Part shown: positions 1 through 64,000 of the stretch, piece after piece | Layout of the letters: each line of letters starts with the position of its first letter | Position numbering within the stretch: the first letter of the stretch is position 1 | From: Verrucomicrobiales bacterium | GTDB lineage: Bacteria; Verrucomicrobiota; Verrucomicrobiia; Verrucomicrobiales; Akkermansiaceae | Assembly: GCA_038237425.1 (NCBI GenBank) | Contig: JBBRYQ010000024.1 | Coordinates: 1,005 to 65,004, forward strand | Length of the DNA: 64,000 nt | Direction of reading: 5' to 3' | The notes under the pieces: model-generated | What the model saw: the letters and a program-made list of their open reading frames with translations, nothing else | Told to the model about the DNA's origin: nothing | The model's database searches: none | Program-made: the position numbers and the translations under genes

Positions 1-1
1 C

Positions 2-1330
2 GTTCACACGCTCACGGATTGTGTGAGCAAAAACGGTAACCTTCTACTCAATGTTGCGCTCAGAGCCGACGGCACCATTGATCCAGAAGAGCGTCTTCGG
101 CTTCTCGAAGTCGGTTCATGGCTTACCACCAACGGCGAGGCAATCTACGGCACTCGACCCACCCATCTCTGGGGCGAAGGACCGACATCGATCAAGAACT
201 GGCTTGCAGTGGACAAGAGCCTTCCGGCATTTACTTCCGATGATGTCCGGTTTACGGCAAAGGGAGACACCTTGTATGCCATCGTGATGCGCCGGCCCGT
301 TGGCAGTGCTCATTTCCAAGCGCTGCGCAATGGGGCGGCAATCTTTTCCGGTAAAATCAAAAAAGTGGAAATTCTCGGTTGCTCCGAACTCCCCGCGTGG
401 AAGCAGGACGATGATGGACTGCACGTCGAAATTCCTGCCAGTGTGGCCGCCAAAACCACCAGCGACATGGGTGTTGCGTTTAAAATAACTGGCTTGACCG
501 ACTTGGCCCGCGATGGAGTGGTGCGTCCCTTGGCGAATGGTAATATCCAGATGACTTGCTGGGATGCCCATATCACCGGAGAGGGCCTCGGACCGCAGGA
601 CTTTGAGCCGGCACTCCGTGATTGGAATCAAGCGGATTCTTTCCCTGAGTGGAATTTCTACTGCCCCTCTCCCGGCACCTACCTGGTGCAGGCATACTAT
701 AGTGCCGCTAAAGGGGAATGCGAAGCCGTCGTGGCCACACCCGGTGGCAGCATTTCATGGAAAATCGCGCCGACCAAAAGTGATAAGGATTTTCGTCTGG
801 TGACCTTGGGCGAGATCAAGATCGAAAAAGCCGGACGTTACTCGCTATCGGTGAATCCAACTAAAGAAAATTGGAAACCCATTGAAATATCATACATGCA
901 GCTGAAAAATCCGGTTTTCTGCGCTTCTGCTAGACATCAAATCGAATTGAAGGTAGAAGATGCTTCATTGTTGGGTGAAAAGTTTTTCATGGAAAGTCAC
1001 GACGGTCAGCCAAATGTAGGCGGATGGAATTCCACCGAGGATCATTTGTCGTGGGCAAACGTGCAATTTGAAAAAGCCGGGGTGTATCAAATCCACATGA
1101 AAGCAGCAGCAGCGGACGGAGATACGGCGTTCGACCTAACTGCCGGAGCCGAAAAGTCTTCATGTAGCATGAAAAAAACAGAGAACTGGAACTTGTTGGA
1201 TGATATCGTGGTAGGCGAAATTAAAATCGACAAGCCAGGCATTCATCAGGTCGAAATGTATCCCGCCAAGTCGCGCTGGAAACCGGTCAATCTCTCGCGC
1301 GTGACCTTCCAACTTCGCGAGGGCGGCTGA
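2..1330 (+). CDS. Alpha-L-fucosidase (GH29), 5'-truncated by the window edge, with C-terminal CBM6/CBM35-like beta-sandwich modules
   Basis: The frame is open from base 2 (VHTLTDCVSKNGNLLLNVALRADGTI...GSWLTTNGEAIYGTRP), the typical end of the GH29 barrel. Two sugar-binding-like modules follow (e.g. NVGGWNSTEDHLSWANVQFEKAGVY). Confidence 0.8.
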   Translation, partial: VHTLTDCVSKNGNLLLNVALRADGTIDPEERLRLLEVGSWLTTNGEAIYGTRPTHLWGEGPTSIKNWLAVDKSLPAFTSDDVRFTAKGDTLYAIVMRRPVGSAHFQALRNGAAIFSGKIKKVEILGCSELPAWKQDDDGLHVEIPASVAAKTTSDMGVAFKITGLTDLARDGVVRPLANGNIQMTCWDAHITGEGLGPQDFEPALRDWNQADSFPEWNFYCPSPGTYLVQAYYSAAKGECEAVVATPGGSISWKIAPTKSDKDFRLVTLGEIKIEKAGRYSLSVNPTKENWKPIEISYMQLKNPVFCASARHQIELKVEDASLLGEKFFMESHDGQPNVGGWNSTEDHLSWANVQFEKAGVYQIHMKAAAADGDTAFDLTAGAEKSSCSMKKTENWNLLDDIVVGEIKIDKPGIHQVEMYPAKSRWKPVNLSRVTFQLREGG

Positions 1331-1394
1331 TCCGGGTCTCTTTAATAATCGAGCTAGCAATCCAGATAGTGATAAATAGATCGATCAAACCATT

Positions 1395-1457
1395 CTGCCT
1401 CTGGAGGGAGGCAGTCACGGGGCGGAGTTCGGATTTTGGGTTTTCCGGGCTCCGCCC
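1395..1457 (+). other. Conserved two-hairpin intergenic element, copy 1 (copy 2 at 40695-40757)
   Basis: Stem 1 is CTGCCTC-TGGAGG-GAGGCAG (1395-1414). Stem 2 is GGGCGGAGTTCGGA-TTTTGGGTTT-TCCGGGCTCCGCCC (1420-1457). A near-identical, covarying copy lies upstream of the second kinase. Confidence 0.65.
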
Positions 1458-1605
1458 ATCCGCTCGAACAGAGAGAGAGATCGTCGAGCCGGCAGGCGAA
1501 CAAGTGATGAATTACCCCGAGGTGAATCTGGACACGACCTGTCCGCTTGGTTTTGATACTCCTGTTCACCTACCGATGCCTCGGCCCGTCTCCATTTCGA
1601 TTGCA

Positions 1606-3792
1606 ATGCGTCTCTGCCGCACCGCAGCCATCCTGTTCAGCCTCTGCAGCTCACTGGCAGGGGCGGATGCCATGGCTCCGCTCCCCTCCGCCCGCGATGT
1701 TCTCAACCTTTCCGCGAACGACGCGAAACGTGGACTGCCGGTGCGGGTGCGCGGCGTGGTCACCTATACTGAGAAGGCCTGGGCTGGCCAGTTCTTCGTG
1801 CAGGATGAGACCGGCGGCGTGTTTGTCGGATATTCCGGTAAGCCGGCACCTGAGATCGGACAAGTCGTCGAAGTGAAGGGCGTCAGCCATCCGGGGGCAT
1901 TCGCTCCGTTCATTGAGAAGCCGGACTGGACAGCGATCGACCGGGCCCCCTTGCCTGCCGCCCGCGAGATCTCGATGGAGCGCTTCGCCAGCGGCATTGA
2001 CGACGGACTTCGCGTGGAGGTCCGAGCTCGCGTGAAACGAGTTTTTCAAAAGGGCGGAAATCAATGGGGCCTCATTGTTTCTTCGGGCGGTCATCGTTTT
2101 GAAGTAACGATCTGTCCGCCGCAGCCGGACGCGCCACTTCCGCATGAGTGGATCGGTTCCCTTGTCCGGATGCGCGGGGTGTTGGCCGCGGACTATCAAC
2201 TCCATCGCCGGGGGCTGGCCATGGTCCGCTTGTTTGTGGCTTCCACCGACGATGTTCTCATCGAGCAATCTGAGGAGTTTGATCCATTCAAAGGCGCGCT
2301 GCTGCCACTCTCTGGCGTGGGGCAGTATCGGCGGGATCTCGCACCCGGTCAGCGTAGCCGTGTGCGAGGTGTGGTCGTCGCACGGTTAGGCGCTGAGAGT
2401 CTTGCAATCGAAGACGACAGTGGTGGACTGATCATCAAAGGCGGCGAGCTATCCCCATTTGCGCCGGGTGATCCGATCGAAGCCGTCGGATTCGAGGAAC
2501 TGGAAAATTTCCTACCCTTCTTGCAAGATTCGGTCGTTACCAGGACGGGCGAAAGCCAAGGCCTGCCCGCGATCGTGCGGCCGTCGATCGATGAATTGCT
2601 ACTCGGCAAGTTTCATGCATGTCTGATAGGCTTGGAGGCTGACCTCATCGAAATCAGCGACCGTCCGGCTGCCGATGGCAGTGGCAAGGGCCGGGAAATC
2701 GTGATGACGCTTCAGAGCGGCGGGCATGCGTTTAAAGCCGACTTTGCTGATAGTGCGGTGGAGAATGCCGGCCTCCCGTTCGAGCCTGGCAGCAAGGTGA
2801 GCCTGACGGGCCTTTGCCTCGCTGAGGCGAACCGGATCGGCCGGGTTGACTCATTCCGAATGCGGCTTGCCGGCCCGGCGGCAGTCCGAGTAATGCAACC
2901 GCCGCCATGGTTGAACCGCCAACGTCTGGGGCTGGCACTCGCTTTTGCGATGGGCGGTATGATCCTTTCCGGATTGTGGGTATATTTCGCTTCCATGAAA
3001 AATCGCCGACTGCGTGCTGAAATTAAAGAGAGGAAAAAACTAACGGTGGAACTCCAGCAGGCCAAACAACAACTCTCGATGCGCGTCGATGAGCGAACGG
3101 AAGAACTCAAGCTTCAGATCAGCGAGCGCAGGGAATCCGAGGTCCGGTTCAAGGCCGTCATCGGCGAGCGTACCCGCCTCGCTCAGGAACTGCACGATGG
3201 CTTACAACAAGGGCTTACCGGACTAGCACTCCAGCTCGACACCTCATCCCGCCTGCGTGAGCGCTTGCCGGAACAATCGAACCATCACCTGGAACTCGCC
3301 CGCATCCTCGTGCGCCAGACTCATGTGGATCTCCGTAACTCGGTGTGGAATCTCCGTTCCCGCAGTCAGGAAGATTTCAGCTTGTTAGAAGCGCTCCGTC
3401 AATCGAGCCACCGCGCTACCGAAGGCACCGACGTGCAGGTCGAAGTTAGTCAATCCGGCGAGCTGCACAATCTGTCGGAACTGCAGGAGGAAAATCTCCT
3501 CCGCATCGGTCAGGAAGCACTTCACAACGCGCTCAAACACTCCCAGTCCGACCGCATGGAAATCCACCTCGATTTTTCCCCAAACCTGCTGGTTTTGCGG
3601 ATTCGGGATTTTGGCAAAGGTTTCTCGCCGCTTACCGTGGACGGCCCTTCGCAGGGTCACTTCGGATTATCTGGAATGGCAGAGCGCGCGCAACGGATCG
3701 GCGGCTCGCTTGAAATTCACAGTGAGCCGGGAGCCGGCACCTTGATCGAAGCGCAGTTACCGCTCGCCCCACCTCCATCTGTTAATCCATGA
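1606..3792 (+). CDS. Membrane sensor histidine kinase (HisKA_3/HATPase_c) with a large extracytoplasmic region of OB-fold-like repeats
   Basis: Signal peptide MRLCRTAAILFSLCSSLAGA (ATG 1606 preferred over 1369 and 1576), TM helix RLGLALAFAMGGMILSGLWVYF, H-box RLAQELHDGLQQ, ATPase motifs EALHNALKHS, DFGKGF and GHFGLSGMAER. Confidence 0.9.
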   Translation: MRLCRTAAILFSLCSSLAGADAMAPLPSARDVLNLSANDAKRGLPVRVRGVVTYTEKAWAGQFFVQDETGGVFVGYSGKPAPEIGQVVEVKGVSHPGAFAPFIEKPDWTAIDRAPLPAAREISMERFASGIDDGLRVEVRARVKRVFQKGGNQWGLIVSSGGHRFEVTICPPQPDAPLPHEWIGSLVRMRGVLAADYQLHRRGLAMVRLFVASTDDVLIEQSEEFDPFKGALLPLSGVGQYRRDLAPGQRSRVRGVVVARLGAESLAIEDDSGGLIIKGGELSPFAPGDPIEAVGFEELENFLPFLQDSVVTRTGESQGLPAIVRPSIDELLLGKFHACLIGLEADLIEISDRPAADGSGKGREIVMTLQSGGHAFKADFADSAVENAGLPFEPGSKVSLTGLCLAEANRIGRVDSFRMRLAGPAAVRVMQPPPWLNRQRLGLALAFAMGGMILSGLWVYFASMKNRRLRAEIKERKKLTVELQQAKQQLSMRVDERTEELKLQISERRESEVRFKAVIGERTRLAQELHDGLQQGLTGLALQLDTSSRLRERLPEQSNHHLELARILVRQTHVDLRNSVWNLRSRSQEDFSLLEALRQSSHRATEGTDVQVEVSQSGELHNLSELQEENLLRIGQEALHNALKHSQSDRMEIHLDFSPNLLVLRIRDFGKGFSPLTVDGPSQGHFGLSGMAERAQRIGGSLEIHSEPGAGTLIEAQLPLAPPPSVNP

Positions 3793-4418
3793 ACGAACAA
3801 CCACCCATCCGCATTCTCCTGGCCGACGATCATTCTGTCGTGCGCATGGGGCTTGAAGCACTGATCTCGAGCGAGCCTGGATTCACCGTCGTCGGCCACG
3901 CGGCTGACGGCCATGAAGCGGTCCTCCAGTATCGAAAGCTCAAGCCTGACGTGGTTCTGATGGATTTGCTCATGCCCAAGATGACAGGCACGCAAGCGCT
4001 TGCACAAATCCGCACCGAGTTTCCCTCGGCTAGAGTTTTAATACTCAGCACGAGTGACGGCGATGACGACGTTTACCGGGCATTGCAAGCGGGGGCATTC
4101 GGCTACATTTTGAAAAGCTCGCCTGGTGAAGATCTCATCCCGGCCATCCGGACGGTCATGGGCGGCGGAAAGTGGATCCCGCCGGAAATCGCCCGCAGTC
4201 TGGCGAACCGCTCGCTGCGCGAGGAACTCAGCCAGCGCGAGATTCAGGTGCTCCACGAGCTCGTCAGCGGCGGCTCTAACAAGGAAATCGCGTCCATCCT
4301 CAACATCACGGAGCACACCGTGAAGGCGCATGTCAAAAACATCCTAGCCAAGCTCCCCGCCCGCGACCGCACCGAGGCGGTCACCGTGGGCCTCCAGCGC
4401 GGCATCATCCATCTCTGA
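3789..4418 (+). CDS. NarL/LuxR-family response regulator
   Basis: Receiver motifs ILLADDH and VVLMDLLMP; LuxR HTH LSQREIQVL...SNKEIA..L.ITEHTVKAHV. ATGA overlap with the kinase stop. Confidence 0.93.
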   Translation: MNEQPPIRILLADDHSVVRMGLEALISSEPGFTVVGHAADGHEAVLQYRKLKPDVVLMDLLMPKMTGTQALAQIRTEFPSARVLILSTSDGDDDVYRALQAGAFGYILKSSPGEDLIPAIRTVMGGGKWIPPEIARSLANRSLREELSQREIQVLHELVSGGSNKEIASILNITEHTVKAHVKNILAKLPARDRTEAVTVGLQRGIIHL

Positions 4419-4433
4419 ACTCACTACCTCACC

Positions 4434-7400
4434 ATGATCCTTTCACGAATCCCTTCCGCCATCCTCGCGCTGGCCTTCACTTATTCTGCTGCATTTCTAA
4501 CGGCCGCCCCTGTCACGGAAAAACTTTCGCTCGACCGCGGGTGGAAATTTCACGAGGGCGACATCCCGTTCCCCGAGATCAAGGGCCACGGAAATTCCTA
4601 TAACAACGCCAAGGCCGGCAAGGCCTGGGGCGCGGCGGCTCCGGAGTTCGATGATAGCCAGTGGCGCGTGCTCGATCTGCCGCACGATTGGGCAGTCGAG
4701 CAGCCGTTCGACCAAAACGCGAACCTCTCCCAAGGCTACCGCCCGCGTGGCTTCGGCTGGTATCGCCGCAGTTTCAAACTTGATCCCGCCGACCGTGGCA
4801 AGGCACTGGAACTCCAGTTCGACGGCATCGCCACCCATTGCACCGTCTGGCTCAACGGCACCATCGTCCACCGCAACTGGTGCGGCTACACCAGTTTCCA
4901 AATCGACCTCACGCCGTTCGCGAATTTCGGCGATCATCCTAACAATCTGGCCATCCGCGTGGATGCCCAGGCCATGGAAGGCTGGTGGTATGAAGGGGCT
5001 GGCATCTATCGCCACACTTGGCTGGTGAAACGGAACCCGCTGAATATTCCCACCGACGGTGTCTTCGCCCACCCGGTGAAAAAGCCCGATGGAAACTGGG
5101 AAATCCCCGCCGAAGTCACGCTGTCTAACATCGGCGACCAGGCGGTGACCGGCGAAGTCCATTGCGTTCTGCTAGATCCCGCTGGCAAGCAAGTCGCCGA
5201 GACTAGAACGACCCTCCAAGTTCCCTATCTCGATACCGCCGTGGCGAAACTCAGCATCCCTGTGAGCCAGCCGAAACTCTGGTCCGTGGACACGCCCACG
5301 CTCTACACCGTGCGCACCACCGTGCTGCGGGAGGGTGCCGTGAGCGACACCGTGGAAACGCGCTGCGGATTCCGCACGCTCCGCTTCGATGCCAAGCTGG
5401 GATTTTTTCTCAACGACCAACCGCTCAAGTTGAAGGGCACCTGCAATCACCAGGACCACGCCGGAGTCGGCGTGGCGGTGCCGGATTCGTTATGGGAGTT
5501 CCGCGTCCGCCGCCTCAAGGAGCTGGGATCTAACGCTTACCGCTGCGCCCACAACCCGCCCGCCAAGGAGTTTCTCGAAGCCTGCGACCGCATGGGAATG
5601 TTAGTGATGGATGAAAATCGCAATTTCAACGTCTCCCCGGAATACGTCCGCCAGCTGGAATGGCTGGTCCGCCGCGACCGCAACCACCCGAGTGTGATCC
5701 TGTGGTCGGTCTTCAACGAGGAAACCACCCAGGGCACTGAGATGGGCTATCAGATGGTGCGCCGCATGGCCGCCGTGGTGAAGCGGCTCGACAAAACACG
5801 GCCCGTGACCGCGGCGATGAGCGGTGGCCACAAGACGCCGATCAATGTCTCCCAAGCCGTGGACGTGGTAGGCTTCAACTACAACCAGAACGTGTATGAC
5901 GAGTTCCACAAGGCTCATCCCGATCTGCCGATCACCAGCTCTGAAGACACCTCTTCATTCATGACCCGTGGCATCTATGAAACGGACAAGTCGAAGAACC
6001 TCATCGGCTCCTACGACGACCAGCGCGCCCCTTGGGGACTCACCCACCGCTACGCTTGGCGCTGCATTTCCGAGCGACCATTCGTGGCAGGCGGCTTCGT
6101 CTGGACCGGCTTCGACTACCGTGGCGAACCGACACCGCTGGAATGGCCGTCCGCCGGATCGTTCTTCGGCATCATGGACCAGTGCGGATTTCCCAAAGCC
6201 GCCTACTACCTCCACCAAGCGCATTGGATCGAGGACAAGCCCGTCCTCCACTTGATCCCGCATTGGAACTGGCCCGGCAAGGAAGGAAAGAACATCCGTG
6301 TGATGGTTCTAACCAATGCCGACACCGTAGCCCTCACCCTCAACGGCAAGCCACTTGAGGAGAAGAAAGTGGATCCCATTGACATGGTGGAATTCCAAGT
6401 TCCCTACACGCCTGGTAAACTTGAAGCGATCGGCAAAAAGCAGGGCAGGGAAGTCTCCCGCTTCGTCGTGGAAACCACTGGCAAGCCCGCCGCTCTCGAA
6501 ATCATCCCCGATCGCAAGTCTCTAGCAGGCGACGGTGCGGATGCCATGCCCGCCACCCTCCGCGCGGTGGATGAGCAGGGTCGCGAGGTGCCCGATGCCA
6601 ATCTAATGGTCGATTTCGAAACCCACGGCACGGGTGACATCATCGGCGTCGGCAATGGAGATCCAAACTGCCATGAGGCGGAGAAACTCATCCCCACCCG
6701 CACCTCGCGCAGTGCGGCTCTGAACGACGCGTGGAAATGGACCCCCGTGAAAGACTACGCCGCCAAGGACATGCCCGAGGTGAAATCCGACTTTGACGAT
6801 TCCTCATGGAAGGTCGCAGACATCACGCCCGAAAAGGGGCCTGTGCCGGAAGGGCAACACGCGGTTTTCCGCAGGAAGATCACGCTCACGGCGGAGGATC
6901 TAACAGCCTCTCGCATCGTGCTCAATCTCGGCACTATCGATGACGTCGGGCTGGTGTTCGTGAATGGCAGCCGGATTGGCGAGTCGAAGAGCTGGTCCGA
7001 GCCCTTCGTCCGCGACATCAAGTCCGAGCTGCACGAGGGCGGCAACATCATTGCAGTCAGCCTGCACAACCAGGACCACGACGGCGGACTCGGCAAGGGC
7101 GCGTCGCTCCAGTTTTCCGGGCAGAATGAAGTCACCGGCTGGAAGCGCAGTTTGTTCAATGGCCTCGCCCAAGTCATCGTGCAATCACGGCGCGACGGTT
7201 CCGGTGCGTTGGTTCTCCAAGCCCGGGCGGCAGGCCTCAAGCCGGCCGAAGCACGAATTCAGATCACTGCGGCGAGTGCTCCACCGTCGGTCGAGAATCC
7301 CTCTTCAGACATGACTCTATCAAGCTGGCTGCAATCGCCAGTTTCCGCCCAAGCTCCCGATCCGAACGCAAAATTTGCCGACAACGACATGAACAGCTGG

Positions 7401-7706
7401 ACCAGCGTGCAGGCCGGGACCGCGCAGAATTTCACCAGCGGGTCATGGGCGCTTCTACGCTGCCAATTCACCCCAGTGTCCACCCTTGCCAAGGCGGGAG
7501 GTAAGATCGTCTTCAAGGAAATTTCCGGCAGCGCTGAGGTCTTCATCGATGGCGCAAGTGTCGGTCGCAAAACGGCCACCGCGCCCGGCCCACTGACCGT
7601 GCCGCTCAATGCCAAGGACGGCCCTCGCACCATTTCGCTCATCGTCAATGCCGCCGGCCAGCCGAAAGCCGGGCTAACAGCCGGGGTGTCCGTCGTGGGT
7701 CGTTAA
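4434..7706 (+). CDS. Secreted GH2 beta-galactosidase-like glycoside hydrolase with extra jelly-roll and C-terminal domains
   Basis: Signal peptide; GH2 motifs GWWYEGAGIYRH, KGTCNHQDHAGVG, RDRNHPSVILWSVFNEE (acid/base), SSEDTS, VAGGFVWTGFDYRGEPTP. Confidence 0.9.
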   Translation: MILSRIPSAILALAFTYSAAFLTAAPVTEKLSLDRGWKFHEGDIPFPEIKGHGNSYNNAKAGKAWGAAAPEFDDSQWRVLDLPHDWAVEQPFDQNANLSQGYRPRGFGWYRRSFKLDPADRGKALELQFDGIATHCTVWLNGTIVHRNWCGYTSFQIDLTPFANFGDHPNNLAIRVDAQAMEGWWYEGAGIYRHTWLVKRNPLNIPTDGVFAHPVKKPDGNWEIPAEVTLSNIGDQAVTGEVHCVLLDPAGKQVAETRTTLQVPYLDTAVAKLSIPVSQPKLWSVDTPTLYTVRTTVLREGAVSDTVETRCGFRTLRFDAKLGFFLNDQPLKLKGTCNHQDHAGVGVAVPDSLWEFRVRRLKELGSNAYRCAHNPPAKEFLEACDRMGMLVMDENRNFNVSPEYVRQLEWLVRRDRNHPSVILWSVFNEETTQGTEMGYQMVRRMAAVVKRLDKTRPVTAAMSGGHKTPINVSQAVDVVGFNYNQNVYDEFHKAHPDLPITSSEDTSSFMTRGIYETDKSKNLIGSYDDQRAPWGLTHRYAWRCISERPFVAGGFVWTGFDYRGEPTPLEWPSAGSFFGIMDQCGFPKAAYYLHQAHWIEDKPVLHLIPHWNWPGKEGKNIRVMVLTNADTVALTLNGKPLEEKKVDPIDMVEFQVPYTPGKLEAIGKKQGREVSRFVVETTGKPAALEIIPDRKSLAGDGADAMPATLRAVDEQGREVPDANLMVDFETHGTGDIIGVGNGDPNCHEAEKLIPTRTSRSAALNDAWKWTPVKDYAAKDMPEVKSDFDDSSWKVADITPEKGPVPEGQHAVFRRKITLTAEDLTASRIVLNLGTIDDVGLVFVNGSRIGESKSWSEPFVRDIKSELHEGGNIIAVSLHNQDHDGGLGKGASLQFSGQNEVTGWKRSLFNGLAQVIVQSRRDGSGALVLQARAAGLKPAEARIQITAASAPPSVENPSSDMTLSSWLQSPVSAQAPDPNAKFADNDMNSWTSVQAGTAQNFTSGSWALLRCQFTPVSTLAKAGGKIVFKEISGSAEVFIDGASVGRKTATAPGPLTVPLNAKDGPRTISLIVNAAGQPKAGLTAGVSVVGR

Positions 7707-7731
7707 AGCCCGTGTCATCAAATCTATCGTT

Positions 7732-9159
7732 ATGAATCAAATTCTCTTCAACGTGATCCTTGGCGGCGCGTGCGTCGTATCGGGAGATATGGCTTCGGCC
7801 GCGATCATTCCCTACGTCACCGCCGCGAACACGGAGTTGCGCATCACACCACAAGCTCCTCTCGTCTTCGTCGAAAAATCTCAGACTCTTGAGAGCGAAC
7901 CCGCAGTGTTTGTCGATGCTGACAAGAAATTTCAAACCCTCGTCGGGATTGGTGGGGCGTTGACTGACTCTGCGGCCGAGGTTTTCGATAAACTGCCTGC
8001 CGCCGCACAGGATGAGTTCATGCAGGCCTATTTTGATAGAGACAAAGGAATCGGCTATTCACTCGCCCGGACCAACATCGCGAGTTGTGATTTTTCGAGT
8101 GAATCCTATGCCTATGTGAAGGAGAATGATGCAGAACTAAAATCGTTTGATGTCTCGCATGACAAGGCGCACCGCATCCCGTTCATCAAGCGTGCCACAT
8201 TGAAAGCCGGAGGGGAGTTGAGTCTTTTCGCGAGCCCTTGGTCACCTCCCGGATGGATGAAGGACAATGGCTCGGTGCTCGAGGGGGGCAGCCTTAAACC
8301 GGAATTCCGGCAGGCGTGGGCGAATCATTTTGTATCATTTGTGAAGGCTTATGAGGCAGAAGGGGTGAAACTATGGGGATTGAGCGTTCAGAATGAACCC
8401 ATGGCCAAACAAAGATGGGAGTCTTGTGTTTTTACCGCCGAGCAGGAGCGGGATTTCATCGGCGACTACCTCGGCCCGACGCTGCATGAAGCAGGGCTTG
8501 GAGGGCTGAAGCTGATCGCATGGGATCACAACCGGGATCTGATCTATCAACGTGCCAGCACGATTCTGAATGATCCTAAGGCAGCAAAATATGTATGGGG
8601 AATCGGGTTTCACTGGTATGAAACGTGGACGGGAGGCGCAATGCAGTTCGATAATGTGCGCCGTGTCCATGAAGCCTATCCGGACACTCACCTTATTTTC
8701 ACCGAGGGCTGTGTGGAAAAGTTTGATGCAACTCGCATCAAGAATTGGAGTCTCGGAGAGAGATATGGGATGTCGATGATCAACGATTTTAATGCCGGCA
8801 CTGTCGGCTGGACTGATTGGAATATCCTTCTTGATGAAACCGGCGGCCCGAACCACGTTGGCAATTTGTGCTTCGCCCCTGTTCATGCCGATCTCACCAA
8901 TGGTCGCCTGATCTATACCAATTCATATTTCTACATCGGGCATTTTTCGAAATTCATCCGTCCTGGCGCGAGGAGAATTATCTGTGTTTCGAACCGCGAG
9001 CCACTGTTGACCACCGGGTTCGTTAATCCGGATGGTACGACTGTGGTGATCGTGATGAACACGGGAAGTAACACACTCGACTATCAGCTTTGCACGAACC
9101 AAAAGGCGGCACCGGTCGCTTGCCTGCCTCACTCGATTACCACCTTTGTTTTTCGCTGA
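7732..9159 (+). CDS. GH30 glycoside hydrolase (glucosylceramidase-like)
   Basis: Motifs FQTLVGIGGALTD, ASPWSPPGWMK, SVQNEP (acid/base), IFTEGC (nucleophile), WTDWNILLD. Confidence 0.88.
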   Translation: MNQILFNVILGGACVVSGDMASAAIIPYVTAANTELRITPQAPLVFVEKSQTLESEPAVFVDADKKFQTLVGIGGALTDSAAEVFDKLPAAAQDEFMQAYFDRDKGIGYSLARTNIASCDFSSESYAYVKENDAELKSFDVSHDKAHRIPFIKRATLKAGGELSLFASPWSPPGWMKDNGSVLEGGSLKPEFRQAWANHFVSFVKAYEAEGVKLWGLSVQNEPMAKQRWESCVFTAEQERDFIGDYLGPTLHEAGLGGLKLIAWDHNRDLIYQRASTILNDPKAAKYVWGIGFHWYETWTGGAMQFDNVRRVHEAYPDTHLIFTEGCVEKFDATRIKNWSLGERYGMSMINDFNAGTVGWTDWNILLDETGGPNHVGNLCFAPVHADLTNGRLIYTNSYFYIGHFSKFIRPGARRIICVSNREPLLTTGFVNPDGTTVVIVMNTGSNTLDYQLCTNQKAAPVACLPHSITTFVFR

Positions 9160-9208
9160 GTTACTTCGAGGCTACCCAAAGCTGCGGCGTGGCCGTGGGA
9201 TCACTTGC

Positions 9209-11512
9209 TCAGGGTTGCGAAATCCTGAGGCGGACGAAACGGTTGCTGTCTCCTGCGGGGAGTGTGAGCTTGATGGTTGTTGTGTTAGGGTTTTCCGTCA
9301 TTAGCGTTTCGGGAGAGATTCCAGAGCTGCTCCAGTCTTGGAGGAGCGTGTCCGACCACTCGAGTTGGAATGTGGCCGCGGCATCTTTGCGGCGGGTGTA
9401 GGTGAATTCGAGTGTCGTGCCGGTCTTCGCGAAGATGGGGTCGAACGTATCCGGTTTTTTGGGGTCTAGGTAGAGTGCCCATTCGAGAAGGTTGTTGAGT
9501 CCATCGCCATCTGGATCCGCATTGGGGCCGATCACATTCAGGTCGCTGGAGCCAGGCCAGGCGAGTGTCTGCCAATCGGTGAAAATGGCTGGATTGAGGG
9601 CGGCGGTGACGGCGAGGGTGCGTTCGACCGAGCCGAGGGGACTCGTGGCAGTGAGTTTGAGTAGATAGGTTCCCGAGGTGGGAAAGATCGCGGTGGTGGC
9701 GGGTGATGCGGAGTTCCCGAAAGTCACGGCAGCGGGGCCGGAGATGGATTGCCAAAGTGAGGATGTGGCTCCAGCGGCGTTTCCTAACAATGATTCCGCA
9801 ATGCCTGCGGTGGCGGCAGGCGGAGGACCTGTGGAGACGGTAGGTAGCAGGTTTCCAATGAAGGTGATATTGAGCTGCGGGCGGTCGTCTGGCAGAAGTG
9901 CATCATCGCTGGCGAGGCGGGTGAAGGCAGCCGCATCGGTGGCGGTGGCAGTGGTGAGGATGAGATCGAGTGGTTGACTGGAGTCTCTGGCAGCTTGGGC
10001 GGCGGCGACGAGAGCGGTGGAGCTGGGGAGCGTGCGGATTTCACCGGCAATCGTGGCATCGTAGCCGGGGAGCGTGCTGAGGATGTTGTTTGCAAAATCG
10101 CCCCCCGGAGTGGTCCATAGATCGCTCGCAGTGGTGCCACCCGTCCGGGTGAGCCAGGTGGCTCCGGTGCCAGTGCCGAGGTAGGCGCTGGTGCTATCCG
10201 AAATGCCGTCGCCTTCGGTGGGGGTGGCGGTGAGTTTGCGGAGTTGGAGATCGCCGATGGTGCCGGTGCTGGCGAGGGTCTTGAGATCGAGGGCTACAGC
10301 TTGGATGGTGGAGCCGGGCTGGAGGGGTGTTAGATCAAAGGAAAACAAAGCGCGCATTGCGCCATTGCGGCCAGCGAGAATCTGGTCACGGGCACCTGCA
10401 TTCCAATCTGGATAATCCGAGCGAATGGTGGTGGCGGTGTGGGAGTAGCCGGGGTTTCCCTGGCGCAGGGCGAGAGTGATGGGTGCAGCGACTCCGACAT
10501 CGATGCGGGCGCTGTTAGTTCCGCCTTCGTTGGTGGCGGCGCATTGGAGGGTATAGCTGCCGGGCGCGGAGAACGTGGCGGTGGTTTGGGCGGAGGCGGG
10601 AGTGGAGAATGTCACCGTGCCGGGACCGGCGATGGATGACCATGCGATGGTGGGCGTGCCAGATGGGGCGGTGACGTTTGCGTTCAATTGCAGCGTCTGG
10701 GAGGAGTCGGCGATGCTAACACCGGGTGACGACGGGCTAACGATGCTGACGGTGGGCGCGGGAAAGGGTTCGTAGTAGCGGACGTAGTCGAACTGGGCCT
10801 CGGCCGGGAGTTTGGTATCATCCACGCTCGTCGTTCCACCGAGTGGGGCGGCGATGGAGGTGAGCCAGATGTTCATGTCATCGTGTGGGAACTGGGAGGC
10901 GTCCACCGTCTGCACCACGGCACCGTCGAAGAGGTATCTAACCGTGGTCGGCGTGAACTCACATCCGAAGATATGGAAATCCGCGCTAAGGGAAGGCGTG
11001 GTGACGGGTTTGGTGCCGAAGGTGAGGTGGGGCAATGGCAGGTGGCGGTGAACATTCACTGCGTATTTGAGAGGAGTGACCGAATCATTTTCGATGACGT
11101 CCAACTCGATCGCGACGGTATCGGTGGCAGGACGATTGTATTTCATCATCCAGAACGACGTGTGCCATCCGCCGCCGGGCGGAATTTTCATGCGGGCTTC
11201 GTAGTAGCCGTAGCGGACGAGGTTTTTACTAATCACTCCGCCGGCGGTGTAGTTCACGGTGCCGACGGTTTCTTTTTTCAAATGCAGGTGAAGCAGACCT
11301 CCAGAAACACTGACGTTTTGCGGCTGCTGAGTGCTCCAGTAGCGGGTGTCCGTGCGGTATTGCCACTTTGCGGCGTCGAGCACGGTGCCGTCGAATTCAT
11401 CCTGCCAGGCGAGTTTATAGCCGGGTGGTGCTGCGGCATGGGCGGAAGGGCCAAGGAGCGCGGCGAACAGTGCTACAAGCGGGGCAACCAGGAAATGGGC
11501 TTTTTGAAACAT
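9209..11512 (-). CDS. Secreted modular GH16 protein: GH16 + PKD/Ig-like + DNRLRE-like + shared C-terminal module
   Basis: Signal peptide; WQDEFDG, YGYYEARMK and catalytic ELDVIE (ExDxxE); GARDQILAGRNGAMRALFSFDL (DNRLRE-like); DPDGDGLNNLLEWAL; ends RFVRLRISQP. Confidence 0.85.
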   Translation of the reverse strand: MFQKAHFLVAPLVALFAALLGPSAHAAAPPGYKLAWQDEFDGTVLDAAKWQYRTDTRYWSTQQPQNVSVSGGLLHLHLKKETVGTVNYTAGGVISKNLVRYGYYEARMKIPPGGGWHTSFWMMKYNRPATDTVAIELDVIENDSVTPLKYAVNVHRHLPLPHLTFGTKPVTTPSLSADFHIFGCEFTPTTVRYLFDGAVVQTVDASQFPHDDMNIWLTSIAAPLGGTTSVDDTKLPAEAQFDYVRYYEPFPAPTVSIVSPSSPGVSIADSSQTLQLNANVTAPSGTPTIAWSSIAGPGTVTFSTPASAQTTATFSAPGSYTLQCAATNEGGTNSARIDVGVAAPITLALRQGNPGYSHTATTIRSDYPDWNAGARDQILAGRNGAMRALFSFDLTPLQPGSTIQAVALDLKTLASTGTIGDLQLRKLTATPTEGDGISDSTSAYLGTGTGATWLTRTGGTTASDLWTTPGGDFANNILSTLPGYDATIAGEIRTLPSSTALVAAAQAARDSSQPLDLILTTATATDAAAFTRLASDDALLPDDRPQLNITFIGNLLPTVSTGPPPAATAGIAESLLGNAAGATSSLWQSISGPAAVTFGNSASPATTAIFPTSGTYLLKLTATSPLGSVERTLAVTAALNPAIFTDWQTLAWPGSSDLNVIGPNADPDGDGLNNLLEWALYLDPKKPDTFDPIFAKTGTTLEFTYTRRKDAAATFQLEWSDTLLQDWSSSGISPETLMTENPNTTTIKLTLPAGDSNRFVRLRISQP

Positions 11513-11521
11513 ACAAAAATA

Positions 11522-14500
11522 TCACTGGGATAGATGCAGACGGAGGAATCTCTTACCACTGGAACTCATCGGAATGGTTTGGCGAATGGTTTCTGTGGTG
11601 GTGGTCTGAGAAAGAATATTTTCACTGCTAACGGATTCCGTGGACCAGTCATCGGCGAGTGTGTCCGACCATTCGAGTTGAAAGGTGGCCTCACCCGCTG
11701 CGACTTTTCGGCGAGTGTAGATGTATTCCAGAAGTCCGCCGTTGAGGGTGAGCACCGGGGTGAAGGTGCCGGCGGTGGTGGCGTCGAGATGGAGTGCCCA
11801 TTCGAGTAGGTTGGTGAGACCGTCCGCATCGGGGTCCCGGTCCGGGTCGATGATGGCGGGATCGGTGATGCCGGGCCAAGTGAGTGCCTGCCACTCGGCG
11901 AAAAATGCAGGGTTGAGGGCAGCGGTGATGGCGAGGGTGCGGGAGGTTTCGCCGTTGGTGTTAGATGCGGTGAGTTTCAGAACGTAGTTACCAGGTTGAT
12001 CGAAGGTGACGGTGGTGGCGGGTGATGCCGGATTTCCAAAAGTGGCGGAGCCGGGGCCGGAGATGAGCGACCAGTTAGAGGAAACGGCACCCGTGGTGGC
12101 GGCGGATAGATTGGCCGGTTCGCCGTGAATGGCGGCAGGAGAAGCGCCCGGGTTGATGGTGGGCGCGGGGTTGGCGATCCAGGTGAGAGTGAGGCGCGGA
12201 CGCAGGGCGGCGGTAGGGTGGTCGTCGGATGCGAGACGGGTGAAGTTTGCGGCCGCACCACTCTCGGTGAGCGGGGAGAGCAGTATCAGGTTGAGCGGCT
12301 GCCCGGAGCTGATAGAGGATTGGGTTGCTGCGAGAAAAGCGGCGGTGGAGGAGAAGGTTTTGAGTGAACTGAGCGTGGTGGCATTGAAGCCGGGGACGGT
12401 GGAGAGGACTGTGGAGCTATAATCGCCGCCTGTTGTAGTCCATGGCAGTGTTTGGGTGCGGTTGATCCAAGTCGCTCCGGTGCCGGCTCCATTGGCCGTA
12501 TCCGTGCTACTATTTCCTGTTCCTTCGACAGGTGTTGCGTTGAGTGCGCGGAGTTCGAGCGGGGAGACGGTGCCGGTGCCGGCTTGGGAGTCATGGGTCC
12601 AAAGATCGAGCGTGATGCCGGTAAGGGTGGCGCTGGACGGAACGCCGGTGAGCGGAAACGAAAAGACGCTGCGGAACAGATTTCCAGCGGTGTCCTTTCG
12701 TCCAATAAGTATCAAATCGCGCGCTCCAGAGTTCCAAGTCGTCGTATCATTGCGGAGGAAGGTGGCGTCGTGGCTGTAGCCGTTTTCGCCTTGGCGGAAC
12801 GTGGTAGATGCGGGCGTGGCGACGCTGATACTGATATCCGCCGTCGCGGTGCCTCCGGCGGTGGTGACTGAGCAACGAAGTAGATAGGCACCCGGAATGG
12901 AGAATATGGCGGTGGTATCCGCTGCGCTTGGATCGGCGATGGTGGTGGTGCCGGGGCCGCTCACTTGGGTCCAGAGGAAAACGGGAACTCCGGGGACACC
13001 GTGGGTGTTAGGAGTGGCGGTGAGGCGGAGGGTATGGCTAGTGTCTGCTAGAAAAACCGGCGCGGGGGGATTGGTGATTGCGAGGTCGGGGAGTGGCAGG
13101 ACTGCGGGGAAAACCGTATCGGTGAATTCGGAAAACGTTTGGGCATTGGCGTTGGTGGCGGTGAGGCGGAGCGTGTAATCGCCGGGTTGGTCGAAGCTGA
13201 CGGTGGTGGCGGGCTGCGAGGCGTTGCTGAAAACGACATTGCCGGGGCCGCTGATTTTCGTCCAAGCAGCGGTGGGCGCAGGGCCGGCCTCGACCGTGAC
13301 GCTTCCTGATAGAGAGACGGTGGTGTTGACGATCGCAGCGGGCGGGGTGCCAGCGGAAACGGTGGGGGCGAAGGTGCCGGTTTCGTTGTCGATGGCAGTG
13401 ATTTCGGCAGCGCTCAATGCGCGGCGGAGGAAGCGGACTTCGTCGATCAGGCCGTCGAAGATGGTGCCGCCTGGGGCGAGCACGCCGATGGTGAGTGGCG
13501 CGGTGTAATTCGGGATGGAGGTGCTGGTTTCCGGGGCGGTTTTGTCGAGCACGCCATTGACATAGAGTTTCGCACGCTCCGCTTCGACAAGGCTGCCGTT
13601 GAAGACGAGGGCGATGTGATACCAGGCCCCGGGATTGAAGGTGGTAGTGCTGGTGAAACGGTTGTTGTTCGAGTTGATATCAACATACAATTTTCCATCG
13701 AGGCCGAGGAAGGTGCCGTAGGAGTTATTGTCGCTGGGGCCGATGCGTTTGGCGACGAGGCCGGTGTTGTTGCCGAGGGTGTTAGCGTAGAACCAATAGG
13801 AGAGGGTGAAGGCGGCGGTGTTGTCTAACGTTGAGTTGTCCGGAACGGTGAGATAGGAATCCGTGCCATTGAATGAGGCGGCACCGGTGAGTGCGCCGCC
13901 ATTCGGTTGCCAGGCGAGTGCGCCGGTGGCATTGGCATTCAGGTTGTTTCCCGAGCTGTCGGTGGCGGTGGTGCCGGAGGATTCGTCGAGTTTCAGGCGA
14001 AGTGCGCGAGTGGAATCCGCAGCAGCAGTGGGCGCGATGTTGATGGTGTGATCATCGCTTCCGGTGCCCGCAGCGGTGGTGGCGGAGCAGCGGAGGATGT
14101 AAGTGCCCGCAGCGGAAAAAGTGGCGGAGGTGTCTGCTAGAGTGGCGTTGGCAAAGGTGACGGTGCCGGGGCCGCTGACCTTGCTCCATGCGATGGTGGA
14201 CGTGCCCGAACCGGCGATGGTGGCGGTGAGACGGAGGCTCTGGCCGTTGTTTGAAAGCGTGACGCCCTCGGCGGGTGAGGTGATGAGCACGTCCGGGACG
14301 GCGGCGGTGACAGTGACGTTGTCGAGAGCGATTTCTGCTAGGCTGCTGGTATCTCCGGAGCAGGCGGGGATGCCAATCAGGGCTGCGGTGGTCATGGCGA
14401 TCGTTTGCGGCGAGCCGACGCGTGACCAGGCCAGTCCATCGACAGAGCGGTAGGCGGTGAAGATATTGCCGCGGCGGGTAAGGCGAAGCCATGGGGGATC

Positions 14501-16519
14501 CGTGATGTCGCGTGCGGTGGTGGCACTGGAGGCGGTGCCGTTAGTCGTGGAGCGGTAGGTGAAATCTGCGAGTTTGTTGACCGGACCCCAAGTGATGGAG
14601 GCGCTGCGTGCGCCGGTGGCGGTGGATTCGCGGATCATCAGCCCGGCTTTCGCGTTGTAGGCGGTGGGGTCCACGGCGAGGATGCGGGCGGTAATCGTGG
14701 CGTCTCCGGTGATCGATTGGTTAAGGAAATGCGTTTGGTCGGCGGTTCCAGTTAGATTGGAGCCCGATGCTTGCATTACGAATTTTCCGCCGCTGCGGCC
14801 GGCTGTGCCGGAGAAAGATGTGGTGCCGATATCCTGGCTGACCCATGGCGCGGCGAGTGGTTGGAAGAGAAAGAACGAATCGGCATAGGAGGTCTGCGCT
14901 GAGCTGCCACGGAAGGCGAAGATGGACGCGGAGGTGTTAGCGGCTCCGGTGGTGAAATTGACGGTGGCGCGAGTCCATGTATTAGAATTTACGGTGCTGG
15001 TGACTTGGGCTGCTCCGTGGTTTTTTACGCCGAAGGTGAGGCCGGCATTGCCATTGGTGGTCCAGCCGGTGAGGCGGTAGGCGGTGCTTGGGGAGAGACC
15101 GACGACTTCCTGTTCGACACCGGCGCTGGAGCCACTTGCTGGGATTTTCCATGCGTATTCGCCGCCATAATTGTTGCCGTCTTGCGAAATCGTGGCGCCG
15201 CCATAGGTGGAGTTCCAGGCATCGGGCTGGGCGCTTTCGAGTTGGCCGTTATTGGCGGTGGCGTGGCGGCGGAGCAGGAAATCGTCGGCGTAGGCGGTGG
15301 AGCCTGAGTTGGTGGATCGGGCGAAAACTGAGGCCGTGCGGTTGGTGGGGCCGGTGGTAAAAGCGGTGGTGCCTTTGGCGAAGGAGGCGGTGGTGAGGGT
15401 TTCTGAAACCTCGCTGCCGCCATAGCTGTTAGCGCCGATCTTGAGCGCTGGCGAGGTGGTGCCGGCATTACCCCAGGCAGTGACGGTGTAGCCGGTGTCC
15501 GGCATCAGGCCGCGCACGGTCTGTTGGACGGAGGCTCCGGCGGAGGTGGTGGGGGCGAGTTTCGCGGCGGCGGGATCTGTACGGCCGCCGGTGGCGGACC
15601 AGCTTGCTTGGTTGGTGCTGCCGAATGGGCTGAGTCTGCCCTCGAAGTCGCCGTTGACCACGGTTTCGGCGCGCTGATAGACGCGGACGTAATCGACCTC
15701 CATCTTGGTGGTCGTAGTCGCGAGCGTGCCGTAACCTCCCACTGGAACCGCGCTCGACCAACCGCCGTTCTCCACCTCGCTGCTGAAGATGATGAACTCG
15801 CTGCGCTGCGAGACGGGCGAGCCGGTGGCATTATTGATCGTCCAGCGAAGGTTGCCGTCGATGTAGAATTTCTGTTGGGTGGGAGTCCACTCCATGCCGT
15901 AGATGTGGAAGCCGGTGCCGAGGCCGAGGTTTCCGGAATCGTAGCCGTAGCTCTTGTGATCCACGCCGTAGCCGTCCCAGTGGATCACTCCGCCGATGTT
16001 GCCGTCGCGGTTCACAGCGCTGCCATCCACTTTGCGGTGTTCGCAGATGTCGATCTCAGTGCCGGCTGAGTTTGGCGAGCCGATTGGGTTTCCCATGGTG
16101 TCCGACTGCATCCAGAAGGCGGACCACATGCCGGGATTGCTGTCGTAGTTGATGCGAGCCTCGATGTAACCGTAGGTGTATTGATAGGTATTCTGAGTCG
16201 AAATCATCCCCGTGTAGTGGGTGCCGCCGTTGGTGTAGGTGGAAATGATGAGATTTCCGCCGGAGACGGCAACGGCGCTGGGCGAGTTCACGGCATCGCG
16301 GCGAGTTCCAAGCAGCCAATGCCGCCACTTCGCGGTGTCCATGGTGGTGCCGGTGAATTCGTCATTCCAAGCGAGACGCCAGCCAGCACCGGAGGGAGGC
16401 GCGGCGTGGGTGGGAAGGCAGGTGAGAACAAGGAGAACGCAGCAGATGGCGACCGCAAATCCAATGCCGGTCTGGCATCGCCTGATCAACAGGATTCTCG
16501 GTAGCGCGTGGCGTGGCAT
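11522..16519 (-). CDS. 1665-aa secreted modular GH16 protein: GH16 + 2 CBM4/9-like + beta-sandwich + PKD-like + LamG + DNRLRE-like + shared C-terminal module
   Basis: Motifs WNDEFTG, YGYIEARI and EIDICE; two NGDFE/NGQLE-type CBM repeats; LamG (FTLSYWF...WYHIALVF...FDGLIDEVRF); DPDADGLTNLLEWAL; ends RFLRLHLSQ. Confidence 0.85.
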   Translation of the reverse strand: MPRHALPRILLIRRCQTGIGFAVAICCVLLVLTCLPTHAAPPSGAGWRLAWNDEFTGTTMDTAKWRHWLLGTRRDAVNSPSAVAVSGGNLIISTYTNGGTHYTGMISTQNTYQYTYGYIEARINYDSNPGMWSAFWMQSDTMGNPIGSPNSAGTEIDICEHRKVDGSAVNRDGNIGGVIHWDGYGVDHKSYGYDSGNLGLGTGFHIYGMEWTPTQQKFYIDGNLRWTINNATGSPVSQRSEFIIFSSEVENGGWSSAVPVGGYGTLATTTTKMEVDYVRVYQRAETVVNGDFEGRLSPFGSTNQASWSATGGRTDPAAAKLAPTTSAGASVQQTVRGLMPDTGYTVTAWGNAGTTSPALKIGANSYGGSEVSETLTTASFAKGTTAFTTGPTNRTASVFARSTNSGSTAYADDFLLRRHATANNGQLESAQPDAWNSTYGGATISQDGNNYGGEYAWKIPASGSSAGVEQEVVGLSPSTAYRLTGWTTNGNAGLTFGVKNHGAAQVTSTVNSNTWTRATVNFTTGAANTSASIFAFRGSSAQTSYADSFFLFQPLAAPWVSQDIGTTSFSGTAGRSGGKFVMQASGSNLTGTADQTHFLNQSITGDATITARILAVDPTAYNAKAGLMIRESTATGARSASITWGPVNKLADFTYRSTTNGTASSATTARDITDPPWLRLTRRGNIFTAYRSVDGLAWSRVGSPQTIAMTTAALIGIPACSGDTSSLAEIALDNVTVTAAVPDVLITSPAEGVTLSNNGQSLRLTATIAGSGTSTIAWSKVSGPGTVTFANATLADTSATFSAAGTYILRCSATTAAGTGSDDHTINIAPTAAADSTRALRLKLDESSGTTATDSSGNNLNANATGALAWQPNGGALTGAASFNGTDSYLTVPDNSTLDNTAAFTLSYWFYANTLGNNTGLVAKRIGPSDNNSYGTFLGLDGKLYVDINSNNNRFTSTTTFNPGAWYHIALVFNGSLVEAERAKLYVNGVLDKTAPETSTSIPNYTAPLTIGVLAPGGTIFDGLIDEVRFLRRALSAAEITAIDNETGTFAPTVSAGTPPAAIVNTTVSLSGSVTVEAGPAPTAAWTKISGPGNVVFSNASQPATTVSFDQPGDYTLRLTATNANAQTFSEFTDTVFPAVLPLPDLAITNPPAPVFLADTSHTLRLTATPNTHGVPGVPVFLWTQVSGPGTTTIADPSAADTTAIFSIPGAYLLRCSVTTAGGTATADISISVATPASTTFRQGENGYSHDATFLRNDTTTWNSGARDLILIGRKDTAGNLFRSVFSFPLTGVPSSATLTGITLDLWTHDSQAGTGTVSPLELRALNATPVEGTGNSSTDTANGAGTGATWINRTQTLPWTTTGGDYSSTVLSTVPGFNATTLSSLKTFSSTAAFLAATQSSISSGQPLNLILLSPLTESGAAANFTRLASDDHPTAALRPRLTLTWIANPAPTINPGASPAAIHGEPANLSAATTGAVSSNWSLISGPGSATFGNPASPATTVTFDQPGNYVLKLTASNTNGETSRTLAITAALNPAFFAEWQALTWPGITDPAIIDPDRDPDADGLTNLLEWALHLDATTAGTFTPVLTLNGGLLEYIYTRRKVAAGEATFQLEWSDTLADDWSTESVSSENILSQTTTTETIRQTIPMSSSGKRFLRLHLSQ

Positions 16520-16721
16520 AGTTGGGTGAGTTTAAAATGCATTGGATACGGAACATCAAGAATCCAAGGACTGGCGGTGGCAAGGTGTAAAAATTGACGG
16601 AGGGTCATGCAGTGCGGGTGTGGATTTACGCAAAATTTGAAGTTTCACGTGGTATCAGTCGAAGCATAACAAAAGTGAAATCCACCCTACAGCAAAGATG
16701 TTTTGAGTTTAGGCTCGTGAT

Positions 16722-17465
16722 TCACCACAATACTTTTAGCGAGCCTGTTGTGTAACGTGCTTTCATTTTTGCCTTGGGAACCCATTCTGCATGACCGTCC
16801 AGATACATTTCGTTGAGACCAAGCGGCTCACCGTTTTGCATGATTGCCGCTACTCGGGGAGATCCTGTATAGTCACGGCAAAGTCCGGACCAAAGAACTG
16901 GATACCACGCGTCGTCTGTGATCGTGCGAGCGAAGGCTTTCGTGGGATCTTTGATGATATCTTCATAAGGGGTCGCGCCACGATATTCGCTTTTAGAGGG
17001 CGGAGTCACACTGCCCTTGAGAAACCAGGCATTGGTCTTCACGGCGGCATCATTGGCATAGTAAACGTAGTGGGTAGGAGTCGAATCTTCGAATTTATAC
17101 CACCATTCATAGCCGGGTGCTCCGCCGTAGATGTTCCGGGTTGGGGCATAACAACTTTCCTTGGTGATCCCGTAAGCTTCGAGTGTTTTCTTGTCCTGTA
17201 GGTAGTAGGGAGCGGCATTGTTCGGGTGAATCGTGGGGAGGCGGCCCGTATTATCGCTTGCAGCGGCCGTCACCGCAGCGGAGAGGCTGCGGAGCTGCTG
17301 CATATCCGCGACCTTGCTGGCGTTGATTTGAATGGATCTCGATGTAGTGAAGGCTAATGAGGCTAAAACGATGATGATGGTAATGGTGACCAGCAGCTCG
17401 ACCAAAGTGAACCCACCGCATCTGAAGGTGGCGGCGGCAATGGGTGCGTTACTTTTGCGGTTCAT
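16722..17465 (-). CDS. Prepilin-type N-terminal cleavage/methylation domain protein (PVC-type)
   Basis: Start reassigned to ATG 17465: MNRKSNAPIAAATFRCGG|FTLVELLVTITIIIVLASL (class III signal). C-terminal NEMYLDGHAEW resembles the DG motif of these proteins. Confidence 0.85.
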   Translation of the reverse strand: MNRKSNAPIAAATFRCGGFTLVELLVTITIIIVLASLAFTTSRSIQINASKVADMQQLRSLSAAVTAAASDNTGRLPTIHPNNAAPYYLQDKKTLEAYGITKESCYAPTRNIYGGAPGYEWWYKFEDSTPTHYVYYANDAAVKTNAWFLKGSVTPPSKSEYRGATPYEDIIKDPTKAFARTITDDAWYPVLWSGLCRDYTGSPRVAAIMQNGEPLGLNEMYLDGHAEWVPKAKMKARYTTGSLKVLW

Positions 17466-17813
17466 CCGAAGTGGGTTGGCAGATTGGGAGTTCACGGTGG
17501 GTTTGGTTGGTATGTGGATAGCTGCTGCATTGAGGATCTGGCGGAGAAGGGGCTCAATAGCTCCTTGGCCACCGTAAGGTAGCGCAATAATCGTCCTGAA
17601 ATCTTCAATAATGCGCATTAAACCATTGATTTTGCGCATTGTCAGGGCAGGCCACGACTGAACAGACCGAATGCCGGATGAAAACGAGCCGAAATGCGCG
17701 GTGTTATTGAAAGGAGCTCCCCGTCTCCCGATTGACTGGCCGAGGAACTTGAAATTCATAATGTTTAACAAATTACACAAAAATAGCCCTCTTCGTCCAG
17801 AGTATCATACATT

Positions 17814-18140
17814 ATGGGGCGAGAAACCAACTGGCTACTTTCCAAGCACGAGCGTCTCCTCGCCGAGTTGGGAGAGAATCTCAGGCTGGCGCGGCTGCGG
17901 CGAAAGCTGAATGCCGAACAGGTGGCGGAGCGGGCGGGCGTCAGCCGTTCCACTCTCCATCTCATGGAAAACGGATCTGCCGGTTCTTCATTGGGCAAGC
18001 TCGTGCAGGTTTTGGCGGTGCTCGGTCTGGTGGCGGATCTTTCCCGGATCGCGACCGACGATGTTCTTGGCCGCAAGCTGGAAGATGCTCGTCTCACTGA
18101 AACCCGGCGACGGGCCCCCCCAAAGAAATTCAAAGAATGA
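17814..18140 (+). CDS. XRE-family HTH protein, probable antitoxin of a HipA-type module
   Basis: LGENLRLARLRRKLNAEQVAERAGVSRSTLHLMENG is an XRE HTH. Its stop overlaps (ATGA) the start of the HipA-like remnant. Confidence 0.85.
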   Translation: MGRETNWLLSKHERLLAELGENLRLARLRRKLNAEQVAERAGVSRSTLHLMENGSAGSSLGKLVQVLAVLGLVADLSRIATDDVLGRKLEDARLTETRRRAPPKKFKE

Positions 18141-18501
18141 GCAGGGAAATTGAAGTATGGGCCGACTGGCAGGAACCTGGTTCTCCGTTCACAACACAGA
18201 CGATCATCTTCGCAATCACGGATTCTTACTTACAGAAAATGGTTGGCGTCTCTCTCCCGCTTACGACGTGAATCCGGATACTGAGGGTGCCGGACTGAGC
18301 CTCAACATTTCGGAAACCGACAACGCCTTGAGCTTCGATTTGGCGCTGGAGGTCGCGCCCTACTTCAGGCTCAAGCTGAAAGTGGCGGAGGAGATTCTGC
18401 GAGATGTTAGGGCTGCCATAGGTAACTGGAAACAACATGCAAGCACTCTCGGAATCGCCCGCGCCGAGCAGGAAATCATGGCGGCGGCCTTCATGGTGTG
18501 A
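18137..18501 (+). pseudogene. hipA: HipA-family toxin gene with a large internal deletion and frameshift
   Basis: ATG 18137 gives MSREIEVWADWQEPG, resembling a HipA-family N-terminus, and that frame stops at 18271. Another frame gives VHNTDDHLRNHGFLL...WRLSPAYDVNP, the HipA catalytic C-terminus. The intervening sequence is missing. Confidence 0.8.
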
Positions 18502-18509
18502 GTGAGGGA

Positions 18510-20753
18510 TCACGGATCACCGTAGATGATCCCGCGCCCGGGAGTGCCGACATAGACGCGGCCCGGTATGCGGCTGTCTCCCACGAGGACATCCCCTGGG
18601 AAGGTATGCTTGGAGTCATTGATCCGGACCCAACTTTTACCGCCGTCGTCTGATCGATAGAGCGCTTCTTTCTCGATGCCCGCAGGGGGATTCAGTCTTC
18701 CGGATAGATAGAGCGCGGGATAGCGGCGACCGGGCATGGGCTTGCCAAATCCGAATGACCGGATTGATTTAATCGCTGTGTTCTCAGTGATTGGTTGTTC
18801 ATCTTGGTTCATTCCAGAAATGAGAACGAAGGTCTTCCCTGCATCGGTGGATTGATAGAGGCAGCTCACTTGTTTCCAGTTCTGGGTGGTGAGATAAATA
18901 TGTCCTTCGAATCCTGGCACGGGCCGCATGGCGGAGCGGAGATAGCCGTGAGTGCCCGGTAGCTTGGCTTCAGACTTCGCAAAGGTCGCCCCGCCATCGG
19001 TGCTGGTGAAAAAATTCCCCTCCTTGGAATCGAATCCGTAAAACCTCAATGGATTTACCCGGTCTGACGCGATTTGTGAACCTTGGGGAAGGGATGGAAT
19101 CGGTTTCCACGAAACCCCGTTGTCAGTCGTTAGAAATGGGCCTTTATCCGACATCCAAAGCATGGATTTCCCGTTCGCGGAAATAGCGATGCGACCTCCA
19201 CCGCCGGGTTCTTGAGAGGCAAAGGGGTTCCATGTTTTTCCTCCATCCATTGAGGATTTTCCTGGCTTTGATCCGACGCGTGCCATGATGCCTGGTGCTA
19301 ATGCCGCAAAATCCAAACCCGTGGTATTACCGGTGGAATGATTGACTTCAGGCGAGGTGTCTAAATCCGCATGGGTGAACCCGCCGATGTCGCCCAGTCC
19401 GCTGATGAGCGGTGGTCCGGATGGCGGGCTTACGAGCGCAATAACCACGGTTTCCTCCAGGCCCTGTGCGCTGAACGTCCACTCCGCCTCCGCACCGGCT
19501 GAGATGTTATCCGTGCGTTGGATCCCAAGGCCGAATCCGAAAAATAGTTGATCGGGCTGTGATGGATTGAACTCAATATCGCTGATCCAGTGGGTGTCCC
19601 GCGCTTTGTAGGGAGCGGGGGAGGTCCACTTCGGATTCACCTTTTTGCTGAAAAGTTCGAACCACACTGGGCTTTCCGTCGTGGCATCGTCGGTGCGCCA
19701 CATGGCGGTGCCCCAGTTCCAGCGGTCCATCGCCGCGACGATGACTGCTTTGGGGTGGGTGGGATCGAGTGCGATGCTGCCGTAACCGAAAAAGTCGCCA
19801 GAGCCTTTGCCGGGATCGACGGGTGAAATTTCCTGCCACGCGGCCGCGCTGCTGACTTTCGTGTGATAGCGCCACACCGCGCCGTCAGTCATACCGTTAG
19901 GCCCGGCTTGGTTGGCATAGGAAAGATAGAGAATTCCATCCGGGGCGAGCACGCCATGATTGGGAAACATTCCTTGCGGTTGTCCCATGACGGCGTTCCA
20001 CGATAGTCCACCATCATCGCTTCGATAGAATGCAGCCTTGCCTCCATCTACTCCCAGATAGATGGTCTTCGATGGATTGCCTTTCGTCCCGCTTTGGGGA
20101 TCGAAGAGCACGAAAGTGATTCCGACTTCTCCCTTGGTGTCCGTGAAACCGGGAACCTTGATCCATGTGGAGCCGGAATCCTCGCTCGCGAGAAGTCCAT
20201 CCTGCCTTGATCCGAAGAAGAGGATGTTCGTGGAAATCGGATCGATCGCGAGGCGTTCGCCGACACAGCGTCCATCACCATTTCCCGCCATGCGAGCGGG
20301 GATTTTGTGGCTCTCCCACGTTTTCCCCTGATCTGGCGAGCGGCAAATTTCCCCTGATGAGGCGAGGTAAACAAGGTTGGAATTCGCCGGATCTGCGGCC
20401 ATGCTTTCTACTTGGATGGGGCCTAACTCATCGGTGATGGGCAACCAAGTTTTCGATTCGTTGATCCAGCGGTAAGCTCCTCCCACATCGGTGCGGGCGT
20501 AGAGCTGCCCGCCCGGCGCGGCGCTGGGAATCAATCCGGAAACAAAGCCGCCGCCATCGATGCGTGCGTTTTTCCAGCTGCGGTATGGCGAGCCAGTAGT
20601 GGTGGGTCCATATCTATCTGATGTATCCGGTGGTGGAGTGGCGGCTGGCGCTTTTGTGCTGAGAAGGCAGACTGACAGGATCAGTAGAGCGATAGCGGGA
20701 ACGGCGGGGAATTTGAGAACACTTCTTCGATCAGAGATAAGTTGGAGTTCCAT
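18510..20753 (-). CDS. GH74 xyloglucanase-like double beta-propeller
   Basis: Motifs GGGFVSGLI, YARTDVGGAYRW (catalytic Asp), GLEETV and SGLGDIGGF (second Asp); BNR repeats (SPDQGKTW, SDDGGLSW, STDGGATF, SDDGGKSW). Confidence 0.85.
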   Translation of the reverse strand: MELQLISDRRSVLKFPAVPAIALLILSVCLLSTKAPAATPPPDTSDRYGPTTTGSPYRSWKNARIDGGGFVSGLIPSAAPGGQLYARTDVGGAYRWINESKTWLPITDELGPIQVESMAADPANSNLVYLASSGEICRSPDQGKTWESHKIPARMAGNGDGRCVGERLAIDPISTNILFFGSRQDGLLASEDSGSTWIKVPGFTDTKGEVGITFVLFDPQSGTKGNPSKTIYLGVDGGKAAFYRSDDGGLSWNAVMGQPQGMFPNHGVLAPDGILYLSYANQAGPNGMTDGAVWRYHTKVSSAAAWQEISPVDPGKGSGDFFGYGSIALDPTHPKAVIVAAMDRWNWGTAMWRTDDATTESPVWFELFSKKVNPKWTSPAPYKARDTHWISDIEFNPSQPDQLFFGFGLGIQRTDNISAGAEAEWTFSAQGLEETVVIALVSPPSGPPLISGLGDIGGFTHADLDTSPEVNHSTGNTTGLDFAALAPGIMARVGSKPGKSSMDGGKTWNPFASQEPGGGGRIAISANGKSMLWMSDKGPFLTTDNGVSWKPIPSLPQGSQIASDRVNPLRFYGFDSKEGNFFTSTDGGATFAKSEAKLPGTHGYLRSAMRPVPGFEGHIYLTTQNWKQVSCLYQSTDAGKTFVLISGMNQDEQPITENTAIKSIRSFGFGKPMPGRRYPALYLSGRLNPPAGIEKEALYRSDDGGKSWVRINDSKHTFPGDVLVGDSRIPGRVYVGTPGRGIIYGDP

Positions 20754-20797
20754 GCGGGGCTAGAGTTTGCTGGGAAATTGGGTAAGCAAAGTCATTT

Positions 20798-22552
20798 TTA
20801 CTCCGCGGGATACAACTGAAGCTCCGCCACGCCGGGGGAACCTTTATCGCATTCCATCGTTAGGCGGAATTTTTGCGCGGTGACTGGCGTGATGGATTCC
20901 TTCACTCCGTGGCCATTGGTCTTGCCTGCTGCTAGATTCTTCCAGGCCCCTTCCGCAAAAACTTCCAGCGTGAATTTCTGACTCATGCGTGGCCAGACAT
21001 CCGGTTCGTCCAGCCCGAACGCGCCGATCTTGGTGACCTGTTTAAGCTCCACTTCGAGCGATGCGGACTTAACGTCTTTCGGTGCGCGCCAGCGCTTTTC
21101 GCCGGTACCATCAATGGCGTTTGCGGCCTCGCTGCCGGGGATCTCGGTCGATGCAATGACTTTCGCGCCCACGGTTGGAAGTGGCGATGTGATGGGCTCG
21201 CCTTTGATTTTTAAGGCGATGACGGAATCCGATTTGTCCGGCGAAGCTGAGGGAACCTCGATGACGAGTTTCTCATTGGTGCGCAATACAGGAAGCTCTT
21301 TACCATCAGAGAGCAGCGTCGCGGATACGGCTTCGTTATTCAAAGGTATGGTCAGTTTTCCGTCATTTGGCCATTCAAATACATGGAGGTAAAGCGTGCC
21401 GCCCTTGCGCGTGGCGACTCCCCATGGCAGATAGGCAAACGGACTGCGGTTTGTGCCATAAATTGCTTCGCCGTTCACGCGTAGCCACTGGCCCACGTCG
21501 TGCAGGCGTTCGATGCACGCGGGCGGAAACTCACCTTCCGCAGTCGGGCCGACGTTGAGCAGGAAATTGCCGCCCTTCGCGCAGATATCCGCGAGCTTGC
21601 GGATGAGATCGGTAGAAGATTTCCAGTTTTGATCGTAGGCGTTGTAGCCCCAGTGACCGTTGAGCGTCATGCAGGTTTCCCAATCGCCGGGAAATCCCGT
21701 GACCGGCACAAATTGTTCCGGCGTGGCAGTGTCGCCGCCGAAGCCGCCGCCGAGTCGATTGTTCATGATCAGGCCAGGTCGCGTTTGTGTGAGTGCTGCG
21801 AATGGCGCGGCGCGTTGCGGTGTCATGTGCATCGGTGTGTCCCACCACAAAATATCTATCGGGTAGCGTGTGAGAATTTCTTTCACCTGCGGCACGGCGA
21901 CATTTTTCAAATACTCGTCGTAATTTCCCTTGTGCGCATCGTCCCAACCTTCGCCCTCCTGGAATCCGCTTTTTGCACCGCCGGGATTATTCCAGTCCTG
22001 CGATTGAGAATAGTAAAAACCAATCTTCAAGCCAGCGGCGTGCGCGTCACTCACCAGTGGTTCAAGTAAATCTTTTTTATAGGGTGTCGAGTCGGCGATG
22101 TTCCACTTGCTCGCGGCGGATGGATAGAGTGTGAATCCATCGTGATGCTTTGCGGTGATGACGATATATTTCATTCCCGCATCCTTCGCGGTCTGTACCC
22201 AGAGCGCGGGATTATATTTCACCGGATTGAACTGCGCGGCGAACTCATGATAGGTCGCGACGGGAATCTTCGCCGAGTTCATGATCCACTCTCCGTAACT
22301 GGTGTTGTCGCCAAACTTTCCGGCGGGCACGGCATAAACGCCCCAGTGGATGAAGAGTCCGAATTTCGCCTCGCGCCACCACGCCATGCGCGCGTCGCGC
22401 TGGGCGGGAGTTTCCTTGATCGCTTCGAGTTTCTCGCCGCCGCCCTCGACGGTGACGCCCTCGGCCGGCGCGGAAGTGGTGGGAGTTGCGGCGTGGGATT
22501 GCAGCAGGGTCACCGCGAAGATGAACGATGTGAGATAGATTTTGAATTTCAT
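20798..22552 (-). CDS. Secreted alpha-L-fucosidase (GH29) with C-terminal F5/8-type C (CBM32-like) domain
   Basis: ATG 22552 (MKFKIYL...); motifs FGLFIHWGVY, TAKHHDGF, LWWDT, WETCMTLN, GGNFLLNVGP. Confidence 0.92.
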   Translation of the reverse strand: MKFKIYLTSFIFAVTLLQSHAATPTTSAPAEGVTVEGGGEKLEAIKETPAQRDARMAWWREAKFGLFIHWGVYAVPAGKFGDNTSYGEWIMNSAKIPVATYHEFAAQFNPVKYNPALWVQTAKDAGMKYIVITAKHHDGFTLYPSAASKWNIADSTPYKKDLLEPLVSDAHAAGLKIGFYYSQSQDWNNPGGAKSGFQEGEGWDDAHKGNYDEYLKNVAVPQVKEILTRYPIDILWWDTPMHMTPQRAAPFAALTQTRPGLIMNNRLGGGFGGDTATPEQFVPVTGFPGDWETCMTLNGHWGYNAYDQNWKSSTDLIRKLADICAKGGNFLLNVGPTAEGEFPPACIERLHDVGQWLRVNGEAIYGTNRSPFAYLPWGVATRKGGTLYLHVFEWPNDGKLTIPLNNEAVSATLLSDGKELPVLRTNEKLVIEVPSASPDKSDSVIALKIKGEPITSPLPTVGAKVIASTEIPGSEAANAIDGTGEKRWRAPKDVKSASLEVELKQVTKIGAFGLDEPDVWPRMSQKFTLEVFAEGAWKNLAAGKTNGHGVKESITPVTAQKFRLTMECDKGSPGVAELQLYPAE

Positions 22553-22563
22553 TTTTTCCAAGT

Positions 22564-23982
22564 TTATTGTGTTAGGGGTGTGGCATTCGATGCCACTGCG
22601 ACTGCCGGAAATTTCATGACGTCTGAATCAAACTCCAACGCCACGACCGTCACCTCCGATTGCCGGTCAGGTCTGGCGACGGAAATTTCCAAGCTGCTTT
22701 CCGTTTGCCGCGCCTCCACTTTGCCACCGCCCAATAGATTTGCGCGAACCATTTTGGCAGCAAGATTCGGCAGCATCAGTGCGCCCGCTTCCGGCCATTT
22801 GAAGACGTGGACAAAGATTGTATTTCGCTTGCGGGTCGTGCCGCCGTATTCGCCGGGTTTGAACGGCCCGCTGCGTGTGCCGTAGATGCTCTCGCCGTTT
22901 TTCCTGAGCCATTCGCCCACTTTTAGAATGCAAGCTGACTGGTCGGCGGGGATGGTGCCAGTGGCGTCCGGCCCTACATCGAGCAGAAGATTTCCATCAC
23001 CGCTCGCGCAGCTTACGAGCATCCGCAGCGTTTCTGCGAACGGCTTGACCTTGCCATCGCTGCGATATGACCAACCTCCGTGCGGCGCATCAACGACGGT
23101 CATGCACGATTCCCAAAGCCGCGTGTCCTGATACTTGCCGAGCTTTTGCTCCGGTGTGTCGAAGTCGCCGCGAAACGGTTCTGGCTGGCGGTTGTAAGCT
23201 CCAAGTTCCGCCATCCGATTGTTCATCACGATCGCGGGTTGCAATTGCTTCACCAAGGCTGAGGTCTCGGCGATGCCCCAGAAGTTGGTGAGGTCTCCGC
23301 GCCCGTAACTGTCCCACCATAGCACGTCCACCGGGCCGTAGTTCGACAGCAATTCACGCACTTGGCCGTTCATATAGTCTCGATACATGGCGTTGTCGCC
23401 GATTCCGTAATCCGGATGATGCCAATCGCGCTGTGAGTAATAGATGCCAAAGCGCAAACCTTCCGCGTGACAGGCGTCGGCAAGTTCCTTCACGACATCG
23501 CGCTGGAAGGGCGTGTGCATGATAGAATAGTCAGTGAGCTTGGTATTCCACATGCAGAATCCACCGTGATGTTTAGCGGTGAAGACGAGATATTTCATTC
23601 CTGCGGCCTTCGCGAGTCGCACCCATTCTTTAGCGTCGAAATGGGTCGGGTTGAAGTTTCTGTAGAGATTGTCGTATGCCGGGTCTTCCACGTAGCCAGC
23701 GGGATCTTTGTATATGTCCAGTGGCTTCGTGGCCTTGCGTGACCAACTGATCTCGGTGCCGGCGATGCTCGACATGTCCCAGTGGATGAACATGCCGTAG
23801 CGTGCCTCGCGCCACCACGTCGTGCGGGCGTCGCTTTGTGCGGAAACCTTCTCCACGTTTTCAAGTTTCTCTCCGCCCGGTCCGCTGGCAGGTCCCGCGG
23901 TTGGGGCTTCGTGGAGCGCAGTGGCGGCATTAGTCTGAAAGAGTGTTAGTGCCAACAGCGCAACGATTTTTGTTGTGTTCAT
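22564..23982 (-). CDS. Secreted alpha-L-fucosidase (GH29), variant motif KHHGGF
   Basis: Signal peptide; motifs YGMFIHW, TAKHHGGF, LWWDS, WESCMT, GNLLLDVGP. Confidence 0.9.
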   Translation of the reverse strand: MNTTKIVALLALTLFQTNAATALHEAPTAGPASGPGGEKLENVEKVSAQSDARTTWWREARYGMFIHWDMSSIAGTEISWSRKATKPLDIYKDPAGYVEDPAYDNLYRNFNPTHFDAKEWVRLAKAAGMKYLVFTAKHHGGFCMWNTKLTDYSIMHTPFQRDVVKELADACHAEGLRFGIYYSQRDWHHPDYGIGDNAMYRDYMNGQVRELLSNYGPVDVLWWDSYGRGDLTNFWGIAETSALVKQLQPAIVMNNRMAELGAYNRQPEPFRGDFDTPEQKLGKYQDTRLWESCMTVVDAPHGGWSYRSDGKVKPFAETLRMLVSCASGDGNLLLDVGPDATGTIPADQSACILKVGEWLRKNGESIYGTRSGPFKPGEYGGTTRKRNTIFVHVFKWPEAGALMLPNLAAKMVRANLLGGGKVEARQTESSLEISVARPDRQSEVTVVALEFDSDVMKFPAVAVASNATPLTQ

Positions 23983-23991
23983 GATTCTTTT

Positions 23992-25065
23992 TTACGGCTC
24001 GTGCTGAGTTTCTTGATTGGTCTCGATGCGCTTTTTGAGACTCATCAGCGCCGCGATTTGCCACTCTTCCAATTTCCCGTCACGGTTCGGACCCACATCG
24101 AGCAATAAATTTCCTCCTGCGCGAATGACCGTGTCGTGATAAAGCTCAAACAATTTGTCGGTTGGTCGCGCCTTGTCCTCAGCCGTCCAGAACCAATCCT
24201 TGCCGATGACATCGCAGTATTCGTAGCCGAGATAATAATTTGTCCCGCGCCACGATTGCGTCGGGCTGAACTGGCCGGGAATCACGTCGCGCTCGCTGTT
24301 CAAAACATCCGTGGGCCATGATTCGGCTTTGGTGCTTTCGATGGTGAATGGTCCAGGAGTCTTCTTATCAAGGAAGCCACAGTTAAACAATACCACGCAG
24401 CCTGGATTTTCCCGGCGCAGTAGTTCATACAACTCCGTGCGCTGTGCCTCGCTCGCGGCGCGGGGAATGTCGAGCCAGTAGTAACGCACAGTGGGATAGT
24501 TCCGCGCAAGCTCTGTCAACTGAGCCTTCGCCAATCCGAAAAAATCATCGGGCAGCAGATACCGTCCCCACTGTTGTTTGTGTTCGACCGAGTTATTGCG
24601 AAAATCCAGAAGGCAATAATACAGCCCCGGCGTGATGTTATATTTTCCACAGGCGTCCACAAATGCTCGCACCACATCGTTCGTATTGCCGCTCGTGGCT
24701 ACGTCGTAATCAAACTCCTTGCCGCGGAATTGTATTTTGCTGTCCCACAAACAATGCCCTGCAACGTGCTTGGACGTGAGAACGGCGTAGTGCATCCCCG
24801 CGTCCTTCGCAACGCGGATCCACTGGTCCACATCAAGATTCTTGGGCGCGTAAGTGGCAGATGGCTGGTCGCCGGGGTCAAGTTCGTTGCCCGTGAACGT
24901 GCTCATGCCGAAATGCAGGAACATGCCGTAGCGCATCTTTTGCCATTCTCGCATCCGTGGTGTCTCGACCCCATCGGGAGATAGGTGGACAGCCGACTCG
25001 CTTCCGACGGCAGATGTCACCAAGCCTGCCACACACGCCACCGCTATTTGAATGAGTTGTTTCAT
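23992..25065 (-). CDS. Secreted GH29 alpha-L-fucosidase-like protein, variant motif KHVAGH
   Basis: The true start is probably ATG 25065 (MKQLIQIAVACVAGLVTSAVGS, a signal peptide). Motifs YGMFLHFGMSTF, TSKHVAGH, YWLDIP, GGNLLLDVGP. Confidence 0.82.
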   Translation of the reverse strand: MKQLIQIAVACVAGLVTSAVGSESAVHLSPDGVETPRMREWQKMRYGMFLHFGMSTFTGNELDPGDQPSATYAPKNLDVDQWIRVAKDAGMHYAVLTSKHVAGHCLWDSKIQFRGKEFDYDVATSGNTNDVVRAFVDACGKYNITPGLYYCLLDFRNNSVEHKQQWGRYLLPDDFFGLAKAQLTELARNYPTVRYYWLDIPRAASEAQRTELYELLRRENPGCVVLFNCGFLDKKTPGPFTIESTKAESWPTDVLNSERDVIPGQFSPTQSWRGTNYYLGYEYCDVIGKDWFWTAEDKARPTDKLFELYHDTVIRAGGNLLLDVGPNRDGKLEEWQIAALMSLKKRIETNQETQHEP

Positions 25066-25104
25066 TTTGTAGACGATGTTAGGTAATGTATGATACAAAT
25101 CTGC

Positions 25105-25257
25105 GATGTTCGAGTTTTGCGTCACCCGACCGTTGAGGATGGTGCTGAGTTGAAGATCATTGGGATTCGGAATCACGTCCGGCGTGACCCAATACGGGCC
25201 GACCGGGCTTAATCTATCGAAGGTTTTCTCGCGACACCGTTGGCCGCTGCCGCGCAT
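25105..25257 (-). pseudogene. Decayed internal fragment of a fumarylacetoacetate-hydrolase (FAH) family gene
   Basis: Translates GQRCREKTFDRLSPVGPYWVTPDVIPNPNDLQLSTILNGRVTQNSNIADL, which matches the FAH-family segment QWxRGKTFDTFxPxGPxxVTPDEIxxPxxLxxxTxxNGxxxQxxNTxDM. Both ends of the gene are absent. Confidence 0.75.
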
Positions 25258-25277
25258 GAGCGGCTAGGCGCGCGCTG

Positions 25278-25901
25278 TCACTTTGGCAGCAGTGCGAGCA
25301 GATCGTCATGCGGCCTCGCGATGACGTGGGCGGCGATCACCTTGCCCAATGACCCGACGGCTTGTTTCCCGGCGTCGATTGCGGCTGCGACGGCTGCGAC
25401 ATCGCCGCTGATAACGACGGTCACATAGGCGGCTCCGATTTTCTCCTTGCCGACGATTTTGACGTCTGCCGCTTTGAGCATGGCGTCGGTGGCTTCGAGG
25501 ATGGCGGTGAGGCCCTGGGTTTCGAGGATGCCGATGGCTTGTGGTTTCATATTCTTGGGAGCGTTGGGATTGGCGGGGTGATCGGTGGGGAGAAATTGGT
25601 CGCGTCCGCCATAGAGCGGATTGCTGGCGTTGGGAAAGTGGATCATCGGATCAAACCCATCGACTGGCCTTGGGATGGTGCCGGTGACGATGGACTCGAC
25701 GCCGAGTTTCGGGGCAAGAGATTCTGCGGCATCCAGCGCGGCACGGACTTGTGAGATATCGCCCGCCAAGCGGATGAGCACATTTTCATTGCCCGTGGCC
25801 TCGAATCCGAGGATGCGCACATCCGCCGAGTTCGCGGCTTCCTGCGCAAGCATTGCGGAGATGCTGAGGAAAGGAGCTTCGATGAAACCGAGTGACTGCA
25901 T
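25278..25901 (-). CDS. Bacterial microcompartment shell protein with two tandem BMC domains (BMC-T)
   Basis: The C-terminal domain is canonical (AIGILETQGLTAILEATDAMLKAADV...VISGDVAAVAAAIDAG...HVIARPH). The N-terminal domain is a divergent copy (SLGFIE...RLAGDISQVRAALDAA...GTIPRP). Confidence 0.9.
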   Translation of the reverse strand: MQSLGFIEAPFLSISAMLAQEAANSADVRILGFEATGNENVLIRLAGDISQVRAALDAAESLAPKLGVESIVTGTIPRPVDGFDPMIHFPNASNPLYGGRDQFLPTDHPANPNAPKNMKPQAIGILETQGLTAILEATDAMLKAADVKIVGKEKIGAAYVTVVISGDVAAVAAAIDAGKQAVGSLGKVIAAHVIARPHDDLLALLPK

Positions 25902-25907
25902 GGGATA

Positions 25908-26924
25908 CTAACGGTTTTGAGCGACTTCGAGATTTTTCATCACGGCCCGGACGATCGCATCCACATTCATGGGTGATGACGTTGTGCAATCTACGCGGCA
26001 TTCTCCAGCAGCCTCTTCGAACCCGCAACCGGCGAGCACGCATGCGAGTTTGGAGCGCATTTCGGCGATGAGTCCTTGTTCAGCGGGCGAGAGCGGGAAG
26101 CGCGCGTTGCCTGCTTTGAAACCACGGAGTTCGTATCCGGTGCGGAAGCCTTCAGGGAAATTTGGCGCGCCGACCATCAGCGAGAAAAGGTCGAGCAGTT
26201 CAAATTGGATTTGTTTCGCCTTCTCCCAGTTTCCGGCACGGGCGGCATGATAGAGGCTCATCACCACTTCCGGCACGACGCCGGCGCTGGAAAGTGTGCC
26301 GCCGTCCGCGCCCATGAAGAGACCGGTGCAGAGCAGTTCCTCCCAGCCGATGAGCACCGAGAAATCCGGGCGCTGGCGTTTGATGGTGTGGAGTGTCTGT
26401 TGGAAGCGGCCCATGTCCTTGGAGGTGTCCTTGGTGCCGACGATGCGCGGGCAATCCATGGCGAGGCGTTCAAGAACGGGTAGAGAAATTTCGTTCGCGA
26501 AGACCGGGATGTTATAAACCACGATATCGATCGGCGATTTGGCGGCCAGTTCGCGGAAATAGGCCTCGATGCTTTCCTGGGTGAGTTTGTAATAATACGG
26601 GCCGGTGATGGAAACCGCGCGGCAACCGAGGTCCGCGCAATACTTGCACATTTCTAGGACGAGCTCGATGTTCGCCTCGGCGGCACCGGCGAGGATGGGG
26701 CGGCCGTTTGCCTCCTCGCTGACGATGCGCACCACGGTACGGCGTTCCTCGTAGCTCAGGCGGATGAACTCGCCCATGCTGCCATTCGGATAGAATCCGG
26801 TCACGCCCTTGTCTCCCACCCAGCGGATGATGTGGCGGAGCTCGTCCTCATCGATGCGCCCCTTGGCGTCGTAAGGAACGATGTTGGGGACGAAAATACC
26901 GTTGATGGTGGACTGGGAAGCCAT
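25908..26924 (-). CDS. DHDPS/KDG-aldolase family class I aldolase with a C-terminal encapsulation-peptide-like helix; candidate 2-keto-3-deoxy-L-fuconate aldolase
   Basis: Motifs NGSMGEF (GxxGE), VVYNIP (Tyr) and GTKDTS (Schiff-base Lys); C-terminal extension ending NVDAIVRAVMKNL. Substrate is inferred from context only. Confidence 0.8.
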   Translation of the reverse strand: MASQSTINGIFVPNIVPYDAKGRIDEDELRHIIRWVGDKGVTGFYPNGSMGEFIRLSYEERRTVVRIVSEEANGRPILAGAAEANIELVLEMCKYCADLGCRAVSITGPYYYKLTQESIEAYFRELAAKSPIDIVVYNIPVFANEISLPVLERLAMDCPRIVGTKDTSKDMGRFQQTLHTIKRQRPDFSVLIGWEELLCTGLFMGADGGTLSSAGVVPEVVMSLYHAARAGNWEKAKQIQFELLDLFSLMVGAPNFPEGFRTGYELRGFKAGNARFPLSPAEQGLIAEMRSKLACVLAGCGFEEAAGECRVDCTTSSPMNVDAIVRAVMKNLEVAQNR

Positions 26925-26951
26925 GGAGTGGGATGATGAAAGTTCCGGAGA

Positions 26952-28172
26952 TCAGAGCAAGTCACAAGATGCGCCTGTTTCCTGGGGAGTGCGATACACG
27001 CCGCCTTCGACACGGCAAGGATGGACGAAGTGCTCGCGGAGGTGTGGGATGTGTTCGAGGAAGATGGCGGGCAGGTCGAGGCCGATGTGGTTGAAGAGCA
27101 CGAGATGCTGGTGGAGCTGGCCCATGTCGCCGACGTGCGGGACGACGGGGACGCCGAACTTTTTGCACATGATGCTGACTGCTAGAAACTCACTCACACC
27201 CGCGACGCGGACGGCATCGACCTGGATGAAGCCGGCGCATTCGACCTGGAGGTAGTTTTTGAAAATGATTCTGTTTGGAACGTGTTCGCCGAGTGCGAGC
27301 TTCACCGGCGCGATGGCATCCGCGAGGGTCTTGTGGCCGATGATGTCGTCCGGGTGGGTGGGCTCTTCGATCCAGAACGGGTTGACTTCCTTGAGTCGGG
27401 CGCAGATGTCGAGGGCTTGGGGAAGCGTCCATTGCTGGTTGGCATCCACCATGATGCGGGCATCCGGTCCGGCGACATCGCGGACGATACGGGCGCGGCG
27501 GAGGTCGCGTTCCGGGTCTTTCGAGCCGACCTTGAGTTTCATGGCGGTGAAGCCGGCGTCCATGGCGCGCTTGCAGTTTTCACGGACTTGTTCGTCGCTG
27601 TAGTTGAACCAACCGACGGAGGTGTCGTAACCGGGGTAGCCGGTTGTTAGGATCCCTTCACGGGAGGCGCGGGTGGCCGTGGGATTTGTTAGCAGCTCGA
27701 CGGCTTGCTCGTGGGTGAGCACGTCTTCGAGGTAGGAAAGATCGAGAGTGGCAGCGACTTGGGCGGGTGTGAGATCTAACAAGAGTTTCCACAATGGCAG
27801 GCCGCGGGTTTTCGCCCAGAGGTCCCAGCAGGCGTTGGTGACGGAAGCGAGTGCGAGCTGGACGACGCCCTTGTGCGGGCCGAGCCAGCGGAATTGTTGT
27901 TCATCGGCCATTTCCTTTTGGAGCGCGCCGAAGTCCGCCATGATTCCCTCGATGCAACGGCCTTGCAGACGTGCTGCATAAAATTCCGCAGCCTTGCAGA
28001 CGAGGTCGTTGCCCTCGCCAAGGGTGAATGCGAGGCCGGAGCCGGTGCGGCCTTTGTCGTCGGTGAGGAGAGTGACGGCGTAGGAATAAATCGGGTCCTT
28101 GTGGATGGCATCGGAGCCGTGGCCGGAGCCGATGGGGTAGCGGACGTCGCGTGTGGAGATGTGGGTGATCAT
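26952..28172 (-). CDS. fucD: L-fuconate dehydratase (enolase superfamily, mandelate-racemase subgroup)
   Basis: Start ATG 28172 (MITHISTRDVRYP...GSDAIHKDPIYSYAV), ATGA-coupled to the upstream GH29. Motifs GPHKGVVQLA, YDTSVGW, KLKVG, MVDANQ, WIEEP, GEH and PHVG are characteristic of FucD/ENOSF1-like enzymes. Confidence 0.82.
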   Translation of the reverse strand: MITHISTRDVRYPIGSGHGSDAIHKDPIYSYAVTLLTDDKGRTGSGLAFTLGEGNDLVCKAAEFYAARLQGRCIEGIMADFGALQKEMADEQQFRWLGPHKGVVQLALASVTNACWDLWAKTRGLPLWKLLLDLTPAQVAATLDLSYLEDVLTHEQAVELLTNPTATRASREGILTTGYPGYDTSVGWFNYSDEQVRENCKRAMDAGFTAMKLKVGSKDPERDLRRARIVRDVAGPDARIMVDANQQWTLPQALDICARLKEVNPFWIEEPTHPDDIIGHKTLADAIAPVKLALGEHVPNRIIFKNYLQVECAGFIQVDAVRVAGVSEFLAVSIMCKKFGVPVVPHVGDMGQLHQHLVLFNHIGLDLPAIFLEHIPHLREHFVHPCRVEGGVYRTPQETGASCDLL

Positions 28173-29827
28173 GGTTTCTTGAGAGAAATTTCGGAAATTG
28201 TCGGGCCGTCGCTGGCGTCGAGAATATTCAGGCGGATGGCGCTGGTGGTGACGGGATCGAAGGAAGCCTTGAAATGCGCGCCGAGGGCATCGCCACTGTG
28301 GAAGGTGGTCCAGGTGGAACCGTCCTGTTTTTGGAGTTCGAATTTTTTCACGCGGCTGGAGTGGCCGGAATAGGCTTCCTCGATGTGGATGCCGTTGATG
28401 GTGGTCGGCTGGGCGAGGTCGATTTGCAGCCAGGATTGTTGGGTGCCTTCCGGAGTGGCCCAACGGGTTTCCACGTCACCATCGAGGACCATATCCGCGC
28501 TGTATTGTGGGTCGTTCTGATAGATTACGGAGGCGGATGCCTTCGCACCGGGGATGCTCGAGCGGGTGGCTGACTTGAGCGGCGCGATGGCCATGGCGTC
28601 TCCAGCGATGGTGAGCTCGACGATGGTGTCGATCGGATCCCACGAGTTGGCGGGGATTTCAAATGAGAGGGAGCCATCGGTAGTGGTGGTTTCGATAGAC
28701 GGACCGTTGAGCAGTTTCGCGGACTTGATGGCGACGGGCAGGGCGGGGACGCTGATAGAGCCATCCATTTTGCTCAGGAGATGAAGATAGATCTTGTCGC
28801 CCATGCGGGTGCTGACCATGGCGGTGGAGGGTTTCCACGGACCACCGCGGGTGCCATACACGGCTTCGCCGTTTTTCGCGAGCCACGCTCCCATTTCCTT
28901 GAGTCGTTCGATCTGGCGTCCTTCGATCTCGCCGGTGGGCTCGGGGCCGACATTGAAGAGTAGGTTGCCATCGCCGCCGTTGGTGCGGATCAGGGTTTGG
29001 ATGCATTCTTCGAGCGACTTCATGGTGTCGTTCGGTTTCCATGCCCATTGATTGCAGATGGTCATGCAGGTTTCCCACGGGCGGTCGATCTGGAAGCCGC
29101 CGATGCGTTGTTCCGGCGTGTCGTAGTCGCCCTTGTGACCAGTGCGGTTGTTGATGACGATGTCCGGCTGGATCGCGCGGGCCATGTTGATCACGCCGGC
29201 ACCGCGCGTGGCGTCGAATTTCTGCGGCACATCGAACCAGAGGCTGAATAGCGGACCGTAGTTGGTTAGAAGCTCGGAAACCTGGGCCTTGAGGTATTTC
29301 GTGTAGGCATCGAGGTCGGATTTTTCACGGACGGTTTTGCCGCCCGGGCTGGTGAGCGGAAAATCCGGGTGGTGCCAATCGCAGGTGGAATAATAGGTGC
29401 CGAAGGCGATGCCGCCTTTTTTACAGGCTGCGGCGAGTTCCTTGACCACGTCCCGCTTGAAGGGCGTGTTCATGATGTTGTAGTCGGTCTGCTTGGTGTC
29501 CCAGAGGCAAAAGCCGTCGTGATGCTTGGTGGTGAGAACGATGTATTTCATGCCAGCCGCCTTGGCGACGGCGACCCATTCGTCGGCGTTGAACTTGCTG
29601 GGATTGAATTGTTTATAAAGGTTGTCGTATTCCTCGATGGGGACTTGGTTGCCGCGGGACCAGCCGATTTCCGTGCCCTTCAAACTAACAGGACCCCAGT
29701 GGATGAACATGCCGAAGCGGGCGTCCTGCCAGTTCTTGACTGCGGCGGGTGCGGCGGGAATGACGTCCTGTGCAAATAGCGGGGTACTGCACAAAAGGGA
29801 CGCGAGAACGAAGTGGGATAGTTTCAT
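28169..29827 (-). CDS. Secreted alpha-L-fucosidase (GH29) with C-terminal F5/8-type C domain
   Basis: ATG 29827 (MKLSHFVLASLLCSTPLFA); motifs FGMFIHWG, TTKHHDGF, LWFDVP, WETCMT, GNLLFNVGP. Confidence 0.92.
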   Translation of the reverse strand: MKLSHFVLASLLCSTPLFAQDVIPAAPAAVKNWQDARFGMFIHWGPVSLKGTEIGWSRGNQVPIEEYDNLYKQFNPSKFNADEWVAVAKAAGMKYIVLTTKHHDGFCLWDTKQTDYNIMNTPFKRDVVKELAAACKKGGIAFGTYYSTCDWHHPDFPLTSPGGKTVREKSDLDAYTKYLKAQVSELLTNYGPLFSLWFDVPQKFDATRGAGVINMARAIQPDIVINNRTGHKGDYDTPEQRIGGFQIDRPWETCMTICNQWAWKPNDTMKSLEECIQTLIRTNGGDGNLLFNVGPEPTGEIEGRQIERLKEMGAWLAKNGEAVYGTRGGPWKPSTAMVSTRMGDKIYLHLLSKMDGSISVPALPVAIKSAKLLNGPSIETTTTDGSLSFEIPANSWDPIDTIVELTIAGDAMAIAPLKSATRSSIPGAKASASVIYQNDPQYSADMVLDGDVETRWATPEGTQQSWLQIDLAQPTTINGIHIEEAYSGHSSRVKKFELQKQDGSTWTTFHSGDALGAHFKASFDPVTTSAIRLNILDASDGPTISEISLKKP

Positions 29828-29846
29828 ATAGGATTCAGTTAGACGT

Positions 29847-30608
29847 TTAGCGGCGGTAGCCGATTTCCGCGCCACCGGAGACGTGCATGATGTGGCCGGT
29901 GACGAAGCGGGCCTTGGATGAGATGAGGAAAACGCAGGCATCGGCGATGACATCGCCCTCCGGGCAATAGCCGAGCGGGTGGATGTCATCGAGATATTGT
30001 GAGATGCCGACGGGGTCCGGTTGCTCGGACGCCCAGGTGCGGAGCATGGGGGTCCAGGTGCCGGCGGGGCAGACGGCGTTCACGCGGATGCCGTCCTTGG
30101 CGTAGTCGAGCGCCATCGATTTGGTGAGGGTGTTCATGCCGCCCTTGGTGGCGGTGTAAGCGGCGTGGATTTCCTGACCGATGACACCGACGAGCGAGGA
30201 GGTGTTGAGGATGCAGCCTTTGGTTTCACGGAGTGCTTGAATGCCGTGGCGGGTGGTGTGGAGCACGCTTTTTAGATTGATATGAAAAAGGGAGTCCCAT
30301 TCATCATCGCTGGTTTCGTGGAGCGGTTTGCTGGGGGTGGCGATGCCGGCGTTGTTGTGGATGGCGGTGATTTTTCCGTAGCGGGCGAGCACCCGGTCGA
30401 TGGCGGATTTGACATCGGCGTCTTTGGAAACATCACAGGCAAAACCGATATGATCGGGGCCGAGGTCGGCGGCGGCTTGGGCGGAGAGATCGCCATTGCG
30501 GGCGACCAGCGCGACCGTGGCTCCCTCAGCAACATAGGCCTTGGCGCAATCGAGGCCGATGCCGGTGGAGCCGCCGGTGAGGAAGATAACTTGGTCTTGG
30601 AGGAGCAT
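29847..30608 (-). CDS. SDR-family oxidoreductase, candidate L-fucose dehydrogenase
   Basis: Motifs TGGSTGIG, NNAGI, YTATKGG (YxxxK) and RVNAVCP. Function is inferred from its position between the mutarotase and the fuconate dehydratase. Confidence 0.8.
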   Translation of the reverse strand: MLLQDQVIFLTGGSTGIGLDCAKAYVAEGATVALVARNGDLSAQAAADLGPDHIGFACDVSKDADVKSAIDRVLARYGKITAIHNNAGIATPSKPLHETSDDEWDSLFHINLKSVLHTTRHGIQALRETKGCILNTSSLVGVIGQEIHAAYTATKGGMNTLTKSMALDYAKDGIRVNAVCPAGTWTPMLRTWASEQPDPVGISQYLDDIHPLGYCPEGDVIADACVFLISSKARFVTGHIMHVSGGAEIGYRR

Positions 30609-30614
30609 GGGAGA

Positions 30615-30721
30615 GGATGGAGGATGAAGGATCGGAGATTGTGGATTGGGGATAGAAGATAGAATATGGAAGATAGTGGATCCAGGCGCTCTTTATCTAC
30701 AATCCACGATCTACGATCCAA
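30615..30721. repeat. Heptanucleotide tandem repeat with an inverted second arm (imperfect long hairpin)
   Basis: Ten heptamers, mostly RGATNNN (GGATGGA GGATGAA GGATCGG AGATTGT GGATTGG GGATAGA AGATAGA ATATGGA AGATAGT GGATCCA), then four in the opposite orientation (TATCTAC AATCCAC GATCTAC GATCCAA). Confidence 0.75.
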
Positions 30722-30723
30722 CT

Positions 30724-31125
30724 TCATTCAAGATGATAGAGCTCCTTGGTATCGGACCAGACCTTTCCAGCCTTGAGGGCGTCGGGAAGTGGGGACTGGC
30801 AGGGGTCGGTTTCCTTCCACCAACGCTTGGTTTCCGGGTCTTCGCCCATTTTTTTCATGTCGGCGGCGAAGTCCTTGCCGGTGTATTCGAGGTAGGCGAA
30901 GAGATAGGTTTTTCCGGCGATTTCGCGCTCGTAGATCGAGAAATTGCGGATGTTGCAGGCTTTTAAATTGGCGTTAACGGATGGCCAGGGATTAGCGTGG
31001 AGCTTGCGGTAATATTCGGCTTTCTGTGGCTTGAGGCCGGTGACCCAGGCGTGGCGCTGGACTTGGGTGGGCGCACAGCTTGCGGCGAGGGCTGCTAGAA
31101 CGAGGCAGAGGATGAAATTTTTCAT
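30724..31125 (-). CDS. RhaM-family (L-rhamnose/L-fucose) mutarotase with a predicted lipoprotein signal peptide
   Basis: LKPQKAEYYRKLHANPWPSV...NIRNFSIY...LFAYLEY...RWW is the RhaM signature. The N-terminus is MKNFILCLVLAALAASC. Confidence 0.85.
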   Translation of the reverse strand: MKNFILCLVLAALAASCAPTQVQRHAWVTGLKPQKAEYYRKLHANPWPSVNANLKACNIRNFSIYEREIAGKTYLFAYLEYTGKDFAADMKKMGEDPETKRWWKETDPCQSPLPDALKAGKVWSDTKELYHLE

Positions 31126-31143
31126 GAGCAGGTTTTTTCGGAA

Positions 31144-33075
31144 TCAATGGAATACGATGTAGAGCACAGTCATTGAGCCGATGACGATGCCGGCGAGCAC
31201 CTTGTAGTTGAGGATGCCTGACCAACCGGGGGCTTTCAGGGCGTCGAGCGGATGAGGCCAGTAGAGCGCCTGCACGTCTTCACCGGCGAGTTTCGGTTGG
31301 AGCTTGGTGAAGGTGATCTGGAGCACGAGGCAGGCGACGAACATATAGAATGCCATCATCATGAACGGGGTAGTTACGAAGAACGCGGGCACCCAGGCGA
31401 AGGTGGTGGGGAAGCCTTCGTTGAGGGCTTTGAGCGCGTAAATGCTCACCCCGAGCACGGAGCCGAGCCACATGGTCCACTTCGCACCGCGGGCCGAGGC
31501 GGCAGGCCAAAATACGCCTAGCAGGAAGACGCAGGTGATGGGCGGTGCCATGTGAGCGATGATCTCGTTGAGCGCGTTGAAGATGCTGGCCTTGCGGTCT
31601 AGCAGCGGGACGAGCGCGATGCCGAAGGCGATAGATGACAGCGTGGCGACGCGGCCGATGAAGACGAGCTGCTTGTCACTGGTGGCGGGGCGGAAACGTT
31701 TGACGATGTCATAACTGACCATGGTGGCAATCGAGTTCGAGGCGCTGGATAGATTTCCCATCAGCGCGGCCATCAGCGCGGCGGCGAGAAGACCGAGCAC
31801 ACCGACGGGCAGCAGCTTTTTGATCATGACGGCATACACTTCCTTCGATTTGTAGGGGCGGATTCCTGCGGAAGCGGGGATGGTTTCTCCGGCGTCGGTC
31901 GTCACGATTTTCACCGGTACGTCGGGGCCGATGATGAGGGAAGAGTCCTTGCTAGTGGGCTTGATGGCGAGCTGGGAGAGATCGATGGTTTCGCCTTCCT
32001 TGAGGCGGATCGGTTCGATTTTCGTGCCACCAACGTCACCGGTGACGGCGATGATTTTCTCCTTGCCACCATCTGGCAAGGTGACGGTCTGTATTAAGCG
32101 AAGTTGGGTGACTCCTTCGAGGTTTCCTTGCTTGACGGCGGTGTAAAGCATCAGGCCGGGGACGATGAAGATGAAGACGGGGAGGATCTTGATGAGACCA
32201 CAGAAGATCGAGCCGACGCGGGCGTCGTTCTCGGTCTTCGCGCCGAGCACGCGCTGGACGATGGTTTGGTCCGCGCACCAATACCAGATGCCGAGCACGG
32301 GGTAGCCTAGCAGAATGGAATACCAGGGCATGCCGCTGTCGTCGCCGTGAGGGCGGAGCATCCTCATGAGCTTGCCATCGGTGATGCCTTGGGCGGCGGC
32401 GTTGGCGGTGTCGAGCGTGGCGGTCATGCCCTCCCAGCCGCCTGTTTTATGCCAGGCGAACCAGGTGATAACGAAGGCACCTAGCAGAAGCACGATGGTC
32501 TGGATCGTCTCGGTGATGGCCACAGCAGCGAGTCCGCCGACCACGGTGTAGATGCCGGTGAGGGCGCACATGAGAAAGATACAGGTCCATTTCTCGATGC
32601 CGAAAATGTCGTGTAGGATGAGCCAGCCGGTGGCGAGCGGGAAGGCGATGTGGAAGATGATCGCGGCGACGATGGAAACGACGGCGAGCAGATCGCGGCA
32701 TTCGCGGCAGTAACGTTTTTCTAGGAAATCCGGCAGGGTGGCGACCTTGGATTTCAGATAGAATGGCGCGAAGAAGAAGCCGAGCAGGATCAGGGTGAAG
32801 GCGGCCATCCACTCGAAGTTACCGTTGAGCAGGCCGGTATCGTAGCCGGACTGGGCGAGGGAGACGAGGTGGACGCAGGAGATGTTGGTGGCGAAGAGCG
32901 CGAGGCCGATGACCGGCCATTTCAGGGTGTGCGCGGCCATGAAGTAATCGCCAGCGACGGACTCACCCTGTTGCTGGCCTTTTTTCTTGGCGTTCATGCC
33001 GGCCCAACAACCGAGACCTACGACTCCGGCGAGGTAAATGATGACGATGGTCCAATCGAGGATACTAATTTGCAT
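31144..33075 (-). CDS. Sodium:solute symporter (SSS family), candidate L-fucose importer
   Basis: Start ATG 33075 (MQISILDWTIVIIYL); motifs GDYFMAAH, LFATNIS, WYWCADQTIVQRVLGA, AALMAALM; multiple TM helices. Confidence 0.9.
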   Translation of the reverse strand: MQISILDWTIVIIYLAGVVGLGCWAGMNAKKKGQQQGESVAGDYFMAAHTLKWPVIGLALFATNISCVHLVSLAQSGYDTGLLNGNFEWMAAFTLILLGFFFAPFYLKSKVATLPDFLEKRYCRECRDLLAVVSIVAAIIFHIAFPLATGWLILHDIFGIEKWTCIFLMCALTGIYTVVGGLAAVAITETIQTIVLLLGAFVITWFAWHKTGGWEGMTATLDTANAAAQGITDGKLMRMLRPHGDDSGMPWYSILLGYPVLGIWYWCADQTIVQRVLGAKTENDARVGSIFCGLIKILPVFIFIVPGLMLYTAVKQGNLEGVTQLRLIQTVTLPDGGKEKIIAVTGDVGGTKIEPIRLKEGETIDLSQLAIKPTSKDSSLIIGPDVPVKIVTTDAGETIPASAGIRPYKSKEVYAVMIKKLLPVGVLGLLAAALMAALMGNLSSASNSIATMVSYDIVKRFRPATSDKQLVFIGRVATLSSIAFGIALVPLLDRKASIFNALNEIIAHMAPPITCVFLLGVFWPAASARGAKWTMWLGSVLGVSIYALKALNEGFPTTFAWVPAFFVTTPFMMMAFYMFVACLVLQITFTKLQPKLAGEDVQALYWPHPLDALKAPGWSGILNYKVLAGIVIGSMTVLYIVFH

Positions 33076-33149
33076 GGGTTGTGTTGTGATCGGTTCGTTT
33101 GAGGAGAACCTTACGCCGACGATGGGGAAATGTTGCGACCCGGTCTTGC

Positions 33150-33172
33150 AATATCCTTCGGCGAAGGATATT
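33150..33172. promoter_or_regulatory. Perfect 11-bp inverted repeat in the divergent SSS/AraC intergenic region; candidate operator or hairpin
   Basis: AATATCCTTCG-G-CGAAGGATATT, ending 9 nt before the AraC ATG. Confidence 0.5.
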
Positions 33173-33181
33173 ACACATTCC

Positions 33182-34219
33182 ATGAAGACCGCATTGCCAT
33201 CTCCGATCTATCAGAGTGGTGTGGATCTCTTTGAAATTGACGATTGTGGGCCTCAATTCAAGGCGGTCCGTGACGGAAAGATCGAATTGCACGCGCTTTC
33301 GAAAGGGCACTATCCGGGAAAACGAATGAATTCAAACATTCTTCCGGGTTTGACGAACATCGGATTCTGGAATTGCCGCGGCTCCCAGGATTGGGGCTTG
33401 GACGCCCACCGGAACGAGGGATTGGAGATCGTTTATCTCGAAACCGGCGGAATGGGCTTCGAGGTGGACGGACGGGCTCATGCATTGCAGGCGGGGAATC
33501 TAACGGTCACCCGGCCATGGCAGCTTCACAAGCTGGGAGATCCTCATATCGGTCGCGGACGGTTGTCGTGGTTGATCTTGGATGTCGGGGTGAGGCGGCC
33601 GAATCAGGAGTGGACCTGGCCTTCTTGGGTGGTTTTGTCGCCCAAGGATTTGGCGGAGTTGACGCGGAAACTGCGGCATGGAGAGCAATCCGTGTGGCTG
33701 GCGAATCCGCGGATGCGGGAGGTGTTCCGGGATCTCGGCGATTGCGTGGTGCGCTGGAACGAACCCCGCGTGGGCTCGCGGCTGGCAGTTGCGGTGAATC
33801 GACTGTTAGTGGAGCTGCTCGACGTGCTCGCCGAGCAGCAGCTCGTGGAGTCCCCGTCATTGGTGACGCGTCGGCGCACGGTGGAGCTTTTTCTCAACGA
33901 TCTGGTAGAGAACCCGGCGAGCTGCGCGGAGCCATGGACACTCGAAGGAATGGCGGCGCAGTGTGGCATGGGGATCACGGCGATGGCGAAGTATTGCAGG
34001 GAGTTGGTAAATATCGGTCCCGTGGCCTTCCTGAACCAGTGCCGGCTGGACCATGCGGCGAGGGGGCTGAGGGAAAAGCCGCGCGTCACCATCACTGAAA
34101 TCGCCATGAGTGTGGGATTCAATTCCAGCCAATACTTTGCAACGTTGTTTCGGAAACGCCACAAGCTGACTCCGATGCACTATCGAGCCCGGTCTCAGGA
34201 GCTCACTTCTGCGCGTTAG
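33182..34219 (+). CDS. AraC-family transcriptional regulator, divergent from the fucose block
   Basis: ATG 33182; cupin-like AHRNEGLEIVYL; double HTH with ITEIAMSVGFNSSQYFATLFRK. Confidence 0.92.
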   Translation: MKTALPSPIYQSGVDLFEIDDCGPQFKAVRDGKIELHALSKGHYPGKRMNSNILPGLTNIGFWNCRGSQDWGLDAHRNEGLEIVYLETGGMGFEVDGRAHALQAGNLTVTRPWQLHKLGDPHIGRGRLSWLILDVGVRRPNQEWTWPSWVVLSPKDLAELTRKLRHGEQSVWLANPRMREVFRDLGDCVVRWNEPRVGSRLAVAVNRLLVELLDVLAEQQLVESPSLVTRRRTVELFLNDLVENPASCAEPWTLEGMAAQCGMGITAMAKYCRELVNIGPVAFLNQCRLDHAARGLREKPRVTITEIAMSVGFNSSQYFATLFRKRHKLTPMHYRARSQELTSAR

Positions 34220-34235
34220 CAAACCGAGTGTGTAT

Positions 34236-35024
34236 TTATTTCCGCTGATAGATCCGGACGTGATCGACTTCCATAAAGGTGCCGTCGATGGCATCGGTGA
34301 TTTTTCCGCCCCAACTGATGATGGCAAGGCTTAGCCAAACGGGAGACGGGCTGTGGCAGAAGGTGTTTTTCTCACGGCGGATTTCCTTTCCGTTGAAATA
34401 GAAAACGAGTTCTTTCTCCGTCCATTCGAGGCCATAGGTTTGGAAATCGCGGGCGAAGTCCGAGCGGGGATAGGTGAATTTTTTGGACGAGGTGGGATGC
34501 GTCTTTTTCCCACTCACGATTGTCGTGTCCGTGTGGTTGTGGATGTTGGTATTGATCTCGTTTGGGAAATGCCCTTCGTTGATGTCGATCTCGAAGGTTT
34601 TCTTTCCGGCGGGCGGTTTGTCGGTGGTCATCAGCCAAAAGGAATTGTTCGTTCCAGTAGCGGCGGCGTAGCGATAGCGGCACTCGAAGTAGCCGTATTG
34701 GAATTTTTCCTTGGTCCAGATACTTCCGGAGGTCCAGTCGTTGCCGCCGCGCTTTTACTTCTTGTTGAGGAGCTTGAGCGTGCCGTTAGAGACGGCCGCG
34801 TTTTCGCGCCAGCGGCTGCTGAGAATGTGCGTGCTGCCGGAGTTCTGAGAAATCCAATGCGCATCGAGTTTTTGATCCGGGTAGTCGAATTCGTCGCTCC
34901 AGGTGAGGTTCCATTTTGATGGACCTCCGGGCAGCAAAGAGGGAGCTTCAGGCCCGGCGGCGGATAGAATGGTGCTGGCGAGCAATGCAGGGAGGATCGC
35001 TAGAGTGTGGATGCCGAATGTCAT
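34236..35024 (-). pseudogene. Secreted GH16 gene interrupted by one in-frame TAA at 34755-34757
   Basis: The two ORF-track pieces share a frame: ...LKLLNKK*KRGGNDWTSGSIWTKEKFQYGYFECRYRY...SFWLM...EIDINEGH. The 41 codons between them encode the conserved GH16 YGYFE segment. Confidence 0.85.
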
Positions 35025-35130
35025 GAGGCATGTTTACTGAAAAACGATGGGGGTTCCTCTGTGAAATCGCGCATCTCTCGTGTGTAATTGCGCAAAAGGT
35101 GTGGCGCGATGCTTTTTCACGGAGTCATTT

Positions 35131-37059
35131 TCAGTTGGCCCGCCCGGTGCAGGTCCACTTTTTGAAGTCGTAGTCCAACCGGAGACCCTCGCACTGAATG
35201 AGCAAGGGGCCGCCGACTTTCTGGGTAACCCACGGGTTGCTGTAGAGAAATTCCTGGGGGAATGCCACCGGGCGACCATCGATTTTCAGTTGATCTTTAT
35301 AGGGCTCTGTATGGGGCTGCCAGCGGAATTCCATCACGTTTCCTGATAGGGTCTTGTATTTGATCGATGGGACCGGCTGGTCAATCGCGCTGGCATCGAG
35401 GTGAGTCTTAGCGATCACGGCATTGGCGAATTTGTCCAATTCTGCATCGATGCCGCCACCTGCGAAGGGCGCGAGTTCGGAGGTTTCCAAGATCCAGCCG
35501 TTCTGGCGTTGATCGCACCAGAGCATGTCATTGTTGCCCCATTTCTTTTGCCACTTGCAGGGTTTTACACTGAAGAAGCCCATCAGCATCGATCCGTTAT
35601 GACAGAACACCCAGCCGGATTTCTCGATGCGCTTGATAATGCTGCCGGTGGTGGGGAAGGGGACATAGAGCTTGTGATAGGGATAGTCGAAAACATGTTT
35701 GCCGGAGGTCACCTTTTCAGGCACGGCATAGAGTCCTAGCAGTGTGCCTTCGGATTGCATATACTGGCTGAAGCCATTTTCGCCGTAGCCGAGCTGGTTC
35801 GACCGTTTTTCTCCGAGGCTGTAAGGGCGCGCCGGATTTTCCATGCAGACGGCAAAGGTGGATGATGCCTTGTCTGATAGCCATTTGAGCATGTGGCGGC
35901 GGGATTCCTTATAGAGTCCCGAGGTCGGCGTGCCGGGGTGGTCCCACTGGCTGCATAGGCTGTAGTGTGGGGAATGATAGGTCATGCGGTGGACATCCGA
36001 GGAGCCCATGGCTGCGACGTATGATCGGGTGACGAGCGGTTTGCTCCGGTCATTGGCGATTTTTACGATGGCATCCGGAATTTTATAGGTGCCCGCCGTG
36101 GCCATCCAGAAGGAATGCGCGTAGCCCACACCGCTTGCATTGATCGGGCGGGGGGCACCGAAATAGATCCATGCTGCTGCCGCAGTGGATGCCATGCTTT
36201 CCAAGCTGGTGTCGGTGGAATACCAATACTTGGCCCGTGAGGCGCTGCCCACGTTGTAGCCTTGATTCCAAGTGCAGGCGATATCGAGGAACATGGAATC
36301 CAGCGTGAGTGTCGCGGCTTGCTTGAGTTCTTTGTCATTGGCAAATTCGGCCAGCATGCGGACGGCTGAGAGGTTGACGGCGAGATAGATGGAGGCACCA
36401 TATTCGCTGAAATTCTTGCAGGCGATGCTTTCGAAGCCGGACATGAGTCTCTGCTTGGTCGCTTGCTTGATTTGCTCTGCATTCTGGCCTGCCCGGTCCA
36501 CGATGTCCGGCCATTCTTCCGCTGCTAGAAATCCGGATGCATCCATCATGAGTTTATAGTTCCACGCGCCTTTCGCGTAGCCGGTCAATGCCTTGTGGTC
36601 ATCATACAAGGCCACATAGTCGCGGATTTTGAGGGCGGTGGATTTGGGGATTTTTCCTTTGGCGAGGAAGTAGGTGTTGACGAGAGCGGCCTTGTCGAAC
36701 GGGTCGAGCGCGGGGCCGGGTTTTTTCAAGGTGGTTTTGTCAGTCGCGGCATCATAGGCGGCTTTTTCAGCGATCCGGGCCTTGCCTTTGGCGAGTTGAT
36801 AGGAGGCGGCTGCGTTGAGTTTCTGCAACGCATATTCGGTATCCACACCGAGCACGAGCCGCGCTGCGTAGCAAGGTGCGGCGTTCTTCGGGTAGGTTTC
36901 GTCCTTCTCGGCGGGGCGGACGCTGGCCACATAGCGGACCATCGCGGCGCCCCGTTCTGCGGCGCTTGCTCCGGCGAGTTGGGACGGGGCGGTGGCGGCC
37001 TGGATGGGGAGGCAGAGTAAAAGGGAGAAGACGAGGAAATGGATGGCTGGGGCTGGCAT
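35131..37059 (-). CDS. Secreted 642-aa protein of unassigned family; stand-alone copy of the domain embedded in the 46217 and 58895 proteins
   Basis: Signal peptide MPAPAIHFLVFSLLLCLPIQA. Shares the motifs E-x5-Y...L.EFA.D.E...A...LD, GWVF, ILE and KIDG.PV...Y.NPW with the two giant proteins. Confidence 0.8.
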   Translation of the reverse strand: MPAPAIHFLVFSLLLCLPIQAATAPSQLAGASAAERGAAMVRYVASVRPAEKDETYPKNAAPCYAARLVLGVDTEYALQKLNAAASYQLAKGKARIAEKAAYDAATDKTTLKKPGPALDPFDKAALVNTYFLAKGKIPKSTALKIRDYVALYDDHKALTGYAKGAWNYKLMMDASGFLAAEEWPDIVDRAGQNAEQIKQATKQRLMSGFESIACKNFSEYGASIYLAVNLSAVRMLAEFANDKELKQAATLTLDSMFLDIACTWNQGYNVGSASRAKYWYSTDTSLESMASTAAAAWIYFGAPRPINASGVGYAHSFWMATAGTYKIPDAIVKIANDRSKPLVTRSYVAAMGSSDVHRMTYHSPHYSLCSQWDHPGTPTSGLYKESRRHMLKWLSDKASSTFAVCMENPARPYSLGEKRSNQLGYGENGFSQYMQSEGTLLGLYAVPEKVTSGKHVFDYPYHKLYVPFPTTGSIIKRIEKSGWVFCHNGSMLMGFFSVKPCKWQKKWGNNDMLWCDQRQNGWILETSELAPFAGGGIDAELDKFANAVIAKTHLDASAIDQPVPSIKYKTLSGNVMEFRWQPHTEPYKDQLKIDGRPVAFPQEFLYSNPWVTQKVGGPLLIQCEGLRLDYDFKKWTCTGRAN

Positions 37060-37134
37060 CAGGCTGGGCGATACTGGTCCCGGTGGACCTATCTTTCGGG
37101 AGCTTTCTGAAAAACAGCCTGGGTGAAGGTCTCC

Positions 37135-37150
37135 TCATTCGAAAGGATGA
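37135..37150. promoter_or_regulatory. Palindromic candidate operator, copy A
   Basis: TCATTC-GAAA-GGATGA, followed 11 nt later by TTGCCG. Lies between the divergent 37059(-) and 37233(+) genes. Confidence 0.65.
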
Positions 37151-37232
37151 GGAAGGGAAACTTGCCGACTGGCGGCGAATTGGGTGATGCTTACCACCAA
37201 AGATGCCTCGTCGGCTATTTTGTAAGAATCGT

Positions 37233-37925
37233 ATGAAAATCCATCATCGCTACTCGCCTGGACGTCTTGGTTTCACTCTCGTGGAATTGTTGGTCGTCAT
37301 CACCATCATTGTCGTGCTCGCCGCCTTGAGTGTGAGCGTTCTGTCTAATGCCAAAAGGTCGGCAAACAAGGTCCGGGCCACCAGTCAGATGCGCGAGATG
37401 GGCGTGGGAGTGGCGCTGTGGGCAGCGGAGAAGAACAATAACGAGCCGATGTATTTCCGCGATGGAAGTGGCGATTCCAGCAACGAGGCGACACCACCGC
37501 TCTCTAGCACCGGCCTGTGTGCTGGCAACCCGGCGATGTTGCTCTTCAATAAAGATAGTCCTGACGACGGCTACATTCAAAATCACGAGGTTTTCTTCTC
37601 TCCTCTCCATAAATACAAAGTGCCCGAGCGGAAAGATTACGATCCGTCCAAGGCCAGCGCCAGCAAACTCTGGGGCACCTTCATTTGGGTCTATCCCAGC
37701 GTCCCCGATGCGGATCGGACGCAACGCCAAGTCGCGGCCATGCGCAACAGTTCCTTCACCGTGGTCGGTCGGGAGGCTTACAACAATGTCCTCATGTTCG
37801 ATGACTACAGCACCGCCAAGGCGCTTTATCCCAAGCTCTATTTTGCGCTGTTCCGGGATGGTTCCGTGAGGCAGGTGGCTTTGAATGGCGATATCTGGGG
37901 TTGGTTCAAAGGCACCGCGAAGTAG
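37233..37925 (+). CDS. Prepilin-type N-terminal cleavage/methylation domain protein (PVC-type)
   Basis: MKIHHRYSPGRLG|FTLVELLVVITIIVVLAAL; C-terminal FALFRDGSV. Confidence 0.85.
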   Translation: MKIHHRYSPGRLGFTLVELLVVITIIVVLAALSVSVLSNAKRSANKVRATSQMREMGVGVALWAAEKNNNEPMYFRDGSGDSSNEATPPLSSTGLCAGNPAMLLFNKDSPDDGYIQNHEVFFSPLHKYKVPERKDYDPSKASASKLWGTFIWVYPSVPDADRTQRQVAAMRNSSFTVVGREAYNNVLMFDDYSTAKALYPKLYFALFRDGSVRQVALNGDIWGWFKGTAK

Positions 37926-37944
37926 CAGCCGTTAGCGGCACCTT

Positions 37945-37960
37945 TCATCCGAAAGGATGA
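37945..37960. promoter_or_regulatory. Palindromic candidate operator, copy B (perfect)
   Basis: TCATCC-GAAA-GGATGA, followed 11 nt later by TTGCAT; upstream of the PEP-CTERM gene. Confidence 0.7.
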
Positions 37961-38049
37961 GAGCGACTCGCTTGCATCCTCAGCGCTACCTTTGCAAACA
38001 TACCCACTGAATTTCGTCTTTAGTCCTACCAGAAACTCCCCAAAAACCT

Positions 38050-40620
38050 ATGAAACTCCGCATCAATCCATTCCTCTGTAGCGCTATCAGTCTCTTGTTT
38101 GTTGTGTCATCTCACGCCGCCAGCTTCTCATGGGATGGCACCAGCACGGGGACAGGCGCTCAAGGCGGTGTAGGAACCTGGGATTCCAACACCACCGCCA
38201 ACTGGTGGAACGGCACCACCAATGTGGTATGGCCAGCCTCCGGCACGGATAATGATGCGGTCTTCGGTGCTACTGCTGGCGCAGTTGCCGTCTCCGGAAC
38301 CGTGACAGTTAACGACATGTCCATTGCGACAGGCTACACCATTGGTGCGGACAACACGATAGGCAAGATCATCCTCAATGGCACCACTCCGACCATTACG
38401 ACTACAGGCTCAGGCGGCACTGCGAACATCGGTGCAATTATTGACGGCTCCGCAGGTCTCACCACAACGGGACCAGTCACCGTCCAACTTCGGGGGGCGA
38501 ACATCTACACCGGTGATACCCGGGTGTTGAATGGCACACTTTTAATCGGCCTCGGCAACAACCGATTGCCCACCGGGACGACGCTTATTCTGGGAGATAG
38601 CGTGGCAAACACCAGTGGCGTGTTTCAGATGAACTCACGCAGCCAGCAAGTGGCCGGCTTGCAATCTGTTGGCAGCGGCACAGGCAATCGCGTCATCAAT
38701 GGCAACGTTACCGCCAGCACCTTCACCGTCAGCAACACCACGGACCAGACATTCGGCGGAATTCTTGGTGGCACCGGGAGCAATCATAACAACTTCCTCC
38801 TGACAAAATCTGGCGCTGCAAATTTGGTTCTCACCAATACAAACACTTACACAGGTGCTACTTCGGTCTCCGTTGGCACGCTGACTTTGGCGAAGAATAA
38901 CACGCTCAGCCAATACACCAATGTCTCCATTTCCGCTGCCGCGACTCTTGCGTTGCGCACGGGTGATGGCACCACTGGATGGAGTGAGGCGCAAATTGAT
39001 ACGCTCCGTGGCACCTCTGGATTTTCCCTCGCGGCGGGATCGTTTTTGGGATTTGACACATCCACCAACGGGGATTTCACCTACAGCACAAGCATCAGCG
39101 GCAGTCCCACCTATGGATTGAGCAAGCTTGGGGCAGGCACACTTACAATTTCCGGCACAAACACCTACACGGGCACCACGGCTATCAAGAACGGGAGCCT
39201 CGCACTGACCGGCGGTAATGACCGCCTACTGACTACAGGTTCAGTCGTGCTCGGAGATGTGTCCACTGCTGGAAAGCTCATCCTTGGTGATGCGACTACC
39301 GCGAGAGACCAAACCCTTGCGGGCCTCACCGTCACTGGCACGGGTGGCAGCGTGGTGGGCGCGGCGGTCGCGAATTCAGTTCTCACCCTGAACAATGCCA
39401 GTGGCACCAATACATTCGCCGGCAAATTGGGGGGAACCGGGCTGAACGAAAATAAACTCGCCTTAACCAAGGACGGAGCAGGCACGCTCGCGCTCTCCGG
39501 CGACAACTCATTCACGGGGGATGTCACGGTGAGCGCTGGTAGGCTCGCGATTTCCCACTCCAACGCCCTCGGCACCGGCACGAAAAACTTCTTCATGCAA
39601 GGAGGGAGCCGGGTGTTCGAGATTTCCAATAACATCACGCTCGGCAGCAACATCACATTGAATGCTTCCACCAACTCCGGTGATGGCTTAGGTATTGTGA
39701 GCAGCAGCGGCACCAATGAAATTCAGGGACAAATCAACATCACGACTGGAAACGGAGTTCTTAACGTTTCCAGCACTGCCGGTACTCTGACATTGTCTGG
39801 AAATGTCACAGCGACCACGACCGGGAGAGCTTTGATCCTCGGCGGTGCATCAGCGAATGCCAACACCGTCAGCGGGATCATCAGCAATGGCGGCACACCC
39901 AACATGCCCGTCACCAAGCAGGGCGCTGGTAAGTGGGTGCTCTCCAAAGCAAACACTTACAGCGGCGACACCACCATCACAGGAGGCACACTTGCTCTCA
40001 GTGGCAGCGGCTCCATCGCTAACAGCGCGAATATCGCCGTCGCTTCGGGTGCCACTTTCGATGTGAGCACGGTCACGAGCGGCAATTGGTCCTTGGGATC
40101 CACTCAGAAACTCACCGGCAGCGGCGGGCTGACGGGGGCCACCACCATCAGTGGCACCCACAATGCGGGGGATGCCGCTACGAATGCGGGCGTTGGCTCA
40201 CAAGCATTTTCTAGCAGCCTGTCCTATGCGAATGGGTCCATTTTCGAATGGGATCTGAATGCGAGTTCCACGAGCAGCGGTTTCGACACGGTGTCCGCAG
40301 TCGGCGCAATTGGCGTGGGCACCACGAGCACTGTATTCAAGGTCCTCTTCGGCGCCACCGCCCTTGCCGACGTGCAGAACAGCGGGAATACCTTCTGGAA
40401 CACGCCCTTTGTTACCCGTGTCTGGAATATGAGCGATGTCTTTGGTAAAGCGTTTACCTCAGGTGCCTTCCAAAGTGTAGCGACCAGCTCCGATGTTTCC
40501 ACCTACGGCTCTTTCACCATCACCAGCAGCACCCTCACCTGGACCGCCGTGCCCGAGCCCACCAGTGCCTTGGCCGGTCTTCTAATCACCGCTGGCCTGC
40601 TGCGCCGGCGCCGGGCTTGA
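38050..40620 (+). CDS. PEP-CTERM surface protein with autotransporter-associated beta-strand repeats
   Basis: Repeats LTKSGAANLVLTNTNTYTGAT, LSKLGAGTLTISGTNTYTGTT, LTKDGAGTLALSGDNSFTG and VTKQGAGKWVLSKANTYSGDT. C-terminus is AVPEPTSALAGLLITAGLLRRRRA. Confidence 0.92.
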   Translation: MKLRINPFLCSAISLLFVVSSHAASFSWDGTSTGTGAQGGVGTWDSNTTANWWNGTTNVVWPASGTDNDAVFGATAGAVAVSGTVTVNDMSIATGYTIGADNTIGKIILNGTTPTITTTGSGGTANIGAIIDGSAGLTTTGPVTVQLRGANIYTGDTRVLNGTLLIGLGNNRLPTGTTLILGDSVANTSGVFQMNSRSQQVAGLQSVGSGTGNRVINGNVTASTFTVSNTTDQTFGGILGGTGSNHNNFLLTKSGAANLVLTNTNTYTGATSVSVGTLTLAKNNTLSQYTNVSISAAATLALRTGDGTTGWSEAQIDTLRGTSGFSLAAGSFLGFDTSTNGDFTYSTSISGSPTYGLSKLGAGTLTISGTNTYTGTTAIKNGSLALTGGNDRLLTTGSVVLGDVSTAGKLILGDATTARDQTLAGLTVTGTGGSVVGAAVANSVLTLNNASGTNTFAGKLGGTGLNENKLALTKDGAGTLALSGDNSFTGDVTVSAGRLAISHSNALGTGTKNFFMQGGSRVFEISNNITLGSNITLNASTNSGDGLGIVSSSGTNEIQGQINITTGNGVLNVSSTAGTLTLSGNVTATTTGRALILGGASANANTVSGIISNGGTPNMPVTKQGAGKWVLSKANTYSGDTTITGGTLALSGSGSIANSANIAVASGATFDVSTVTSGNWSLGSTQKLTGSGGLTGATTISGTHNAGDAATNAGVGSQAFSSSLSYANGSIFEWDLNASSTSSGFDTVSAVGAIGVGTTSTVFKVLFGATALADVQNSGNTFWNTPFVTRVWNMSDVFGKAFTSGAFQSVATSSDVSTYGSFTITSSTLTWTAVPEPTSALAGLLITAGLLRRRRA

Positions 40621-40694
40621 GAATCCAGGGACCCGATGCCGCAGAGATGCGGTGAGCGCAGAACTATTACGCAATCAACATTCATTTCCACCAC

Positions 40695-40757
40695 TTTGCC
40701 TCTGGAGGGAGGCAAACCCCAAGGCGGAGTCTGGTATTGGGTTTCCAGACTCCGTCT
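40695..40757 (+). other. Conserved two-hairpin intergenic element, copy 2
   Basis: TTTGCCTC-TGGAGG-GAGGCAAA (40695-40716), then AGGCGGAGTCTGG-TATTGGGTTT-CCAGACTCCGTCT (40722-40757). Confidence 0.65.
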
Positions 40758-40868
40758 GTGATGGGGGACGGGGAAGGGGTATTTGATCGGTCAGTTTGGG
40801 TTTTCTTTTACCTGCATGGGTCTTGAAGTCCTCGACTCTGCGTGGGTTCGTGCTACTCCTTATTCCAC

Positions 40869-42917
40869 ATGGCTTTTGTCCGCGCCATTCTTGGTTGTTT
40901 CCTGCTGATGTCTGCCGTTTCCGCCGCCGCGCCGTTGACTCGGCTGGCGGATATCAGGGCTTTGTCTGCGGAGGAGGCTGCCAAGGGGATTCCCGTGCGG
41001 GTCGAGGGGACAGTGGTGGCGATCGAGCCGAGTACCCGCTATCAATTTTTCCTGAATGATGGGACAACCGGTTGTTTCATCCGGCCGGTCGAAGGGGGAA
41101 GTCCGGCGGGTCTGTCGCCCGGCGATCAAGTGCGGGTAGAGGGCGTGACCGATCCACTCGGTTATTATCCCAGCGTGAGGAAAGCCCGCGTGAAGGTTTT
41201 GGGAAAACAGAGTTTGCCCACTCCGATCAAACCCGGTGCAGGTCAGATCTTCGCGCCGGAACTCGATTCGCAATGGGTGGAGGTGCCGGCGGTGATTACC
41301 GGATGTGACGTAGGTGATGATCGTGTGACGCTGGCACTGGAAATTTTCGGACTACCGTTCAAGGCAGAGCTACCACTCACTCCGGATGCGGAGGATCGTG
41401 CCGCCGCACTGATGCAGCGGCCGGTCTCGTTGTGCGGCGTGATGGGCACCATTTTCAACCGCCAGCGGCAGATGACCGACCGCCACTTTTTCGTTTCTTC
41501 CTTCGATGCGATCACGCCCACCGGTCCCTTGGCGGATGGCGAGGCCAGCCCACTAGTCAATGTGGACCGCTTGCTCAGCGGTGGATTCGGCCCGGCCACG
41601 ATGGTGCGCGTGCAGGGGGTGGTCACCCAGCAGGATGCGAAGGGATTCTATCTGCGGGACGGGAGCGGCAGCACTTTGATCCAAGCGGCTAAAGTGGTAA
41701 ATTTCCCGTGCGGAAGTCATGTCGAGGTAGAGGGCTATGCTGCGGTGGCTCCTTTCAGGCCGGTATTGCGCGCGACTCATGTGAAGAGCATGGGTCCAGC
41801 AGTGGCGGTGCTCCCCGCGCCCTTCGATTTTCAAAAAAACGATCCCCAAAATACCGATCTCGCCGCGCTGCAATCCGAATGGGTCACGCTGGATGCCGAG
41901 TTCCTCGGTCGCAGGGATGGCCCGGGGGACGCGATCCTGCAATTCCGCGGTGCCGGCCAGTTTTTCGAAGCTTTCCAGCCCCATACTACCGGTGAAATGC
42001 GTCCTGCTCTGGCCGTCGGCGACCGCGTGCGCCTCACCGGAATCTGCGAACTCACCACCACCCACGCCTTGCCGCGGATGGGCTGGGTCGATGGTTTCCG
42101 GATTCACCTGCCCGGCGTCGGCGGCTTGGAAATCCTCAGTCGCGCGCCGTGGTGGAATTCCCGGCGGTTGTTCATTGCCCTTGGACTGGCCAGCATGGTG
42201 GCTCTCTCTGGCCTGATCTGGACATGGGTGCTCCGTCGCCGCGTCAAGAGCCAGATGGCTGTCATCAGCGAGAATCTCCGCACCGAAGCAGTCGGCGAAG
42301 AACGCGACCGGATGGCCCGCGAACTCCACGATACTCTTGAGCAACAACTTCTGGGTGTGGCTCTTCAGTTAGATCGCATCGAGTCTGCTGTGCAAGAAAC
42401 TCCGGCTGCTGGCATCTTGTCGCTGGCCCGCCGGATGTTGCGGTTTACCCGCTTGGAGGCCCGCCGCTCGGTCTGGGATTTGCGCTCGAGGGTGCTGGAA
42501 GCGCACGGCCTCGCCACTGCCCTTCAGGGTCTCGCTGACTCCAAGGTGGAGGATGCTCCTGGGCCCGCGATCCAGGTCCAGGTGAGCGGAAACGAACACC
42601 CGCTCCCCACCGGCGTGGATTTCCACCTGCTGCGCATCGCCCAGGAAGCCATCACCAATGCCACCAAACACGGCGATGCCCGCCACGTCACCCTGGAACT
42701 CGACTATCTTCCCGAAGAGACCCGCCTCACGATCCGCGACGATGGCCATGGCTTCGATCCCGCTGCGGCGACCTCTCCGGGACCCCACTTCGGATTGCTT
42801 GGCATGCGCGAGCGGGCTGCCAAGATCGGGGCCACATTGGTCATTCACTCCGCCCCCGGCAAAGGATGCTCCATCATCGCCAATGTTCCCACCGTATCCA
42901 ACTCTCACTCCTCATGA
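40869..42917 (+). CDS. Membrane sensor histidine kinase (HisKA_3), same architecture as 1606-3792
   Basis: Signal peptide MAFVRAILGCFLLMSAVSAAA, OB-fold-like repeats, TM helix LFIALGLASMVALSGLIWTWVL, RMARELHDTLEQ, EAITNATKHG, DDGHGF, HFGLLGMRER. Confidence 0.9.
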   Translation: MAFVRAILGCFLLMSAVSAAAPLTRLADIRALSAEEAAKGIPVRVEGTVVAIEPSTRYQFFLNDGTTGCFIRPVEGGSPAGLSPGDQVRVEGVTDPLGYYPSVRKARVKVLGKQSLPTPIKPGAGQIFAPELDSQWVEVPAVITGCDVGDDRVTLALEIFGLPFKAELPLTPDAEDRAAALMQRPVSLCGVMGTIFNRQRQMTDRHFFVSSFDAITPTGPLADGEASPLVNVDRLLSGGFGPATMVRVQGVVTQQDAKGFYLRDGSGSTLIQAAKVVNFPCGSHVEVEGYAAVAPFRPVLRATHVKSMGPAVAVLPAPFDFQKNDPQNTDLAALQSEWVTLDAEFLGRRDGPGDAILQFRGAGQFFEAFQPHTTGEMRPALAVGDRVRLTGICELTTTHALPRMGWVDGFRIHLPGVGGLEILSRAPWWNSRRLFIALGLASMVALSGLIWTWVLRRRVKSQMAVISENLRTEAVGEERDRMARELHDTLEQQLLGVALQLDRIESAVQETPAAGILSLARRMLRFTRLEARRSVWDLRSRVLEAHGLATALQGLADSKVEDAPGPAIQVQVSGNEHPLPTGVDFHLLRIAQEAITNATKHGDARHVTLELDYLPEETRLTIRDDGHGFDPAAATSPGPHFGLLGMRERAAKIGATLVIHSAPGKGCSIIANVPTVSNSHSS

Positions 42918-43540
42918 AGTCAAAACCCATTCGCATCCTGGTCGTGGACGATCATTTCCTGCTCCGCATCGGCTTGGTCGGTGCCATTTCCGATGAGTCT
43001 GATATGGAGGTGGTCGGCGAGGCTTCAAACGGTCAGGAGGCGGTCGATAGTTTTGAATCCCTCCACCCTGATATCACTCTCATGGATGGCATGCTCCCGG
43101 ATATCCATGGCGTGGAGGCTTGCCAACAGATTTTGGAAAAACACCCGGATGCGCGCATTATCCTGATTTCTATCAATGACACTGCCGAGGATGTTCACCG
43201 TGCCTTGGACGCCGGTGTCTGGGGATACATTCCGAAGTCCTGCGAGAAAAATGCGATCCTGCATGCCATTCGGAGCGTCGCTTCAGGGGAGCGTTTCTTA
43301 CCACCCGACCTCGCGGAAAAGCTCGAAGAGCGTGACACGCATGCGCTCCTCACCAGCCGCGAGTTAGATGTCTTGCGTCTCGTCGCTAAAGGACTTGCTA
43401 ACAAACAAATCGCCGCCGAACTCGCGGTGGGAGAGCCTACCGTAAAGAGCCACGTCGCTCATATTCTTGATAAACTCGAAGTCCCGGACCGCACCCGCGC
43501 GGTGACCCTCGCCATGGAGCGCGGTTTGTTGCGCAATTGA
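42914..43540 (+). CDS. NarL/LuxR-family response regulator
   Basis: ATG 42914 overlaps the kinase stop; motifs ILVVDDH, ITLMDGMLP, LTSRELDVL...ANKQIA...TVKSHV. Confidence 0.93.
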   Translation: MKSKPIRILVVDDHFLLRIGLVGAISDESDMEVVGEASNGQEAVDSFESLHPDITLMDGMLPDIHGVEACQQILEKHPDARIILISINDTAEDVHRALDAGVWGYIPKSCEKNAILHAIRSVASGERFLPPDLAEKLEERDTHALLTSRELDVLRLVAKGLANKQIAAELAVGEPTVKSHVAHILDKLEVPDRTRAVTLAMERGLLRN

Positions 43541-43555
43541 TCTTCTCTAACGATA

Positions 43556-45109
43556 ATGGAATCCACCCACCGATCGATCAACCTCACGGGTTTCGCCCGC
43601 ATTGGCAGCCTCATCATGGCGCTTGCCGTGCTCGCCACCCATCCCCTGCAGGCTGCCACATTCGACATCCGGCGCTTCGGTGCGATTGGCGATGGCAAGA
43701 CGCCGGACACTGCTGCCATCCAGAAGGCCATCGATGCAGCGGCAGCCGCCAAGGGCGGGCAGGTGATTTTTCCTCCTGGAACCTATCTCAGCGGATCCCT
43801 GCGACTCAAAAGCCGGGTGCATCTCTATCTGGAAAAGGGCGCGACACTGCTTGGCAGCAGCAACCGTGCGGACTACCAGCGGCTCAACTTCCTGGCACTC
43901 GTGTTGGCAGACAAGCAGGAGGACATCGGCATTTCCGGCAAGGGCGTGATCGATGGAAATGGCAAGCTCCTCGCCGACGGCGTCGTGGGAACCATCAAAC
44001 CGGGGAAATTTCCCGATGCTAACGAAGCCGCGCGGCCCGCCATCATCAACTTTCGCAACTGCAGCAATATCACTGTCCGCGATATCACACTCCGTGAGAG
44101 CGCCTGCTGGGTCCAGCTCTACCGCGACTGCGACCGTGTCCTGTTGGAAAATCTAACTGTCCGCACTATGGCCGCCATCACCAATGACGGCATCGACATC
44201 GACGGCTGCTCGAATGTCATCGTCCGTGGCTGTGACATCGACTCTGAAGACGACGGGATCTGCCTCAAGTCCGGTGGCAGGATCTGCGAGAAAGTTCTGA
44301 TAGAAAACTGCCGGGTGCGCTCCAGCTGCAATGCCCTCAAGTTCGGCACCGCCTCGTTCAAGGGATTCAAAAACATCACCGTCCGAAATCTCGAAATTTA
44401 CGATACCTATCTCTCAGGCATCGCTCTGGAGTGTGTGGACGGCGGCATCCTGGAAAACGTGAATATCTCCAAGGTCCGAATGACCGATACCAACAACCCT
44501 ATTTTCATCCGGCTCGGGCGGCGCGTGCCGGAAGCACCTCCCGGTTCGGTCCGCGGCGTGACCATCAGCGACGTCATCGCGGAGATTCCCAATCGTCCAC
44601 GCGAGGAAATGAACAAATTCCCACCCTACTGGCGCCATCAATGCACCACCTTGATCACCGCATCGATCACCGGCTTGCCAGGAAATCCCGTCCGCGACGT
44701 GACGCTGAGAAATATATCAATCCTCTACGGCGGCATCGGCACCACGCCGAAGCCGGACCATCACCGCATCGATCGTCTCGACCAAGTGCCGGAATGTGCG
44801 GAGAACTATCCGGAGTCCAAGATGTTCGGCATACTGCCCGCTTGGGGATTGTATTGCCGCCATGCCGATGGCATCAAGTTGGAGAACGTCACGCTCCGGG
44901 TGAAGGGCCAGGATTATCGCCCTGCACTCGTTTGTGATGATGTGCGCAATCTCGACTTGAATGGCTTCCGCGTCCAGTCTGCTGGCGCGGAGCCGGTCAT
45001 CGTGCTCAAGGATGTGACGGGAGCGCTCATTCGCCACAGCCCGCCACCGTCAGCCGCTGGCAGTTTCATCAAAACCATGGGGAAAACGACGGATGTGAAA
45101 GCGCCTTAA
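43556..45109 (+). CDS. Secreted GH28-like beta-helix glycoside hydrolase
   Basis: Motifs FGAIGDGKTPDTAAIQKAID, PPGTYLSGSLRLKS, TNDGIDID, SEDDGICLK and NALKFGT. Confidence 0.85.
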   Translation: MESTHRSINLTGFARIGSLIMALAVLATHPLQAATFDIRRFGAIGDGKTPDTAAIQKAIDAAAAAKGGQVIFPPGTYLSGSLRLKSRVHLYLEKGATLLGSSNRADYQRLNFLALVLADKQEDIGISGKGVIDGNGKLLADGVVGTIKPGKFPDANEAARPAIINFRNCSNITVRDITLRESACWVQLYRDCDRVLLENLTVRTMAAITNDGIDIDGCSNVIVRGCDIDSEDDGICLKSGGRICEKVLIENCRVRSSCNALKFGTASFKGFKNITVRNLEIYDTYLSGIALECVDGGILENVNISKVRMTDTNNPIFIRLGRRVPEAPPGSVRGVTISDVIAEIPNRPREEMNKFPPYWRHQCTTLITASITGLPGNPVRDVTLRNISILYGGIGTTPKPDHHRIDRLDQVPECAENYPESKMFGILPAWGLYCRHADGIKLENVTLRVKGQDYRPALVCDDVRNLDLNGFRVQSAGAEPVIVLKDVTGALIRHSPPPSAAGSFIKTMGKTTDVKAP

Positions 45110-46086
45110 CGCGCCACCACCGGCACGCCGTTTTTCCACTCGATCACCACCTTGGAAAGATACCATGTCTTGCCGGTGTCGTTGTTTCCCTGATAGAACA
45201 AGTGGGTCTTTCCATCCTCATCGTTGAAAACTCCCGGGTGGCCGGATTCCGATGAGTTCCATGACCCCGGTAGGCCGTTAGGAAGCAGTGGCTTGTCAGA
45301 CACCCGCGTCCAATGAATGCCATCCGTAGAGGACGCCACGCCGATCTGCTGAGGCTCGTTGTTATAGCCGCCTGCGTAAAACATCCATAGCTTGCCGTCG
45401 CGTTGCATGATGGATGCAGCCTCGATGCATTTGGTTTCCCACGGCAGCTCCGGCTTTAAAATCGGACCATCCACCAGCTGCGTCCATTGTTTCCTGCCGT
45501 AGTCCGAGTCTAGCGGCGCCGATGCCACGCCCTGCATCTGGATCTTCATCTCGGGATCGCGTGTCGCGAAATATAGATATAACTTGTCACCCACCGGAAA
45601 GACCTCCGCATCGATCGCCCGGCCGACGGTCCACGCCCCGCTTGGCGCGAATATAGGATTCTCCAGATTGCGGGTGAAATTAATCCCATCGGTGGACCAC
45701 GCGTGGCAGATCGCATCTTTGGGGCCGTTGCCGTATGTCTGATAGAAAAGATGCACCTTGCCGCCATGGACCCACGCGGCCGGGGCGGCGAGGCCCTTTT
45801 TATCACACTCCTGCGCGGGGCCGACGACCCCCGCCTTTTCCCAATGCACCAAGTCCTTGCTCTTCGCGATTCCGACGCTCCAGCCACCCATACCAGTGGC
45901 CGGCCCAGGCAGCGAATAATACATGAGATACTCCCCGCCGAATCGAATCACCGAGGGGTCCTTGGAAAACGGCCGCCCGCTCGATTCATCCGCCCAGTGC
46001 ATTTCCGGAAGCTTCATAGCTTCCGCCGCAGCGGCCCAGCCGGAAAGAATGGCAAATAACGGAAACAGGACGCGGATTGGATTCAT
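45106..46086 (-). CDS. Secreted five-bladed beta-propeller glycosidase (GH43/GH32-like)
   Basis: Start probably ATG 46086 (MNPIRVLFPLFAILSGWAAAA); blade motifs KDPSVI, AAPAAW, IDAEVF, IEAASI, SGHPGV. Confidence 0.78.
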   Translation of the reverse strand: MNPIRVLFPLFAILSGWAAAAEAMKLPEMHWADESSGRPFSKDPSVIRFGGEYLMYYSLPGPATGMGGWSVGIAKSKDLVHWEKAGVVGPAQECDKKGLAAPAAWVHGGKVHLFYQTYGNGPKDAICHAWSTDGINFTRNLENPIFAPSGAWTVGRAIDAEVFPVGDKLYLYFATRDPEMKIQMQGVASAPLDSDYGRKQWTQLVDGPILKPELPWETKCIEAASIMQRDGKLWMFYAGGYNNEPQQIGVASSTDGIHWTRVSDKPLLPNGLPGSWNSSESGHPGVFNDEDGKTHLFYQGNNDTGKTWYLSKVVIEWKNGVPVVAR

Positions 46087-46133
46087 GTCCCCTTTGAATA
46101 ACATCGGGTTCCGAAATTCAAAGACCGAAGAAA

Positions 46134-46189
46134 TCCCCCAAAAGGATGAGACCCGCCTCCTTGTCAGGCCGTATCCCGATTTCTACACT
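46134..46189 (+). promoter_or_regulatory. Candidate operator copy C plus sigma70-like promoter of the 46217 gene
   Basis: TCCCCC-AAAA-GGATGA (46134-46149), 11 nt, TTGTCA (46161-46166), 17 nt, TACACT (46184-46189). Confidence 0.65.
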
Positions 46190-46216
46190 CTTCCGCTTAG
46201 ACCCAAAAGCCCAACC

Positions 46217-49200
46217 ATGAAAACCACCACAGTCTGTCGCGGTCTCGCAATCCTATTTCCGTTTGTAATGTGGGCGTCACCAGCCGTTGCTGCATCCCTC
46301 ACCTGGGGCGCTTCCGGCGCTGGCGGATTCGGCATCTGGGATGCCAACATCACTTCGAATTGGTTCAACGGCACCTCACCCGTGAAATGGCCCGCTCCCG
46401 CTGGCACCGATGACGACGCCGTCTTCTCTGGCACATCCGCCACCGTGAGTCTCGCCACGGGCGGAATCCGCGCGAACGACCTTGCCTTCAACACCAACGG
46501 CTACACGATCCAGAACCAAACGCTCACACTCAACGGTACTGCCCCGTCGATCACCACGGCCACCAGCGTCACGGCCACCATTTCATCATCCCTGGCAGGC
46601 ACCGCCGGACTTGCGAAAGCCGGTACCGGAACACTCGTGCTTTCGGGAACCAATGCGTTTTCCGGCAACGTGACCATTTCCGCAGGCACGCTGAAGCTCG
46701 CCCACTCGAACTCTCTCGGCACCTCCGCGAAGTCCTTGCTCCTGCAAGGCTCCAACCGCGTGCTCCATCTATCCGGCGGCATCACTCTGCCCGCCGCCAT
46801 CGGCATCACCGCCGCCACCAACTCATTCGACGGGGGCGGCATCCTCAACACGGACGGCACGAACACGATCGCCGGGAACATCAACTACAGCACCGGCAAC
46901 ACCGCGCTCAACCTCTCCAGCAACGACGGCACCCTCATCATCCAGGGAAATGTCACGCTCACCACGACCAGCCGGACCCTGCTTCTCGGGGGAAGCTCGC
47001 CCACTAACAACGCCATTCGGGGAATCATCGGCCAGAACAACAGCACCACCAACATCCTCTCAATGACCAAGCAGGGCGCGGGGACATGGATTCTATCAGG
47101 AAATAACACCTACACCGGCGTCACCACCATCACCGCTGGCACTCTCATGGCTGGCAATTCCGCCGCACTCGGAACCTCCGCCGGAATCACCGTCGTCACC
47201 GGCGGGACATTTGACTTCAACGGCACCGCGCTCAATGGCGAGTCATTCACCCTCGCAGGCGGAAAACTCGCCAACTCCGGAGCCGATCAAATCAACGCCG
47301 TGAACGGACAAGTCTCGGTCACCGCGGACAGCCGCCTGGGCGGCACCGGGCGTTGGGATTTCCGGGCCGCCGCGGCGAGCCTTGTCGTGAATTCCGGCGT
47401 CACACTCATCAAGGAGGACCCAAACCGCGTGGCCTGCGCCGCACGCCCGGTCACCAATAACGGCGGCATCCGCATCGACAGCGGAATTTTCGCCCTGCAC
47501 CAGGCAGCTGGCCACGGCGGTACAGGCATCTATCAGGTGAATTCTGGCGGAGAACTCCAGCTCGGTTCGTATGGCACGCCCGGCCTTGTCCTGCCGAACC
47601 CGGTCACCTGCGCTGGCGGCTCTCTATCATCCATCGATGCCGCCGGTGGTATCCCTTCTTTCACCGGAGTCATCACCCTTGCCTCCGCCACCACCAGTAC
47701 CATCCGCACCGACGTGGCACTCTCCATTTCCGGAGCACTCGCCGGATCCGGATCCGTGATCAAAACCGGCACCTCATCGCTGACCCTATCCGGTCCCTCC
47801 ACCCTAACCGGAATCCTGACTGTGGCAGACGGCTCCCTGGTTGCGAACGGCTCCATGCCCTCCACCCAATCCACCGTAGTCGCGGCGGGAGCCACCCTTT
47901 CGGGCACAGGAATCCTCGGCTCGATCACGATCCAGCCCTCTGGCATCCTCGCCCCTGGTACCTCATTGGGAACCCTCGCTTGTGGCGGCTCCACCGTCAT
48001 CCAAGGCCGTCTCGCCATCGAAGTCGATGGAACCACCTGTGACCGCCTCGACGTCACCGGCAATCTCGACATCTCGGCAGCCACTCTCGACCTCTCCGGA
48101 CTTGGTGCCAACTCGTCCGCCGTGCAATACGTCATCGCCACCTTCGGATCCCTCACCGGAGCCTCCTTCGCCGCAGTCAAAAACCTGCCGCCCGGCTACA
48201 CGGTGGTCTGCGATCTAACTTTGAAACAAATCCGCATCGTTCTGTCAGCCCCGTTCTACCAATCCATCGGCACCACCTTCGAGGACCGCCGCACGACCGC
48301 GCTGGAGGCCTTGCGCGGGCTGCCTTTTGTCCAGGGTTATGAGAGCCCGGATCCCACCTACGTGCGCCCGCAGAGTTACGCTCACATGGGCTTCAGTTTC
48401 CGCTGTTTCCTGAACGACGAACAGAACGCCGCCGCTAACGAATCGATCATCGCTTGCTGCGATCTCTACACGGTTCAGTCAACTTTGGACAACAACTTCG
48501 ACTGGGTCGCGGACATGGCATTCTCCATCCTCGAAAACTTCGGCAGCTCTGGAAAAATCGCCGCCGGCCGACTTTCTCCAGCAGCGGAAACCAGGCTGCT
48601 CGACGTGCTCTGGAGGCTCGCCTCGCACATGGACTACACGGATCGTTTCAACCTTGTGGCGACCAACAACACCTGGAACTTCGGCACCACCGAAAACATC
48701 GACGCCATGGGATTCTACGTCGCATGGCACGCGGCGAAACTCTTCAAGGACCACCCCGCCTATGCAGGCATGACCTACGTCGATGGCAGTACACCGGCGG
48801 CGATCTACGCGGCCAGCGCCGCCTACATCAAGGAATGGATCCGCGAGCGCGTCCGCCGCGGAGGCCTCATCGAGTTTTCCTGCGGCTTCTACAACATCGT
48901 CGCCACCAAGGGACTCCTCAACGTCATCGACTTCAGCGAGGACGCCGAAATGCGCGACCTTTCCCGCAAGTTTCTCGACCTTTTCTGGGCCAGCTGGGGA
49001 CAAGAGCAGATCGAGGGAATCAAAGGGGGTGGACAGGCGCGGATCTATCCAGGATCCGACAGTATCCTTGGCGACTTCAATCCGCTGACATCCGCCTTCT
49101 GGTTCTACACCGGTGGCTCGCAGCCCGCAGTGCCTTCGGACAACATATTCACCTTCCTCGCAAGTTCCTATCGCCCCCCCTCGCTGGTCATGGACCTGAT

Positions 49201-52200
49201 GACCGACCTGCAAGGCCGCGGGAGCTATGTGAACATCGAGCGGAAGGTCGGCATCGGCTCCTACTATCCGGAGTCCGTTCCAGATCTGGCCCAATCGTTC
49301 ACCCGCTACACCTACACCACCCCGGATTTCGTCATGGGCACCTTCCACTGCATGGCGATGCCGCAGTGGAACTGGATGATGATCAGCAGCCAGAACCGCT
49401 GGCACGGAGCCGTTTTCAAGGGTCATCCCGACTCCAGGATCTTCTTCCAGTGCGAACCCGACAGCAACGTCAGGAACTACAACCAACATTGGAGCGTGCA
49501 GAGCAAGGGCGCGATGATCGTCCAGAAGCTGGTCAATGAAGGGACGGAATCCACCCGTCACAGCAAGTACGCCTACGCGATGAGAGTTTGGGTGAGCCAG
49601 GCAAACCTCACGGGCCTCACTGAAAGCAACGGCTGGGTGTTCGCGAAATACGGAGACTCCTACGCCGCCATCAAGGTGGTGGATGGTGGATTCACATGGG
49701 TAAACGACGCAAACACCTATTTCCAGGGACAATGGATGGTGCTGAACAACGAGTATTCGCCGGTCATCCTCGAAGTCGCCAGGGCCACGGACCACTCCAG
49801 CTATCAGGATTTTCAAAACAAGATCCTCTCGCGCCCCCTGACCTACTCGGGCGGATTGCTGACCTATCAGAGTGTCGGGAACGATGCGCTCACGTTTTAT
49901 GCGAACTACAGCGCGCTTCCCAAGATCAACGGCGTATCGGTCAATCTCCAGCCCGCCAAAGCCTTCGACAGCCCCTTCGTTTACTCCACTTACGGCAGCG
50001 GAGCCGTCACGCTGAAAAAGGGCTCGCGCCAATCCACGCTGGACTTCAACTCATCCACCACGCCCACCTACACTTGGCTCGCCGGCACCGGCACCTGGAA
50101 CACCCACACGCCCAACTGGAACGGCGGCGCCACCCTCTGGCCGAACACCGGCTCAGACCTCGCGGTCTTCGAAGGACCGGCCGCCAACGTGACCCTCGAA
50201 TCCGGAATCTATCCGGCGGGCATCACCTTCAACACCGATACCACCCTCTCCGGAGCCTCGCTGGTCGCAGGCGGTGCCAACACCGCTCTAACCGTCGCCA
50301 CCGGCATCACCGCCACGATCACCAACTCCGTCGCCGGCCTCGCCGGTTTCACCAAGTCCGGACCAGGCACCCTGGTTCTGGAGGCTCCCGGAGCCTATAC
50401 TGGCACCACCCGCCTCCTCGCCGGAACCCTCCGGCTATCAGGAAACGGAAACTTCGGTCCGGGCCCTGTCATTAACAATGCATCGCTCCGCATCGCCCGT
50501 GCCGGCACCACGATCCTGCCACAATGCATCTCCGGCACCGGCTCGCTTGTCATCGAGACACCCGCACCGTCAGACACCGTGATTCTCCGCGGAGCCAGCA
50601 CCTTCAGCGGCGGAGTCACCCTCACCAAGGGAATCCTCCGCGCCACCGCCTCGTCCGCACTCGGCTCGGGAAACAAGGCGCTTTCGATCCGCAGCACAGA
50701 TGTGCGTCTGGAACTGGACGGCGCCACTTCCCCCGTCGCACTGCCCGCCTCGATCAGCTTCATCACCAGCGGCACGGCCATCGCCAACGTTGCCGGTGAC
50801 AACTCGATCCTCGGCCCCATCCAGATGAACAGCGGCGTGGGAAATACCACCATCCTCAGCGAAGTCGGCTCGCTCGTGCTCGCAGGTGCCATCAACTCCG
50901 GCAGCTCGTCGCGCACGCTCGTGCTGGCCGGAGCATCCATCGGAGCTAACAAAATCACCGGCCAGATTTCCAATGGCTCACAACCGAACAGCCTCACCAA
51001 GTCCGGCACCGGCACCTGGGAACTCGCGGGAATCCACACCTACACCGGAGCCACCATCAGCAGCTTGGGCAGGCTCATCCTCAGCGGCAGCCTCACCAGC
51101 GCGGTCACCGCCACCACCGGCACCTTCGCCACTGCGGGAAGCACACCCTCCATCACCGGCAACCTCGCGGTAAACAGCGGCGGTCGATTCGAAGCCGTCC
51201 CCGCAGCCACCCTTTCCGTCCAGGGAACCGTCACGCTCGCAGGTGCGCTCGACGTCGCCGCCCCCCCCGGACTCTATCAGGGCTCCGTTTTCACCATCCT
51301 CAACAAGACCACCACGGGCGGAATCACCGGCACCTTCGCCTCCAAACCGGAAGGCTCCACCTTCAGCCAGGGCGGATACCTCTGGCAGATCACCTACACC
51401 GGGGGAGATGGAAATGACATCGTCCTCACCATCGTCACGGGCCCCGCCACCCCGCTTGAATCATGGCGTCACGTGAGATTTGGCATCTACACCAACACCG
51501 GAATCGCTGCGGATTCCGCCGACCCCGACAACGACGGCATCACCAATCTCGTAGAATACAACCAAGGCACCGAGCCCATGGATGCCATCTCGCTCCCCTC
51601 TATGGTCTGGACTTCCACCGCTTCCGGCAACTGGTCCACCGGAGCCAACTGGAACCTCGGCATCCCACCGGTCGGAAATTCCGCCACTAAGCTCGAGTTC
51701 TTCTCCGGCCAAACCCTGGCCGCCGCCACCATCGCGCCGAACAACAACCTTGCGGGCACCTTCACCCTCAACCGCCTCGTGCTCGCGGGCACCGCCACAT
51801 CTTCCGCCACCGTGAACCTCACCGGCGGCACTCTCGACTTCCGCACCAACGGCAGCATCGCACCCACCATCCAGTTGGATGCCGGACCTGCCAGCCTTAC
51901 CTACTCCATCGCGAATGCCATGGTTCTCTCTTCGGACACCGCCCTCGAAACACCCGGCAGCGGAAAACTCATCCTCGGTGGCGTGATTTCCGGCACCAGA
52001 GCACTCATCCGCAACGGCAGCACCGGAACCGTAATCCTTGCCGGTAACAACACCTATCAGGGAGGCACCACCGTCAATGCAGGCACCCTGCAAATCGGCA
52101 ACGACGGTGCCAGCGGCTCGCCCGGTTCCGGCCCCATCCTCAATCACGGCACCCTCCGCATCGACCGCTCCGGCACGCTCAACCTAACGAACTCCATCAG

Positions 52201-53551
52201 CGGCACGGGAAGCCTCACCCTGGACAACGCGGGCACTGGGGACACCCTCACCCTCGGCGCCGATAACACCTTCACCGGCGGTGTCACCATCGCCCGTGGC
52301 ATCCTCCGCGTGAACCGTTCCGCCTCGCTTGGAAACGCCGCCAAGACTGTCACCGCCACTACCGGAACCGCACGACTCGAACTCGACGGCACCACCGCCC
52401 CCGTCAACCTGCCGCCCGGCATCTCCATCAACATCAGCGGTTCCCAGTCGGGAGGATCGCTCCGGAATCATGCGGGGGACAACACCATCGCAGGAACCCT
52501 CGGAGCCGCCACCGGTGCTGGAAACTCCCTCGTATCAAGTGACGGGGGCTCCCTCACCCTGGCAGGAGACGTCAGAACCGTGAACTCGGGCGGGCGCACC
52601 CTGGTCCTTGGCGGAGCCTCCACCGGACCTAACAACATCTCAGGCCGGATGTACAACGGCACCAGCACGCTGATCGTCCAGAAGACAGGCACCTCCACCT
52701 GGGCCATTTCCCATCCGAACAACACCTACACCGGCACCACCACCCTCAACGCGGGGAAACTCATCCTCAGCGGCTCACTCACCAGCGACATTATCACCAA
52801 TGCCGCCACCCTCGCACCGCAGGGCACGCCCGCCACCACCGGCAGCCTCAGCCTGATTGCCACATCCATCTACCAGATCCGTGCGACCACCTCCGGCACG
52901 GACCAGCTCACCGTCGCCGGCAGCGTCAACCTCACCGGAAACCTCGACCTCATCCCGGACTCCGGCCTATCTGGAGGCGCGTTCACCATTCTGAACAAGA
53001 CCAGCCCGGGTGCCGTCACCGGCACCTTCACCGGCAAGCCCGAGGGCTCCACGTTCAACATCGGCGGCTACGACTGGCAGATCACCTACACCGGCGGTGA
53101 CGGCAACGACGTCGTCATCTCCTTGCCATCCCAGCTCGCCAGCAACAGCATTCTCGCTCCCGCCACCGCCATCGAAGCCTGGCGGGAACTCCACTTCGCC
53201 ACCACTGAAAACACCGGCAACGCCGCCGACACATTCGATGCTGACAGCGACGGCGAACCCAACCTCCTCGAGTTCGCCACCGCCCAAAGCCCGCACGCCG
53301 CCACCCTCGCCAGCACCATGCTGTCGCCATCCGGCAACGATTTCCTCTTCACCTACACCCGCAGCAAGGCCGCCGTGGTCGAAGGATACTCCTTCAGCGT
53401 CGAGTGGTCCGACACACCCGCCGCTCCTTGGACGCCCGCTGTCTCCGACCCGCCGGTTTCCCTCGATGCCACCCGTGAGTCCGTCCCCACCGCCATCCCC
53501 GCCGGCCCGCACGGCCGCCGCTTCGTTCGAGTCAGAATCGGCTCGCCATGA
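46217..53551 (+). CDS. 2444-aa secreted protein: beta-strand repeat stalk + unassigned ~600-aa enzyme-like domain + duplicated repeat blocks + shared C-terminal module
   Basis: Start ATG 46217 (MKTTTVCRGLAILFPFVMWASPAVA). Many xxKxGxGTLxLxGxNTYxG repeats; a non-repetitive aromatic-rich insert at ~48275-50050; DADSDGEPNLLEFA; ends RFVRVRIGSP. Confidence 0.88.
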   Translation: MKTTTVCRGLAILFPFVMWASPAVAASLTWGASGAGGFGIWDANITSNWFNGTSPVKWPAPAGTDDDAVFSGTSATVSLATGGIRANDLAFNTNGYTIQNQTLTLNGTAPSITTATSVTATISSSLAGTAGLAKAGTGTLVLSGTNAFSGNVTISAGTLKLAHSNSLGTSAKSLLLQGSNRVLHLSGGITLPAAIGITAATNSFDGGGILNTDGTNTIAGNINYSTGNTALNLSSNDGTLIIQGNVTLTTTSRTLLLGGSSPTNNAIRGIIGQNNSTTNILSMTKQGAGTWILSGNNTYTGVTTITAGTLMAGNSAALGTSAGITVVTGGTFDFNGTALNGESFTLAGGKLANSGADQINAVNGQVSVTADSRLGGTGRWDFRAAAASLVVNSGVTLIKEDPNRVACAARPVTNNGGIRIDSGIFALHQAAGHGGTGIYQVNSGGELQLGSYGTPGLVLPNPVTCAGGSLSSIDAAGGIPSFTGVITLASATTSTIRTDVALSISGALAGSGSVIKTGTSSLTLSGPSTLTGILTVADGSLVANGSMPSTQSTVVAAGATLSGTGILGSITIQPSGILAPGTSLGTLACGGSTVIQGRLAIEVDGTTCDRLDVTGNLDISAATLDLSGLGANSSAVQYVIATFGSLTGASFAAVKNLPPGYTVVCDLTLKQIRIVLSAPFYQSIGTTFEDRRTTALEALRGLPFVQGYESPDPTYVRPQSYAHMGFSFRCFLNDEQNAAANESIIACCDLYTVQSTLDNNFDWVADMAFSILENFGSSGKIAAGRLSPAAETRLLDVLWRLASHMDYTDRFNLVATNNTWNFGTTENIDAMGFYVAWHAAKLFKDHPAYAGMTYVDGSTPAAIYAASAAYIKEWIRERVRRGGLIEFSCGFYNIVATKGLLNVIDFSEDAEMRDLSRKFLDLFWASWGQEQIEGIKGGGQARIYPGSDSILGDFNPLTSAFWFYTGGSQPAVPSDNIFTFLASSYRPPSLVMDLMTDLQGRGSYVNIERKVGIGSYYPESVPDLAQSFTRYTYTTPDFVMGTFHCMAMPQWNWMMISSQNRWHGAVFKGHPDSRIFFQCEPDSNVRNYNQHWSVQSKGAMIVQKLVNEGTESTRHSKYAYAMRVWVSQANLTGLTESNGWVFAKYGDSYAAIKVVDGGFTWVNDANTYFQGQWMVLNNEYSPVILEVARATDHSSYQDFQNKILSRPLTYSGGLLTYQSVGNDALTFYANYSALPKINGVSVNLQPAKAFDSPFVYSTYGSGAVTLKKGSRQSTLDFNSSTTPTYTWLAGTGTWNTHTPNWNGGATLWPNTGSDLAVFEGPAANVTLESGIYPAGITFNTDTTLSGASLVAGGANTALTVATGITATITNSVAGLAGFTKSGPGTLVLEAPGAYTGTTRLLAGTLRLSGNGNFGPGPVINNASLRIARAGTTILPQCISGTGSLVIETPAPSDTVILRGASTFSGGVTLTKGILRATASSALGSGNKALSIRSTDVRLELDGATSPVALPASISFITSGTAIANVAGDNSILGPIQMNSGVGNTTILSEVGSLVLAGAINSGSSSRTLVLAGASIGANKITGQISNGSQPNSLTKSGTGTWELAGIHTYTGATISSLGRLILSGSLTSAVTATTGTFATAGSTPSITGNLAVNSGGRFEAVPAATLSVQGTVTLAGALDVAAPPGLYQGSVFTILNKTTTGGITGTFASKPEGSTFSQGGYLWQITYTGGDGNDIVLTIVTGPATPLESWRHVRFGIYTNTGIAADSADPDNDGITNLVEYNQGTEPMDAISLPSMVWTSTASGNWSTGANWNLGIPPVGNSATKLEFFSGQTLAAATIAPNNNLAGTFTLNRLVLAGTATSSATVNLTGGTLDFRTNGSIAPTIQLDAGPASLTYSIANAMVLSSDTALETPGSGKLILGGVISGTRALIRNGSTGTVILAGNNTYQGGTTVNAGTLQIGNDGASGSPGSGPILNHGTLRIDRSGTLNLTNSISGTGSLTLDNAGTGDTLTLGADNTFTGGVTIARGILRVNRSASLGNAAKTVTATTGTARLELDGTTAPVNLPPGISINISGSQSGGSLRNHAGDNTIAGTLGAATGAGNSLVSSDGGSLTLAGDVRTVNSGGRTLVLGGASTGPNNISGRMYNGTSTLIVQKTGTSTWAISHPNNTYTGTTTLNAGKLILSGSLTSDIITNAATLAPQGTPATTGSLSLIATSIYQIRATTSGTDQLTVAGSVNLTGNLDLIPDSGLSGGAFTILNKTSPGAVTGTFTGKPEGSTFNIGGYDWQITYTGGDGNDVVISLPSQLASNSILAPATAIEAWRELHFATTENTGNAADTFDADSDGEPNLLEFATAQSPHAATLASTMLSPSGNDFLFTYTRSKAAVVEGYSFSVEWSDTPAAPWTPAVSDPPVSLDATRESVPTAIPAGPHGRRFVRVRIGSP

Positions 53552-53645
53552 GATGCTCCCCGCCAGAAGCAGAGAGGTATCGATGAATATCATCACCGAA
53601 GGAGCTTTAACGATCACTGGTTTTGAGGAAGCTAATTTGCCGGTG

Positions 53646-53661
53646 TCACCCGAAAGGATGA
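53646..53661. promoter_or_regulatory. Palindromic candidate operator, copy D
   Basis: TCACCC-GAAA-GGATGA, 11 nt, TTGGTC, 17 nt, CATGCT; upstream of 53745. Confidence 0.62.
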
Positions 53662-53744
53662 GACTGAGGGAGTTGGTCGTGCTTAAAGATTGGTTCATGC
53701 TTAGCGTGAAAGCCTAGATCGTCGGATTTAAACTCAGATTATTA

Positions 53745-56700
53745 ATGTTCATCCTCCGCATTTTGAATTTCGTGCCCATCCGGAGCTCTGCAACCCGCTT
53801 CGCGTGGCTTGTCACGTGCTTTTCTCCGGGCGTCCTCATCGCCGCCTCGCTCACTTGGGGGCCATCCGGCACGGGTGGCTCGGGCACTTGGGATACGAAT
53901 ACCACCACCAACTGGTTCAATGGCGCCAGCGCCGTGAATTGGCCCGCCCCCGCCGGCACCGATGACGACGCCGTCTTCGCCGGCACACCCGGCACGGTGA
54001 GTCTTGCCACTGGCGGCATCATCGCCAACGACCTCACCTTCAACGTCGCCGGCTTCACCCTGCAAGGCCAGACCCTCACGCTCAACGGCACCACCCCCAC
54101 CCTCACCACCGCCGCCGCTGTCAGCGCGGAAATCTCCTCCACCCTCACCGGCAGCGCGGGCTTCATCAAAACGGGTGTGGCAAGCACCGGCATTCTCACC
54201 CTATCCGGTAGCAACACCCTTTCCGGAAATGTTGCGGTGAACTCCGGCTTCCTCCGCCTCACCCACAGCAATGCCCTCGGCACTTCCGCGAAAACCCTCA
54301 GCCTGAACGGCGGCGGCGGCATCGCCGCAGGCCTCGGGCTGTCCCTCGATCCCGGCGCAGGCGGCGGCGTCATCCTGCCTTCCACCATCGCCATCTCGAT
54401 GGCCAGCAATTCCTACGCTGGCATCCGCAACAAGTCCGGCACGAACGAAATTAAGGGCACCCTCTCGCTCAAAACCGGCCTCTCCTCCAGCACGATCGCC
54501 AGCGAAGCCGGCACGCTCACCATTTCCGGCGCGGTGACGTCCGTGGCATCCGGCAGAATTCTCTATCTAACTGGAAGCTCCACGGCGGAAAACACCATCA
54601 CCGGCGTGATCAGCAACGGCAGCGGCCTATCCGTGATCAAGAGCGATGCGGGATCGTGGAAACTCCGGGCCACTAACACCTACAGCGGCACCACCACGAT
54701 CAACGCCGGAAAACTCACCGGCGTGACCGGCGGCTCCTGCGCCAGTAGCGCCGTGACTCTAGCGGCGACGGCAGGAAACTCCGCCATCCTCGGTGTATCC
54801 ATCACCGACAACACCAAGCGCTGGACCTGCGCCAGCCTCGCCGTCAACAACGGCGGCACCACCTCGGACCTCGAATTCAATTTCGGAACCATCTCCCCCA
54901 GCACCACGCTCGCCCCGCTCAACATCACCGGCGCAGCCGACTTCACCACCAAGCCGAATCTCAACATCATCGCCGACTCCAATCTCGGCCCCGTCGGCAC
55001 GAAATTCCCACTCATCACCTGGGGCAGCACCACCGGCACGCCGCCGTCCACGTTTACCCTCACCACCTCCAATCCCACCTCCGCCCACCTCGAAGTCACG
55101 GGAAACACGCTCTTTCTCGTCATCGACGACTACACACCCACTCTATCAGACACCCAGCTCTTCAGTGCGCTCAATCTGGACTACCCCGGCTTGGAAAGCG
55201 TTAAATCCCTTTTCACCGCTGGAAACATCCCCGCCGCGAAATCCGCGCTCGCCACCTATCTGCGCAATCGCACCAACGTGAACTGGACCTTCGACTGGCG
55301 AAATCCCACCACCAACATTTCCTTCGATCAAGCCACCGCCGATACCCAGATCGCCGGAACATTCTCCTTGCTCGGCTATACCCAATCGTTTCCCAATGGC
55401 GATGTCGATTGGCTCTACTCACCCGCGTTGACTGCCCAATGGGTGAGCCTGATGAACCGGATGAATTTCTGGCCGAACTTCGGCACCACCTACTGGGGAA
55501 CTGGCAATGAAAGCTATACCATTGCCTGGGCCCGCCAACTCCGCAGTTGGATCACCCAGTGCCCCGCTCCCGCAACCAGCCAGGGCATCCTCACCCCATG
55601 GGCCACCATCCAAGCCGCGGAACGCATGAGAACCTGGCCAGACACCTTCCTGCGCTTCATCCGCTCCCCCTCGCTCACGGATGAAAACGTCGTGCTCTAT
55701 CTGAAATCCACCATCGAGAACACCCGCTACCTCCGCCAATTTTCCATCGGTTCCGCGATGAATTTCAACATCGATGCCTGGGAACTCAACGGCATCTACA
55801 GCACCGCCACCCTCTTTCCTGAGCTCAACGAAGCCCCCGAATGGCGCAGCTACGCGGTGGCACAGATGAATATCCAGAAGCAACTCCAGTTCTATCCGGA
55901 CGGCGTCCACATCGAACTCTCGCCGCGCTACCACATCGGCACCCTCGAATTCATCAAGGGAATCTATGAACTCGCCGCCCTGAACAACCGCATCGCGGAC
56001 CTGCCCCCCGGCTATATTACAAACACGGAAAAAGCCTACGATTTCATCCTCTACAACTCGGCACCCACCCGACTCATGCCGCCGTTCAACGACTGCGGCT
56101 CGGCCAATGAAGACAGCCGCACCTACCTGCAAGAAGGCTACGCGTTGTTTCCTAACCGCACCGACTTCCTATGGACCAGCGGCAGCGGCACCAAGCCCGC
56201 CAAAACCTCGTGGAACTTTCCCTACGCCGGATATGCCGCCATGCGTTCCGGTTGGGAAACCAGCGCCAATTTCCTCTGCTTCGATGCCGGCCCGCTCGGC
56301 TCTAGCAGCCACCGCCACGAGGACAAACTCAACGTAGTGCTCTGGGCCTACGGCCGCGAACTCCTCTTCGACAGCGGCGGCGGCTCCTACGAATCCAGCA
56401 TCTGGCGCACCTGGGGCACTAGCAGTTATTCCCATAACTGCATCACCGTGGACGGCCTCGATCAGGAAGGCGGCGATGGTTCCTACGCCGCCACCGATGC
56501 CGACTACCAATCGCAAGCACCTATCAACATGCGCTGGGAATCCGGCGCTCTGCACGACTTCGCCGCCGGCACCTACAACCGCGGCTATGGGGGAAATTAT
56601 AACAACCGCCCCGCCGCCCAGACCCGCCGCGTCTTGTTTGTGAAACCGGACATCTATCTCGTCGCCGACACCATGGTCCCGTCGAACATCGCATCCCATA

Positions 56701-58898
56701 CCTACCAAGCCCGCTGGAATCTCCTGACGCCTAACACGACTCTCGATCCCATCACCAAGACCGTCGTCACCACCGACGCGGGCCAGGCCAACCTCGCCGT
56801 CGTGCCCTGCCTCGGCAGCGGCCTCACCGTGGCCAACATCAGTGCGCGTTTGTCGAACAGCGGCTCCACCACGCCCGTGCTATCCGAAATGCTCGGCTGG
56901 GATCAACCCGATCTTTCCACCACCCGCACGCCCGCTACCACCGTCACCCAAACGCTCTCTGGCACCGGCACCAAGCAGTTTCTCACCCTTTTCCTCCCGC
57001 TCAAGCCCGGCCAAACCAATCCCGTGGCCTCCATCGTCAACACCGGTGCCACCTCTGCCGAAGTCACTCTCGCCGATGGCCGCAAGCTCCAAGTTTACGC
57101 CGATCCCGATCCCACCCGCGGCTTAAAACTCACCGAAATCCTGCCCGGAAACATCCCAGCCCGCTACGTCGGTGCGGGCTACACCCCACCCGTGATCGCC
57201 GGACTCACCCATCAGAAAGTCGGCCCCAGTGCCGTCATCAATCAGCCGTTCACCGTCACCGATAACTCACCGATCGCCAACGTGACCGTCACCGTCCGTT
57301 CGCTCAACCAATCATTGATTCCCGATGCCAATCTCACGCTCGGCGGCTCCGGCAACAACCGCACGCTCACCGCGAACCTCATCCCTAATAAAACAGGTGC
57401 CGCCACCCTCATCGTCACCGCCCTCGATCCGGACGGTTCGATCACTAGCGAGGCCATCGATATCACCGCCGCCTATCCGCCGGACTCGCCGCCCGTCGCT
57501 TCCGCCGGAAACGTCGCCACGCCTCCGAACACCGCATTGAACATCGACCTCGGAACCCTCGTCTCCGACGCCGAAACCTCGGACTCCAGCCTGCTTTTCA
57601 AAGTCAGCAATCCCGTCAACGGCAGCGTCACCCTCCTGCCCGACGGCCGCACCGCCCGCTTCACGCCCGCTAACAATTTTACCGGAGCCGCGAATTTCCA
57701 ATACAGCGCCACTGATCTCGGCAATGACCCGCGCATCTACGCCCACTACGACATGGACGCGCCAGACGACCTCACCACCACCCTCATCCAAGACACTTCG
57801 CTAAACAACCGCCCGGCGGACCTTAGCACGGTTGGCACCGGCAACGCCCAGTGGGTGACTGACGCGCCATCCGCGCTCGCCGCATTCGACACGCAGTCCA
57901 TCCAGCTAACTGAAAATGGCGACAATAATGGGGCCCGGCTTCAGCGGGCGATCAACCCGACGGACCTCAATTTGAACGACCAAAGCTGGACCTTCGCCTG
58001 CTGGTTCAAGCGGTCCGCCACCACCAACGACGACTTCATCTTCCATCTCGGCAGTGGCAATGGCTTCGGCAGTGAGGAGGAACTCCAGCTCTGGTGCCGC
58101 ACCGGAAACAATACCCTTGGCCTCGCTCACTGGAACGGCACCGCAGCGGACATGAATCTCACATCATCCGCCGTCGCCACCGCCGGGCAATGGCATCATG
58201 TCGCCGTCACCTACACCCGCATTTCGCCTAACCGGGGCAACGTCGCGTTCTTCATCAACGGCAGTCCCGCCGGATCAGCAAACAATATTCCCTTCAATTT
58301 CAATCAATCCAATCCCGTGAACATCGGCGGTCATGCGCAGACCACAGCTGCGGTCTCGCGTTGGTTCAACGGTAACATTGACGAAGCCGTCATCGTTAAA
58401 GCCGCGCTCACCGCTCCGGAAATCTCCCTGCTCGCCACCCAGCCCGTCGCCCGCCTCGGCGGCACGACCGCTACCAACTCGGTGGCTGTGACGGTGGGAA
58501 ATCCACTCACCGCCATCCAACAATGGCGGCTAACACATTTCGGCACCACCGCGAACACCGGCAACGCTGCCGATACTTTCGATGCTAACAGCGACGGCGA
58601 ACCCAACCTGCTGGAATTCGCCACCGGCCAGAATCCCAACGCTGCGACCCTTGCCCAGACGTCGATTACCAAAAACGGCGCGAATCTCGAATTCACCTAC
58701 ACCCGCAGCATCGCCGCGATGGGCGACGGCGTGAGCTTCACCGTCGAATGGAGCAACACCCTGGCAGTCGGCTCGTGGAGCAATGGGGGAGTGACCGAGC
58801 AACTTCTTATTGACAACGGCACGTTGCAAAGCGTAAAAGCCATGCTGCCTGCGGGAAGCTCCGCCCGTTTTTGCAGGCTTAGAATTTCAAAACCATGA
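53745..58898 (+). CDS. 1717-aa secreted protein: beta-strand repeats + heparinase II/III-like (PL12-type) lyase + cadherin/Ig-like + LamG + shared C-terminal module
   Basis: Motifs LNLDYPGLESVK, QFYPDGVHIELSPRYH, YAAMRSGW, DAGPLG..HRHEDKL, FDSGGGSY, SHNCITVDG; LamG WTFACWFKR; ends RFCRLRISKP. Confidence 0.85.
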   Translation: MFILRILNFVPIRSSATRFAWLVTCFSPGVLIAASLTWGPSGTGGSGTWDTNTTTNWFNGASAVNWPAPAGTDDDAVFAGTPGTVSLATGGIIANDLTFNVAGFTLQGQTLTLNGTTPTLTTAAAVSAEISSTLTGSAGFIKTGVASTGILTLSGSNTLSGNVAVNSGFLRLTHSNALGTSAKTLSLNGGGGIAAGLGLSLDPGAGGGVILPSTIAISMASNSYAGIRNKSGTNEIKGTLSLKTGLSSSTIASEAGTLTISGAVTSVASGRILYLTGSSTAENTITGVISNGSGLSVIKSDAGSWKLRATNTYSGTTTINAGKLTGVTGGSCASSAVTLAATAGNSAILGVSITDNTKRWTCASLAVNNGGTTSDLEFNFGTISPSTTLAPLNITGAADFTTKPNLNIIADSNLGPVGTKFPLITWGSTTGTPPSTFTLTTSNPTSAHLEVTGNTLFLVIDDYTPTLSDTQLFSALNLDYPGLESVKSLFTAGNIPAAKSALATYLRNRTNVNWTFDWRNPTTNISFDQATADTQIAGTFSLLGYTQSFPNGDVDWLYSPALTAQWVSLMNRMNFWPNFGTTYWGTGNESYTIAWARQLRSWITQCPAPATSQGILTPWATIQAAERMRTWPDTFLRFIRSPSLTDENVVLYLKSTIENTRYLRQFSIGSAMNFNIDAWELNGIYSTATLFPELNEAPEWRSYAVAQMNIQKQLQFYPDGVHIELSPRYHIGTLEFIKGIYELAALNNRIADLPPGYITNTEKAYDFILYNSAPTRLMPPFNDCGSANEDSRTYLQEGYALFPNRTDFLWTSGSGTKPAKTSWNFPYAGYAAMRSGWETSANFLCFDAGPLGSSSHRHEDKLNVVLWAYGRELLFDSGGGSYESSIWRTWGTSSYSHNCITVDGLDQEGGDGSYAATDADYQSQAPINMRWESGALHDFAAGTYNRGYGGNYNNRPAAQTRRVLFVKPDIYLVADTMVPSNIASHTYQARWNLLTPNTTLDPITKTVVTTDAGQANLAVVPCLGSGLTVANISARLSNSGSTTPVLSEMLGWDQPDLSTTRTPATTVTQTLSGTGTKQFLTLFLPLKPGQTNPVASIVNTGATSAEVTLADGRKLQVYADPDPTRGLKLTEILPGNIPARYVGAGYTPPVIAGLTHQKVGPSAVINQPFTVTDNSPIANVTVTVRSLNQSLIPDANLTLGGSGNNRTLTANLIPNKTGAATLIVTALDPDGSITSEAIDITAAYPPDSPPVASAGNVATPPNTALNIDLGTLVSDAETSDSSLLFKVSNPVNGSVTLLPDGRTARFTPANNFTGAANFQYSATDLGNDPRIYAHYDMDAPDDLTTTLIQDTSLNNRPADLSTVGTGNAQWVTDAPSALAAFDTQSIQLTENGDNNGARLQRAINPTDLNLNDQSWTFACWFKRSATTNDDFIFHLGSGNGFGSEEELQLWCRTGNNTLGLAHWNGTAADMNLTSSAVATAGQWHHVAVTYTRISPNRGNVAFFINGSPAGSANNIPFNFNQSNPVNIGGHAQTTAAVSRWFNGNIDEAVIVKAALTAPEISLLATQPVARLGGTTATNSVAVTVGNPLTAIQQWRLTHFGTTANTGNAADTFDANSDGEPNLLEFATGQNPNAATLAQTSITKNGANLEFTYTRSIAAMGDGVSFTVEWSNTLAVGSWSNGGVTEQLLIDNGTLQSVKAMLPAGSSARFCRLRISKP

Positions 58899-61800
58899 TA
58901 TCTATCTCATCTCGATACCCCTGCCGCCGCGGGAGCTTCTTGCTCGCGATCTTGCTGCCTGCTGCCGCCCACGCCGCGACGAAGACTTGGGATGGCGGCG
59001 CGGCGACGGCAAACTGGAGCGATGCGGCGAATTGGAATGCGGATGGCGTGCCGACTTCGAGCGATGCGGTGGTGCTGAATAATTTAGTCGCCAATCCAGT
59101 GCCGCAGATTTCCGCGCAGTCGGGCGCGAACTGCGGGACACTGACGATCGATGGCGTGGTGGCGGCGACGTTTCTCAACTACGGCGGCTCGACTCCGCTA
59201 GTGACAAATCTTTACGGCGCGAGCGCGAATGCAGCAAATACGGGGCCGCTGATCAATATCACGACGAACGCTCCGGCGCTGGTTTCGGCGAACAAGGTGA
59301 ACTTCCAACTTCGCACCAATGGCGAGTGGTTCGTGGCGGCGGGGAAAGCGATTTCGCTCTCGAATAGCATTATCTCACAGAACGGCACGCGCGCGCTGAC
59401 GAAGACCGGCGCGGGCACGGTGCAGTTTTCCGGCAGTGGCTCGGAGGTCACATTCACGGGCGGGCTGAACATGGCGGAGGGAACATGGAACGCGGGCACG
59501 GACACACTCGATTTGCCGACGACGGGGATCATCACGTTCACGAATGCGGTCGGTGTGGCGGCGACTATCACTTCATCGAATTCGCATAGCATCGCAGGGC
59601 TAGCAGGTGGAAATGGGAATAGTGAAATCTATGCAACGGGCACGACAGGGCTGACGATCACCGGCTCGGCAGTCACAACTTTCAGCGGGCGCATTCGTGG
59701 CGCGACGAAGCTGAATTACTCGGGCACCGGCACGCTGACTTTGAATGGCAGCAATACGTTCACCGGAGCGACGAGCATCAACTCGGGCACGTTGGCACTC
59801 GGAGCGAGTGGGACGCTGAGCGGCACGCCGAGCGTGAGTCTGGCGAGCGGCGCGACGTTCAATGTCTCGGCCATCGCGGCGGGGTTCACGGTGGGCAGCG
59901 GAAAGACGCTGAGCGGTGGCGGCACGGTGACGGGAAAGCTGACGGCAGCGGGTGGCGCGACGGTGGCACCATCGGGGTTACTCACGGTTTCTAATGGCTT
60001 CGCAGTAGCGGCGGGCGCTCATCTGGATTTCGGCATCACGAGCGCGGCGAGCCACGATGCCATCGCGGTGACGGCAGGCAATGTCTCGCTGGCGGGCGAC
60101 CTCGCGGGCACCACGTTCGGCTATACTCCGGCGCTCGGCGACACGCTTTATCTCGTGCGGAATCACGGCGCGGGCACGACGACGGGCACGCTCAATGGCA
60201 TCGGCGATGGTGGAAAAATCGACCTCGGCGGAAAATGGTGGCGCGTGAGTTTTACGTCGAGTTTCGGCGGCAGCGGATTTGCCGTCGGCGGCGCGGGGAA
60301 CGATGTGGCGATTCAGCGCATCGATGACCCGTCGCCCAGCGGACTTGCGGCAAGCATCGTCGGGGCGACGAACGAGGCGCTCGTGCAGTTAGGCTTTTCG
60401 TGGTTAGATAATGCGACGACGGAAACCGGCTACCGAGTCTATCGGGTGCTCAGCGATGGCTCACTGGAACTCGCGGCGACCCTCCCGCCGAACGCGACTA
60501 CGTTTTCCGAAACGGTGAGCAACTACGTGAGTTATACCTACGCGGTGCAGGCCTTCAATGCGGCGGGCACGCTGGGCGACCTTGCGTTCTCCACGCCGTT
60601 TCAGACCAGCACCAGTTTCGCCGACCGCCAAAAAGCAATGCTCGACTACCTCTCCACCGACGTGCCGAATCTCGGACAGACGGGCGGTGGGCCGCATCGC
60701 ATCGGGCGCGTGGGATTCTGGGATGCCACGGCCCGGTTGCTGCGCGGAGATACTGCCACCGGTATTTCCTACATCACCACGTCGGTCGAGGATGCCAATG
60801 CGGAGGGGCCGAACGCGGGCTTCTCGATGTGGCCGGGCATGGATGCCTACATGCGGTGGAATCAACTTTTTCCGCAATCGCTGAAGGATCGCTATCAGCA
60901 GATTTACGTCGGCGCGGATGCCTATGATAATGGCTCGACGCCTAACCAACGCTTCATGCTCGCGACGGCTTCGTATCTAGCAAATGGCGTTTGGGGCACG
61001 GGCGTGAACTCGGTGTCCAGCGCGTCGAATGGCATCGGCGGTGCGAGCGGCAAGGACTTCATCCTGAACCTTCTGAACAAGACGCCGTTCAACAATCACG
61101 AGGAGCATAACGCCTCGCACTATCTGCAATACACGCTGGCTCCGATCGAGACACTGGCCGAGTTCGCGCAGGATGCGGAGGTGCGAAACAAGGCCCGCAT
61201 GGTGCTGGACTGGGCGCTGGCAGAAGCGGCGGGCTACATGCAAAACGGTCGCTGGTGCGTCTCGGCCACCCGTGGCCGGGCTGCACAGCAGCAGAACGAC
61301 TACGACATCACCGGCTTTACCTGGCAACTGCTCTTCGGCGGCCCGACTCCAGCCAGCTACTTCGACTCGTTTGCGAGCGTGCTGTTTCTCACGCCGCAGT
61401 TTCCCGCACTACTGCCCGAGGTGTTGGCGGCGGGCCAGCAGCGCACGCAAAATTACACACGCCGATCGCTCGCCCAGCGCTATCTCAGCGGCGGTGATGT
61501 GGCCTATTTCAAGCAATCCTGGATGACCCCCGGCTATGCGATGTGGAGCCAGGTGGAGGGCGATGTGACTTACAACGCCGACGGTAGCATGAATCTAACT
61601 GATGTAAACACAGCGGGCATTCAGGACGGCTATCAAGGCAACCGCTGGGGCCTCGCGTGGGATTCGCCACCGGGGAATGACTCGATGATTACCATCACCT
61701 CGCCCACGACCTACAGCGGCACGACGAGCGGCATTTCCGTGTGGGAAGACACGCTCCAGCACGAAGGCACGGTGATTGCCGTGTATAATATGCCTGTGGG

Positions 61801-63763
61801 CGGCGGCGGCAGCACAGGCAACAACGGCAACTGGGCCAACGAATACATCAAAGGCGACATCCCTAACGGCTACCTCGCCTACATTGACCAGAGCGACGCG
61901 CTCGGGCGGATTTTCCTGCATTACGACAAAGTCCTCGTGTCCATCCAACTGACCGACACGTTTTCAAATTACGTCGGCAGCCCCGGCTTTCAATATGCCT
62001 GCAACAAGCAGGGCGTGATCGTGGAAACCGCCGCGCCCTCGGAGTATCCGCAGGCGACCGCTGCGGACCGTCTGGCGGCCTTCCGCGCTGACATCCTCGC
62101 AAACACCGTGACCGACAAGTCCAGTATCAACGCCGCCGCCCCGAAGCTCAGCTACACGAACCGAAGTGGCGACGTGCTCGAACTCACCTTCGGCCTCGCG
62201 GGGAAAATCAACGGCGTGACGGTGGACTACCAAAGCTGGCCGGTGCTCGAAGACCCGTGGATGTCTCAGGCGCAGAACGGCCACCTGCATCTCTTCGGCG
62301 CGAACCGCGTCGTCACTTCGAACTACCACGACTGGACGCAGAGCATCAACACGCGGCCTATCGCAGCGGGAAATGGGAGCGTCTCCGCTGTCGCGGCGTC
62401 GCCCGTGGATGTGGACCTCGCCGCCCGCGTCGCCGATGCCGAGACCGCCGATGCACAACTCGCATTTACCGTGGCGAACCCGACTGGCGGCACCGTGGCG
62501 CTGCTCGCCGATGGCAAAACCGCGCGCTTCACCCCCACGGCGGGCAGCAGCGGCGCGGCGGCGTTCGACTTTACCGCCCGCGACCGCGGCCAGCATCCGC
62601 GCATCGTCTGGCACTATGATTTCGAGCCGCCCGCCACGCTCGCGGGCAACCTCGTGCGCGACGCCAGCGGACAGGAGCGCGAGGCCACGCTCAGCTTTGC
62701 CAGCGCTGGCACTGCGGCGCTTGAAGCCAGCCCCGCCGCCGCCCTCGGCGCGAACAGCACGCAGAGCCTGCGCTGCAACGAAACCGCCACCACCGCCGCA
62801 CGGCTCCAGCGCACCGTCACCCGCGCGAATCTCGAAATGAGCAACGGAAGCTGGACCTTCGCGACGTGGTTCAAACGCGCGAGCCGCACCACCGACGATT
62901 TCCTATTTTACATCGGCGCGGGCGACGGCTTAAGCGGTAATGGCGACGAGCTGCAACTCCGCTGCAGCGGCAATGCCGACACCCTGCGACTCGAACACTA
63001 CAACGCCGCCAATGCGGGTGACCTCACCCTCGTCTCGCCCGGCACCGCCCTGGCAAACGTCTGGCACCACGCCGCCATCACCTTCGAAAAAACCGCCAAC
63101 AACACCGGCCTCGTCCGCCTTTACCTCAATGGCACGCTCGTCGGCACGCCCACCAGCGTGACGTGGTCGCTGCGGCAAGACCTGCCCCTCATCATCGGCG
63201 GCATCGCCAGCACCAGTGCCGCCGTCATCCCGCGCTACTTCGGCGGCTGGCTCGACGACACCGCGCTCTTCCGCGGCGCAATGACCGCCACGGAAATCGC
63301 CAGCCTCGCCAAGCAAAGCGTCGCCACCTTCAGCGGCCTGAGCACCTCCGCGACCGTGCCGCTCACCGTCCTAACACAACAGGAAAACTGGCGGCAGCAA
63401 CACTTCGGCACCACGACTAACACCGGCAACGCCGCCAACACCTTCGACCCTAACAACGACGGCGAATCCAACCTGCTAGAATTCGCCACCGGCCAGAACC
63501 CGAACGCCGCGACGCTGACCACAACGGGTGTTGTTAGGAGTGGTGCGACACTCGATTTCACCTACACCCGCAGCCTCGCCGCAATGGCGGACGGCGTGAC
63601 CTTCACCGTCGAATGGAGCGACACCCTGGCGGCTGGCTCATGGAGCAGTGAGGGAGTGACCGAGCAAATTCTCAGCGACAACGGCACGCTGCAGCGCGTG
63701 AAAGCGAGTGTCGCCGCTGGCACATTGCGCCGTTTTGTGCACCTTAAAGCAATACGCCCTTGA
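58895..63763 (+). CDS. 1622-aa secreted protein: beta-strand repeats + FN3 + unassigned ~600-aa domain + Ig-like + LamG + shared C-terminal module
   Basis: ATGA-coupled to 53745. FN3 motif (WLDNATTETGYRVYR...YTYAVQAFNAAG); insert at ~60614-62340 homologous to 35131-37059; ends RFVHLKAIRP. Confidence 0.87.
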   Translation: MISISSRYPCRRGSFLLAILLPAAAHAATKTWDGGAATANWSDAANWNADGVPTSSDAVVLNNLVANPVPQISAQSGANCGTLTIDGVVAATFLNYGGSTPLVTNLYGASANAANTGPLINITTNAPALVSANKVNFQLRTNGEWFVAAGKAISLSNSIISQNGTRALTKTGAGTVQFSGSGSEVTFTGGLNMAEGTWNAGTDTLDLPTTGIITFTNAVGVAATITSSNSHSIAGLAGGNGNSEIYATGTTGLTITGSAVTTFSGRIRGATKLNYSGTGTLTLNGSNTFTGATSINSGTLALGASGTLSGTPSVSLASGATFNVSAIAAGFTVGSGKTLSGGGTVTGKLTAAGGATVAPSGLLTVSNGFAVAAGAHLDFGITSAASHDAIAVTAGNVSLAGDLAGTTFGYTPALGDTLYLVRNHGAGTTTGTLNGIGDGGKIDLGGKWWRVSFTSSFGGSGFAVGGAGNDVAIQRIDDPSPSGLAASIVGATNEALVQLGFSWLDNATTETGYRVYRVLSDGSLELAATLPPNATTFSETVSNYVSYTYAVQAFNAAGTLGDLAFSTPFQTSTSFADRQKAMLDYLSTDVPNLGQTGGGPHRIGRVGFWDATARLLRGDTATGISYITTSVEDANAEGPNAGFSMWPGMDAYMRWNQLFPQSLKDRYQQIYVGADAYDNGSTPNQRFMLATASYLANGVWGTGVNSVSSASNGIGGASGKDFILNLLNKTPFNNHEEHNASHYLQYTLAPIETLAEFAQDAEVRNKARMVLDWALAEAAGYMQNGRWCVSATRGRAAQQQNDYDITGFTWQLLFGGPTPASYFDSFASVLFLTPQFPALLPEVLAAGQQRTQNYTRRSLAQRYLSGGDVAYFKQSWMTPGYAMWSQVEGDVTYNADGSMNLTDVNTAGIQDGYQGNRWGLAWDSPPGNDSMITITSPTTYSGTTSGISVWEDTLQHEGTVIAVYNMPVGGGGSTGNNGNWANEYIKGDIPNGYLAYIDQSDALGRIFLHYDKVLVSIQLTDTFSNYVGSPGFQYACNKQGVIVETAAPSEYPQATAADRLAAFRADILANTVTDKSSINAAAPKLSYTNRSGDVLELTFGLAGKINGVTVDYQSWPVLEDPWMSQAQNGHLHLFGANRVVTSNYHDWTQSINTRPIAAGNGSVSAVAASPVDVDLAARVADAETADAQLAFTVANPTGGTVALLADGKTARFTPTAGSSGAAAFDFTARDRGQHPRIVWHYDFEPPATLAGNLVRDASGQEREATLSFASAGTAALEASPAAALGANSTQSLRCNETATTAARLQRTVTRANLEMSNGSWTFATWFKRASRTTDDFLFYIGAGDGLSGNGDELQLRCSGNADTLRLEHYNAANAGDLTLVSPGTALANVWHHAAITFEKTANNTGLVRLYLNGTLVGTPTSVTWSLRQDLPLIIGGIASTSAAVIPRYFGGWLDDTALFRGAMTATEIASLAKQSVATFSGLSTSATVPLTVLTQQENWRQQHFGTTTNTGNAANTFDPNNDGESNLLEFATGQNPNAATLTTTGVVRSGATLDFTYTRSLAAMADGVTFTVEWSDTLAAGSWSSEGVTEQILSDNGTLQRVKASVAAGTLRRFVHLKAIRP

Positions 63764-63807
63764 GGAAGTGCGAAGCGTTTTAGCTTATTTCTTAAACCCA
63801 TCAACGA

Positions 63808-64000
63808 ATGACCCCCCCCAGTCTAGTCGCTCTAATCATCTTTTTCACCGGGCAGCTCCTTGCATGGTCCGCGCAAGATACCTTTGAAGAACGTCGGAAT
63901 TTTATCATCAACCAAGTGGTAGCAGACCCGAATGGCGCTAACTTAACGGGCTTTTGGGATGTCGGAGAGAGGCTTGCGCCGACGCACTCCGGGGACGTCT
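63808..64000 (+). CDS. 5' end of a secreted protein, truncated by the window end and absent from the ORF track; probably a further copy of the unassigned domain
   Basis: MTPPSLVALIIFFTGQLLAWSA|QDTFEERRNFIINQVVADPNGANLTGFWDVGERL resembles TFEDRR (46217 protein) and SFADRQ...GFWDATARL (58895 protein). Confidence 0.65.
   Translation, partial: MTPPSLVALIIFFTGQLLAWSAQDTFEERRNFIINQVVADPNGANLTGFWDVGERLAPTHSGDV

Follow-up and report, generated by a model that had tools for sequence, protein, structure and literature searches.

A two-hairpin RNA element at the ends of PEP-CTERM surface-protein genes in Luteolibacter-type bacteria

The window analysed here, by which we mean the whole stretch of 64,000 nucleotides, belongs to a genome designated G000 and carries on its + strand two HisKA_3 sensor kinase genes. 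Kinase 1 lies at 1576..3792, its start at 1576 being supported by conservation in genome G022; kinase 2 lies at 40869..42917 and is followed by a response regulator gene (42866-43540). A short element folding into two hairpins is present upstream of each of them, copy 1 at 1395-1457 and copy 2 at 40695-40757. The gene preceding copy 2 (38050..40620, + strand) encodes a surface protein of 856 aa with PATR repeats (Pfam PF12951), whose C-terminus is a PEP-CTERM tail (VPEPTSALAGLLITAGLLRRRRA), and it is most likely the gene served by this copy. Copy 1 is preceded by the C-terminal part of an alpha-L-fucosidase gene with CBM/DUF5077 domains (23..1330, + strand), devoid of a PEP-CTERM tail and separated from the copy by an A+T-rich spacer of 64 nt. 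This fucosidase-CBM gene is an exception in G000, and the orthologous locus of G022 has a PEP-CTERM gene instead. The spacing reported by the earlier note, with a stop codon upstream and a HisKA_3 kinase downstream, is borne out: hairpin 1 starts 64 nt after the stop ending at 1330 for copy 1 and 74-75 nt after the stop ending at 40620 for copy 2, and hairpin 2 is followed at 118 nt and 111 nt by the kinase ATG codons at 1576 and 40869, respectively.

The intergenic regions contain other conserved blocks. About 50 nt before the kinase 2 ATG, the block GAAGTCCTCGACTC (window 40820-40835) is conserved at loci L085, L087 and L092 and is also retained in G247, where the kinase 2 orthologue has no element; it is probably the own promoter region of the kinase 2 operon. 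In front of kinase 1, a GGACA-N6-TGTCC palindrome followed by CTTGG (window 1529-1545) is conserved with G022. Candidate operator sites of the kinase 2 two-component system were found at window positions 37135, 37945 and 53646.

Both copies share an 18-nt core, TGCCTCTGGAGGGAGGCA, which has exactly two matches in the window, at 1396-1413 and 40697-40714, both on the + strand; 0.04 would be expected by chance and two matches were reached in none of 100 shuffles. In copy 1, fold and core match place hairpin 1 at 1395..1414 (+), with a stem of 8 bp, a GGAG loop and the conserved base (C)UGCC...GGCA(G), while fold and model match place hairpin 2 at 1420..1457 (+), with a stem of 14 bp including two U-G pairs, a loop containing UUGGGUUU and no U-tract on its 3' side. 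Copy 2 consists of hairpin 1 at 40695..40716 (+; fold and core match), with 9 bp and again a GGAG loop, and of hairpin 2 at 40722..40757 (+; fold), with 13 bp, the loop UAUUGGGUUU and no U-tract. The predicted RNA folds are stable (-42.6 kcal/mol, z = -4.1 for copy 1; -45.4 kcal/mol, z = -4.4 for copy 2), and the covariance model scores the copies at 86.3 and 74.1 bits, respectively. Hairpin 1 is closed by a C-G pair in copy 1 but by U-A in copy 2, whereas the hairpin 2 sequences differ between the copies and yet pair in both, around a loop containing UUGGGUUU. Thus the two folds agree with what the earlier note had read from the letters: an identical core, compensatory flanking pairs, a second stem divergent but paired around a conserved loop, GGAG exposed in a 4-nt loop of the first stem, and the lack of a U-tract. 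Neither a consensus terminator nor a sigma-70 promoter was predicted on the element itself in either window copy. Among orthologous copies, that of copy 1 in G022 displays an identical hairpin 2 stem sequence and an added U6 tail, and those of copy 2 in G032, G212 and G236 have compensated hairpin 2 stems.

In the 5.38-Mb assembly of G000, which is 95.7% complete, the exact core occurs five times, and once more with a single mismatch; a covariance model derived from these six copies (R1, alignment A2) found 12 copies in this genome. The search of the genome and its relatives that the earlier note had proposed led to a collection of 70 distinct copies, from genomes that are mostly MAGs and in which related copies are not independent observations; they come from four genera of the family, in MAGs titled Luteolibacter or Akkermansiaceae. 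The distribution is patchy: 8 of 36 congeners have the element, with 1-15 copies each, and a family-wide draw of 150 other genomes gave 11 with matches, these 11 belonging to four genera; within one genus of this draw, the element was present in 1 of 16. No matches were obtained among the 31 genomes of genus g20, and outside the family there were only a few weak ones, the E-values being rough as they come from a short model calibration. In public records, the exact 20-nt word of hairpin 1 is met in freshwater MAGs titled Luteolibacter sp., Akkermansiaceae bacterium and Verrucomicrobia bacterium. The comparison with Rfam, also proposed earlier, gave no match of the window to Rfam 15 at the gathering score; at E<=5, four weak chance matches appeared over ten copy-holding loci, none of them on the element. 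Our reading of the literature found no described PEP-CTERM-linked RNA or Verrucomicrobial sRNA of this kind. The two-hairpin element is a genuine RNA structure that had not been catalogued before.

Its structure is under selection. In 45 aligned copies, 97.0% of stem cells are standard pairs, a percentage inflated by the fitting of the alignments to the model, as compared with 81.8% in column shuffles and 36-60% with slid partners. Changes on both sides were found in 19 of 20 pairs, and the observed measures were reached by none of 500 shuffles. In the set of 70 copies there are 134 G-U cells, and pairing amounts to 96.9% in the sense orientation versus 88.0% in antisense, again with the inflation due to model fitting. 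These G-U cells and the better sense pairing indicate that the structure is selected in the sense-strand RNA, which in the window is the + strand. The element is therefore, as had been supposed, an undescribed and covarying RNA structure, and a strand-specific one. The stem of hairpin 2 is variable, all four bases occurring at its positions among the 70 copies. Its loop, (A/U)UGGGUUU, is nearly invariant, the core U-G-G-G-U-U-U being kept in 57-69 of the 70 copies. The bases of both hairpins are invariant as well (UUGCC...GGCAA in hairpin 1, GGGCGG...CCGCCC in hairpin 2). The loop of hairpin 1 is mostly GGAG, with GAAA, GCGG, CGAG or longer variants, and at locus L067 the loop motif is carried by hairpin 1 itself.

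Several other identities were considered and discarded. A DNA-level operator formed by the TTGCC...GGCAA palindrome disagrees with half-site spacing varying up to ~14 nt and with G-U pairs that show RNA-level selection. A sigma-54 promoter over hairpin 1 (GG...TTGC) would have a spacing off by one base, and the GG exists only in copies with the upstream module Q. A pseudoknot in which the linker AAUCCC pairs with the loop finds no conserved complementarity (copy 1 reads GUCAC), and such a contact would be sterically implausible across a 12-bp stem. A small ORF starting at the (A/U)UG of the loop shows no conservation of frame, length or peptide. As to a CsrA/RsmA binding site, the hairpin 1 loop is variable and PF02599 was not found in the 95.7%-complete G000. 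An integron attC site does not fit either, the copies being dispersed over many contigs and the G-U (G-T) pairs fitting the sense and not the bottom strand. Pairing of the loop with the AUGAAACC starts of secreted proteins was left as speculation: MKP starts are common in G000 (103 ORFs), and ATGAAACC is only the fifth commonest of sixteen ATGAAANN words.

The most constant property of the element is the gene that precedes it. According to our own ORF heuristics, 65 upstream ORFs could be called over all genomes, and 49 of them end in a sorting tail (42 PEP-CTERM and 7 GKLF tails); in these 49 cases hairpin 1 follows the stop at a median of 66 nt, and at 50 nt or less in 22. Several of the remaining copies stand after genes of LuxR-type regulators or of GKLF-like variants. 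Wherever a neighbour could be called, the copy runs in the same direction as the upstream gene; inverted pairs are absent, and no convincing case of a divergent upstream gene was found among the copies examined. In G000, 10 of the 12 copies follow a gene with a PEP-CTERM tail (VPEP...LLRRRR) or a GKLFGRLQVVKP-type tail, and since sorting tails are rare among the genes of this genome, this represents a very large enrichment. The carriers, 6 PEP-CTERM and 4 GKLF genes, are a subset of each class: regular expressions for the C-terminus matched 52 PEP-CTERM-like ORF ends, about half of them spurious by eye, and 14 GKLF-like ones. Genes downstream of the element are much more diverse in G000, namely the two HisKA_3 kinases, PATR-repeat giants, a prepilin-like gene, an unassigned secreted protein, or nothing nearby. 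At C7, C4:1668 and C21 the next gene is convergent or absent, convergence being seen at C7 and C4:1668.

Many giant secreted proteins of G000 start with MKP(K) and end with [KR]-x-F-x-R-[LV]-x-[VI]-x-x-P, of which the commonest form is GKLFGRLQVVKP. Next to PEP-CTERM, this motif seems to constitute a second C-terminal signal, and both gene classes carry the element.

The earlier note had tied the element to sensor-kinase operons. This link is not supported by the census, in which only 2 of the 12 G000 copies precede kinases while the upstream sorting-tail gene is the constant partner (the 49 of 65 cases above), nor is it supported by the orthologous loci. For kinase 2 (orthologues 59-65% identical), the order PEP-CTERM gene, element, kinase is found in G000, G032, G212 and G236. 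The element is absent from G247, G214 and G022, where no PEP-CTERM gene is found upstream. In G005, a degenerate element with a U7 tail remains, and the upstream PEP-CTERM gene is cut to a 28-codon signal-peptide remnant. For kinase 1 (orthologues 73-85% identical), the order in G022 is PEP-CTERM gene, element 18 nt on with its U6 tail, then kinase, while G214 and G247 have neither PEP-CTERM gene nor element. Altogether, of 12 orthologous kinase loci, 5 have both the element and an upstream PEP-CTERM gene, 5 have neither, and 2 are leftovers, with an element but no intact PEP-CTERM gene; these two exceptions are kinase 1 in G000 and kinase 2 in G005. The element is thus missing at 5 of the 12 loci, all 5 of which lack the upstream PEP-CTERM gene. 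Copy census and orthologous loci together rule out a kinase-specific leader, and HisKA_3 kinase 1 adjoins the element without being its constant partner. The scatter over gene types that the earlier note had named as evidence against its proposal is therefore found where the kinase link is concerned, but it does not extend to the behaviour of a generic REP or MITE. On the contrary, the element is kept where the kinases are only ~62-65% identical and the flanking spacer is not alignable, which argues for function and not for recent spread. In our view, the element belongs to the ends of PEP-CTERM surface-protein genes in Luteolibacter-type bacteria and not to sensor kinases.

The second hairpin has terminator character in part of the copies. 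At least six T within the 10 nt following hairpin 2 are present in 30 of the 70 copies (43%), versus 1.3% of 10-mers from the same loci. In G000, however, only 2 of the 12 copies have such a U-rich tail, neither of them in the window, and the tail is labile between orthologous copies. Hairpin 2 itself, with 12-14 bp and a G+C-rich stem, is located shortly 3' of a co-directional stop, the median distance between stop and element being 66 nt. In several copies the next gene starts 9-60 nt past hairpin 2, so that the element is then also the 5' leader of that gene; from the many copies so arranged it follows that the element is often intercistronic. The absence of a U-tract in 10 of the 12 G000 copies means that canonical termination is not the common denominator. 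Moreover, a plain terminator needs neither a conserved loop nor a hairpin 1, and part of the function is thus unexplained by termination.

The description that we favour, giving it about an even chance, is that surface-protein mRNAs carry the element as a 3' or intercistronic module which terminates and stabilises; the earlier note, with its 'processing/stability element or REP-like repeat', came close to it. The element would be co-transcribed with the gene upstream, forming either the 3' tail of exported surface-protein genes of the PEP-CTERM or GKLFGRLQVVKP type or the spacer between such a gene and the next cistron. Where hairpin 2, with its 12-14 mostly G-C pairs, is followed by a U-tract, it would act as an intrinsic terminator. 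Without a U-tract, as in both window copies, it may rather represent a leaky barrier to transcription and a block to 3'-exonucleases. The upstream surface-protein message would in this manner be stabilised and its dosage uncoupled from that of the downstream genes, here the two two-component operons, so that the element would set the ratio of an abundant surface protein to the downstream products. In the window, read-through over the U-less element into the kinase and regulator genes could even provide a damped positive feedback. Hairpin 1 and the invariant (A/U)UGGGUUU loop are under selection of their own. As the same apical loop is also displayed by a stand-alone sRNA with sigma-54-type promoters, it most likely serves for the docking of a trans-acting partner, protein or RNA, common to both.

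A search of G000 with the loop word gave three further sites, which are not two-hairpin elements. They are sites of the stand-alone sRNA, a single long hairpin of ~75 nt in which a conserved basal stem (GGCGGUCCGACUGA paired with UCAGUCGGGCCGCU) is topped by the apical GG-UUAAUGGGUUUU-CC and a U-tail follows. In G000 it is located at C53:4239-4339 (+), C12:28377-28465 (-), C12:28152-28227 (-) and C34:24158-24282 (+) (loci L131, L130 and L186; alignment A5, model R3). BLASTN, run on 23 genomes sampled from the genus, detected it in 21 of them at 1-5 copies per genome, and model R3 in 28 of 151 genomes from six families of the order; this model did not find it in g20. Its neighbours are unrelated genes (KUP, LexA, MutL, IleRS and others). 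Most copies have a sigma-54-type promoter, TGGCAC-N5-TTGC, in front of them: a strict TGGCAC-N4-5-(G/T)TGC at fixed distance accompanies 17 of 27 copies, and about 3 more were recognised by eye (e.g. L136, L152); RpoN is encoded in G000. The sRNA had no match in Rfam, and Hfq, CsrA and Ro were not detected in G000. An identity with Y RNA/Ro, evoked by the resemblance to GGUCCGA, was rejected, there being no TROVE protein and no Rfam match. The stand-alone hairpin is probably an undescribed sRNA family of Verrucomicrobiales, and it may outweigh the two-hairpin element in importance. The same loop shown by this sRNA and by the gene-tail element suggests a shared trans-acting partner. One may go further and suppose that the (A/U)UGGGUUU loop defines a post-transcriptional cell-surface regulon, in which one factor would read both the tails of PEP-CTERM/GKLF mRNAs and the sigma-54-type sRNA, although we hold this to be rather improbable. 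If it were true, sRNA and mRNA tails would be competitors for the factor, or cut-off tails would act in an sRNA-like way.

Other repeated modules were noticed around the element. About 1/10 of the copies are preceded by a covarying hairpin module that starts with GGGGACAAGTGGGCG and ends with CTCACGCCCTACC, in a short and a long form. Up to 1/3 of the copies, counted by a loose 10-mer match, are preceded by a GAGAGAAAG/CTTTCTCTC hairpin located just after PEP-CTERM stops, and a few are followed by a module with two GCAGCCTGCTGCCGC words. Upstream modules, 80-150 nt 5' of the element, are found at loci L012, L020, L027, L034, L044, L051, L053 and L055, and downstream modules at L025, L028, L038, L049 and L054. 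Taken together, these flanking modules make up a BIME-like mosaic. A single-hairpin variant lies in G000 at C139:~5745-5790 (-; L132), 23 nt after a PEP-CTERM stop, in which the hairpin 1 base TTGCC/GGCA directly encloses the loop of hairpin 2, UUUAAUGGGUUUCU. A further intergenic repeat follows the C21 copy (C21:~1200-1300), with two tandem units of ~60 nt, each ending in a GGGGTTTTTAACCCC hairpin after GCGGCCTCCCCG.AATAAGGAGAA.

Three other readings partly overlap with that of a 3' or intercistronic module. The element could belong to the gene that follows, as its regulated 5' leader or attenuator. Hairpin 2 would then serve as conditional terminator or translation block, and a factor that recognises hairpin 1 and the loop would release or enforce this block and so govern how much transcription passes into kinases, prepilin-like genes and giant adhesins. 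Many copies indeed stand 9-120 nt before a co-directional start codon, leaving no room for a promoter, and in some copies U-tract terminators directly abut the start (e.g. L055 at +9). Moreover, the element stays by the kinase after loss or exchange of the upstream gene (kinase 1 in G000, kinase 2 in G005), and persists in G032 and G212, where the type of upstream PEP-CTERM tail differs from that of G000. Nevertheless, no family is common to the downstream genes, at least three G000 copies are devoid of a nearby co-directional downstream gene, and no anti-terminator pairing is conserved in alignment A4, the 5' arms of both hairpins being rich in G. Where no PEP-CTERM gene precedes a kinase orthologue, the element is lacking too, but the promoter-like block downstream of its would-be site is kept. 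On balance we find a leader of this kind unlikely. The two hairpins might otherwise be cut from the surface-protein mRNA as a 3'UTR-derived sRNA acting in trans via its loop, in parallel to the stand-alone sRNA. The apical loop GG-UUAAUGGGUUUU-CC of the element is identical to that of the independent, terminator-ended sRNA present in several families of the order, and a conserved single-stranded loop on a variable stem has the look of a seed or a protein site; Hfq not being detected, a loop-based recognition is plausible. On the other hand, no complementary target is enriched, the extended anti-loop word occurring in G000 only three times outside elements and sRNAs, and more than half of the copies lack the usual U-tail; such an origin seems quite unlikely to us. 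One of the three words, a perfect 10-nt loop complement (AAACCCAUUA) at C71:9263-9272, lies 5-14 nt upstream of the ATG at 9277 of a 256-aa secreted TPR-like protein; we mention this single case as a lead only.

The element might also be a REP/BIME-like interspersed repeat without host function, whose structure would stay intact solely through its own way of spreading, by recombination between paralogous tails or by a transposase. It is multi-copy (1-15 per genome) and patchy among the species of one genus (8/36; 1/16), other repeated modules often surround it as a mosaic, near-identical copies are found in non-orthologous contexts in two species (L012, L025), and G000 contains 23 Y1-transposase-like matches. 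Yet it is maintained at orthologous loci over deep divergence, with compensatory changes and an unchanged loop; its copy number is low (12 in 5.4 Mb), its orientation always follows the flanking genes without inverted pairs, and terminal inverted repeats or target duplications were not found. No element lies near the four strong Y1_Tnp genes (C29, C5, C91, C125), and a single weak PF01797 match is located ~1 kb from the C4:1668 copy. We consider a functionless repeat a poor candidate, and we reject membership of the REP/RAYT system on grounds of low copy number, single orientation and absence of the element at strong Y1_Tnp genes. As a separate observation, Y1_Tnp matches (PF01797, IS200/RAYT-like) are unusually many in G000, at 23 places, several within long open frames, and none of them adjoins the element.

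The element shares features with several known systems. Like intrinsic terminators, it presents a G+C-rich hairpin soon after a co-directional stop, with a U-rich tail in 43% of copies. Ordinary intrinsic terminators show no conserved second hairpin or invariant loop, whereas the element has a second, upstream hairpin and a 7-nt invariant loop conserved across genera, and both window copies and most G000 copies have no U-tract. In E. coli, REP/BIME sequences (e.g. malE-malF) are extragenic transcribed hairpin repeats placed after stops, within operons or at their ends, and some are composed of several modules; they are able to shield the message upstream of them and to fix the proportion of one cistron to another. 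The element resembles them as a hairpin-forming repeat located after stop codons and sometimes part of a mosaic. It differs from them by its 1-15 copies per genome, its single orientation without inverted pairs, the absence of any RAYT association in our searches, its tie to surface-protein genes with sorting signals, and the fact that the loop and not the stem is conserved.

CsrB-CsrA and CrcZ-Hfq/Crc are pairs in which sRNA and mRNA carry the same motif and share a protein partner, CrcZ being sigma-54 dependent. Here too, one short motif is present on mRNAs and on a dedicated sRNA, the latter with sigma-54-type promoters. Unlike in these systems, CsrA and Hfq were not detected in G000, the motif is situated in 3' tails and not at ribosome-binding sites, and the stand-alone sRNA has one copy of the motif, not many. 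CpxQ, MicL and SroC are sRNAs derived from 3'UTRs; the putative parallel lies in an envelope-protein mRNA whose 3' end is structured and exposes a conserved segment, but many copies of the element are without a terminator tail. A conserved non-coding element specific to PEP-CTERM genes has a precedent in the upstream sigma-54/PrsR cis-regulatory site of proteobacterial PEP-CTERM genes, and further motifs outside Proteobacteria were expected still to be found (Haft et al. 2006, PMC1569441). The sigma-54/PrsR site is, however, a DNA motif upstream of genes in Proteobacteria, whereas the two-hairpin element is an RNA structure downstream of genes in Verrucomicrobiota.

At the locus itself, these results correct the annotation: the two two-component operons have no private riboswitch-like leader and would follow a leaky, structured spacer with which the surface-protein gene before them ends. 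More generally, the exported surface proteins of the PEP-CTERM type form a large class that is still poorly understood, and to our knowledge the upstream sigma-54 site of Proteobacteria is the sole non-coding element so far tied to them. We know of almost no regulatory RNAs described in Verrucomicrobiota, and of no sRNA network. The element marks the 3' ends of PEP-CTERM genes in this phylum, is kept by selection across genera and has its loop in common with a conserved sRNA. Should the regulon that we consider improbable exist after all, the output of surface proteins would be coupled to a sigma-54 signal in bacteria where Hfq and CsrA were not detected. Being a conserved structured RNA at the ends of PEP-CTERM genes, with a loop shared by an sRNA, the element provides a concrete handle on RNA-level control in Verrucomicrobiota.

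Follow-up and report, generated by a model that had tools for sequence, protein, structure and literature searches.

Results and discussion

An L-fucose operon with a shell gene

Does an operon for the oxidation of L-fucose release its product inside a bacterial microcompartment (BMC)? The question arises from one locus in a 64,000-nucleotide stretch of DNA (the window). The host is a freshwater-type Verrucomicrobium. A reading made from the sequence only had proposed an oxidative fucose pathway whose aldolase works within a shell encoded elsewhere, and comparative evidence partly supports this reading as a whole. Probably, the locus joins a satellite of the genome's Planctomycetes/Verrucomicrobia (PVM)-type BMC to a non-phosphorylative L-fucose operon (route 1).

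Pfam and NCBIfam profiles recovered all seven genes and the AraC gene that had been claimed, on the claimed strands and roughly at the claimed positions. The genes form one minus-strand run. It begins with an SSS symporter (31144..33075; PF00474 222.9 bits; TIGR00813 289 bits, above cut-off), the presumed L-fucose importer, whose open reading frame extends from 33183 with a likely start at the Met at 33075. A RhaM-family mutarotase (30724..31125; PF05336 88.8 bits) with a lipoprotein-type signal peptide at the N-terminus, MKNFILCLVLAALAASC, is followed by a short-chain dehydrogenase (SDR; 29847..30608; PF13561 and PF00106) and a secreted alpha-L-fucosidase of family GH29 that carries an F5/8 type C domain at its C-terminus (28169..29827; PF01120 293.6 bits, PF00754 69.8 bits; signal peptide after the ATG at 29827). 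The run ends with the L-fuconate dehydratase FucD of the enolase superfamily (26952..28172), a class I DHDPS/NAL-family aldolase of 338 aa (25908..26924; PF00701 176 bits) and a BMC-T(s) shell protein (25278..25901; PF00936 in two stretches, 120.5 bits). The divergent AraC-family regulator (33038..34219, plus strand; PF12833 63 bits, PF00165, weak cupin/AraC_binding matches) has its likely true start near 33182 and keeps its position in the relatives L022, L026, L038 and L057. Three extra GH29 genes lie downstream of the BMC-T gene on the same strand (20798..25065), at 23992-25065, 22564-23982 and 20798-22561 (PF01120 118, 273 and 297 bits, respectively).

Pathway enzymes and integrity of the operon

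The closest solved relatives of FucD were L-fuconate dehydratases, the FucD of X. campestris (1YEY, 2HXT) and human ENOSF1 (4A35), with 349-378 bits. They aligned over residues 99-501 of the long open reading frame (26952-28463), in which ATG 28172 is the sole in-frame start codon nearby. The best solved relative of the SDR was HSD17B14 (153 bits), the mammalian L-fucose dehydrogenase (PMC13406643). The proposed assignment of both genes to fucose oxidation is thus in line with their nearest solved relatives, and the SDR is likely an L-fucose 1-dehydrogenase by homology, with 156.8 bits to the NCBIfam model FucosDh under its cut-off of 300 bits. Neither the SDR nor the aldolase reached an NCBIfam equivalog cut-off, therefore their substrates are putative.

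The outlined route includes a lactonase step, yet the window encodes no lactonase, and the candidate elsewhere in the genome is only a 31%-identical Amidohydro_2 protein. In many relatives the lactonase gene stands just before the aldolase gene, e.g., between FucD and aldolase in L022 and L057. Directly after the BMC-T gene, before the next GH29 gene, lies a relic of a FAH-family (FucG-type) hydrolase (25070..25287, minus strand; 42.6 bits to PF01557 at profile positions 91-171) with one internal TAG and 29% identity over about 60 codons to the intact FAH encoded at C12. The missing lactonase, the relic and the intact phosphorylative genes elsewhere in the genome could signify a decaying operon with a defunct module, an oxidative copy being dismantled while flux runs via FucI. 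We regard this as very improbable. All seven frames are intact, with full-length family matches and 80-95% identity to the proteins of relatives, and the order FucD-aldolase-BMC-T without lactonase recurs in L024, L033, L036 and L038. Tight spacing has been kept: the gaps measure 18 nt from symporter to mutarotase, 19 nt from SDR to GH29, 27 nt from FucD to aldolase and 6 nt from aldolase to BMC-T, and the GH29 stop overlaps the FucD start in ATGA. FAH hydrolases belong to another branch of the pathway, route 3, thus the loss of this gene fits a commitment to the aldolase branch.

The core microcompartment locus

A core BMC locus elsewhere in the genome had been named beforehand as a check. 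A complete PVM-type locus was found on another contig (C16, ~39.9-47.3 kb), in the order DeoR, PduL, BMC-H, BMC-H, acetate kinase, BMC-H, BMC-P, aldehyde dehydrogenase (AldDH), BMC-P, BMC-P and class II aldolase. With this, the locus in the window fits the definition of a satellite. Among the shell genes of C16 are three BMC-H and three BMC-P, and no BMC-T was present within the core locus; the only tandem BMC gene of the genome is the one in the window.

The genome also encodes a FucI (C15:13577-15331, 976.7 bits, above cut-off) accompanied by FucP, and a rhamnulokinase-like (RhaB-like) FGGY kinase (C11:48255-49733). The sequence-only reading had noted the lack of fucose isomerase, fuculokinase and class II aldolase, which is true of the window and untrue of the genome. 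The core locus that an ATP-free oxidative entry into a BMC would need is present, but a replacement of the phosphorylative genes can be discarded: given FucP-FucI, the RhaB-like kinase and, in the shell locus, a class II aldolase that bears an encapsulation peptide (EP), the oxidative route is a parallel second entry.

The aldolase and its C-terminal tail

The AF2 model of the aldolase is a TIM barrel (mean pLDDT 89.5), and all 37 homologues compared retain K165 and Y137. From its family and operon, the enzyme is presumed to be a 2-keto-3-deoxy-L-fuconate (L-KDF) aldolase. The best folds (YagE 2V8Z, NAL, DHDPS) aligned over only ~294 residues, leaving a tail of ~45 aa that is missing from these solved homologues and from Planctomycetes homologues of 311-312 aa (43% identity). 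The tail (25914..26000, minus strand) consists of a linker (309-320) and an amphipathic helix (321-337), VDAIVRAVMKNLEVAQN. Among 35 orthologues the linker columns were 14-40% conserved and carried indels, while positions 321, 324, 325, 328, 329 and 332 were hydrophobic in 89-100%, keeping an i/i+3/i+4/i+7/i+8/i+11 pattern. In the AF2 model, residues 313-318 have pLDDT <50 and residues 321-337 form a helix. Targeting peptides of the same kind are present in three core proteins: at the N-terminus of AldDH stands LDPETLRSVVESVVSRL with a (PA)n linker behind it, at that of PduL RAVVEHLVREQVYSRL, and at the C-terminus of the class II aldolase AEKLVQMLTEQILAAVK, to be compared with VDAIVRAVMKNLEVA at the C-terminus of the window aldolase. 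Every hallmark of the postulated encapsulation-peptide-like tail was therefore found, the variable linker, the conserved amphipathic helix and the likeness to core-cargo peptides, and the tail looks like a BMC-targeting signal.

The pathway might be correct and the aldolase nevertheless cytosolic, its tail acting in oligomerisation, stability or regulation. In that case the BMC-T would be an ordinary PVM shell component encoded distally, like CcmK3/K4, and cytosolic lactaldehyde would diffuse into the compartment or meet cytosolic enzymes. Amphipathicity statistics of single sequences are weak: the mean hydrophobic moment of 0.64 is a modest excess over the 0.50 of shuffled tails, a median of 15% of which match or exceed the observed value. 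The conserved cysteines C295, C300 and C309 directly ahead of the linker hint at another role of the C-terminus, and in the BMC catalog T_pvm proteins already figure as no more than satellite shell proteins of PVM. We consider a cytosolic aldolase unlikely. The tail shares its linker-plus-helix layout and hydrophobic spacing with three cargo peptides of the same genome, and the PVM compartment could not fulfil its accepted role (PMC8857213) if lactaldehyde were set free in the cytosol.

Conservation of the aldolase-BMC-T pair

The shell protein has tandem, non-permuted BMC domains and no cysteine. Its AF2 model folds into two domains, residues 3-76 and 122-194, each of them beta-alpha-beta-beta-alpha-beta. 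Among PDB structures 6NER, a tandem fusion of BMC-H, matched best, and domain 2 is conserved together with the linker motif PNxxNPLYGGRDxLLPTD. In a search within the Verrucomicrobiota anchored on the shell gene alone, 71 of 80 loci had an aldolase homologue directly upstream of BMC-T, and in 65 of the 80 the alignment extends to the tail. A directly upstream aldolase was not found in nine of the 80 loci; for three of the 80 the contig end was too close to judge the upstream neighbour, and L203, L204 and L227 carry an unrelated 809-aa protein in its place. With the aldolase as anchor, approximately 34 of 45 tail-bearing loci have BMC-T as the next gene. Five tail-bearing loci (L058-L062) lack the adjacent BMC-T, which speaks for the cytosolic alternative. 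The adjacency is conserved far past chance. It persists across at least three operon contexts and down to ~55% identity, which would be difficult to account for if the two genes were functionally unrelated, and counts against a cytosolic enzyme. Of 26 family-level genomes that carry the module, at least 20 had a PVM AldDH among the 80 matches listed.

In relatives the pair is flanked by FucD, lactonase, UxaA-type or other enolase-family dehydratases and sugar dehydrogenases. It also occurs beside RhaT/GFO/CoA-transferase genes and free-standing after ftsQAZ. Aldolase and BMC-T are a portable two-gene module, found beside other sugar-acid operons as well. Of the expected conserved fucD-aldolase-BMC-T neighbourhood, the aldolase-BMC-T adjacency was confirmed, while fucD turned out to be one of at least three contexts. 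The module could thus be encapsulated but act on a substrate not derived from fucose, e.g., 2-keto-3-deoxy-L-rhamnonate (KDR), a keto-deoxy-pentonate or -hexonate, or more than one of them, the link to FucD being recent and incidental. Such varied neighbourhoods favour this, as do two aldolase clades (73-95% and 55-61% identity), the nearest solved relatives 4UXD and YagE, which are promiscuous KDG/KDGal aldolases, and some public names, which read 2-dehydro-3-deoxy-D-pentonate aldolase. However, the window and at least 15 relatives have the aldolase gene immediately behind FucD, or behind FucD and lactonase, in a fucosidase-rich operon, and lactaldehyde, the supposed substrate of the PVM core enzymes, arises from the cleavage of 6-deoxy-hexonates only. 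A substrate unrelated to fucose is thus rather improbable; promiscuity for L-KDF and KDR would be compatible with the satellite reading.

Proposed pathway and relation to known systems

In the satellite reading, exported GH29 enzymes would release L-fucose, which the lipoprotein-type mutarotase and the SSS transporter would handle and import. The HSD17B14-like SDR would oxidize it to the lactone, which may open spontaneously or by an enzyme encoded elsewhere, and FucD would yield 2-keto-3-deoxy-L-fuconate. We infer that the C-terminal amphipathic helix brings the class I aldolase into the shell, where it would cleave the keto-acid to pyruvate and L-lactaldehyde. The core AldDH, PduL and acetate kinase would convert lactaldehyde via lactyl-CoA and lactyl phosphate to lactate and ATP, with lactaldehyde kept out of the cytosol throughout. 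The co-inherited BMC-T may be a shell tile fitted to this cargo, as a docking partner or, conceivably, as a pore admitting the keto-acid and passing pyruvate. Because the tail is targeting-like and the aldolase adjoins its own shell gene, the locus suggests an undescribed second way to release toxic lactaldehyde within the known fucose/rhamnose BMC.

Route 1 of non-phosphorylating L-fucose catabolism is reportedly also present in bifidobacteria. Its enzymes are FucM, FucA, FucB, FucC and FucH, the L-KDF aldolase (Watanabe 2020, as outlined in PMC11199699), and the cleavage to pyruvate and L-lactaldehyde by a DHDPS/NAL-type aldolase is established biochemistry (PMC11199699). The window shares the order of reactions and the families (mutarotase, SDR dehydrogenase, enolase-type dehydratase, DHDPS/NAL-type aldolase), but lacks the lactonase (FucB) and has a mutarotase with a signal peptide. 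The known examples of route 1 in the searched literature are without BMC link, targeting tail or shell gene. In agreement with the earlier statement that the oxidative route is described without a compartment, no paper in the searchable literature was found to tie it to a BMC.

The PVM BMC serves L-fucose and L-rhamnose degradation (Erbilgin 2014; Axen 2014, PMC4207490; Sutter 2021, PMC8217296). The main locus of this genome is canonical, with a BMC-P triplet, AldDH, PduL, acetate kinase, DeoR and EP-bearing class II aldolase, and the contained aldehyde would likewise be L-lactaldehyde. The described signature enzyme is a class II aldolase (PF00596) acting on phosphorylated ketoses, whereas in the window a targeting-like tail is attached to a class I aldolase (PF00701) with a non-phosphorylated keto-acid as putative substrate. 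Whether this arrangement had been catalogued has a divided answer: T_pvm (Ts_mud) BMC-T proteins of ~200-210 aa are listed as PVM satellites (Sutter 2021, PMC8217296), but that 2021 catalog neither includes PF00701 in its table of enzyme families associated with BMCs nor mentions it in the PVM text.

Satellite EUT modules (EutABC and the BMC-T EutL) add a second substrate to HO/SPU microcompartments, and were proposed to let an existing shell accept it (Sutter 2021, PMC8217296). They resemble the window in pairing, at a distal locus, an EP-bearing signature enzyme with a dedicated BMC-T, the EP being predicted in the window, but differ in enzyme family, substrate, phylum and shell protein, BMC-T(s) versus the permuted EutL type. 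A PF00701 class I aldolase is also encoded near the shell genes of MUF2 loci of Gemmatimonadetes, whose AldDH has its nearest counterpart in the PVM type (Sutter 2021, Supplementary Data 2). This aldolase is mentioned in passing only; MUF2 has no assigned function and no fucose operon attached, and its EP is assigned to another, cysteine-rich protein, which has its N-terminal domain in common with the aldolase.

The fucose operon

All genes that the sequence-only reading had listed for the minus-strand run from 33075 to 25278 were confirmed by Pfam and NCBIfam scans. The run begins with an SSS transporter (start at 33075), followed by a RhaM-family mutarotase (30724-31125) whose signal peptide is of the lipoprotein type, an SDR, a GH29 that is secreted and carries an F5/8-C domain, a dehydratase of the enolase superfamily, a DHDPS-family aldolase of 338 aa (25908-26924) and a BMC-T of 207 aa with two BMC domains (25278-25901), all on the minus strand. 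Two starts were re-assigned: the GH29 begins at ATG 29827, followed by a signal peptide, and the dehydratase at ATG 28172, where its start and the stop of the GH29 gene share the sequence ATGA. An AraC gene is located upstream in divergent orientation. With intergenic spacers of 18, 115, 19, -4, 27 and 6 nt from the SSS gene to the BMC-T gene, the run looks like a single operon. A scan of 22000-34500 for consensus promoters and terminators yielded fewer sites than shuffled sequence and was thus uninformative. Three further GH29 genes are present downstream of BMC-T on the same strand, and GH16, GH2, GH30 and BNR/sortilin-repeat genes are abundant across the wider window.

The non-phosphorylating pathway from L-fucose that ends in an aldolase (route 1) requires an enolase-superfamily L-fuconate dehydratase, and the window is predicted to encode one: the dehydratase matched the L-fuconate dehydratase of X. 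campestris (1YEY, 2HXT) and human ENOSF1 (4A35) over the full length with 349-378 bits. Route 1 also calls for an L-fucose 1-dehydrogenase and for a class I aldolase of the DHDPS/NAL family that splits L-KDF into pyruvate and L-lactaldehyde. The closest solved relative of the SDR was HSD17B14, an L-fucose dehydrogenase (PMC13406643). To the NCBIfam model FucosDh the SDR scored 156.8 bits at a cut-off of 300, and several other SDR models outscored FucosDh. The aldolase belongs to the DHDPS/NAL family by profile, catalytic residues and fold, below every NCBIfam equivalog cut-off; 37 of 37 aligned homologues kept K165 as Schiff-base lysine and Y137 as catalytic tyrosine, and the nearest solved structures were KDG/KDGal aldolases (4UXD, YagE), then NAL and DHDPS. 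The lactonase step, which the sequence-only reading had included in the oxidative route, was not recovered at the locus. No L-fucono-1,5-lactonase of the Amidohydro_2 type was present in the window, while many relatives carry an Amidohydro_2 lactonase gene immediately upstream of the aldolase. The sole homologue of that lactonase in the source genome is 31% identical and is located in a different gene context (contig C4, 84474-85301).

Several minor features accompany these genes. The N-terminus of the mutarotase, MKNFILCLVLAALAASC, is a lipoprotein-type signal; therefore, anomer conversion may occur outside the cytoplasm, beside the secreted GH29 and before import by the SSS transporter. The stretch from the BMC-T stop to the signal peptide of the following GH29 contains a fragment of a FAH-family hydrolase (25070-25287, minus strand), comprising about 60 codons, profile positions 91-171 and one internal TAG. 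The fragment is a putative remnant of the hydrolase used in the alternative branch (route 3). The intact FAH of the source genome is located on contig C12 (27224-28177), and no intact FAH gene was found near the module in any of 55 related loci. The fucose operons of relatives contain a gene absent from the window, coding for a URO-D-like protein with a methyltransferase/decarboxylase fold (L038, 6144-7418). In the loci L034, L036 and L038 it is placed between the SDR and GH29/FucD; its place in L022 is upstream of the SSS gene. The protein might act on methylated deoxy-sugars.

The core microcompartment locus and the phosphorylative entry

Microcompartments of the Planctomycetes-Verrucomicrobia (PVM) type are taken as markers of fucose and rhamnose specialists turning over fucoidan and other recalcitrant algal or plant glycans. 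The main prediction of the sequence-only reading, a core BMC locus elsewhere in the genome, was borne out. On contig C16, at about 39.9-47.3 kb, PF00936 and PF03319 gave three matches each, and the genes are arranged in the order DeoR, PduL, BMC-H, BMC-H, acetate kinase, BMC-H, BMC-P, AldDH, BMC-P, BMC-P and class II aldolase. This is the canonical PVM arrangement, identical in 32 long related loci, with all constituents of a PVM main locus: BMC-H, the BMC-P triplet, AldDH (PF00171), PduL (PF06130), AckA and the class II aldolase (PF00596). A tandem BMC gene was absent from the core locus and its surroundings, the copy in the window being the only one of the genome. Besides this single tandem gene with PF00936, the window has no shell gene and in particular no PF03319, and all remaining shell genes are on C16, as defines a satellite locus. 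A stand-alone minimal compartment formed from the window locus was rejected because neither BMC-H nor BMC-P is encoded there.

The absence of fucI and fucK, noted for the window, did not extend to the genome. FucP and FucI are encoded with a divergent AraC gene on contig C15 (FucI 976.7 bits, above cut-off), and an FGGY kinase resembling rhamnulokinase (RhaB) is located on C11 (429.7 bits, the best match, below cut-off). For this kinase, tblastn gave AraB only, and phmmer then recovered the RhaB-like gene. Since FucP-FucI and the RhaB-like kinase are also present, the gene content argues that the oxidative operon runs beside the phosphorylative entry as a second route and is not its substitute. 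Contig C34 (20736-22028) codes for a 430-aa protein that contains a tandem pair of class II aldolase domains; the gene is unlinked to the BMC locus.

The C-terminal tail of the aldolase

Compared with solved members of the family, the aldolase has about 45 additional residues. In the AlphaFold2 model (mean pLDDT 89.5), a confident TIM barrel reaches up to residue 299, residues 313-318 have a pLDDT below 50, and residues 321-337 form a helix. Foldseek matches spanned just about 294 residues, and the alignments with solved DHDPS, NAL and KDG aldolases stop at about residue 294. Among 35 tail-bearing orthologues of 57-95% identity, the linker residues 310-318 together with inserted columns were 14-40% conserved and variable in length; residues 321, 324, 325, 328, 329 and 332 were hydrophobic in 89-100%, and V325 was invariant. 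The tail thus has the form by which encapsulation peptides (EPs) are recognized, in which a poorly conserved flexible linker leads to an amphipathic helix of about 15-20 residues at the terminus. The hydrophobic moment, a weak statistic here, was 0.64 for single tails and 0.50 in shuffles, so the argument rests on column conservation. Three cysteines at residues 295, 300 and 309, just before the linker (LACVLAGCGFEEAAGEC), were 89-100% conserved among tail-bearing orthologues.

An EP should be lacking in homologues without a link to a BMC. The extension is absent from the solved aldolases and, with linkage judged by gene neighbours, from Planctomycete homologues of 43% identity, which have 311-312 aa, no helix motif and no neighbouring BMC-T. 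Nearly all of the 120 closest protein clusters (90% identity clusters, at least 72% identical to the aldolase) were of tail length, 331-350 aa. Three cargo proteins of the core locus on C16 carry peptides of their own: the AldDH an N-terminal LDPETLRSVVESVVSRL followed by a (PA)n linker, PduL an N-terminal RAVVEHLVREQVYSRL and the class II aldolase a C-terminal AEKLVQMLTEQILAAVK. By comparison of the sequences, these predicted targeting peptides share the design of the aldolase tail.

The shell protein

The AlphaFold2 model of BMC-T presents two non-permuted BMC domains (3-76 and 122-194), connected by a low-confidence linker of 35 residues. The top PDB match was 6NER, an engineered tandem fusion of BMC-H. 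A PduT-type BMC-T(s), with an Fe-S pore cysteine and usually a PduS partner, was considered. PduT structures gave weak matches to the second domain only, and BMC-T contains no cysteine in the whole protein, which rules this type out. Length (207 aa), tandem non-permuted fold and satellite position agree with the T_pvm and Ts_mud entries of the 2021 BMC catalog, which lists this clade of about 200-210-aa BMC-T(s) as PVM satellites and includes a figure on the PVM 'organization with satellite loci' (PMC8217296).

Domain 2 and the linker motif PNxxNPLYGGRDxLLPTD are strongly conserved, domain 1 is freer. The motif is located at residues ~90-108 between the domains and is of low confidence in the AlphaFold2 monomer; it may therefore take on an ordered form only once the trimer assembles or a partner binds. 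BMC-T itself may offer either a pore for the keto-acid and pyruvate or a docking site. As to the origin of the gene, both domains were closest to BMCH2, the second BMC-H of the core locus (36% and 54%), so a simple fusion of H1 and H2 is not supported. A fused tandem BMC gene in core loci was also discarded, as the tblastn match across both domains came from two adjacent BMC-H genes read through. On C16 these adjacent genes occupy 41420-42008, and in many relatives the pair gives one tandem tblastn match to BMC-T.

Conservation of the aldolase/BMC-T pair

A scan anchored on the aldolase recovered 55 loci from species-level genomes, and BMC-T was immediately downstream in about 34 of 45 loci with a tail-bearing aldolase. 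Alignment of BMC-T served as an independent anchor. It found at least 508 stretches, and more than 500 species genomes carry BMC-T; an aldolase homologue was directly upstream on the same strand in 71 of the best 80 loci, and in 65 of these 80 the alignment extended into the aldolase tail. The BMC-T-anchored loci came from Akkermansiaceae/Luteolibacter, Opitutales, Chthoniobacterales, subdivision 3/Limisphaerales and Kiritimatiellia. The pair was constant while the neighbours varied: FucD-type fucose operons as in the window; sets of RraA-like protein, UxaA-type dehydratase, SDR, MFS and lactonase; sets of GFO, SBP-like protein, CoA-transferase III, RhaT and lactonase; other enolase-family dehydratases; and free-standing copies, one of them after ftsQAZ. 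In the loci L031 and L032 the genes before the aldolase (~3000-8500) code for IclR, a GFO/IDH/MocA oxidoreductase, an SBP-like protein, a family III CoA-transferase, RhaT and a lactonase. Of the fucD-aldolase-BMC-T neighbourhood proposed earlier, the adjacency of aldolase and BMC-T was retained, but fucD turned out to be just one of several contexts. Because the pair persists while flanking genes change, the conserved unit is, on gene-order evidence, a portable two-gene module, and the link to fucD is one of its uses.

As a proxy for co-occurrence with the PVM core, the best 80 of 109 matches in a scan for the PVM AldDH were compared by assembly prefix. Among these best 80 of 109 were 20 of the 26 family-level genomes with the module, and the aldolase was found in just 20 of the 80 PVM genomes, both figures being lower bounds as MAGs are incomplete. 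From these proportions the module looks like an accessory in a minority of PVM-bearing genomes, seldom if ever present without PVM.

Role of the module

On comparative evidence, the satellite module most likely serves to bring a class I aldolase into the PVM compartment, and the oxidative fucose route would then free lactaldehyde inside. The main line of the sequence-only reading is thereby supported, with three amendments: the genome encodes the phosphorylative route as well, a lactonase is missing from the window, and the unit is a portable one. Published PVM models are fed exclusively via the isomerase, kinase and class II aldolase (PMC8857213, PMC8217296). Papers on the verrucomicrobial and planctomycetal fucose microcompartment describe this route alone, and one of them names the oxidative route of Xanthomonas as a compartment-free alternative (PMC8857213, PMC11685898, PMC13174399). 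In the 2021 catalog, PF00701, the family of the aldolase, is absent from the table of BMC-associated enzyme families, and the text names an aldolase of this family at one point only, in passing, for MUF2 loci (PMC8217296). The searchable full-text literature held nothing relevant tying microcompartments to fuconate, keto-deoxy-fuconate or dihydrodipicolinate, and no case of a class I (Schiff-base) aldolase as BMC cargo; close aldolase homologues bear only generic DHDPS names in public records.

To a wider reading we give somewhat less than even credence: the class I aldolase with its own BMC-T would be a portable plug-in, a second, unrecognized signature enzyme of PVM that retunes the shell per module. 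The module would serve whichever sugar-acid operon it lands beside, non-phosphorylated 2-keto-3-deoxy acids would be cleaved within the shell, and shell permeability would be adjusted module by module, with the dedicated BMC-T and its conserved NPLYGGRD linker as gate or docking site for the aldolase cargo. If the aldolase is indeed delivered into the PVM compartment for the oxidative fucose route, the encapsulated enzyme would provide an added ATP-free, NAD(P)H-yielding entry to the PVM compartment, and therefore change its energetics and the marker-gene sets for metagenomic surveys. A class I (Schiff-base) aldolase would join the BMC cargo, and the joint inheritance of cargo and shell tile would be a natural case useful for engineering shells toward new substrates.

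Three loci (L203, L204 and L227; L227, 2556-4982) have an 809-aa Pfam-less protein upstream of BMC-T in place of the aldolase, flanked by genes for an enolase-family dehydratase, an SDR, a CoA transferase and a thiolase. The protein may be a different cargo on the same shell tile. Some module contigs (L046 versus L047; L193, L196, L209, L211, L216; L045/L219) come from MAGs labelled as Hydrogenedentota, Bifidobacteriaceae/Bifidobacterium or Dongiaceae. Gene order and identity values are alike in L046 (Opitutales) and L047 (Hydrogenedentota), and the non-verrucomicrobial labels are probably binning or labelling errors.

Follow-up and report, generated by a model that had tools for sequence, protein, structure and literature searches.

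A putative C-terminal encapsulation peptide on a DHDPS-family class I aldolase suggests an additional cargo enzyme for a PVM-type bacterial microcompartment

The class I aldolase described here is encoded on a 64,000-nt stretch of DNA (hereafter "the window", meaning the whole stretch analysed). We read its last 37 residues as an encapsulation peptide, consisting of a flexible linker and a 17-residue amphipathic helix, which would make the aldolase a lumen cargo of a PVM-type microcompartment (estimated probability roughly 0.78). Among the Verrucomicrobiota and Planctomycetota that break down fucose-rich algal and mucin glycans, PVM microcompartments are common, and the sole entry point into this organelle described to our knowledge is the phosphorylated route via a class II aldolase. 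The genes and protein segments considered below are listed in Table 1.

Table 1. Features of the aldolase operon and of the aldolase C-terminal tail in the window
Feature	Position	Strand	Evidence
BMC-T shell protein (207 aa) with tandem BMC domains and without cysteine	25278..25901	-	PF00936 matched twice
DHDPS/NAL-family class I aldolase, 338 aa	25908..26924	-	PF00701, E 9e-52, 176 bits
Amphipathic helix, aldolase residues 321-337 (VDAIVRAVMKNLEVAQN), candidate encapsulation peptide	25914..25964	-	AlphaFold2, hydrophobic stripe
Poorly conserved linker, aldolase residues 302-320 (FEEAAGECRVDCTTSSPMN)	25965..26021	-	Column identity, composition, AlphaFold2 coil
L-fuconate dehydratase orthologue, 427 aa	26952..28235	-	PDB 1yey/2hxt, E ~1e-103, full length
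GH29 alpha-L-fucosidase with F5/8 type C domain, inside operon	28169..29989	-	PF01120, E 3e-87
SDR dehydrogenase, candidate L-fucose 1-dehydrogenase	29847..30608	-	PF13561/PF00106
RhaM-family deoxy-sugar mutarotase	30724..31125	-	PF05336, E 3e-25
Sodium:solute symporter, true start probably later	31144..33183	-	PF00474
Divergent AraC-family regulator	33038..34219	+	PF12833

The Pfam DHDPS profile (PF00701) spans aldolase residues 8-289, and the protein has the TIM-barrel fold plus C-terminal helical domain that characterize this family. Among solved structures, KDG aldolase and YagE come closest to it, and Foldseek comparisons to YagE, DHDPS, and NanA returned a probability of 1.0 with TM-scores of 0.6-0.76. 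K165 (the Schiff-base lysine, in G-T-K-D), Y137 (in V-Y-N-I-P), and the G-S-x-G-E motif all line up with KDG aldolase and YagE. Since K165, Y137, and the motif residues G48, S49, G51, and E52 are invariant in 45 aldolase homologues, the protein looks like an active class I aldolase. When aligned to solved homologues, the family fold stops near residue 301, and none of ~130 such structures (KDG aldolase, YagE, NanA, DapA; 290-305 residues) aligns past approximately this point.

Beyond the fold, the aldolase reads FEEAAGECRVDCTTSSPMN-VDAIVRAVMKNLEVAQN-R, so that the protein ends in ...CGFEEAAGECRVDCTTSSPMNVDAIVRAVMKNLEVAQNR followed by the stop codon, with M319-R338 and this stop codon encoded at positions 25908-25970. 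In an AlphaFold2 model built from 45 sequences (medium quality, mean pLDDT of 74), the last helix of the family domain ends at residue 299, residues 306-320 form a low-confidence coil (pLDDT <50 at 313-318), and a tail helix is predicted at 321-337 with a pLDDT of ~80. The hydrophobic stripe of this helix includes residues 321, 324, 325, 328, 329, and 332, i.e., positions i, i+3, i+4, i+7, i+8, and i+11, and the hydrophobic moment of its 12-residue core is 0.59, compared to 0.33 +/- 0.16 when the same peptides are shuffled. An earlier note on this DNA had proposed a terminal amphipathic helix behind a linker, which both the model and the hydrophobic moment support, although two of its details required correction. 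The extension comprises ~37 residues (302-338) instead of ~45, because helix 280-299 is still part of the C-terminal helical domain of the family, and the protein does not end at K-N-L but continues for six further residues (EVAQNR).

Among the best 120 database homologues (72-95% identity; 331-378 aa except for two shorter, probably partial entries), the tail was present in every one inspected. Homologues with the tail also occur in relatives of Haloferula, Luteolibacter, and Lentimonas. We pooled the database homologues with 45 loci from GTDB species genomes that bear the tail, yielding 145 distinct tails, 143 of which retained the motif [VIL][DE]x[IL]Vxx[VI][LMIV]xx[LIM] after a linker that varies in length, which argues that the conserved tail is not a product of chance. 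One variant tail, ending in LAESIDQTVSAVVQRMRA (locus L071, genome G033), falls outside this strict pattern. Mean per-column pairwise identity was 0.81 across the domain, 0.15 in the linker (residues 310-320), and 0.41 in the helix, within which the stripe positions were essentially always aliphatic or Met while the intervening positions varied. The linker between the invariant C309 and the helix ranged from 9 to 19 residues. In clusters built at 50% identity, near relatives below ~50% identity were mostly 300-320 aa long and tail-less, one cluster at 53% identity carried a tail, and one distant cluster (32%) displayed an independent-looking tail of the same kind. An apparent aldolase-BMC-T fusion (562 aa, L035) and two loci with long ORFs (L040 and L049) were rejected, as the reading had run past a stop codon.

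Encapsulation peptides are described as terminal helices of 15-20 residues, predicted to be amphipathic and separated from the enzyme domain by a poorly conserved linker (Aussignargues 2015, PMC4594438). They are confined to microcompartment-associated homologues, and those of different enzymes share common properties rather than a common sequence (PMC4594438). We used this definition (Kinney 2012; Aussignargues 2015) to evaluate the aldolase tail. Its amphipathic helix lies at the terminus, and the poorly conserved linker that precedes it is rich in Gly, Ala, Ser, and Pro. By composition, such peptides are expected to be about a third aliphatic and about 40% charged or polar, with almost no aromatic, Pro, or Cys residues; the tail helix has 39% ILV, 0.4% aromatic (FWY), 36% charged/polar (KRDEQN), 15% Gly/Ala/Ser, 0% Cys, and 1.2% Pro, against 34, 0.7, 38, 15, 0, and 0 in the same order for the class II "Aldolase" encapsulation-peptide row of Table 2 in PMC4594438. 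Similarly, the linker composition (10% ILV, 34% Gly/Ala/Ser, 34% charged/polar, 12% Pro) agrees with the published aldolase linker row (PMC4594438). Along with its distribution, described below, the tail thus displays, as far as sequence can tell, every property by which a microcompartment encapsulation peptide is defined, and the encapsulation-peptide pattern proposed in the earlier note stands when judged by helix, linker, composition, and distribution. A profile HMM of 142 tail helices, run on the complete set of 36,878 open frames in the source genome, detected the aldolase alone as significant (E 5e-6), and none of the other cargo peptides of that genome scored. The likeness of the tail to these peptides is therefore one of properties and not of homology, and since sequence-homology scoring was uninformative here, the property-based definition was used instead. 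As a side observation, a tail profile that finds only its own enzyme accords with the prediction from PMC4594438.

We evaluated the distribution of the tail relative to shell genes in a phylum sample of 401 Verrucomicrobiota genomes, using the shell pentamer (BMC-P, PF03319) as a marker. BMC-P genes were detected in 84 of these genomes (21%), while aldolase homologues at E <= 1e-60 were found in 11, including eight with the tail, and all eight tail-bearing genomes encoded PF03319. A tail-bearing homologue was present in 45 GTDB species genomes, of which 44 encoded PF03319. The lone exception, a MAG labelled Hydrogenedentota, is probably misbinned, as an Opitutales MAG belonging to the same sample series has an aldolase and neighbouring genes that cannot be told apart from those on the contig in question. 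In a maximum-likelihood tree of catalytic domains, all tail-bearing sequences grouped in one clade (support 100/100), separate from the tail-less relatives (37-45% identity) found in Planctomycetota and Verrucomicrobiota. Since these tail-less relatives are also found in shell-encoding genomes, shell genes do not require the tail. Two tail-less sequences fell within the tail clade, namely a frameshifted second copy (L027) and the homologue from genome G249 (Opitutia bacterium UBA4506, 99% complete), the sole intact tail-less member of the clade; no PF03319 or PF00936 was detected in that genome. The sister sequence (59% identical) comes from G033, a genome of the same genus in which both tail and shell genes are present. 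By sequence, an apparent loss of the tail alongside a loss of shells is exactly what the encapsulation hypothesis predicts, but it comes from a single genome pair, and across 11 genomes of the G249 family and a GTDB-wide scan we found no further tail-less clade members in shell-less genomes. Hence the tail is present with microcompartments and absent without them, the absent side being represented by one genome. The earlier note had contrasted a tail restricted to microcompartment-encoding genomes with one common in homologues from genomes lacking them, and the distribution observed corresponds to the former. Its claim of "direct sequence evidence" for a lumen-targeted cargo can be retained for the cargo reading, which both conservation and distribution favour, but not for "direct", as this evidence is comparative and indirect.

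A C-terminal helix may alternatively serve the enzyme itself, in oligomer formation, stability, or regulation, with the link to microcompartments reflecting shared Verrucomicrobiota ancestry. DHDPS-family enzymes indeed form tetramers, and their C-terminal helical domains vary. Related genomes do not count as independent samples, and the contrast of loss with loss is one pair. We nevertheless consider this explanation very improbable, given a prevalence of shell genes in tail-bearing genomes far above the 21% background, a helix composition in line with published encapsulation peptides, and the lack of any comparable extension in the ~130 solved homologues. In addition, the helix is parted from the fold by a non-conserved, length-variable linker rich in Pro, Ser, and Gly, which would be unusual for an interface element.

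If the tail is an encapsulation peptide, the source genome (5.4 Mb, 96% complete) offers a clear candidate organelle. Another contig (C16; locus L009) carries a complete PVM-type microcompartment locus with a PduL-type phosphotransacylase (PF06130), three BMC-H (PF00936), an acetate kinase (AckA, PF00871), three BMC-P (PF03319), an aldehyde dehydrogenase (PF00171), and a class II aldolase (PF00596), along with a DeoR regulator identified by reading the ORF translation. This gene set includes all components by which PVM-type loci are recognized, i.e., BMC-H, a BMC-P triplet, aldehyde dehydrogenase, PTAC, class II aldolase, acetate kinase, and DeoR. Two of the C16 enzymes bear peptide helices of their own: an N-terminal one on the aldehyde dehydrogenase (L..VV..VV..L, starting with MKTLDPETLRSVVESVVSRLAAS and followed by an (AP)n linker), and a C-terminal one on the class II aldolase (ending in ...SSSSASAKLDPEAEKLVQMLTEQILAAVK). 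The sole shell gene of the window is the BMC-T, while the main locus lies on the other contig, at least ~55 kb away, which makes the window a satellite locus as Sutter et al. use the term. The toxic intermediate that the PVM organelle handles is lactaldehyde (PMC4207490, PMC8857213), and the C16 aldehyde dehydrogenase would consume the predicted product of the window aldolase.

The BMC-T gene starts 6 nt past the aldolase stop, a spacing already reported in the earlier note and confirmed here by the gene boundaries. In 33 of 45 tail-bearing related loci, BMC-T is the gene that immediately follows the aldolase, usually with the same 6-nt gap, and this gene order is shared by members of Verrucomicrobiales, Opitutales, and Chthoniobacterales. 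Only four genomes of the phylum sample had full-length BMC-T orthologues (at least 54% identity), always adjoining the aldolase, while four other tail-bearing genomes had no BMC-T orthologue, and the tails are alike whether or not a BMC-T tile adjoins. On this comparison, the tile appears to accompany the aldolase as an accessory and not to act as the specific receptor of the peptide. These data also bear on the possibility that the helix serves to dock the aldolase to the shell, e.g., to BMC-T, at the outside or at a pore, with lactaldehyde passed in and the enzyme itself not lumenal. Both the 6-nt spacing and the confinement of the BMC-T orthologue to the side of the aldolase would be expected under such docking, and sequence alone is blind to the side of the shell that is bound. 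However, with half of the tail-bearing sample genomes lacking the tile and yet encoding similar tails, the peptide is unlikely to be specific for it, and all peptides of this type tested in the literature covered send their cargo inward (PMC4594438), so that we regard external docking as improbable.

The genes encoding the dehydratase, GH29 fucosidase, SDR dehydrogenase, mutarotase, and symporter all share the strand of the aldolase and lie upstream of it, and four GH29 fucosidases were counted in the operon, three of them downstream. No terminal extension was found on the neighbouring L-fuconate dehydratase when one was looked for. The SDR scored 157 bits against the NCBIfam L-fucose dehydrogenase model, which is under the cut-off, and its nearest solved structure is HSD17B14. 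From this operon context, the aldolase is probably an L-2-keto-3-deoxyfuconate (L-KDF) aldolase, and we infer L-KDF as its substrate and pyruvate and L-lactaldehyde as its products, as reported for L-KDF aldolases (PMC11199699). The source genome also encodes an L-fucose isomerase and an L-rhamnose isomerase, which indicates that the oxidative fucose route is an addition to the phosphorylated route and not a replacement.

The tail may also be an encapsulation peptide on an enzyme with another 2-keto-3-deoxy sugar acid as substrate, such as L-2-keto-3-deoxyrhamnonate or a pentonate. None of the NCBIfam equivalogs compared to the aldolase attains its cut-off, and public databases name its homologues 2-dehydro-3-deoxy-D-pentonate aldolase or DapA. 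Moreover, a fuconate dehydratase was found upstream of the aldolase in ~14 related loci with enough flanking sequence, and in many other related loci the aldolase and BMC-T pair occurs in different neighbourhoods. In the window, however, the immediate neighbour is a full-length L-fuconate dehydratase orthologue in an operon rich in GH29 fucosidases, and we consider a different substrate for this particular enzyme unlikely, although less so than either external docking or a role of the helix in the enzyme itself. Even a rhamnose analogue would leave the organelle logic unchanged, as it would also give lactaldehyde.

Under the encapsulation reading with L-KDF as substrate, a cytosolic mutarotase, dehydrogenase, and L-fuconate dehydratase would convert L-fucose to L-KDF. 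The tail helix of the aldolase would bind shell proteins, or co-aggregate with the peptide-bearing aldehyde dehydrogenase, PduL, and class II aldolase, and the aldolase oligomer would thereby be packed into the lumen of the C16-encoded PVM-type microcompartment. L-KDF would then cross into the shell and be cleaved there to pyruvate and L-lactaldehyde, with the toxic aldehyde subsequently handled by the encapsulated CoA-acylating aldehyde dehydrogenase, PduL, and acetate kinase. The presumably co-transcribed BMC-T tile would be an optional add-on, probably tuning the permeability of the shell to the new substrate and product. A bolder proposal, which we offer only tentatively and hold to be somewhat less than an even bet, is that the tailed aldolase and BMC-T form a portable two-gene plug-in that adds a second PVM signature enzyme of unrelated fold, with the BMC-T acting as a matching pore for 2-keto-3-deoxyfuconate and pyruvate. 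Such an organelle would also take in a sugar acid that is not phosphorylated.

If encapsulation of the aldolase is correct, a second and little-described lactaldehyde-releasing route would operate inside the fucose/rhamnose organelle, and one shell would serve two signature enzymes. Models of carbon flow and lactaldehyde detoxification in PVM organisms would then change to include a second aldolase and an oxidative route, and the peptide and tile would represent a compact natural pair for engineered cargo loading. The plug-in, if real, would be a natural case of a two-gene cassette widening the substrate range of a microcompartment.

Among known systems, a class II aldolase with a C-terminal peptide is the signature enzyme of PVM microcompartments (PMC8217296, PMC4207490, PMC4594438). 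The peptide of this PVM/GRM5 enzyme (PF00596; Erbilgin 2014; PMC4594438) is, like the tail described here, a ~17-residue C-terminal helix behind a poorly conserved linker; both are borne by a lactaldehyde-releasing enzyme (predicted, for the window aldolase), occur in the same genomes, and belong to the same composition class. The two enzymes nevertheless differ in fold and mechanism, with the class II aldolase being a metal enzyme and the window aldolase a class I Schiff-base TIM barrel, as well as in co-product, which is DHAP for the former and, from a non-phosphorylated sugar acid, would be pyruvate for the latter. The peptide sequences also differ, with a hydrophobic spacing of V..IV..VM..L in the window tail versus LV..L...IL..V in the class II aldolase. 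In addition, the 9-19-residue linker after C309 is shorter than the 23-81 residues reported for class II aldolases, and the tailed aldolase, unlike the class II enzyme, is encoded outside of the main PVM locus. PduP-type aldehyde dehydrogenase and PduL peptides display a similar pattern, and the N-terminus of the aldehyde dehydrogenase (L..VV..VV..L) is the closest peptide by pattern in the source genome. PduP-type peptides are however N-terminal, whereas the aldolase tail is C-terminal, and the profile search detected no sequence homology between them. Another encapsulated signature enzyme with a terminal extension is the DeoC-family class I aldolase (DERA) of SPU microcompartments (PMC11585597), which differs from the window aldolase by its family (PF01791), N-terminal extension, phosphorylated substrate, and acetaldehyde product.

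The arrangement of the window also has precedents. According to the text of the Sutter 2021 catalogue, EutABC and EutL modules beside HO/SPU loci likewise combine a distal aldehyde-forming enzyme with one trimeric shell protein, and this satellite is read there as functionally extending the main microcompartment (PMC8217296), although enzyme, substrate, and host microcompartment type (PVM for the window) all differ. The same text assigns a BMC-T clade named "T_pvm" to main or satellite loci and, its PVM satellite figure aside, gives no PF00701 aldolase for PVM (PMC8217296), while a supplement mentions a PF00701 aldolase near MUF2 loci. FucH, an L-KDF aldolase that resembles the window aldolase in predicted reaction and position downstream of L-fuconate dehydratase, is likened to it here by description only, and in the portions of text covered, characterised L-KDF aldolases are described as cytosolic and from anaerobes, with no link to microcompartments. 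In the literature searched (the PVM satellite figure of the catalogue aside), we found no description of a DHDPS-family aldolase that bears a C-terminal encapsulation peptide and serves as PVM cargo, nor of any oxidative fucose route feeding a microcompartment. Overall, both the type of signal and the organelle are already known from these systems, and it is the proposed cargo enzyme and its entry route that are new.

Two of the aldolase loci in related GTDB genomes, L039 and L038, could not be told apart in their aldolase, C-terminal tail (the linker and amphipathic helix that form the candidate encapsulation peptide) and neighbouring genes, and they come from two MAGs of one sample series that were assigned to separate phyla, Hydrogenedentota and Opitutales. 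Because the Hydrogenedentota MAG is also the sole tail-bearing genome without PF03319 pentamer shell genes, its aldolase contig is probably misbinned. A second aldolase copy, on a 5-kb contig (locus L027) in the same MAG as locus L020, shows 96% identity as far as residue 302 and from there continues into a different short end, CGRRREHRMERVV; this altered end could come from a frameshift or a misassembly, or could be strain variation.

For the L-fuconate dehydratase encoded next to the window's aldolase, alignment with the solved enzyme fixes the start codon; the GH29 (alpha-L-fucosidase) reading frame runs 65 nt past it, giving an overlap between two genes read in different frames (see table). 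Beside the BMC-T shell gene, a listed ORF joins a fragment of an FAH-family hydrolase to a fucosidase whose true start (MKQLIQ...) lies near 25065. The fragment finds its top family match in 2,4-didehydro-3-deoxy-L-rhamnonate hydrolase, spanning positions 167-220 of 284, and lacks the N-terminal half. It may be a remnant of the oxidative pathway's dehydrogenase-plus-hydrolase branch. Elsewhere in the window lie several ORFs of very large size, 1622-2542 aa. One of them has PATR autotransporter-type repeats, and proteins with N-terminal methylation motifs are encoded nearby.

Features of the aldolase region and of the wider window
Feature	Window position	Strand	Remark
Aldolase residues 295 and 309	about 25998-26042	-	invariant cysteines
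FAH-family hydrolase fragment, 63 aa	25068-25257	-	between BMC-T and next GH29 gene
Listed ORF	23992-25257		FAH-family fragment joined to fucosidase
Dehydratase/GH29 overlap	28169-28235		different frames
Very large ORFs	11522-16519, 38050-40620, 45923-63763		

Within the aldolase, C295 and C309, two cysteines that lie on either side of the point where the fold ends, were invariant in an alignment of 45 tail-bearing homologues, and published class II aldolase linkers are likewise unusually Cys-rich (5.5%; PMC4594438). A Cys-rich linker was also found in a distant DHDPS-family member (P0277, a database cluster representative; 390 aa, 32% identity), the C-terminal end of which, EAIKSIVDETVKRIKDNR, is of the same helix type as the tail of the window's aldolase, which hints at more than one origin of such tails within the family. 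Another DHDPS-family aldolase (P0246, likewise a database cluster representative; 400 aa, 44% identity) carries an N-terminal extension of ~85 aa, with a weak likeness to the N-terminus of the class II aldolase of PVM microcompartments (31% over 74 aa, E 0.41) and the motif G..LTPSA.D..R common to both. This extension is reminiscent of the PF00701 aldolase with an N-terminal domain near MUF2 loci that is mentioned in the Sutter 2021 microcompartment catalogue (PMC8217296).

Follow-up and report, generated by a model that had tools for sequence, protein, structure and literature searches.

In soils, fresh waters and the sea, Verrucomicrobiota have a major part in breaking down complex polysaccharides, and full-text literature searches found no description of a regulator-operator pair for their CAZyme loci. 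NarL and NarP attach as dimers to inverted half-sites that lie ahead of promoters, the NarL heptamers (TACYYMT) being arranged as 7-2-7 and often placed far upstream together with co-activators. DesK and VraS sense membrane or cell-wall stress, with extracytoplasmic domains that are small or absent, while PrsR is a sigma-54-dependent enhancer-binding protein. ComA of Bacillus subtilis, a response regulator (RR) with a tetrahelical HTH, binds upstream of the RNA polymerase site to an inverted repeat whose two hexamers flank a 4-nt spacer (TTGCGG-N4-CCGCAA), one half-site being better conserved than the other, and activates a small regulon of about nine units (PMC4797271).

The window analysed here is a stretch of 64,000 nt from a Luteolibacter genome (Verrucomicrobiota, Verrucomicrobiales). 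All four inverted repeats that the initial annotation had described in it are present, on the plus strand and at the positions it gave: site 1 (TCATTC-GAAA-GGATGA-G, 37135–37151, PWM score 26.9 bits), site 2 (TCATCC-GAAA-GGATGA-G, 37945–37961, 26.7 bits, a perfect 6-4-6 palindrome), site 3 (TCCCCC-AAAA-GGATGA-G, 46134–46150, 28.9 bits) and site 4 (TCACCC-GAAA-GGATGA-G, 53646–53662, 24.9 bits). They follow the general form TCNNYC-RAAA-GGATGAG, 11 nt, TTG, 17–18 nt, xAxxxT, each repeat being followed by a G and 10 further nucleotides before the TTG. The claimed step of 11 nt and the distance to the second hexamer were thus confirmed at the four predicted promoters, all on the plus strand, namely promoter 1 (37162–37191; -35 TTGCCG, 18-nt spacer, -10 GATGCT), promoter 2 (37972–38001; TTGCAT, 18 nt, AAACAT), promoter 3 (46161–46189; TTGTCA, 17 nt, TACACT) and promoter 4 (53673–53701; TTGGTC, 17 nt, CATGCT). 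The sites are also intergenic, as had been claimed, with 67–89 nt from the end of the inverted repeat to the start codon, and sites 1 and 3 are the two that lie between divergent genes.

The signature is rare. Within the window, GGATGAG-N10-TTG was found six times against 0.21 expected, a number reached by none of 100 shuffles. Across all 5.38 Mb of the genome there are exactly five copies of AAAGGATGAG-N10-TTG, at the four window sites and at C102:1888, and C102:9438 has a sixth site that departs by a single G>T change. Promoters of this type thus number six, the window having four and contig C102 two; all are intergenic, and each points towards a following gene on the same strand that encodes a signal peptide. 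A genome-wide PWM search splits these six sites (24.9–32.3 bits) from the background, the next-best match scoring 21.4 bits and having no -35. REP-like intergenic repeats are also present in this genome, e.g., on contig C19.

The genes downstream of the sites, all on the plus strand in the window, encode surface and glycan-degrading proteins. Site 1 stands ahead of a 230-aa protein with a prepilin-type N-terminal methylation motif (37233–37925; Pfam N_methyl, TIGR02532), and site 2 ahead of an 856-aa PATR-repeat surface protein (38050–40620; Pfam PATR) with a PEP-CTERM tail, its C-terminus being VPEPTSALAGLLITAGLLRRRRA. The target of site 3 is a giant PATR-repeat surface protein of 2444 aa (46217–53551), and that of site 4 an operon of two giant genes (53745–63763) sharing a 4-nt overlap, which encode proteins of 1717 aa (heparinase II/III-like lyase, LamG and PATR) and 1622 aa (LamG and PATR). 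The two promoters on contig C102 make the regulon wider than initially described; they sit beside GH29, DUF4450 and GH106 genes, and their targets are an operon for a GDSL esterase, GH29 and DUF4450, and a PATR protein with a GH106 rhamnosidase close by. No SusC/SusD pair was found in the window.

Between the targets of sites 2 and 3 lies a NarL/FixJ-type two-component system (TCS). The sensor histidine kinase (HK; 40869–42917, plus strand) consists of a signal/TM segment, a periplasmic all-beta sensor of ~400 aa, predicted to form four OB-like beta-barrel modules, a second TM segment, HisKA_3 (Pfam, 2.7e-10) and HATPase_c (2e-11); a hairpin is located ahead of its gene, at 40726–40753. Its stop codon overlaps the ATG of the RR gene (ATGA, 42914–42917), and this adjacency and co-orientation are kept in all orthologous loci. 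The RR (42914–43540, plus strand), the proposed binder of the motif, combines REC (Response_reg, 2.3e-26) with a GerE HTH (1.1e-18). Its best NCBIfam models are NarL, NarP, MadR and MctR, and an assignment as NarL equivalog, i.e., nitrate/nitrite regulator, was rejected at 158.6 bits under a cutoff of 250. The locus had been credited with two response regulators, but it has a single one, the following ORF (43556–45109, plus strand) being a rhamnogalacturonidase-like GH28 glycosidase that starts 16 nt after the RR gene and is probably in the same operon; HK, RR and GH28 may be co-transcribed downstream of the 856-aa PATR/PEP-CTERM gene. A second, paralogous RR is encoded far off, at ~3804–4409 of the window. 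The sensor kinase family counts eight paralogs here and as many as 13 in one relative, and a search for an analogous motif for the paralogous TCSs found none.

The distribution of the motif follows that of the TCS. Within the genus, eight genomes out of 81 contain the 30-nt pattern, and seven of these eight carry a kinase ortholog (59–65% identity); conversely, the motif occurs in seven of the eight genomes bearing the TCS ortholog, the eighth having degenerate copies, and the reversed pattern gave no match across the 81 genomes. This co-occurrence has a Fisher p of about 2e-8, computed over related and hence non-independent genomes. Among 300 other genomes of the phylum (149 genera) there were only two single, chance-like matches, neither near the TCS. 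More distant kinase orthologs (52–58% identity) are found in Opitutaceae and other Verrucomicrobiota, and here a perfect palindrome, (A)TCATCC-GAAA-GGATGA(T)-N10-TTGAC, appears directly after the RR gene, in Opitutaceae ahead of an operon for a TonB-dependent receptor and glycosidases; control loci totalling 1.0 Mb contained no such palindrome. The related species have two to six such promoters each, and the genes downstream of the sites across motif-bearing loci all encode signal-peptide proteins of recurring classes. Orthologs of site 1 stand ahead of prepilin-like genes in five genomes (G005, G048, G055, G057, and G082). Judged by this comparison, the signature is a real, evolutionarily conserved promoter element.

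Since the motif always travels with one NarL-type TCS, the element is almost certainly the binding site of its RR, and there is a high probability that it is the operator through which this RR, with the adjacent HK as partner, activates the regulon of the glycan locus. HK and RR are the sole regulators common to all motif-bearing loci, with a GH106 rhamnosidase nearby in most. Co-occurrence across related genomes is not independent, and alone it leaves room for a real operator bound by another transcription factor co-inherited with the glycan locus, with the local TCS acting elsewhere. Such a factor could be the paralogous NarL-type RR or an unlinked regulator, and the window does contain another RR/HK pair and an AraC gene. 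We consider this unlikely, because the orthologous HK and RR are the only regulators adjoining the sites on short contigs (G048:C618 and G093:C430) and in distant lineages (L094–L098), and because the site follows the RR stop codon by no more than about 150 nt in five loci that are distant or degenerate. The AraC gene neighbouring the locus here is absent beside the sites in every other motif-bearing locus. The recognition helix of the RR, T-[VI]-K-[ST]-H-[VI]-x-H-I-L, is conserved only in orthologs from motif-bearing loci, and differs in the paralogous RRs, including that of the window, and in a motif-less Chthoniobacter locus.

A decidedly improbable alternative is that the RR acts at the element as a repressor or anti-activator, or that the site mainly serves the divergent genes. 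The near-palindromic form of the site and its two copies between divergent genes could be read in this way, as could two relatives: in G082 the ortholog of site 3 adjoins the GH43-like gene and the plus-strand -35 has been lost, and in G022 one site stands ahead of GH28, divergent to a prepilin gene. However, the site is located upstream of the -35 and not over it, and the distance is fixed: in a search with the core only, TTG was found exactly at +11 in 22 of 26 matches, against about 1.3% by chance. The core promoters are weak, as dependence on an activator predicts, only promoter 3 of the four in the window passing a generic consensus promoter scan, and the site is always co-directional with the downstream gene. 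No mirrored minus-strand -35 (TTG) for the divergent genes was found at the sites, and between the centre of site 3 and the ATG of the GH43-like gene there are only some 37 nt, too little room. Comparative genomics strongly supported the proposal of a regulon of the local TCS with an activator site directly ahead of the -35; the suggested control of the divergent unassigned-domain and GH43-like genes found no support.

The architecture of the 31 sites aligned bears on two further readings. Conservation is restricted to the 17 bp, the TTG and the -10 positions, whereas flanks and the 10-nt spacer are unrelated between sites. The -35/-10 spacing is kept at 17±1 nt, and in the columns left unconstrained, 17 nt past the TTG, A51 appears in 24 and T55 in 21 of the sites; position 16 of the alignment is only G or T. 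Perfect 6-4-6 palindromes are seen at site 2, C102:9438, L094, L095, and L097, the distal arm being degenerate elsewhere and matching the palindrome at only four of six positions in most Luteolibacter sites. Many Luteolibacter sites with this four-of-six match show an alternative symmetry, CATCC-N7-GGATG, and together with the degenerate distal arm this makes the geometry of the dimer provisional. It is very improbable that the element acts as an RNA or DNA hairpin, a 6-bp stem with a GAAA tetraloop serving as terminator, processing site or 5'-UTR structure. Site 2 would fit, with its perfect stem and GNRA loop ~20 nt past the prepilin-like stop codon, but stem pairs 3 and 4 form in just six of the 31 sites each, no T tract follows the element, and its fixed distance ahead of a conserved -35/-10 makes its transcription from that promoter improbable. 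All variation is found in the distal arm and comes without compensatory change, the proximal arm and the A's of the loop being invariant, which indicates a DNA operator and not an RNA hairpin. That the element arose as a repeat by chance, or is what remains of a mobile or repeated intergenic sequence, and has no regulatory role, as the REP-like repeats of the genome might suggest, has a negligible probability and is effectively refuted by the near-zero matches of the shuffle and reversed-pattern controls, by the column conservation confined to the 17 bp, the TTG and the -10 positions with unrelated flanks and spacer, and by the phylum data, in which conservation reaches a different class.

Under the activator reading, a phosphorylated RR dimer would bind the imperfect 6-4-6 inverted repeat TCNNYC-RAAA-GGATGA(G/T), whose ancestral form may have been ATCATCC-GAAA-GGATGAT. 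The proximal half-site, which is nearly invariant, would end exactly 11 bp ahead of a weak sigma-70-type promoter (TTGnnn, 17±1 nt, yAnnnT), placing the dyad near -54.5 from the predicted TSS, about two helical turns from the centre of the -35, from where recruitment of RNA polymerase by the dimer would be class-I-like. The mechanism, in which a NarL-type dimer sits on an inverted repeat ahead of the -35, is conventional; against this proposal, a predicted dyad at ~-54.5 is neither the canonical class I nor the class II position. The six promoters would drive the prepilin-like gene, the PEP-CTERM/PATR gene, the 2444-aa PATR gene, the lyase/LamG operon and the two units of contig C102, and read-through from the 856-aa PATR/PEP-CTERM gene into HK-RR-GH28 would probably provide autoregulation. 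It also counts against the model that this genome (G000) has no site directly ahead of the HK gene, and therefore autoregulation needs read-through past the hairpin at 40726–40753. What the large all-beta periplasmic sensor of the HK responds to is probably a product of a polysaccharide containing rhamnose/fucose. We infer the identity of the binder, its activating effect, the TSS and the signal from sequence.

It is conceivable, though here we are tentative, that this HK-RR pair is one of a large verrucomicrobial family of glycan sensors whose role matches that of the hybrid two-component systems (HTCS) of Bacteroidota, that the motif is its code, and that the prepilin and PATR giants are induced by substrate. 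If so, a polysaccharide-utilisation regulon of Verrucomicrobiota would for the first time have a defined cis-regulatory code. The substrate would then induce solitary prepilin-like proteins and the giant PEP-CTERM/PATR surface enzymes together with CAZymes, amounting to a substrate-inducible, pseudopilin-assisted apparatus for surface display or secretion directed at a rhamnose/fucose-rich glycan. The putative regulon would join genes of four kinds, for GH106, GH29, GH28, GH43-like and lyase enzymes, for an unassigned enzyme-like domain of ~600 aa, for prepilin-like proteins and for PEP-CTERM/PATR surface giants. With six promoters here, a precise 17-bp putative operator and a fixed promoter geometry, it offers a testable regulon. 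Horticoccus sp. 23ND18S-11, a cultured isolate, has the TCS and the perfect palindrome ahead of the TonB-receptor operon, so direct experiments are feasible.

Compared with the described systems, ComP-ComA shares with this one an RR made of REC and a GerE-type HTH and an inverted repeat of hexamers with a 4-nt spacer. The half-site here is GGATGA and keeps a constant 11 nt to the -35, and the 10-nt spacer showed no second direct-repeat element. ComP has a peptide-sensing membrane domain, in contrast to the large periplasmic all-beta sensor of the HK, and the targets are glycan-degrading and surface proteins of Verrucomicrobiota. In NCBIfam the RR scores highest against the regulators of the Escherichia coli systems NarX/NarL and NarQ/NarP, whose kinases are likewise of the HisKA_3 class, but the RR is under the equivalog cutoffs, and sensor and signal are unrelated. 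DesK-DesR and VraS-VraR are also HisKA_3 kinases with NarL-type RRs, and the predicted cytoplasmic part of the HK matches DesK and VraS (Foldseek E 1e-9 to 1e-10, target-normalised TM-score up to 0.86), the difference being its ~400-aa periplasmic sensor. PrsK/PrsR and EpsA have a link to PEP-CTERM in common with this locus, and EpsA has a LuxR-type HTH as well; searches with these models gave no match for PrsK/PrsR and a weak one of 47 bits for EpsA, far under its cutoff of 170. Unlike those of PrsR, the promoters here are sigma-70-like, not -24/-12; a sigma-54 promoter with a PrsR-type regulator was discarded, given that GG to TTGC spans 17 nt and not 10, and no sigma-54 activator was found in the locus, the 517-aa ORF being the GH28. 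In role, the system resembles the regulators of polysaccharide-utilisation loci in Bacteroidota (HTCS, SusR or ECF/anti-sigma), in which a periplasm-facing sensor encoded within or beside a CAZyme locus switches the locus on; the locus of the Opitutaceae relatives likewise includes a TonB-dependent receptor, and the sensor family has multiplied into many paralogs per genome. They are not homologous, HTCS being single-chain hybrids with AraC-type output and a beta-propeller/Y_Y_Y sensor, whereas here the HisKA_3 kinase and the NarL-type RR are two separate proteins in the classical arrangement, and the sensor modules are OB-like beta-barrels.

All four inverted repeats described in the initial annotation were recovered at its positions, on the plus strand and with exactly the sequences it reported: TCATTC-GAAA-GGATGA at 37135 (site 1), TCATCC-GAAA-GGATGA at 37945 (site 2), TCCCCC-AAAA-GGATGA at 46134 (site 3) and TCACCC-GAAA-GGATGA at 53646 (site 4). 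Each is followed by a G, 10 nt and the TTG of a putative -35 hexamer, as had been claimed, and then, 18, 18, 17 and 17 nt further on, by an xAxxxT hexamer (TTGCCG and GATGCT, TTGCAT and AAACAT, TTGTCA and TACACT, TTGGTC and CATGCT, respectively). The block invariant among the four sites is 10 nt long (AAAGGATGAG), and GGATGAG-N10-TTG occurs six times in the window against 0.21 expected from shuffles. The genome-wide frequency, a check that the annotation had proposed, was examined in the source genome G000, a draft of 5.38 Mb in 180 contigs with 57.8% GC (the window being C24:1005-65004), where AAAGGATGAG-N10-TTG is found exactly five times: the four window sites and C102:1888 (site 5). A sixth site, at C102:9438, reads TCATCC-GAAA-TGATGAT-N10-TTG. 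With a position weight matrix of the 20-bp core, whose training set included these six sites, they score 24.9–32.3 bits, while the best non-site in the genome reaches 21.4 bits and has no -35 box, and the remainder stay at or below 18.6 bits. All six are intergenic, as had been noted for the window, and co-oriented with a downstream signal-peptide gene.

The genes following the window sites encode a prepilin-type N-methylation-motif protein (37233-37925, after site 1), a PATR-repeat protein with a C-terminal PEP-CTERM tail, VPEP...RRRRA (38050-40620, after site 2), a giant PATR protein of 2444 aa (46217-53551, after site 3), and a heparinase II/III-like lyase with LamG (53745-58898, after site 4), itself followed by a LamG protein (58895-63763). 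Between them lies the two-component system (TCS), formed by a histidine kinase (HK, 40869-42917) with HisKA_3 and HATPase_c domains, a signal or transmembrane segment, a periplasmic region of ~400 aa and a second transmembrane segment, and by a NarL/LuxR-type response regulator (RR, 42914-43540) with REC and GerE domains. The RR most likely starts at the ATG at 42914 and not at the longer ORF start at 42866; this ATG overlaps the kinase stop as ATGA (42914-42917), which suggests translational coupling of the two genes. The second response regulator announced for this locus turned out to be a GH28 enzyme (43556-45109). A second part of the regulon is carried by the separate 15.4-kb contig C102 (1-15400), where site 5 stands upstream of genes for a PATR-repeat-bearing GDSL esterase, GH29 and a 1202-aa DUF4450 protein, and site 6 upstream of those for a PATR protein of 773 aa and then a GH106 alpha-L-rhamnosidase. 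Since the GH106 ortholog lies within the TCS locus in two other Luteolibacter genomes (G057 and G082), C102 may be close to the window on the real chromosome.

The distribution of the motif within the genus follows that of the kinase. The kinase family is strongly expanded, with eight full-length paralogs in G000 (29–36% identity) and up to 13 in one relative; clear orthologs (59–65% identity) were found in only 7 of the 80 other genus genomes sampled (G005, G022, G048, G055, G057, G082, and G093). We scanned 81 Luteolibacter genomes with the 30-nt pattern TCNNYCRAAAKGATGA-N11-TTG, and it was present in G000 (6 matches), G005 (3), G048 (5), G055 (4), G057 (5), G082 (5), G093 (2), and G042 (1), compared to none for the reversed control pattern in the same genomes. 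The motif thus appears in several copies in seven of the eight ortholog carriers. In the eighth, G022, the copies are degenerate: TCATTC-AAAA-TGATGAT past the RR gene and, before GH28, TCATTC-GAAA-GGATGAT with the -35 replaced by ATGACA. The single G042 match has no ORF downstream, and one such match fits the chance rate. The co-occurrence of motif and kinase ortholog has a Fisher's exact p of ~2e-8, with the proviso that these genomes are related and not independent. Among 300 further genomes of the phylum (149 genera) the pattern gave two single matches, both coding-like and neither near a TCS or regulon homolog, and the control gave none.

The spacing to the -35 box was also tested unforced, by searching five of the ortholog-bearing genomes for the core alone (TCNNYCRAAAKGATGAK). 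This search returned 26 matches vs. none for the control. In 22 of them TTG stands exactly at +11, a position where chance would place it in ~1.3% of matches (binomial tail near 1e-38), and a further match carries ATGACA there. The proximal arm, GGATGA on the promoter side, and the AAA preceding it are invariant, and the distal arm follows T-C-[C/A]-N-[C/T]-C. In the columns outside the constraint of the search pattern, read from 31 non-identical sites of eight genomes, position 16 is restricted to G (22 sites) and T (9 sites), the T completing a 7-bp palindrome; a C stands directly 5' of TTG in 23 sites, and TTGC is found in 21. Of the hexamer exactly 17 nt past TTGnnn, the second base is A in 24 sites and the sixth is T in 21. 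Among the window promoters a generic sigma-70 scan calls promoter 3 only (TTGTCA-17-TACACT); the others are too weak for the scan, as expected of activator-dependent promoters. Assuming transcription starts 6–7 nt past the -10 hexamer, the operator would span ~-62 to -46, and its dyad would lie near -54.5, with ~22 bp, or about two turns of the helix, between it and the middle of the -35 hexamer.

Other readings of the element fare poorly. An RNA hairpin or terminator was rejected because its stem is not kept up across the sites, pairs 3 and 4 being possible in only six of the 31 each and no change being compensated, and because no T tract follows. A sigma-54 or ECF promoter would have to accommodate GGATGAG-N10-TTG, whose spacing is wrong for either, and the locus holds no such regulator.

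The proposed operator was also looked for in distant relatives. Full-length kinase orthologs with 52–58% identity turned up in a named-genome scan, both among Opitutaceae (the isolate Horticoccus sp. 23ND18S-11 being one carrier) and among other Verrucomicrobiota. Four of these distant orthologs have (A)TCATCC-GAAA-GGATGAT followed by N10-TTGA[CT] within ~150 nt past the RR gene (in one, locus L098, as TCCCCC-TAAA-GGATGAT). Unrelated control loci totalling 1.0 Mb contain no match to it, even with one mismatch allowed. A gene for a TonB-dependent receptor lies downstream of the site, then GH2, GH43-like and GH29; locus L095 has additional sites upstream of its GH106 gene and of one other gene. 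Many Luteolibacter sites show CATCC-N7-GGATG as an alternative symmetry. Given the perfect 6/7-4-6/7 palindromes of the Opitutaceae sites and of site 2 in G000, the 6-4-6 repeat is taken as the ancestral geometry, with the distal half-site presumably relaxed in Luteolibacter. By tblastn synteny, the always-adjacent HK and RR are the only genes that all lineages have beside the sites; most motif-bearing loci include a GH106 ortholog (57–79% identity), DUF4450, GH29, GH43-like, GH28, prepilin-like and PATR proteins and an unassigned ~600-aa domain recur variably, and the AraC gene of the window recurs at none of them. The recognition helix of the RR reads T-[VI]-K-[ST]-H-[VI]-x-H-I-L in every motif-bearing ortholog; other residues occupy those positions in the RR paralogs of G000 and at the Chthoniobacter locus L099, which lacks the motif.

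No analogous motif emerged at the loci of the TCS paralogs in G000 when repeated 9-mers at a fixed TTG offset were counted; only coding PATR repeats surfaced, together with a REP-like intergenic repeat of ~50 nt (cctgaaaNagcc...GGAGGGCGGGgaaaNgggggTTG) in five copies on contig C19 (57, 351, 3728(-), 3925(-), and 19134(-)). A variant palindrome, TCACCC-N4-GGGTGA, looked promising beside the closest paralog group (44–50% identity) in G022:C9. This perfect 16-bp palindrome, TCACCYGATCGGGTGA, occurs there at 114832 and 119257, at G000:C6:45091-45106 and at G057:C98:149 and 10036. We dropped the variant as support because the G000:C6 and G057:C98 copies have no kinase of the family and there is no -35 at +11; its proximity to the kinase family is inconsistent across the three genomes. 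TCACCYGATCGGGTGA is probably the operator of a different regulator.

Control of the divergent genes, also suggested initially, was not borne out for either the unassigned 642-aa protein (35131-37059, minus strand) or the GH43-like gene (45106-46104, minus strand), as no mirrored TTG stands at the corresponding distance on the minus strand. Between the dyad of site 3 and the GH43-like ATG there are only ~37 nt (~55 nt to an alternative Met7), too few to fit a promoter. The 642-aa gene may still belong functionally to the system, judging from its homologs past the RR in G022 and within the Opitutaceae TonB-receptor operon. Its ~600-aa enzyme-like domain is also inserted within 46217-53551 and 58895-63763, and exists as a free protein at L095:15990-17933, L097:16158-17963, L098:16173-17957, and L093:12774-14531; its place in the motif-driven TonB-receptor operon and past the RR in G022 makes it look like a conserved regulon member. 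Autoregulation of the TCS is likely in G005 and G093, where an operator stands directly upstream of HK. In G000 no operator lies in the gap of 248 nt that separates HK from the PEP-CTERM gene, and autoregulation through read-through is plausible. A hairpin in this gap (40726-40753, 9-bp stem GGAGTCTGG...CCAGACTCC, no T tract) may modulate read-through into HK-RR-GH28.

The periplasmic region of the kinase (window 40869-42200) matches nothing in Pfam, nor any PDB entry by sequence. An AlphaFold2 model, for which 14 orthologs and paralogs were used (mean pLDDT 81, periplasmic part 85–93), predicts with high confidence four small all-beta, OB-like barrels in this region, then a long transmembrane/signalling helix and a catalytic core resembling those of DesK and VraS (Foldseek E 1e-9 to 1e-10). 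The sole fold similarity of the modelled periplasmic part, a weak one, is to tandem OB (HIN) domains. It is a candidate for a new glycan-sensor domain family of Verrucomicrobiota. The conserved GH106, GH29, GH28, GH43-like, lyase and GDSL esterase genes, together with neighbouring fucose-catabolism genes, point to a rhamnose/fucose-containing polysaccharide as the probable signal source.

Overall, the case is a comparative one, in which RR binding, direction of regulation, transcription start sites and inducer are predictions. Full-text literature searches turned up neither this regulon nor its motif, and the assignment of regulator, operator and regulon, in an under-studied phylum, is well supported and previously undescribed, the mechanism being conventional. 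By domain content the TCS is of the NarL/FixJ type, and all NCBIfam scores fall under the cutoffs for an equivalog of a named system. It is not one of the PEP-CTERM regulators PrsK/PrsR or EpsA, and compared to the regulators of Bacteroidota PULs it would be functionally analogous, not homologous. ComA, a response regulator with a tetrahelical HTH, has its operator upstream of the RNAP site; two inverted hexamers lie 4 nt apart in it, and these half-sites are conserved unequally (PMC4797271). Like ComA and other NarL-family activators, the TCS described here is proposed to work on inverted repeats.
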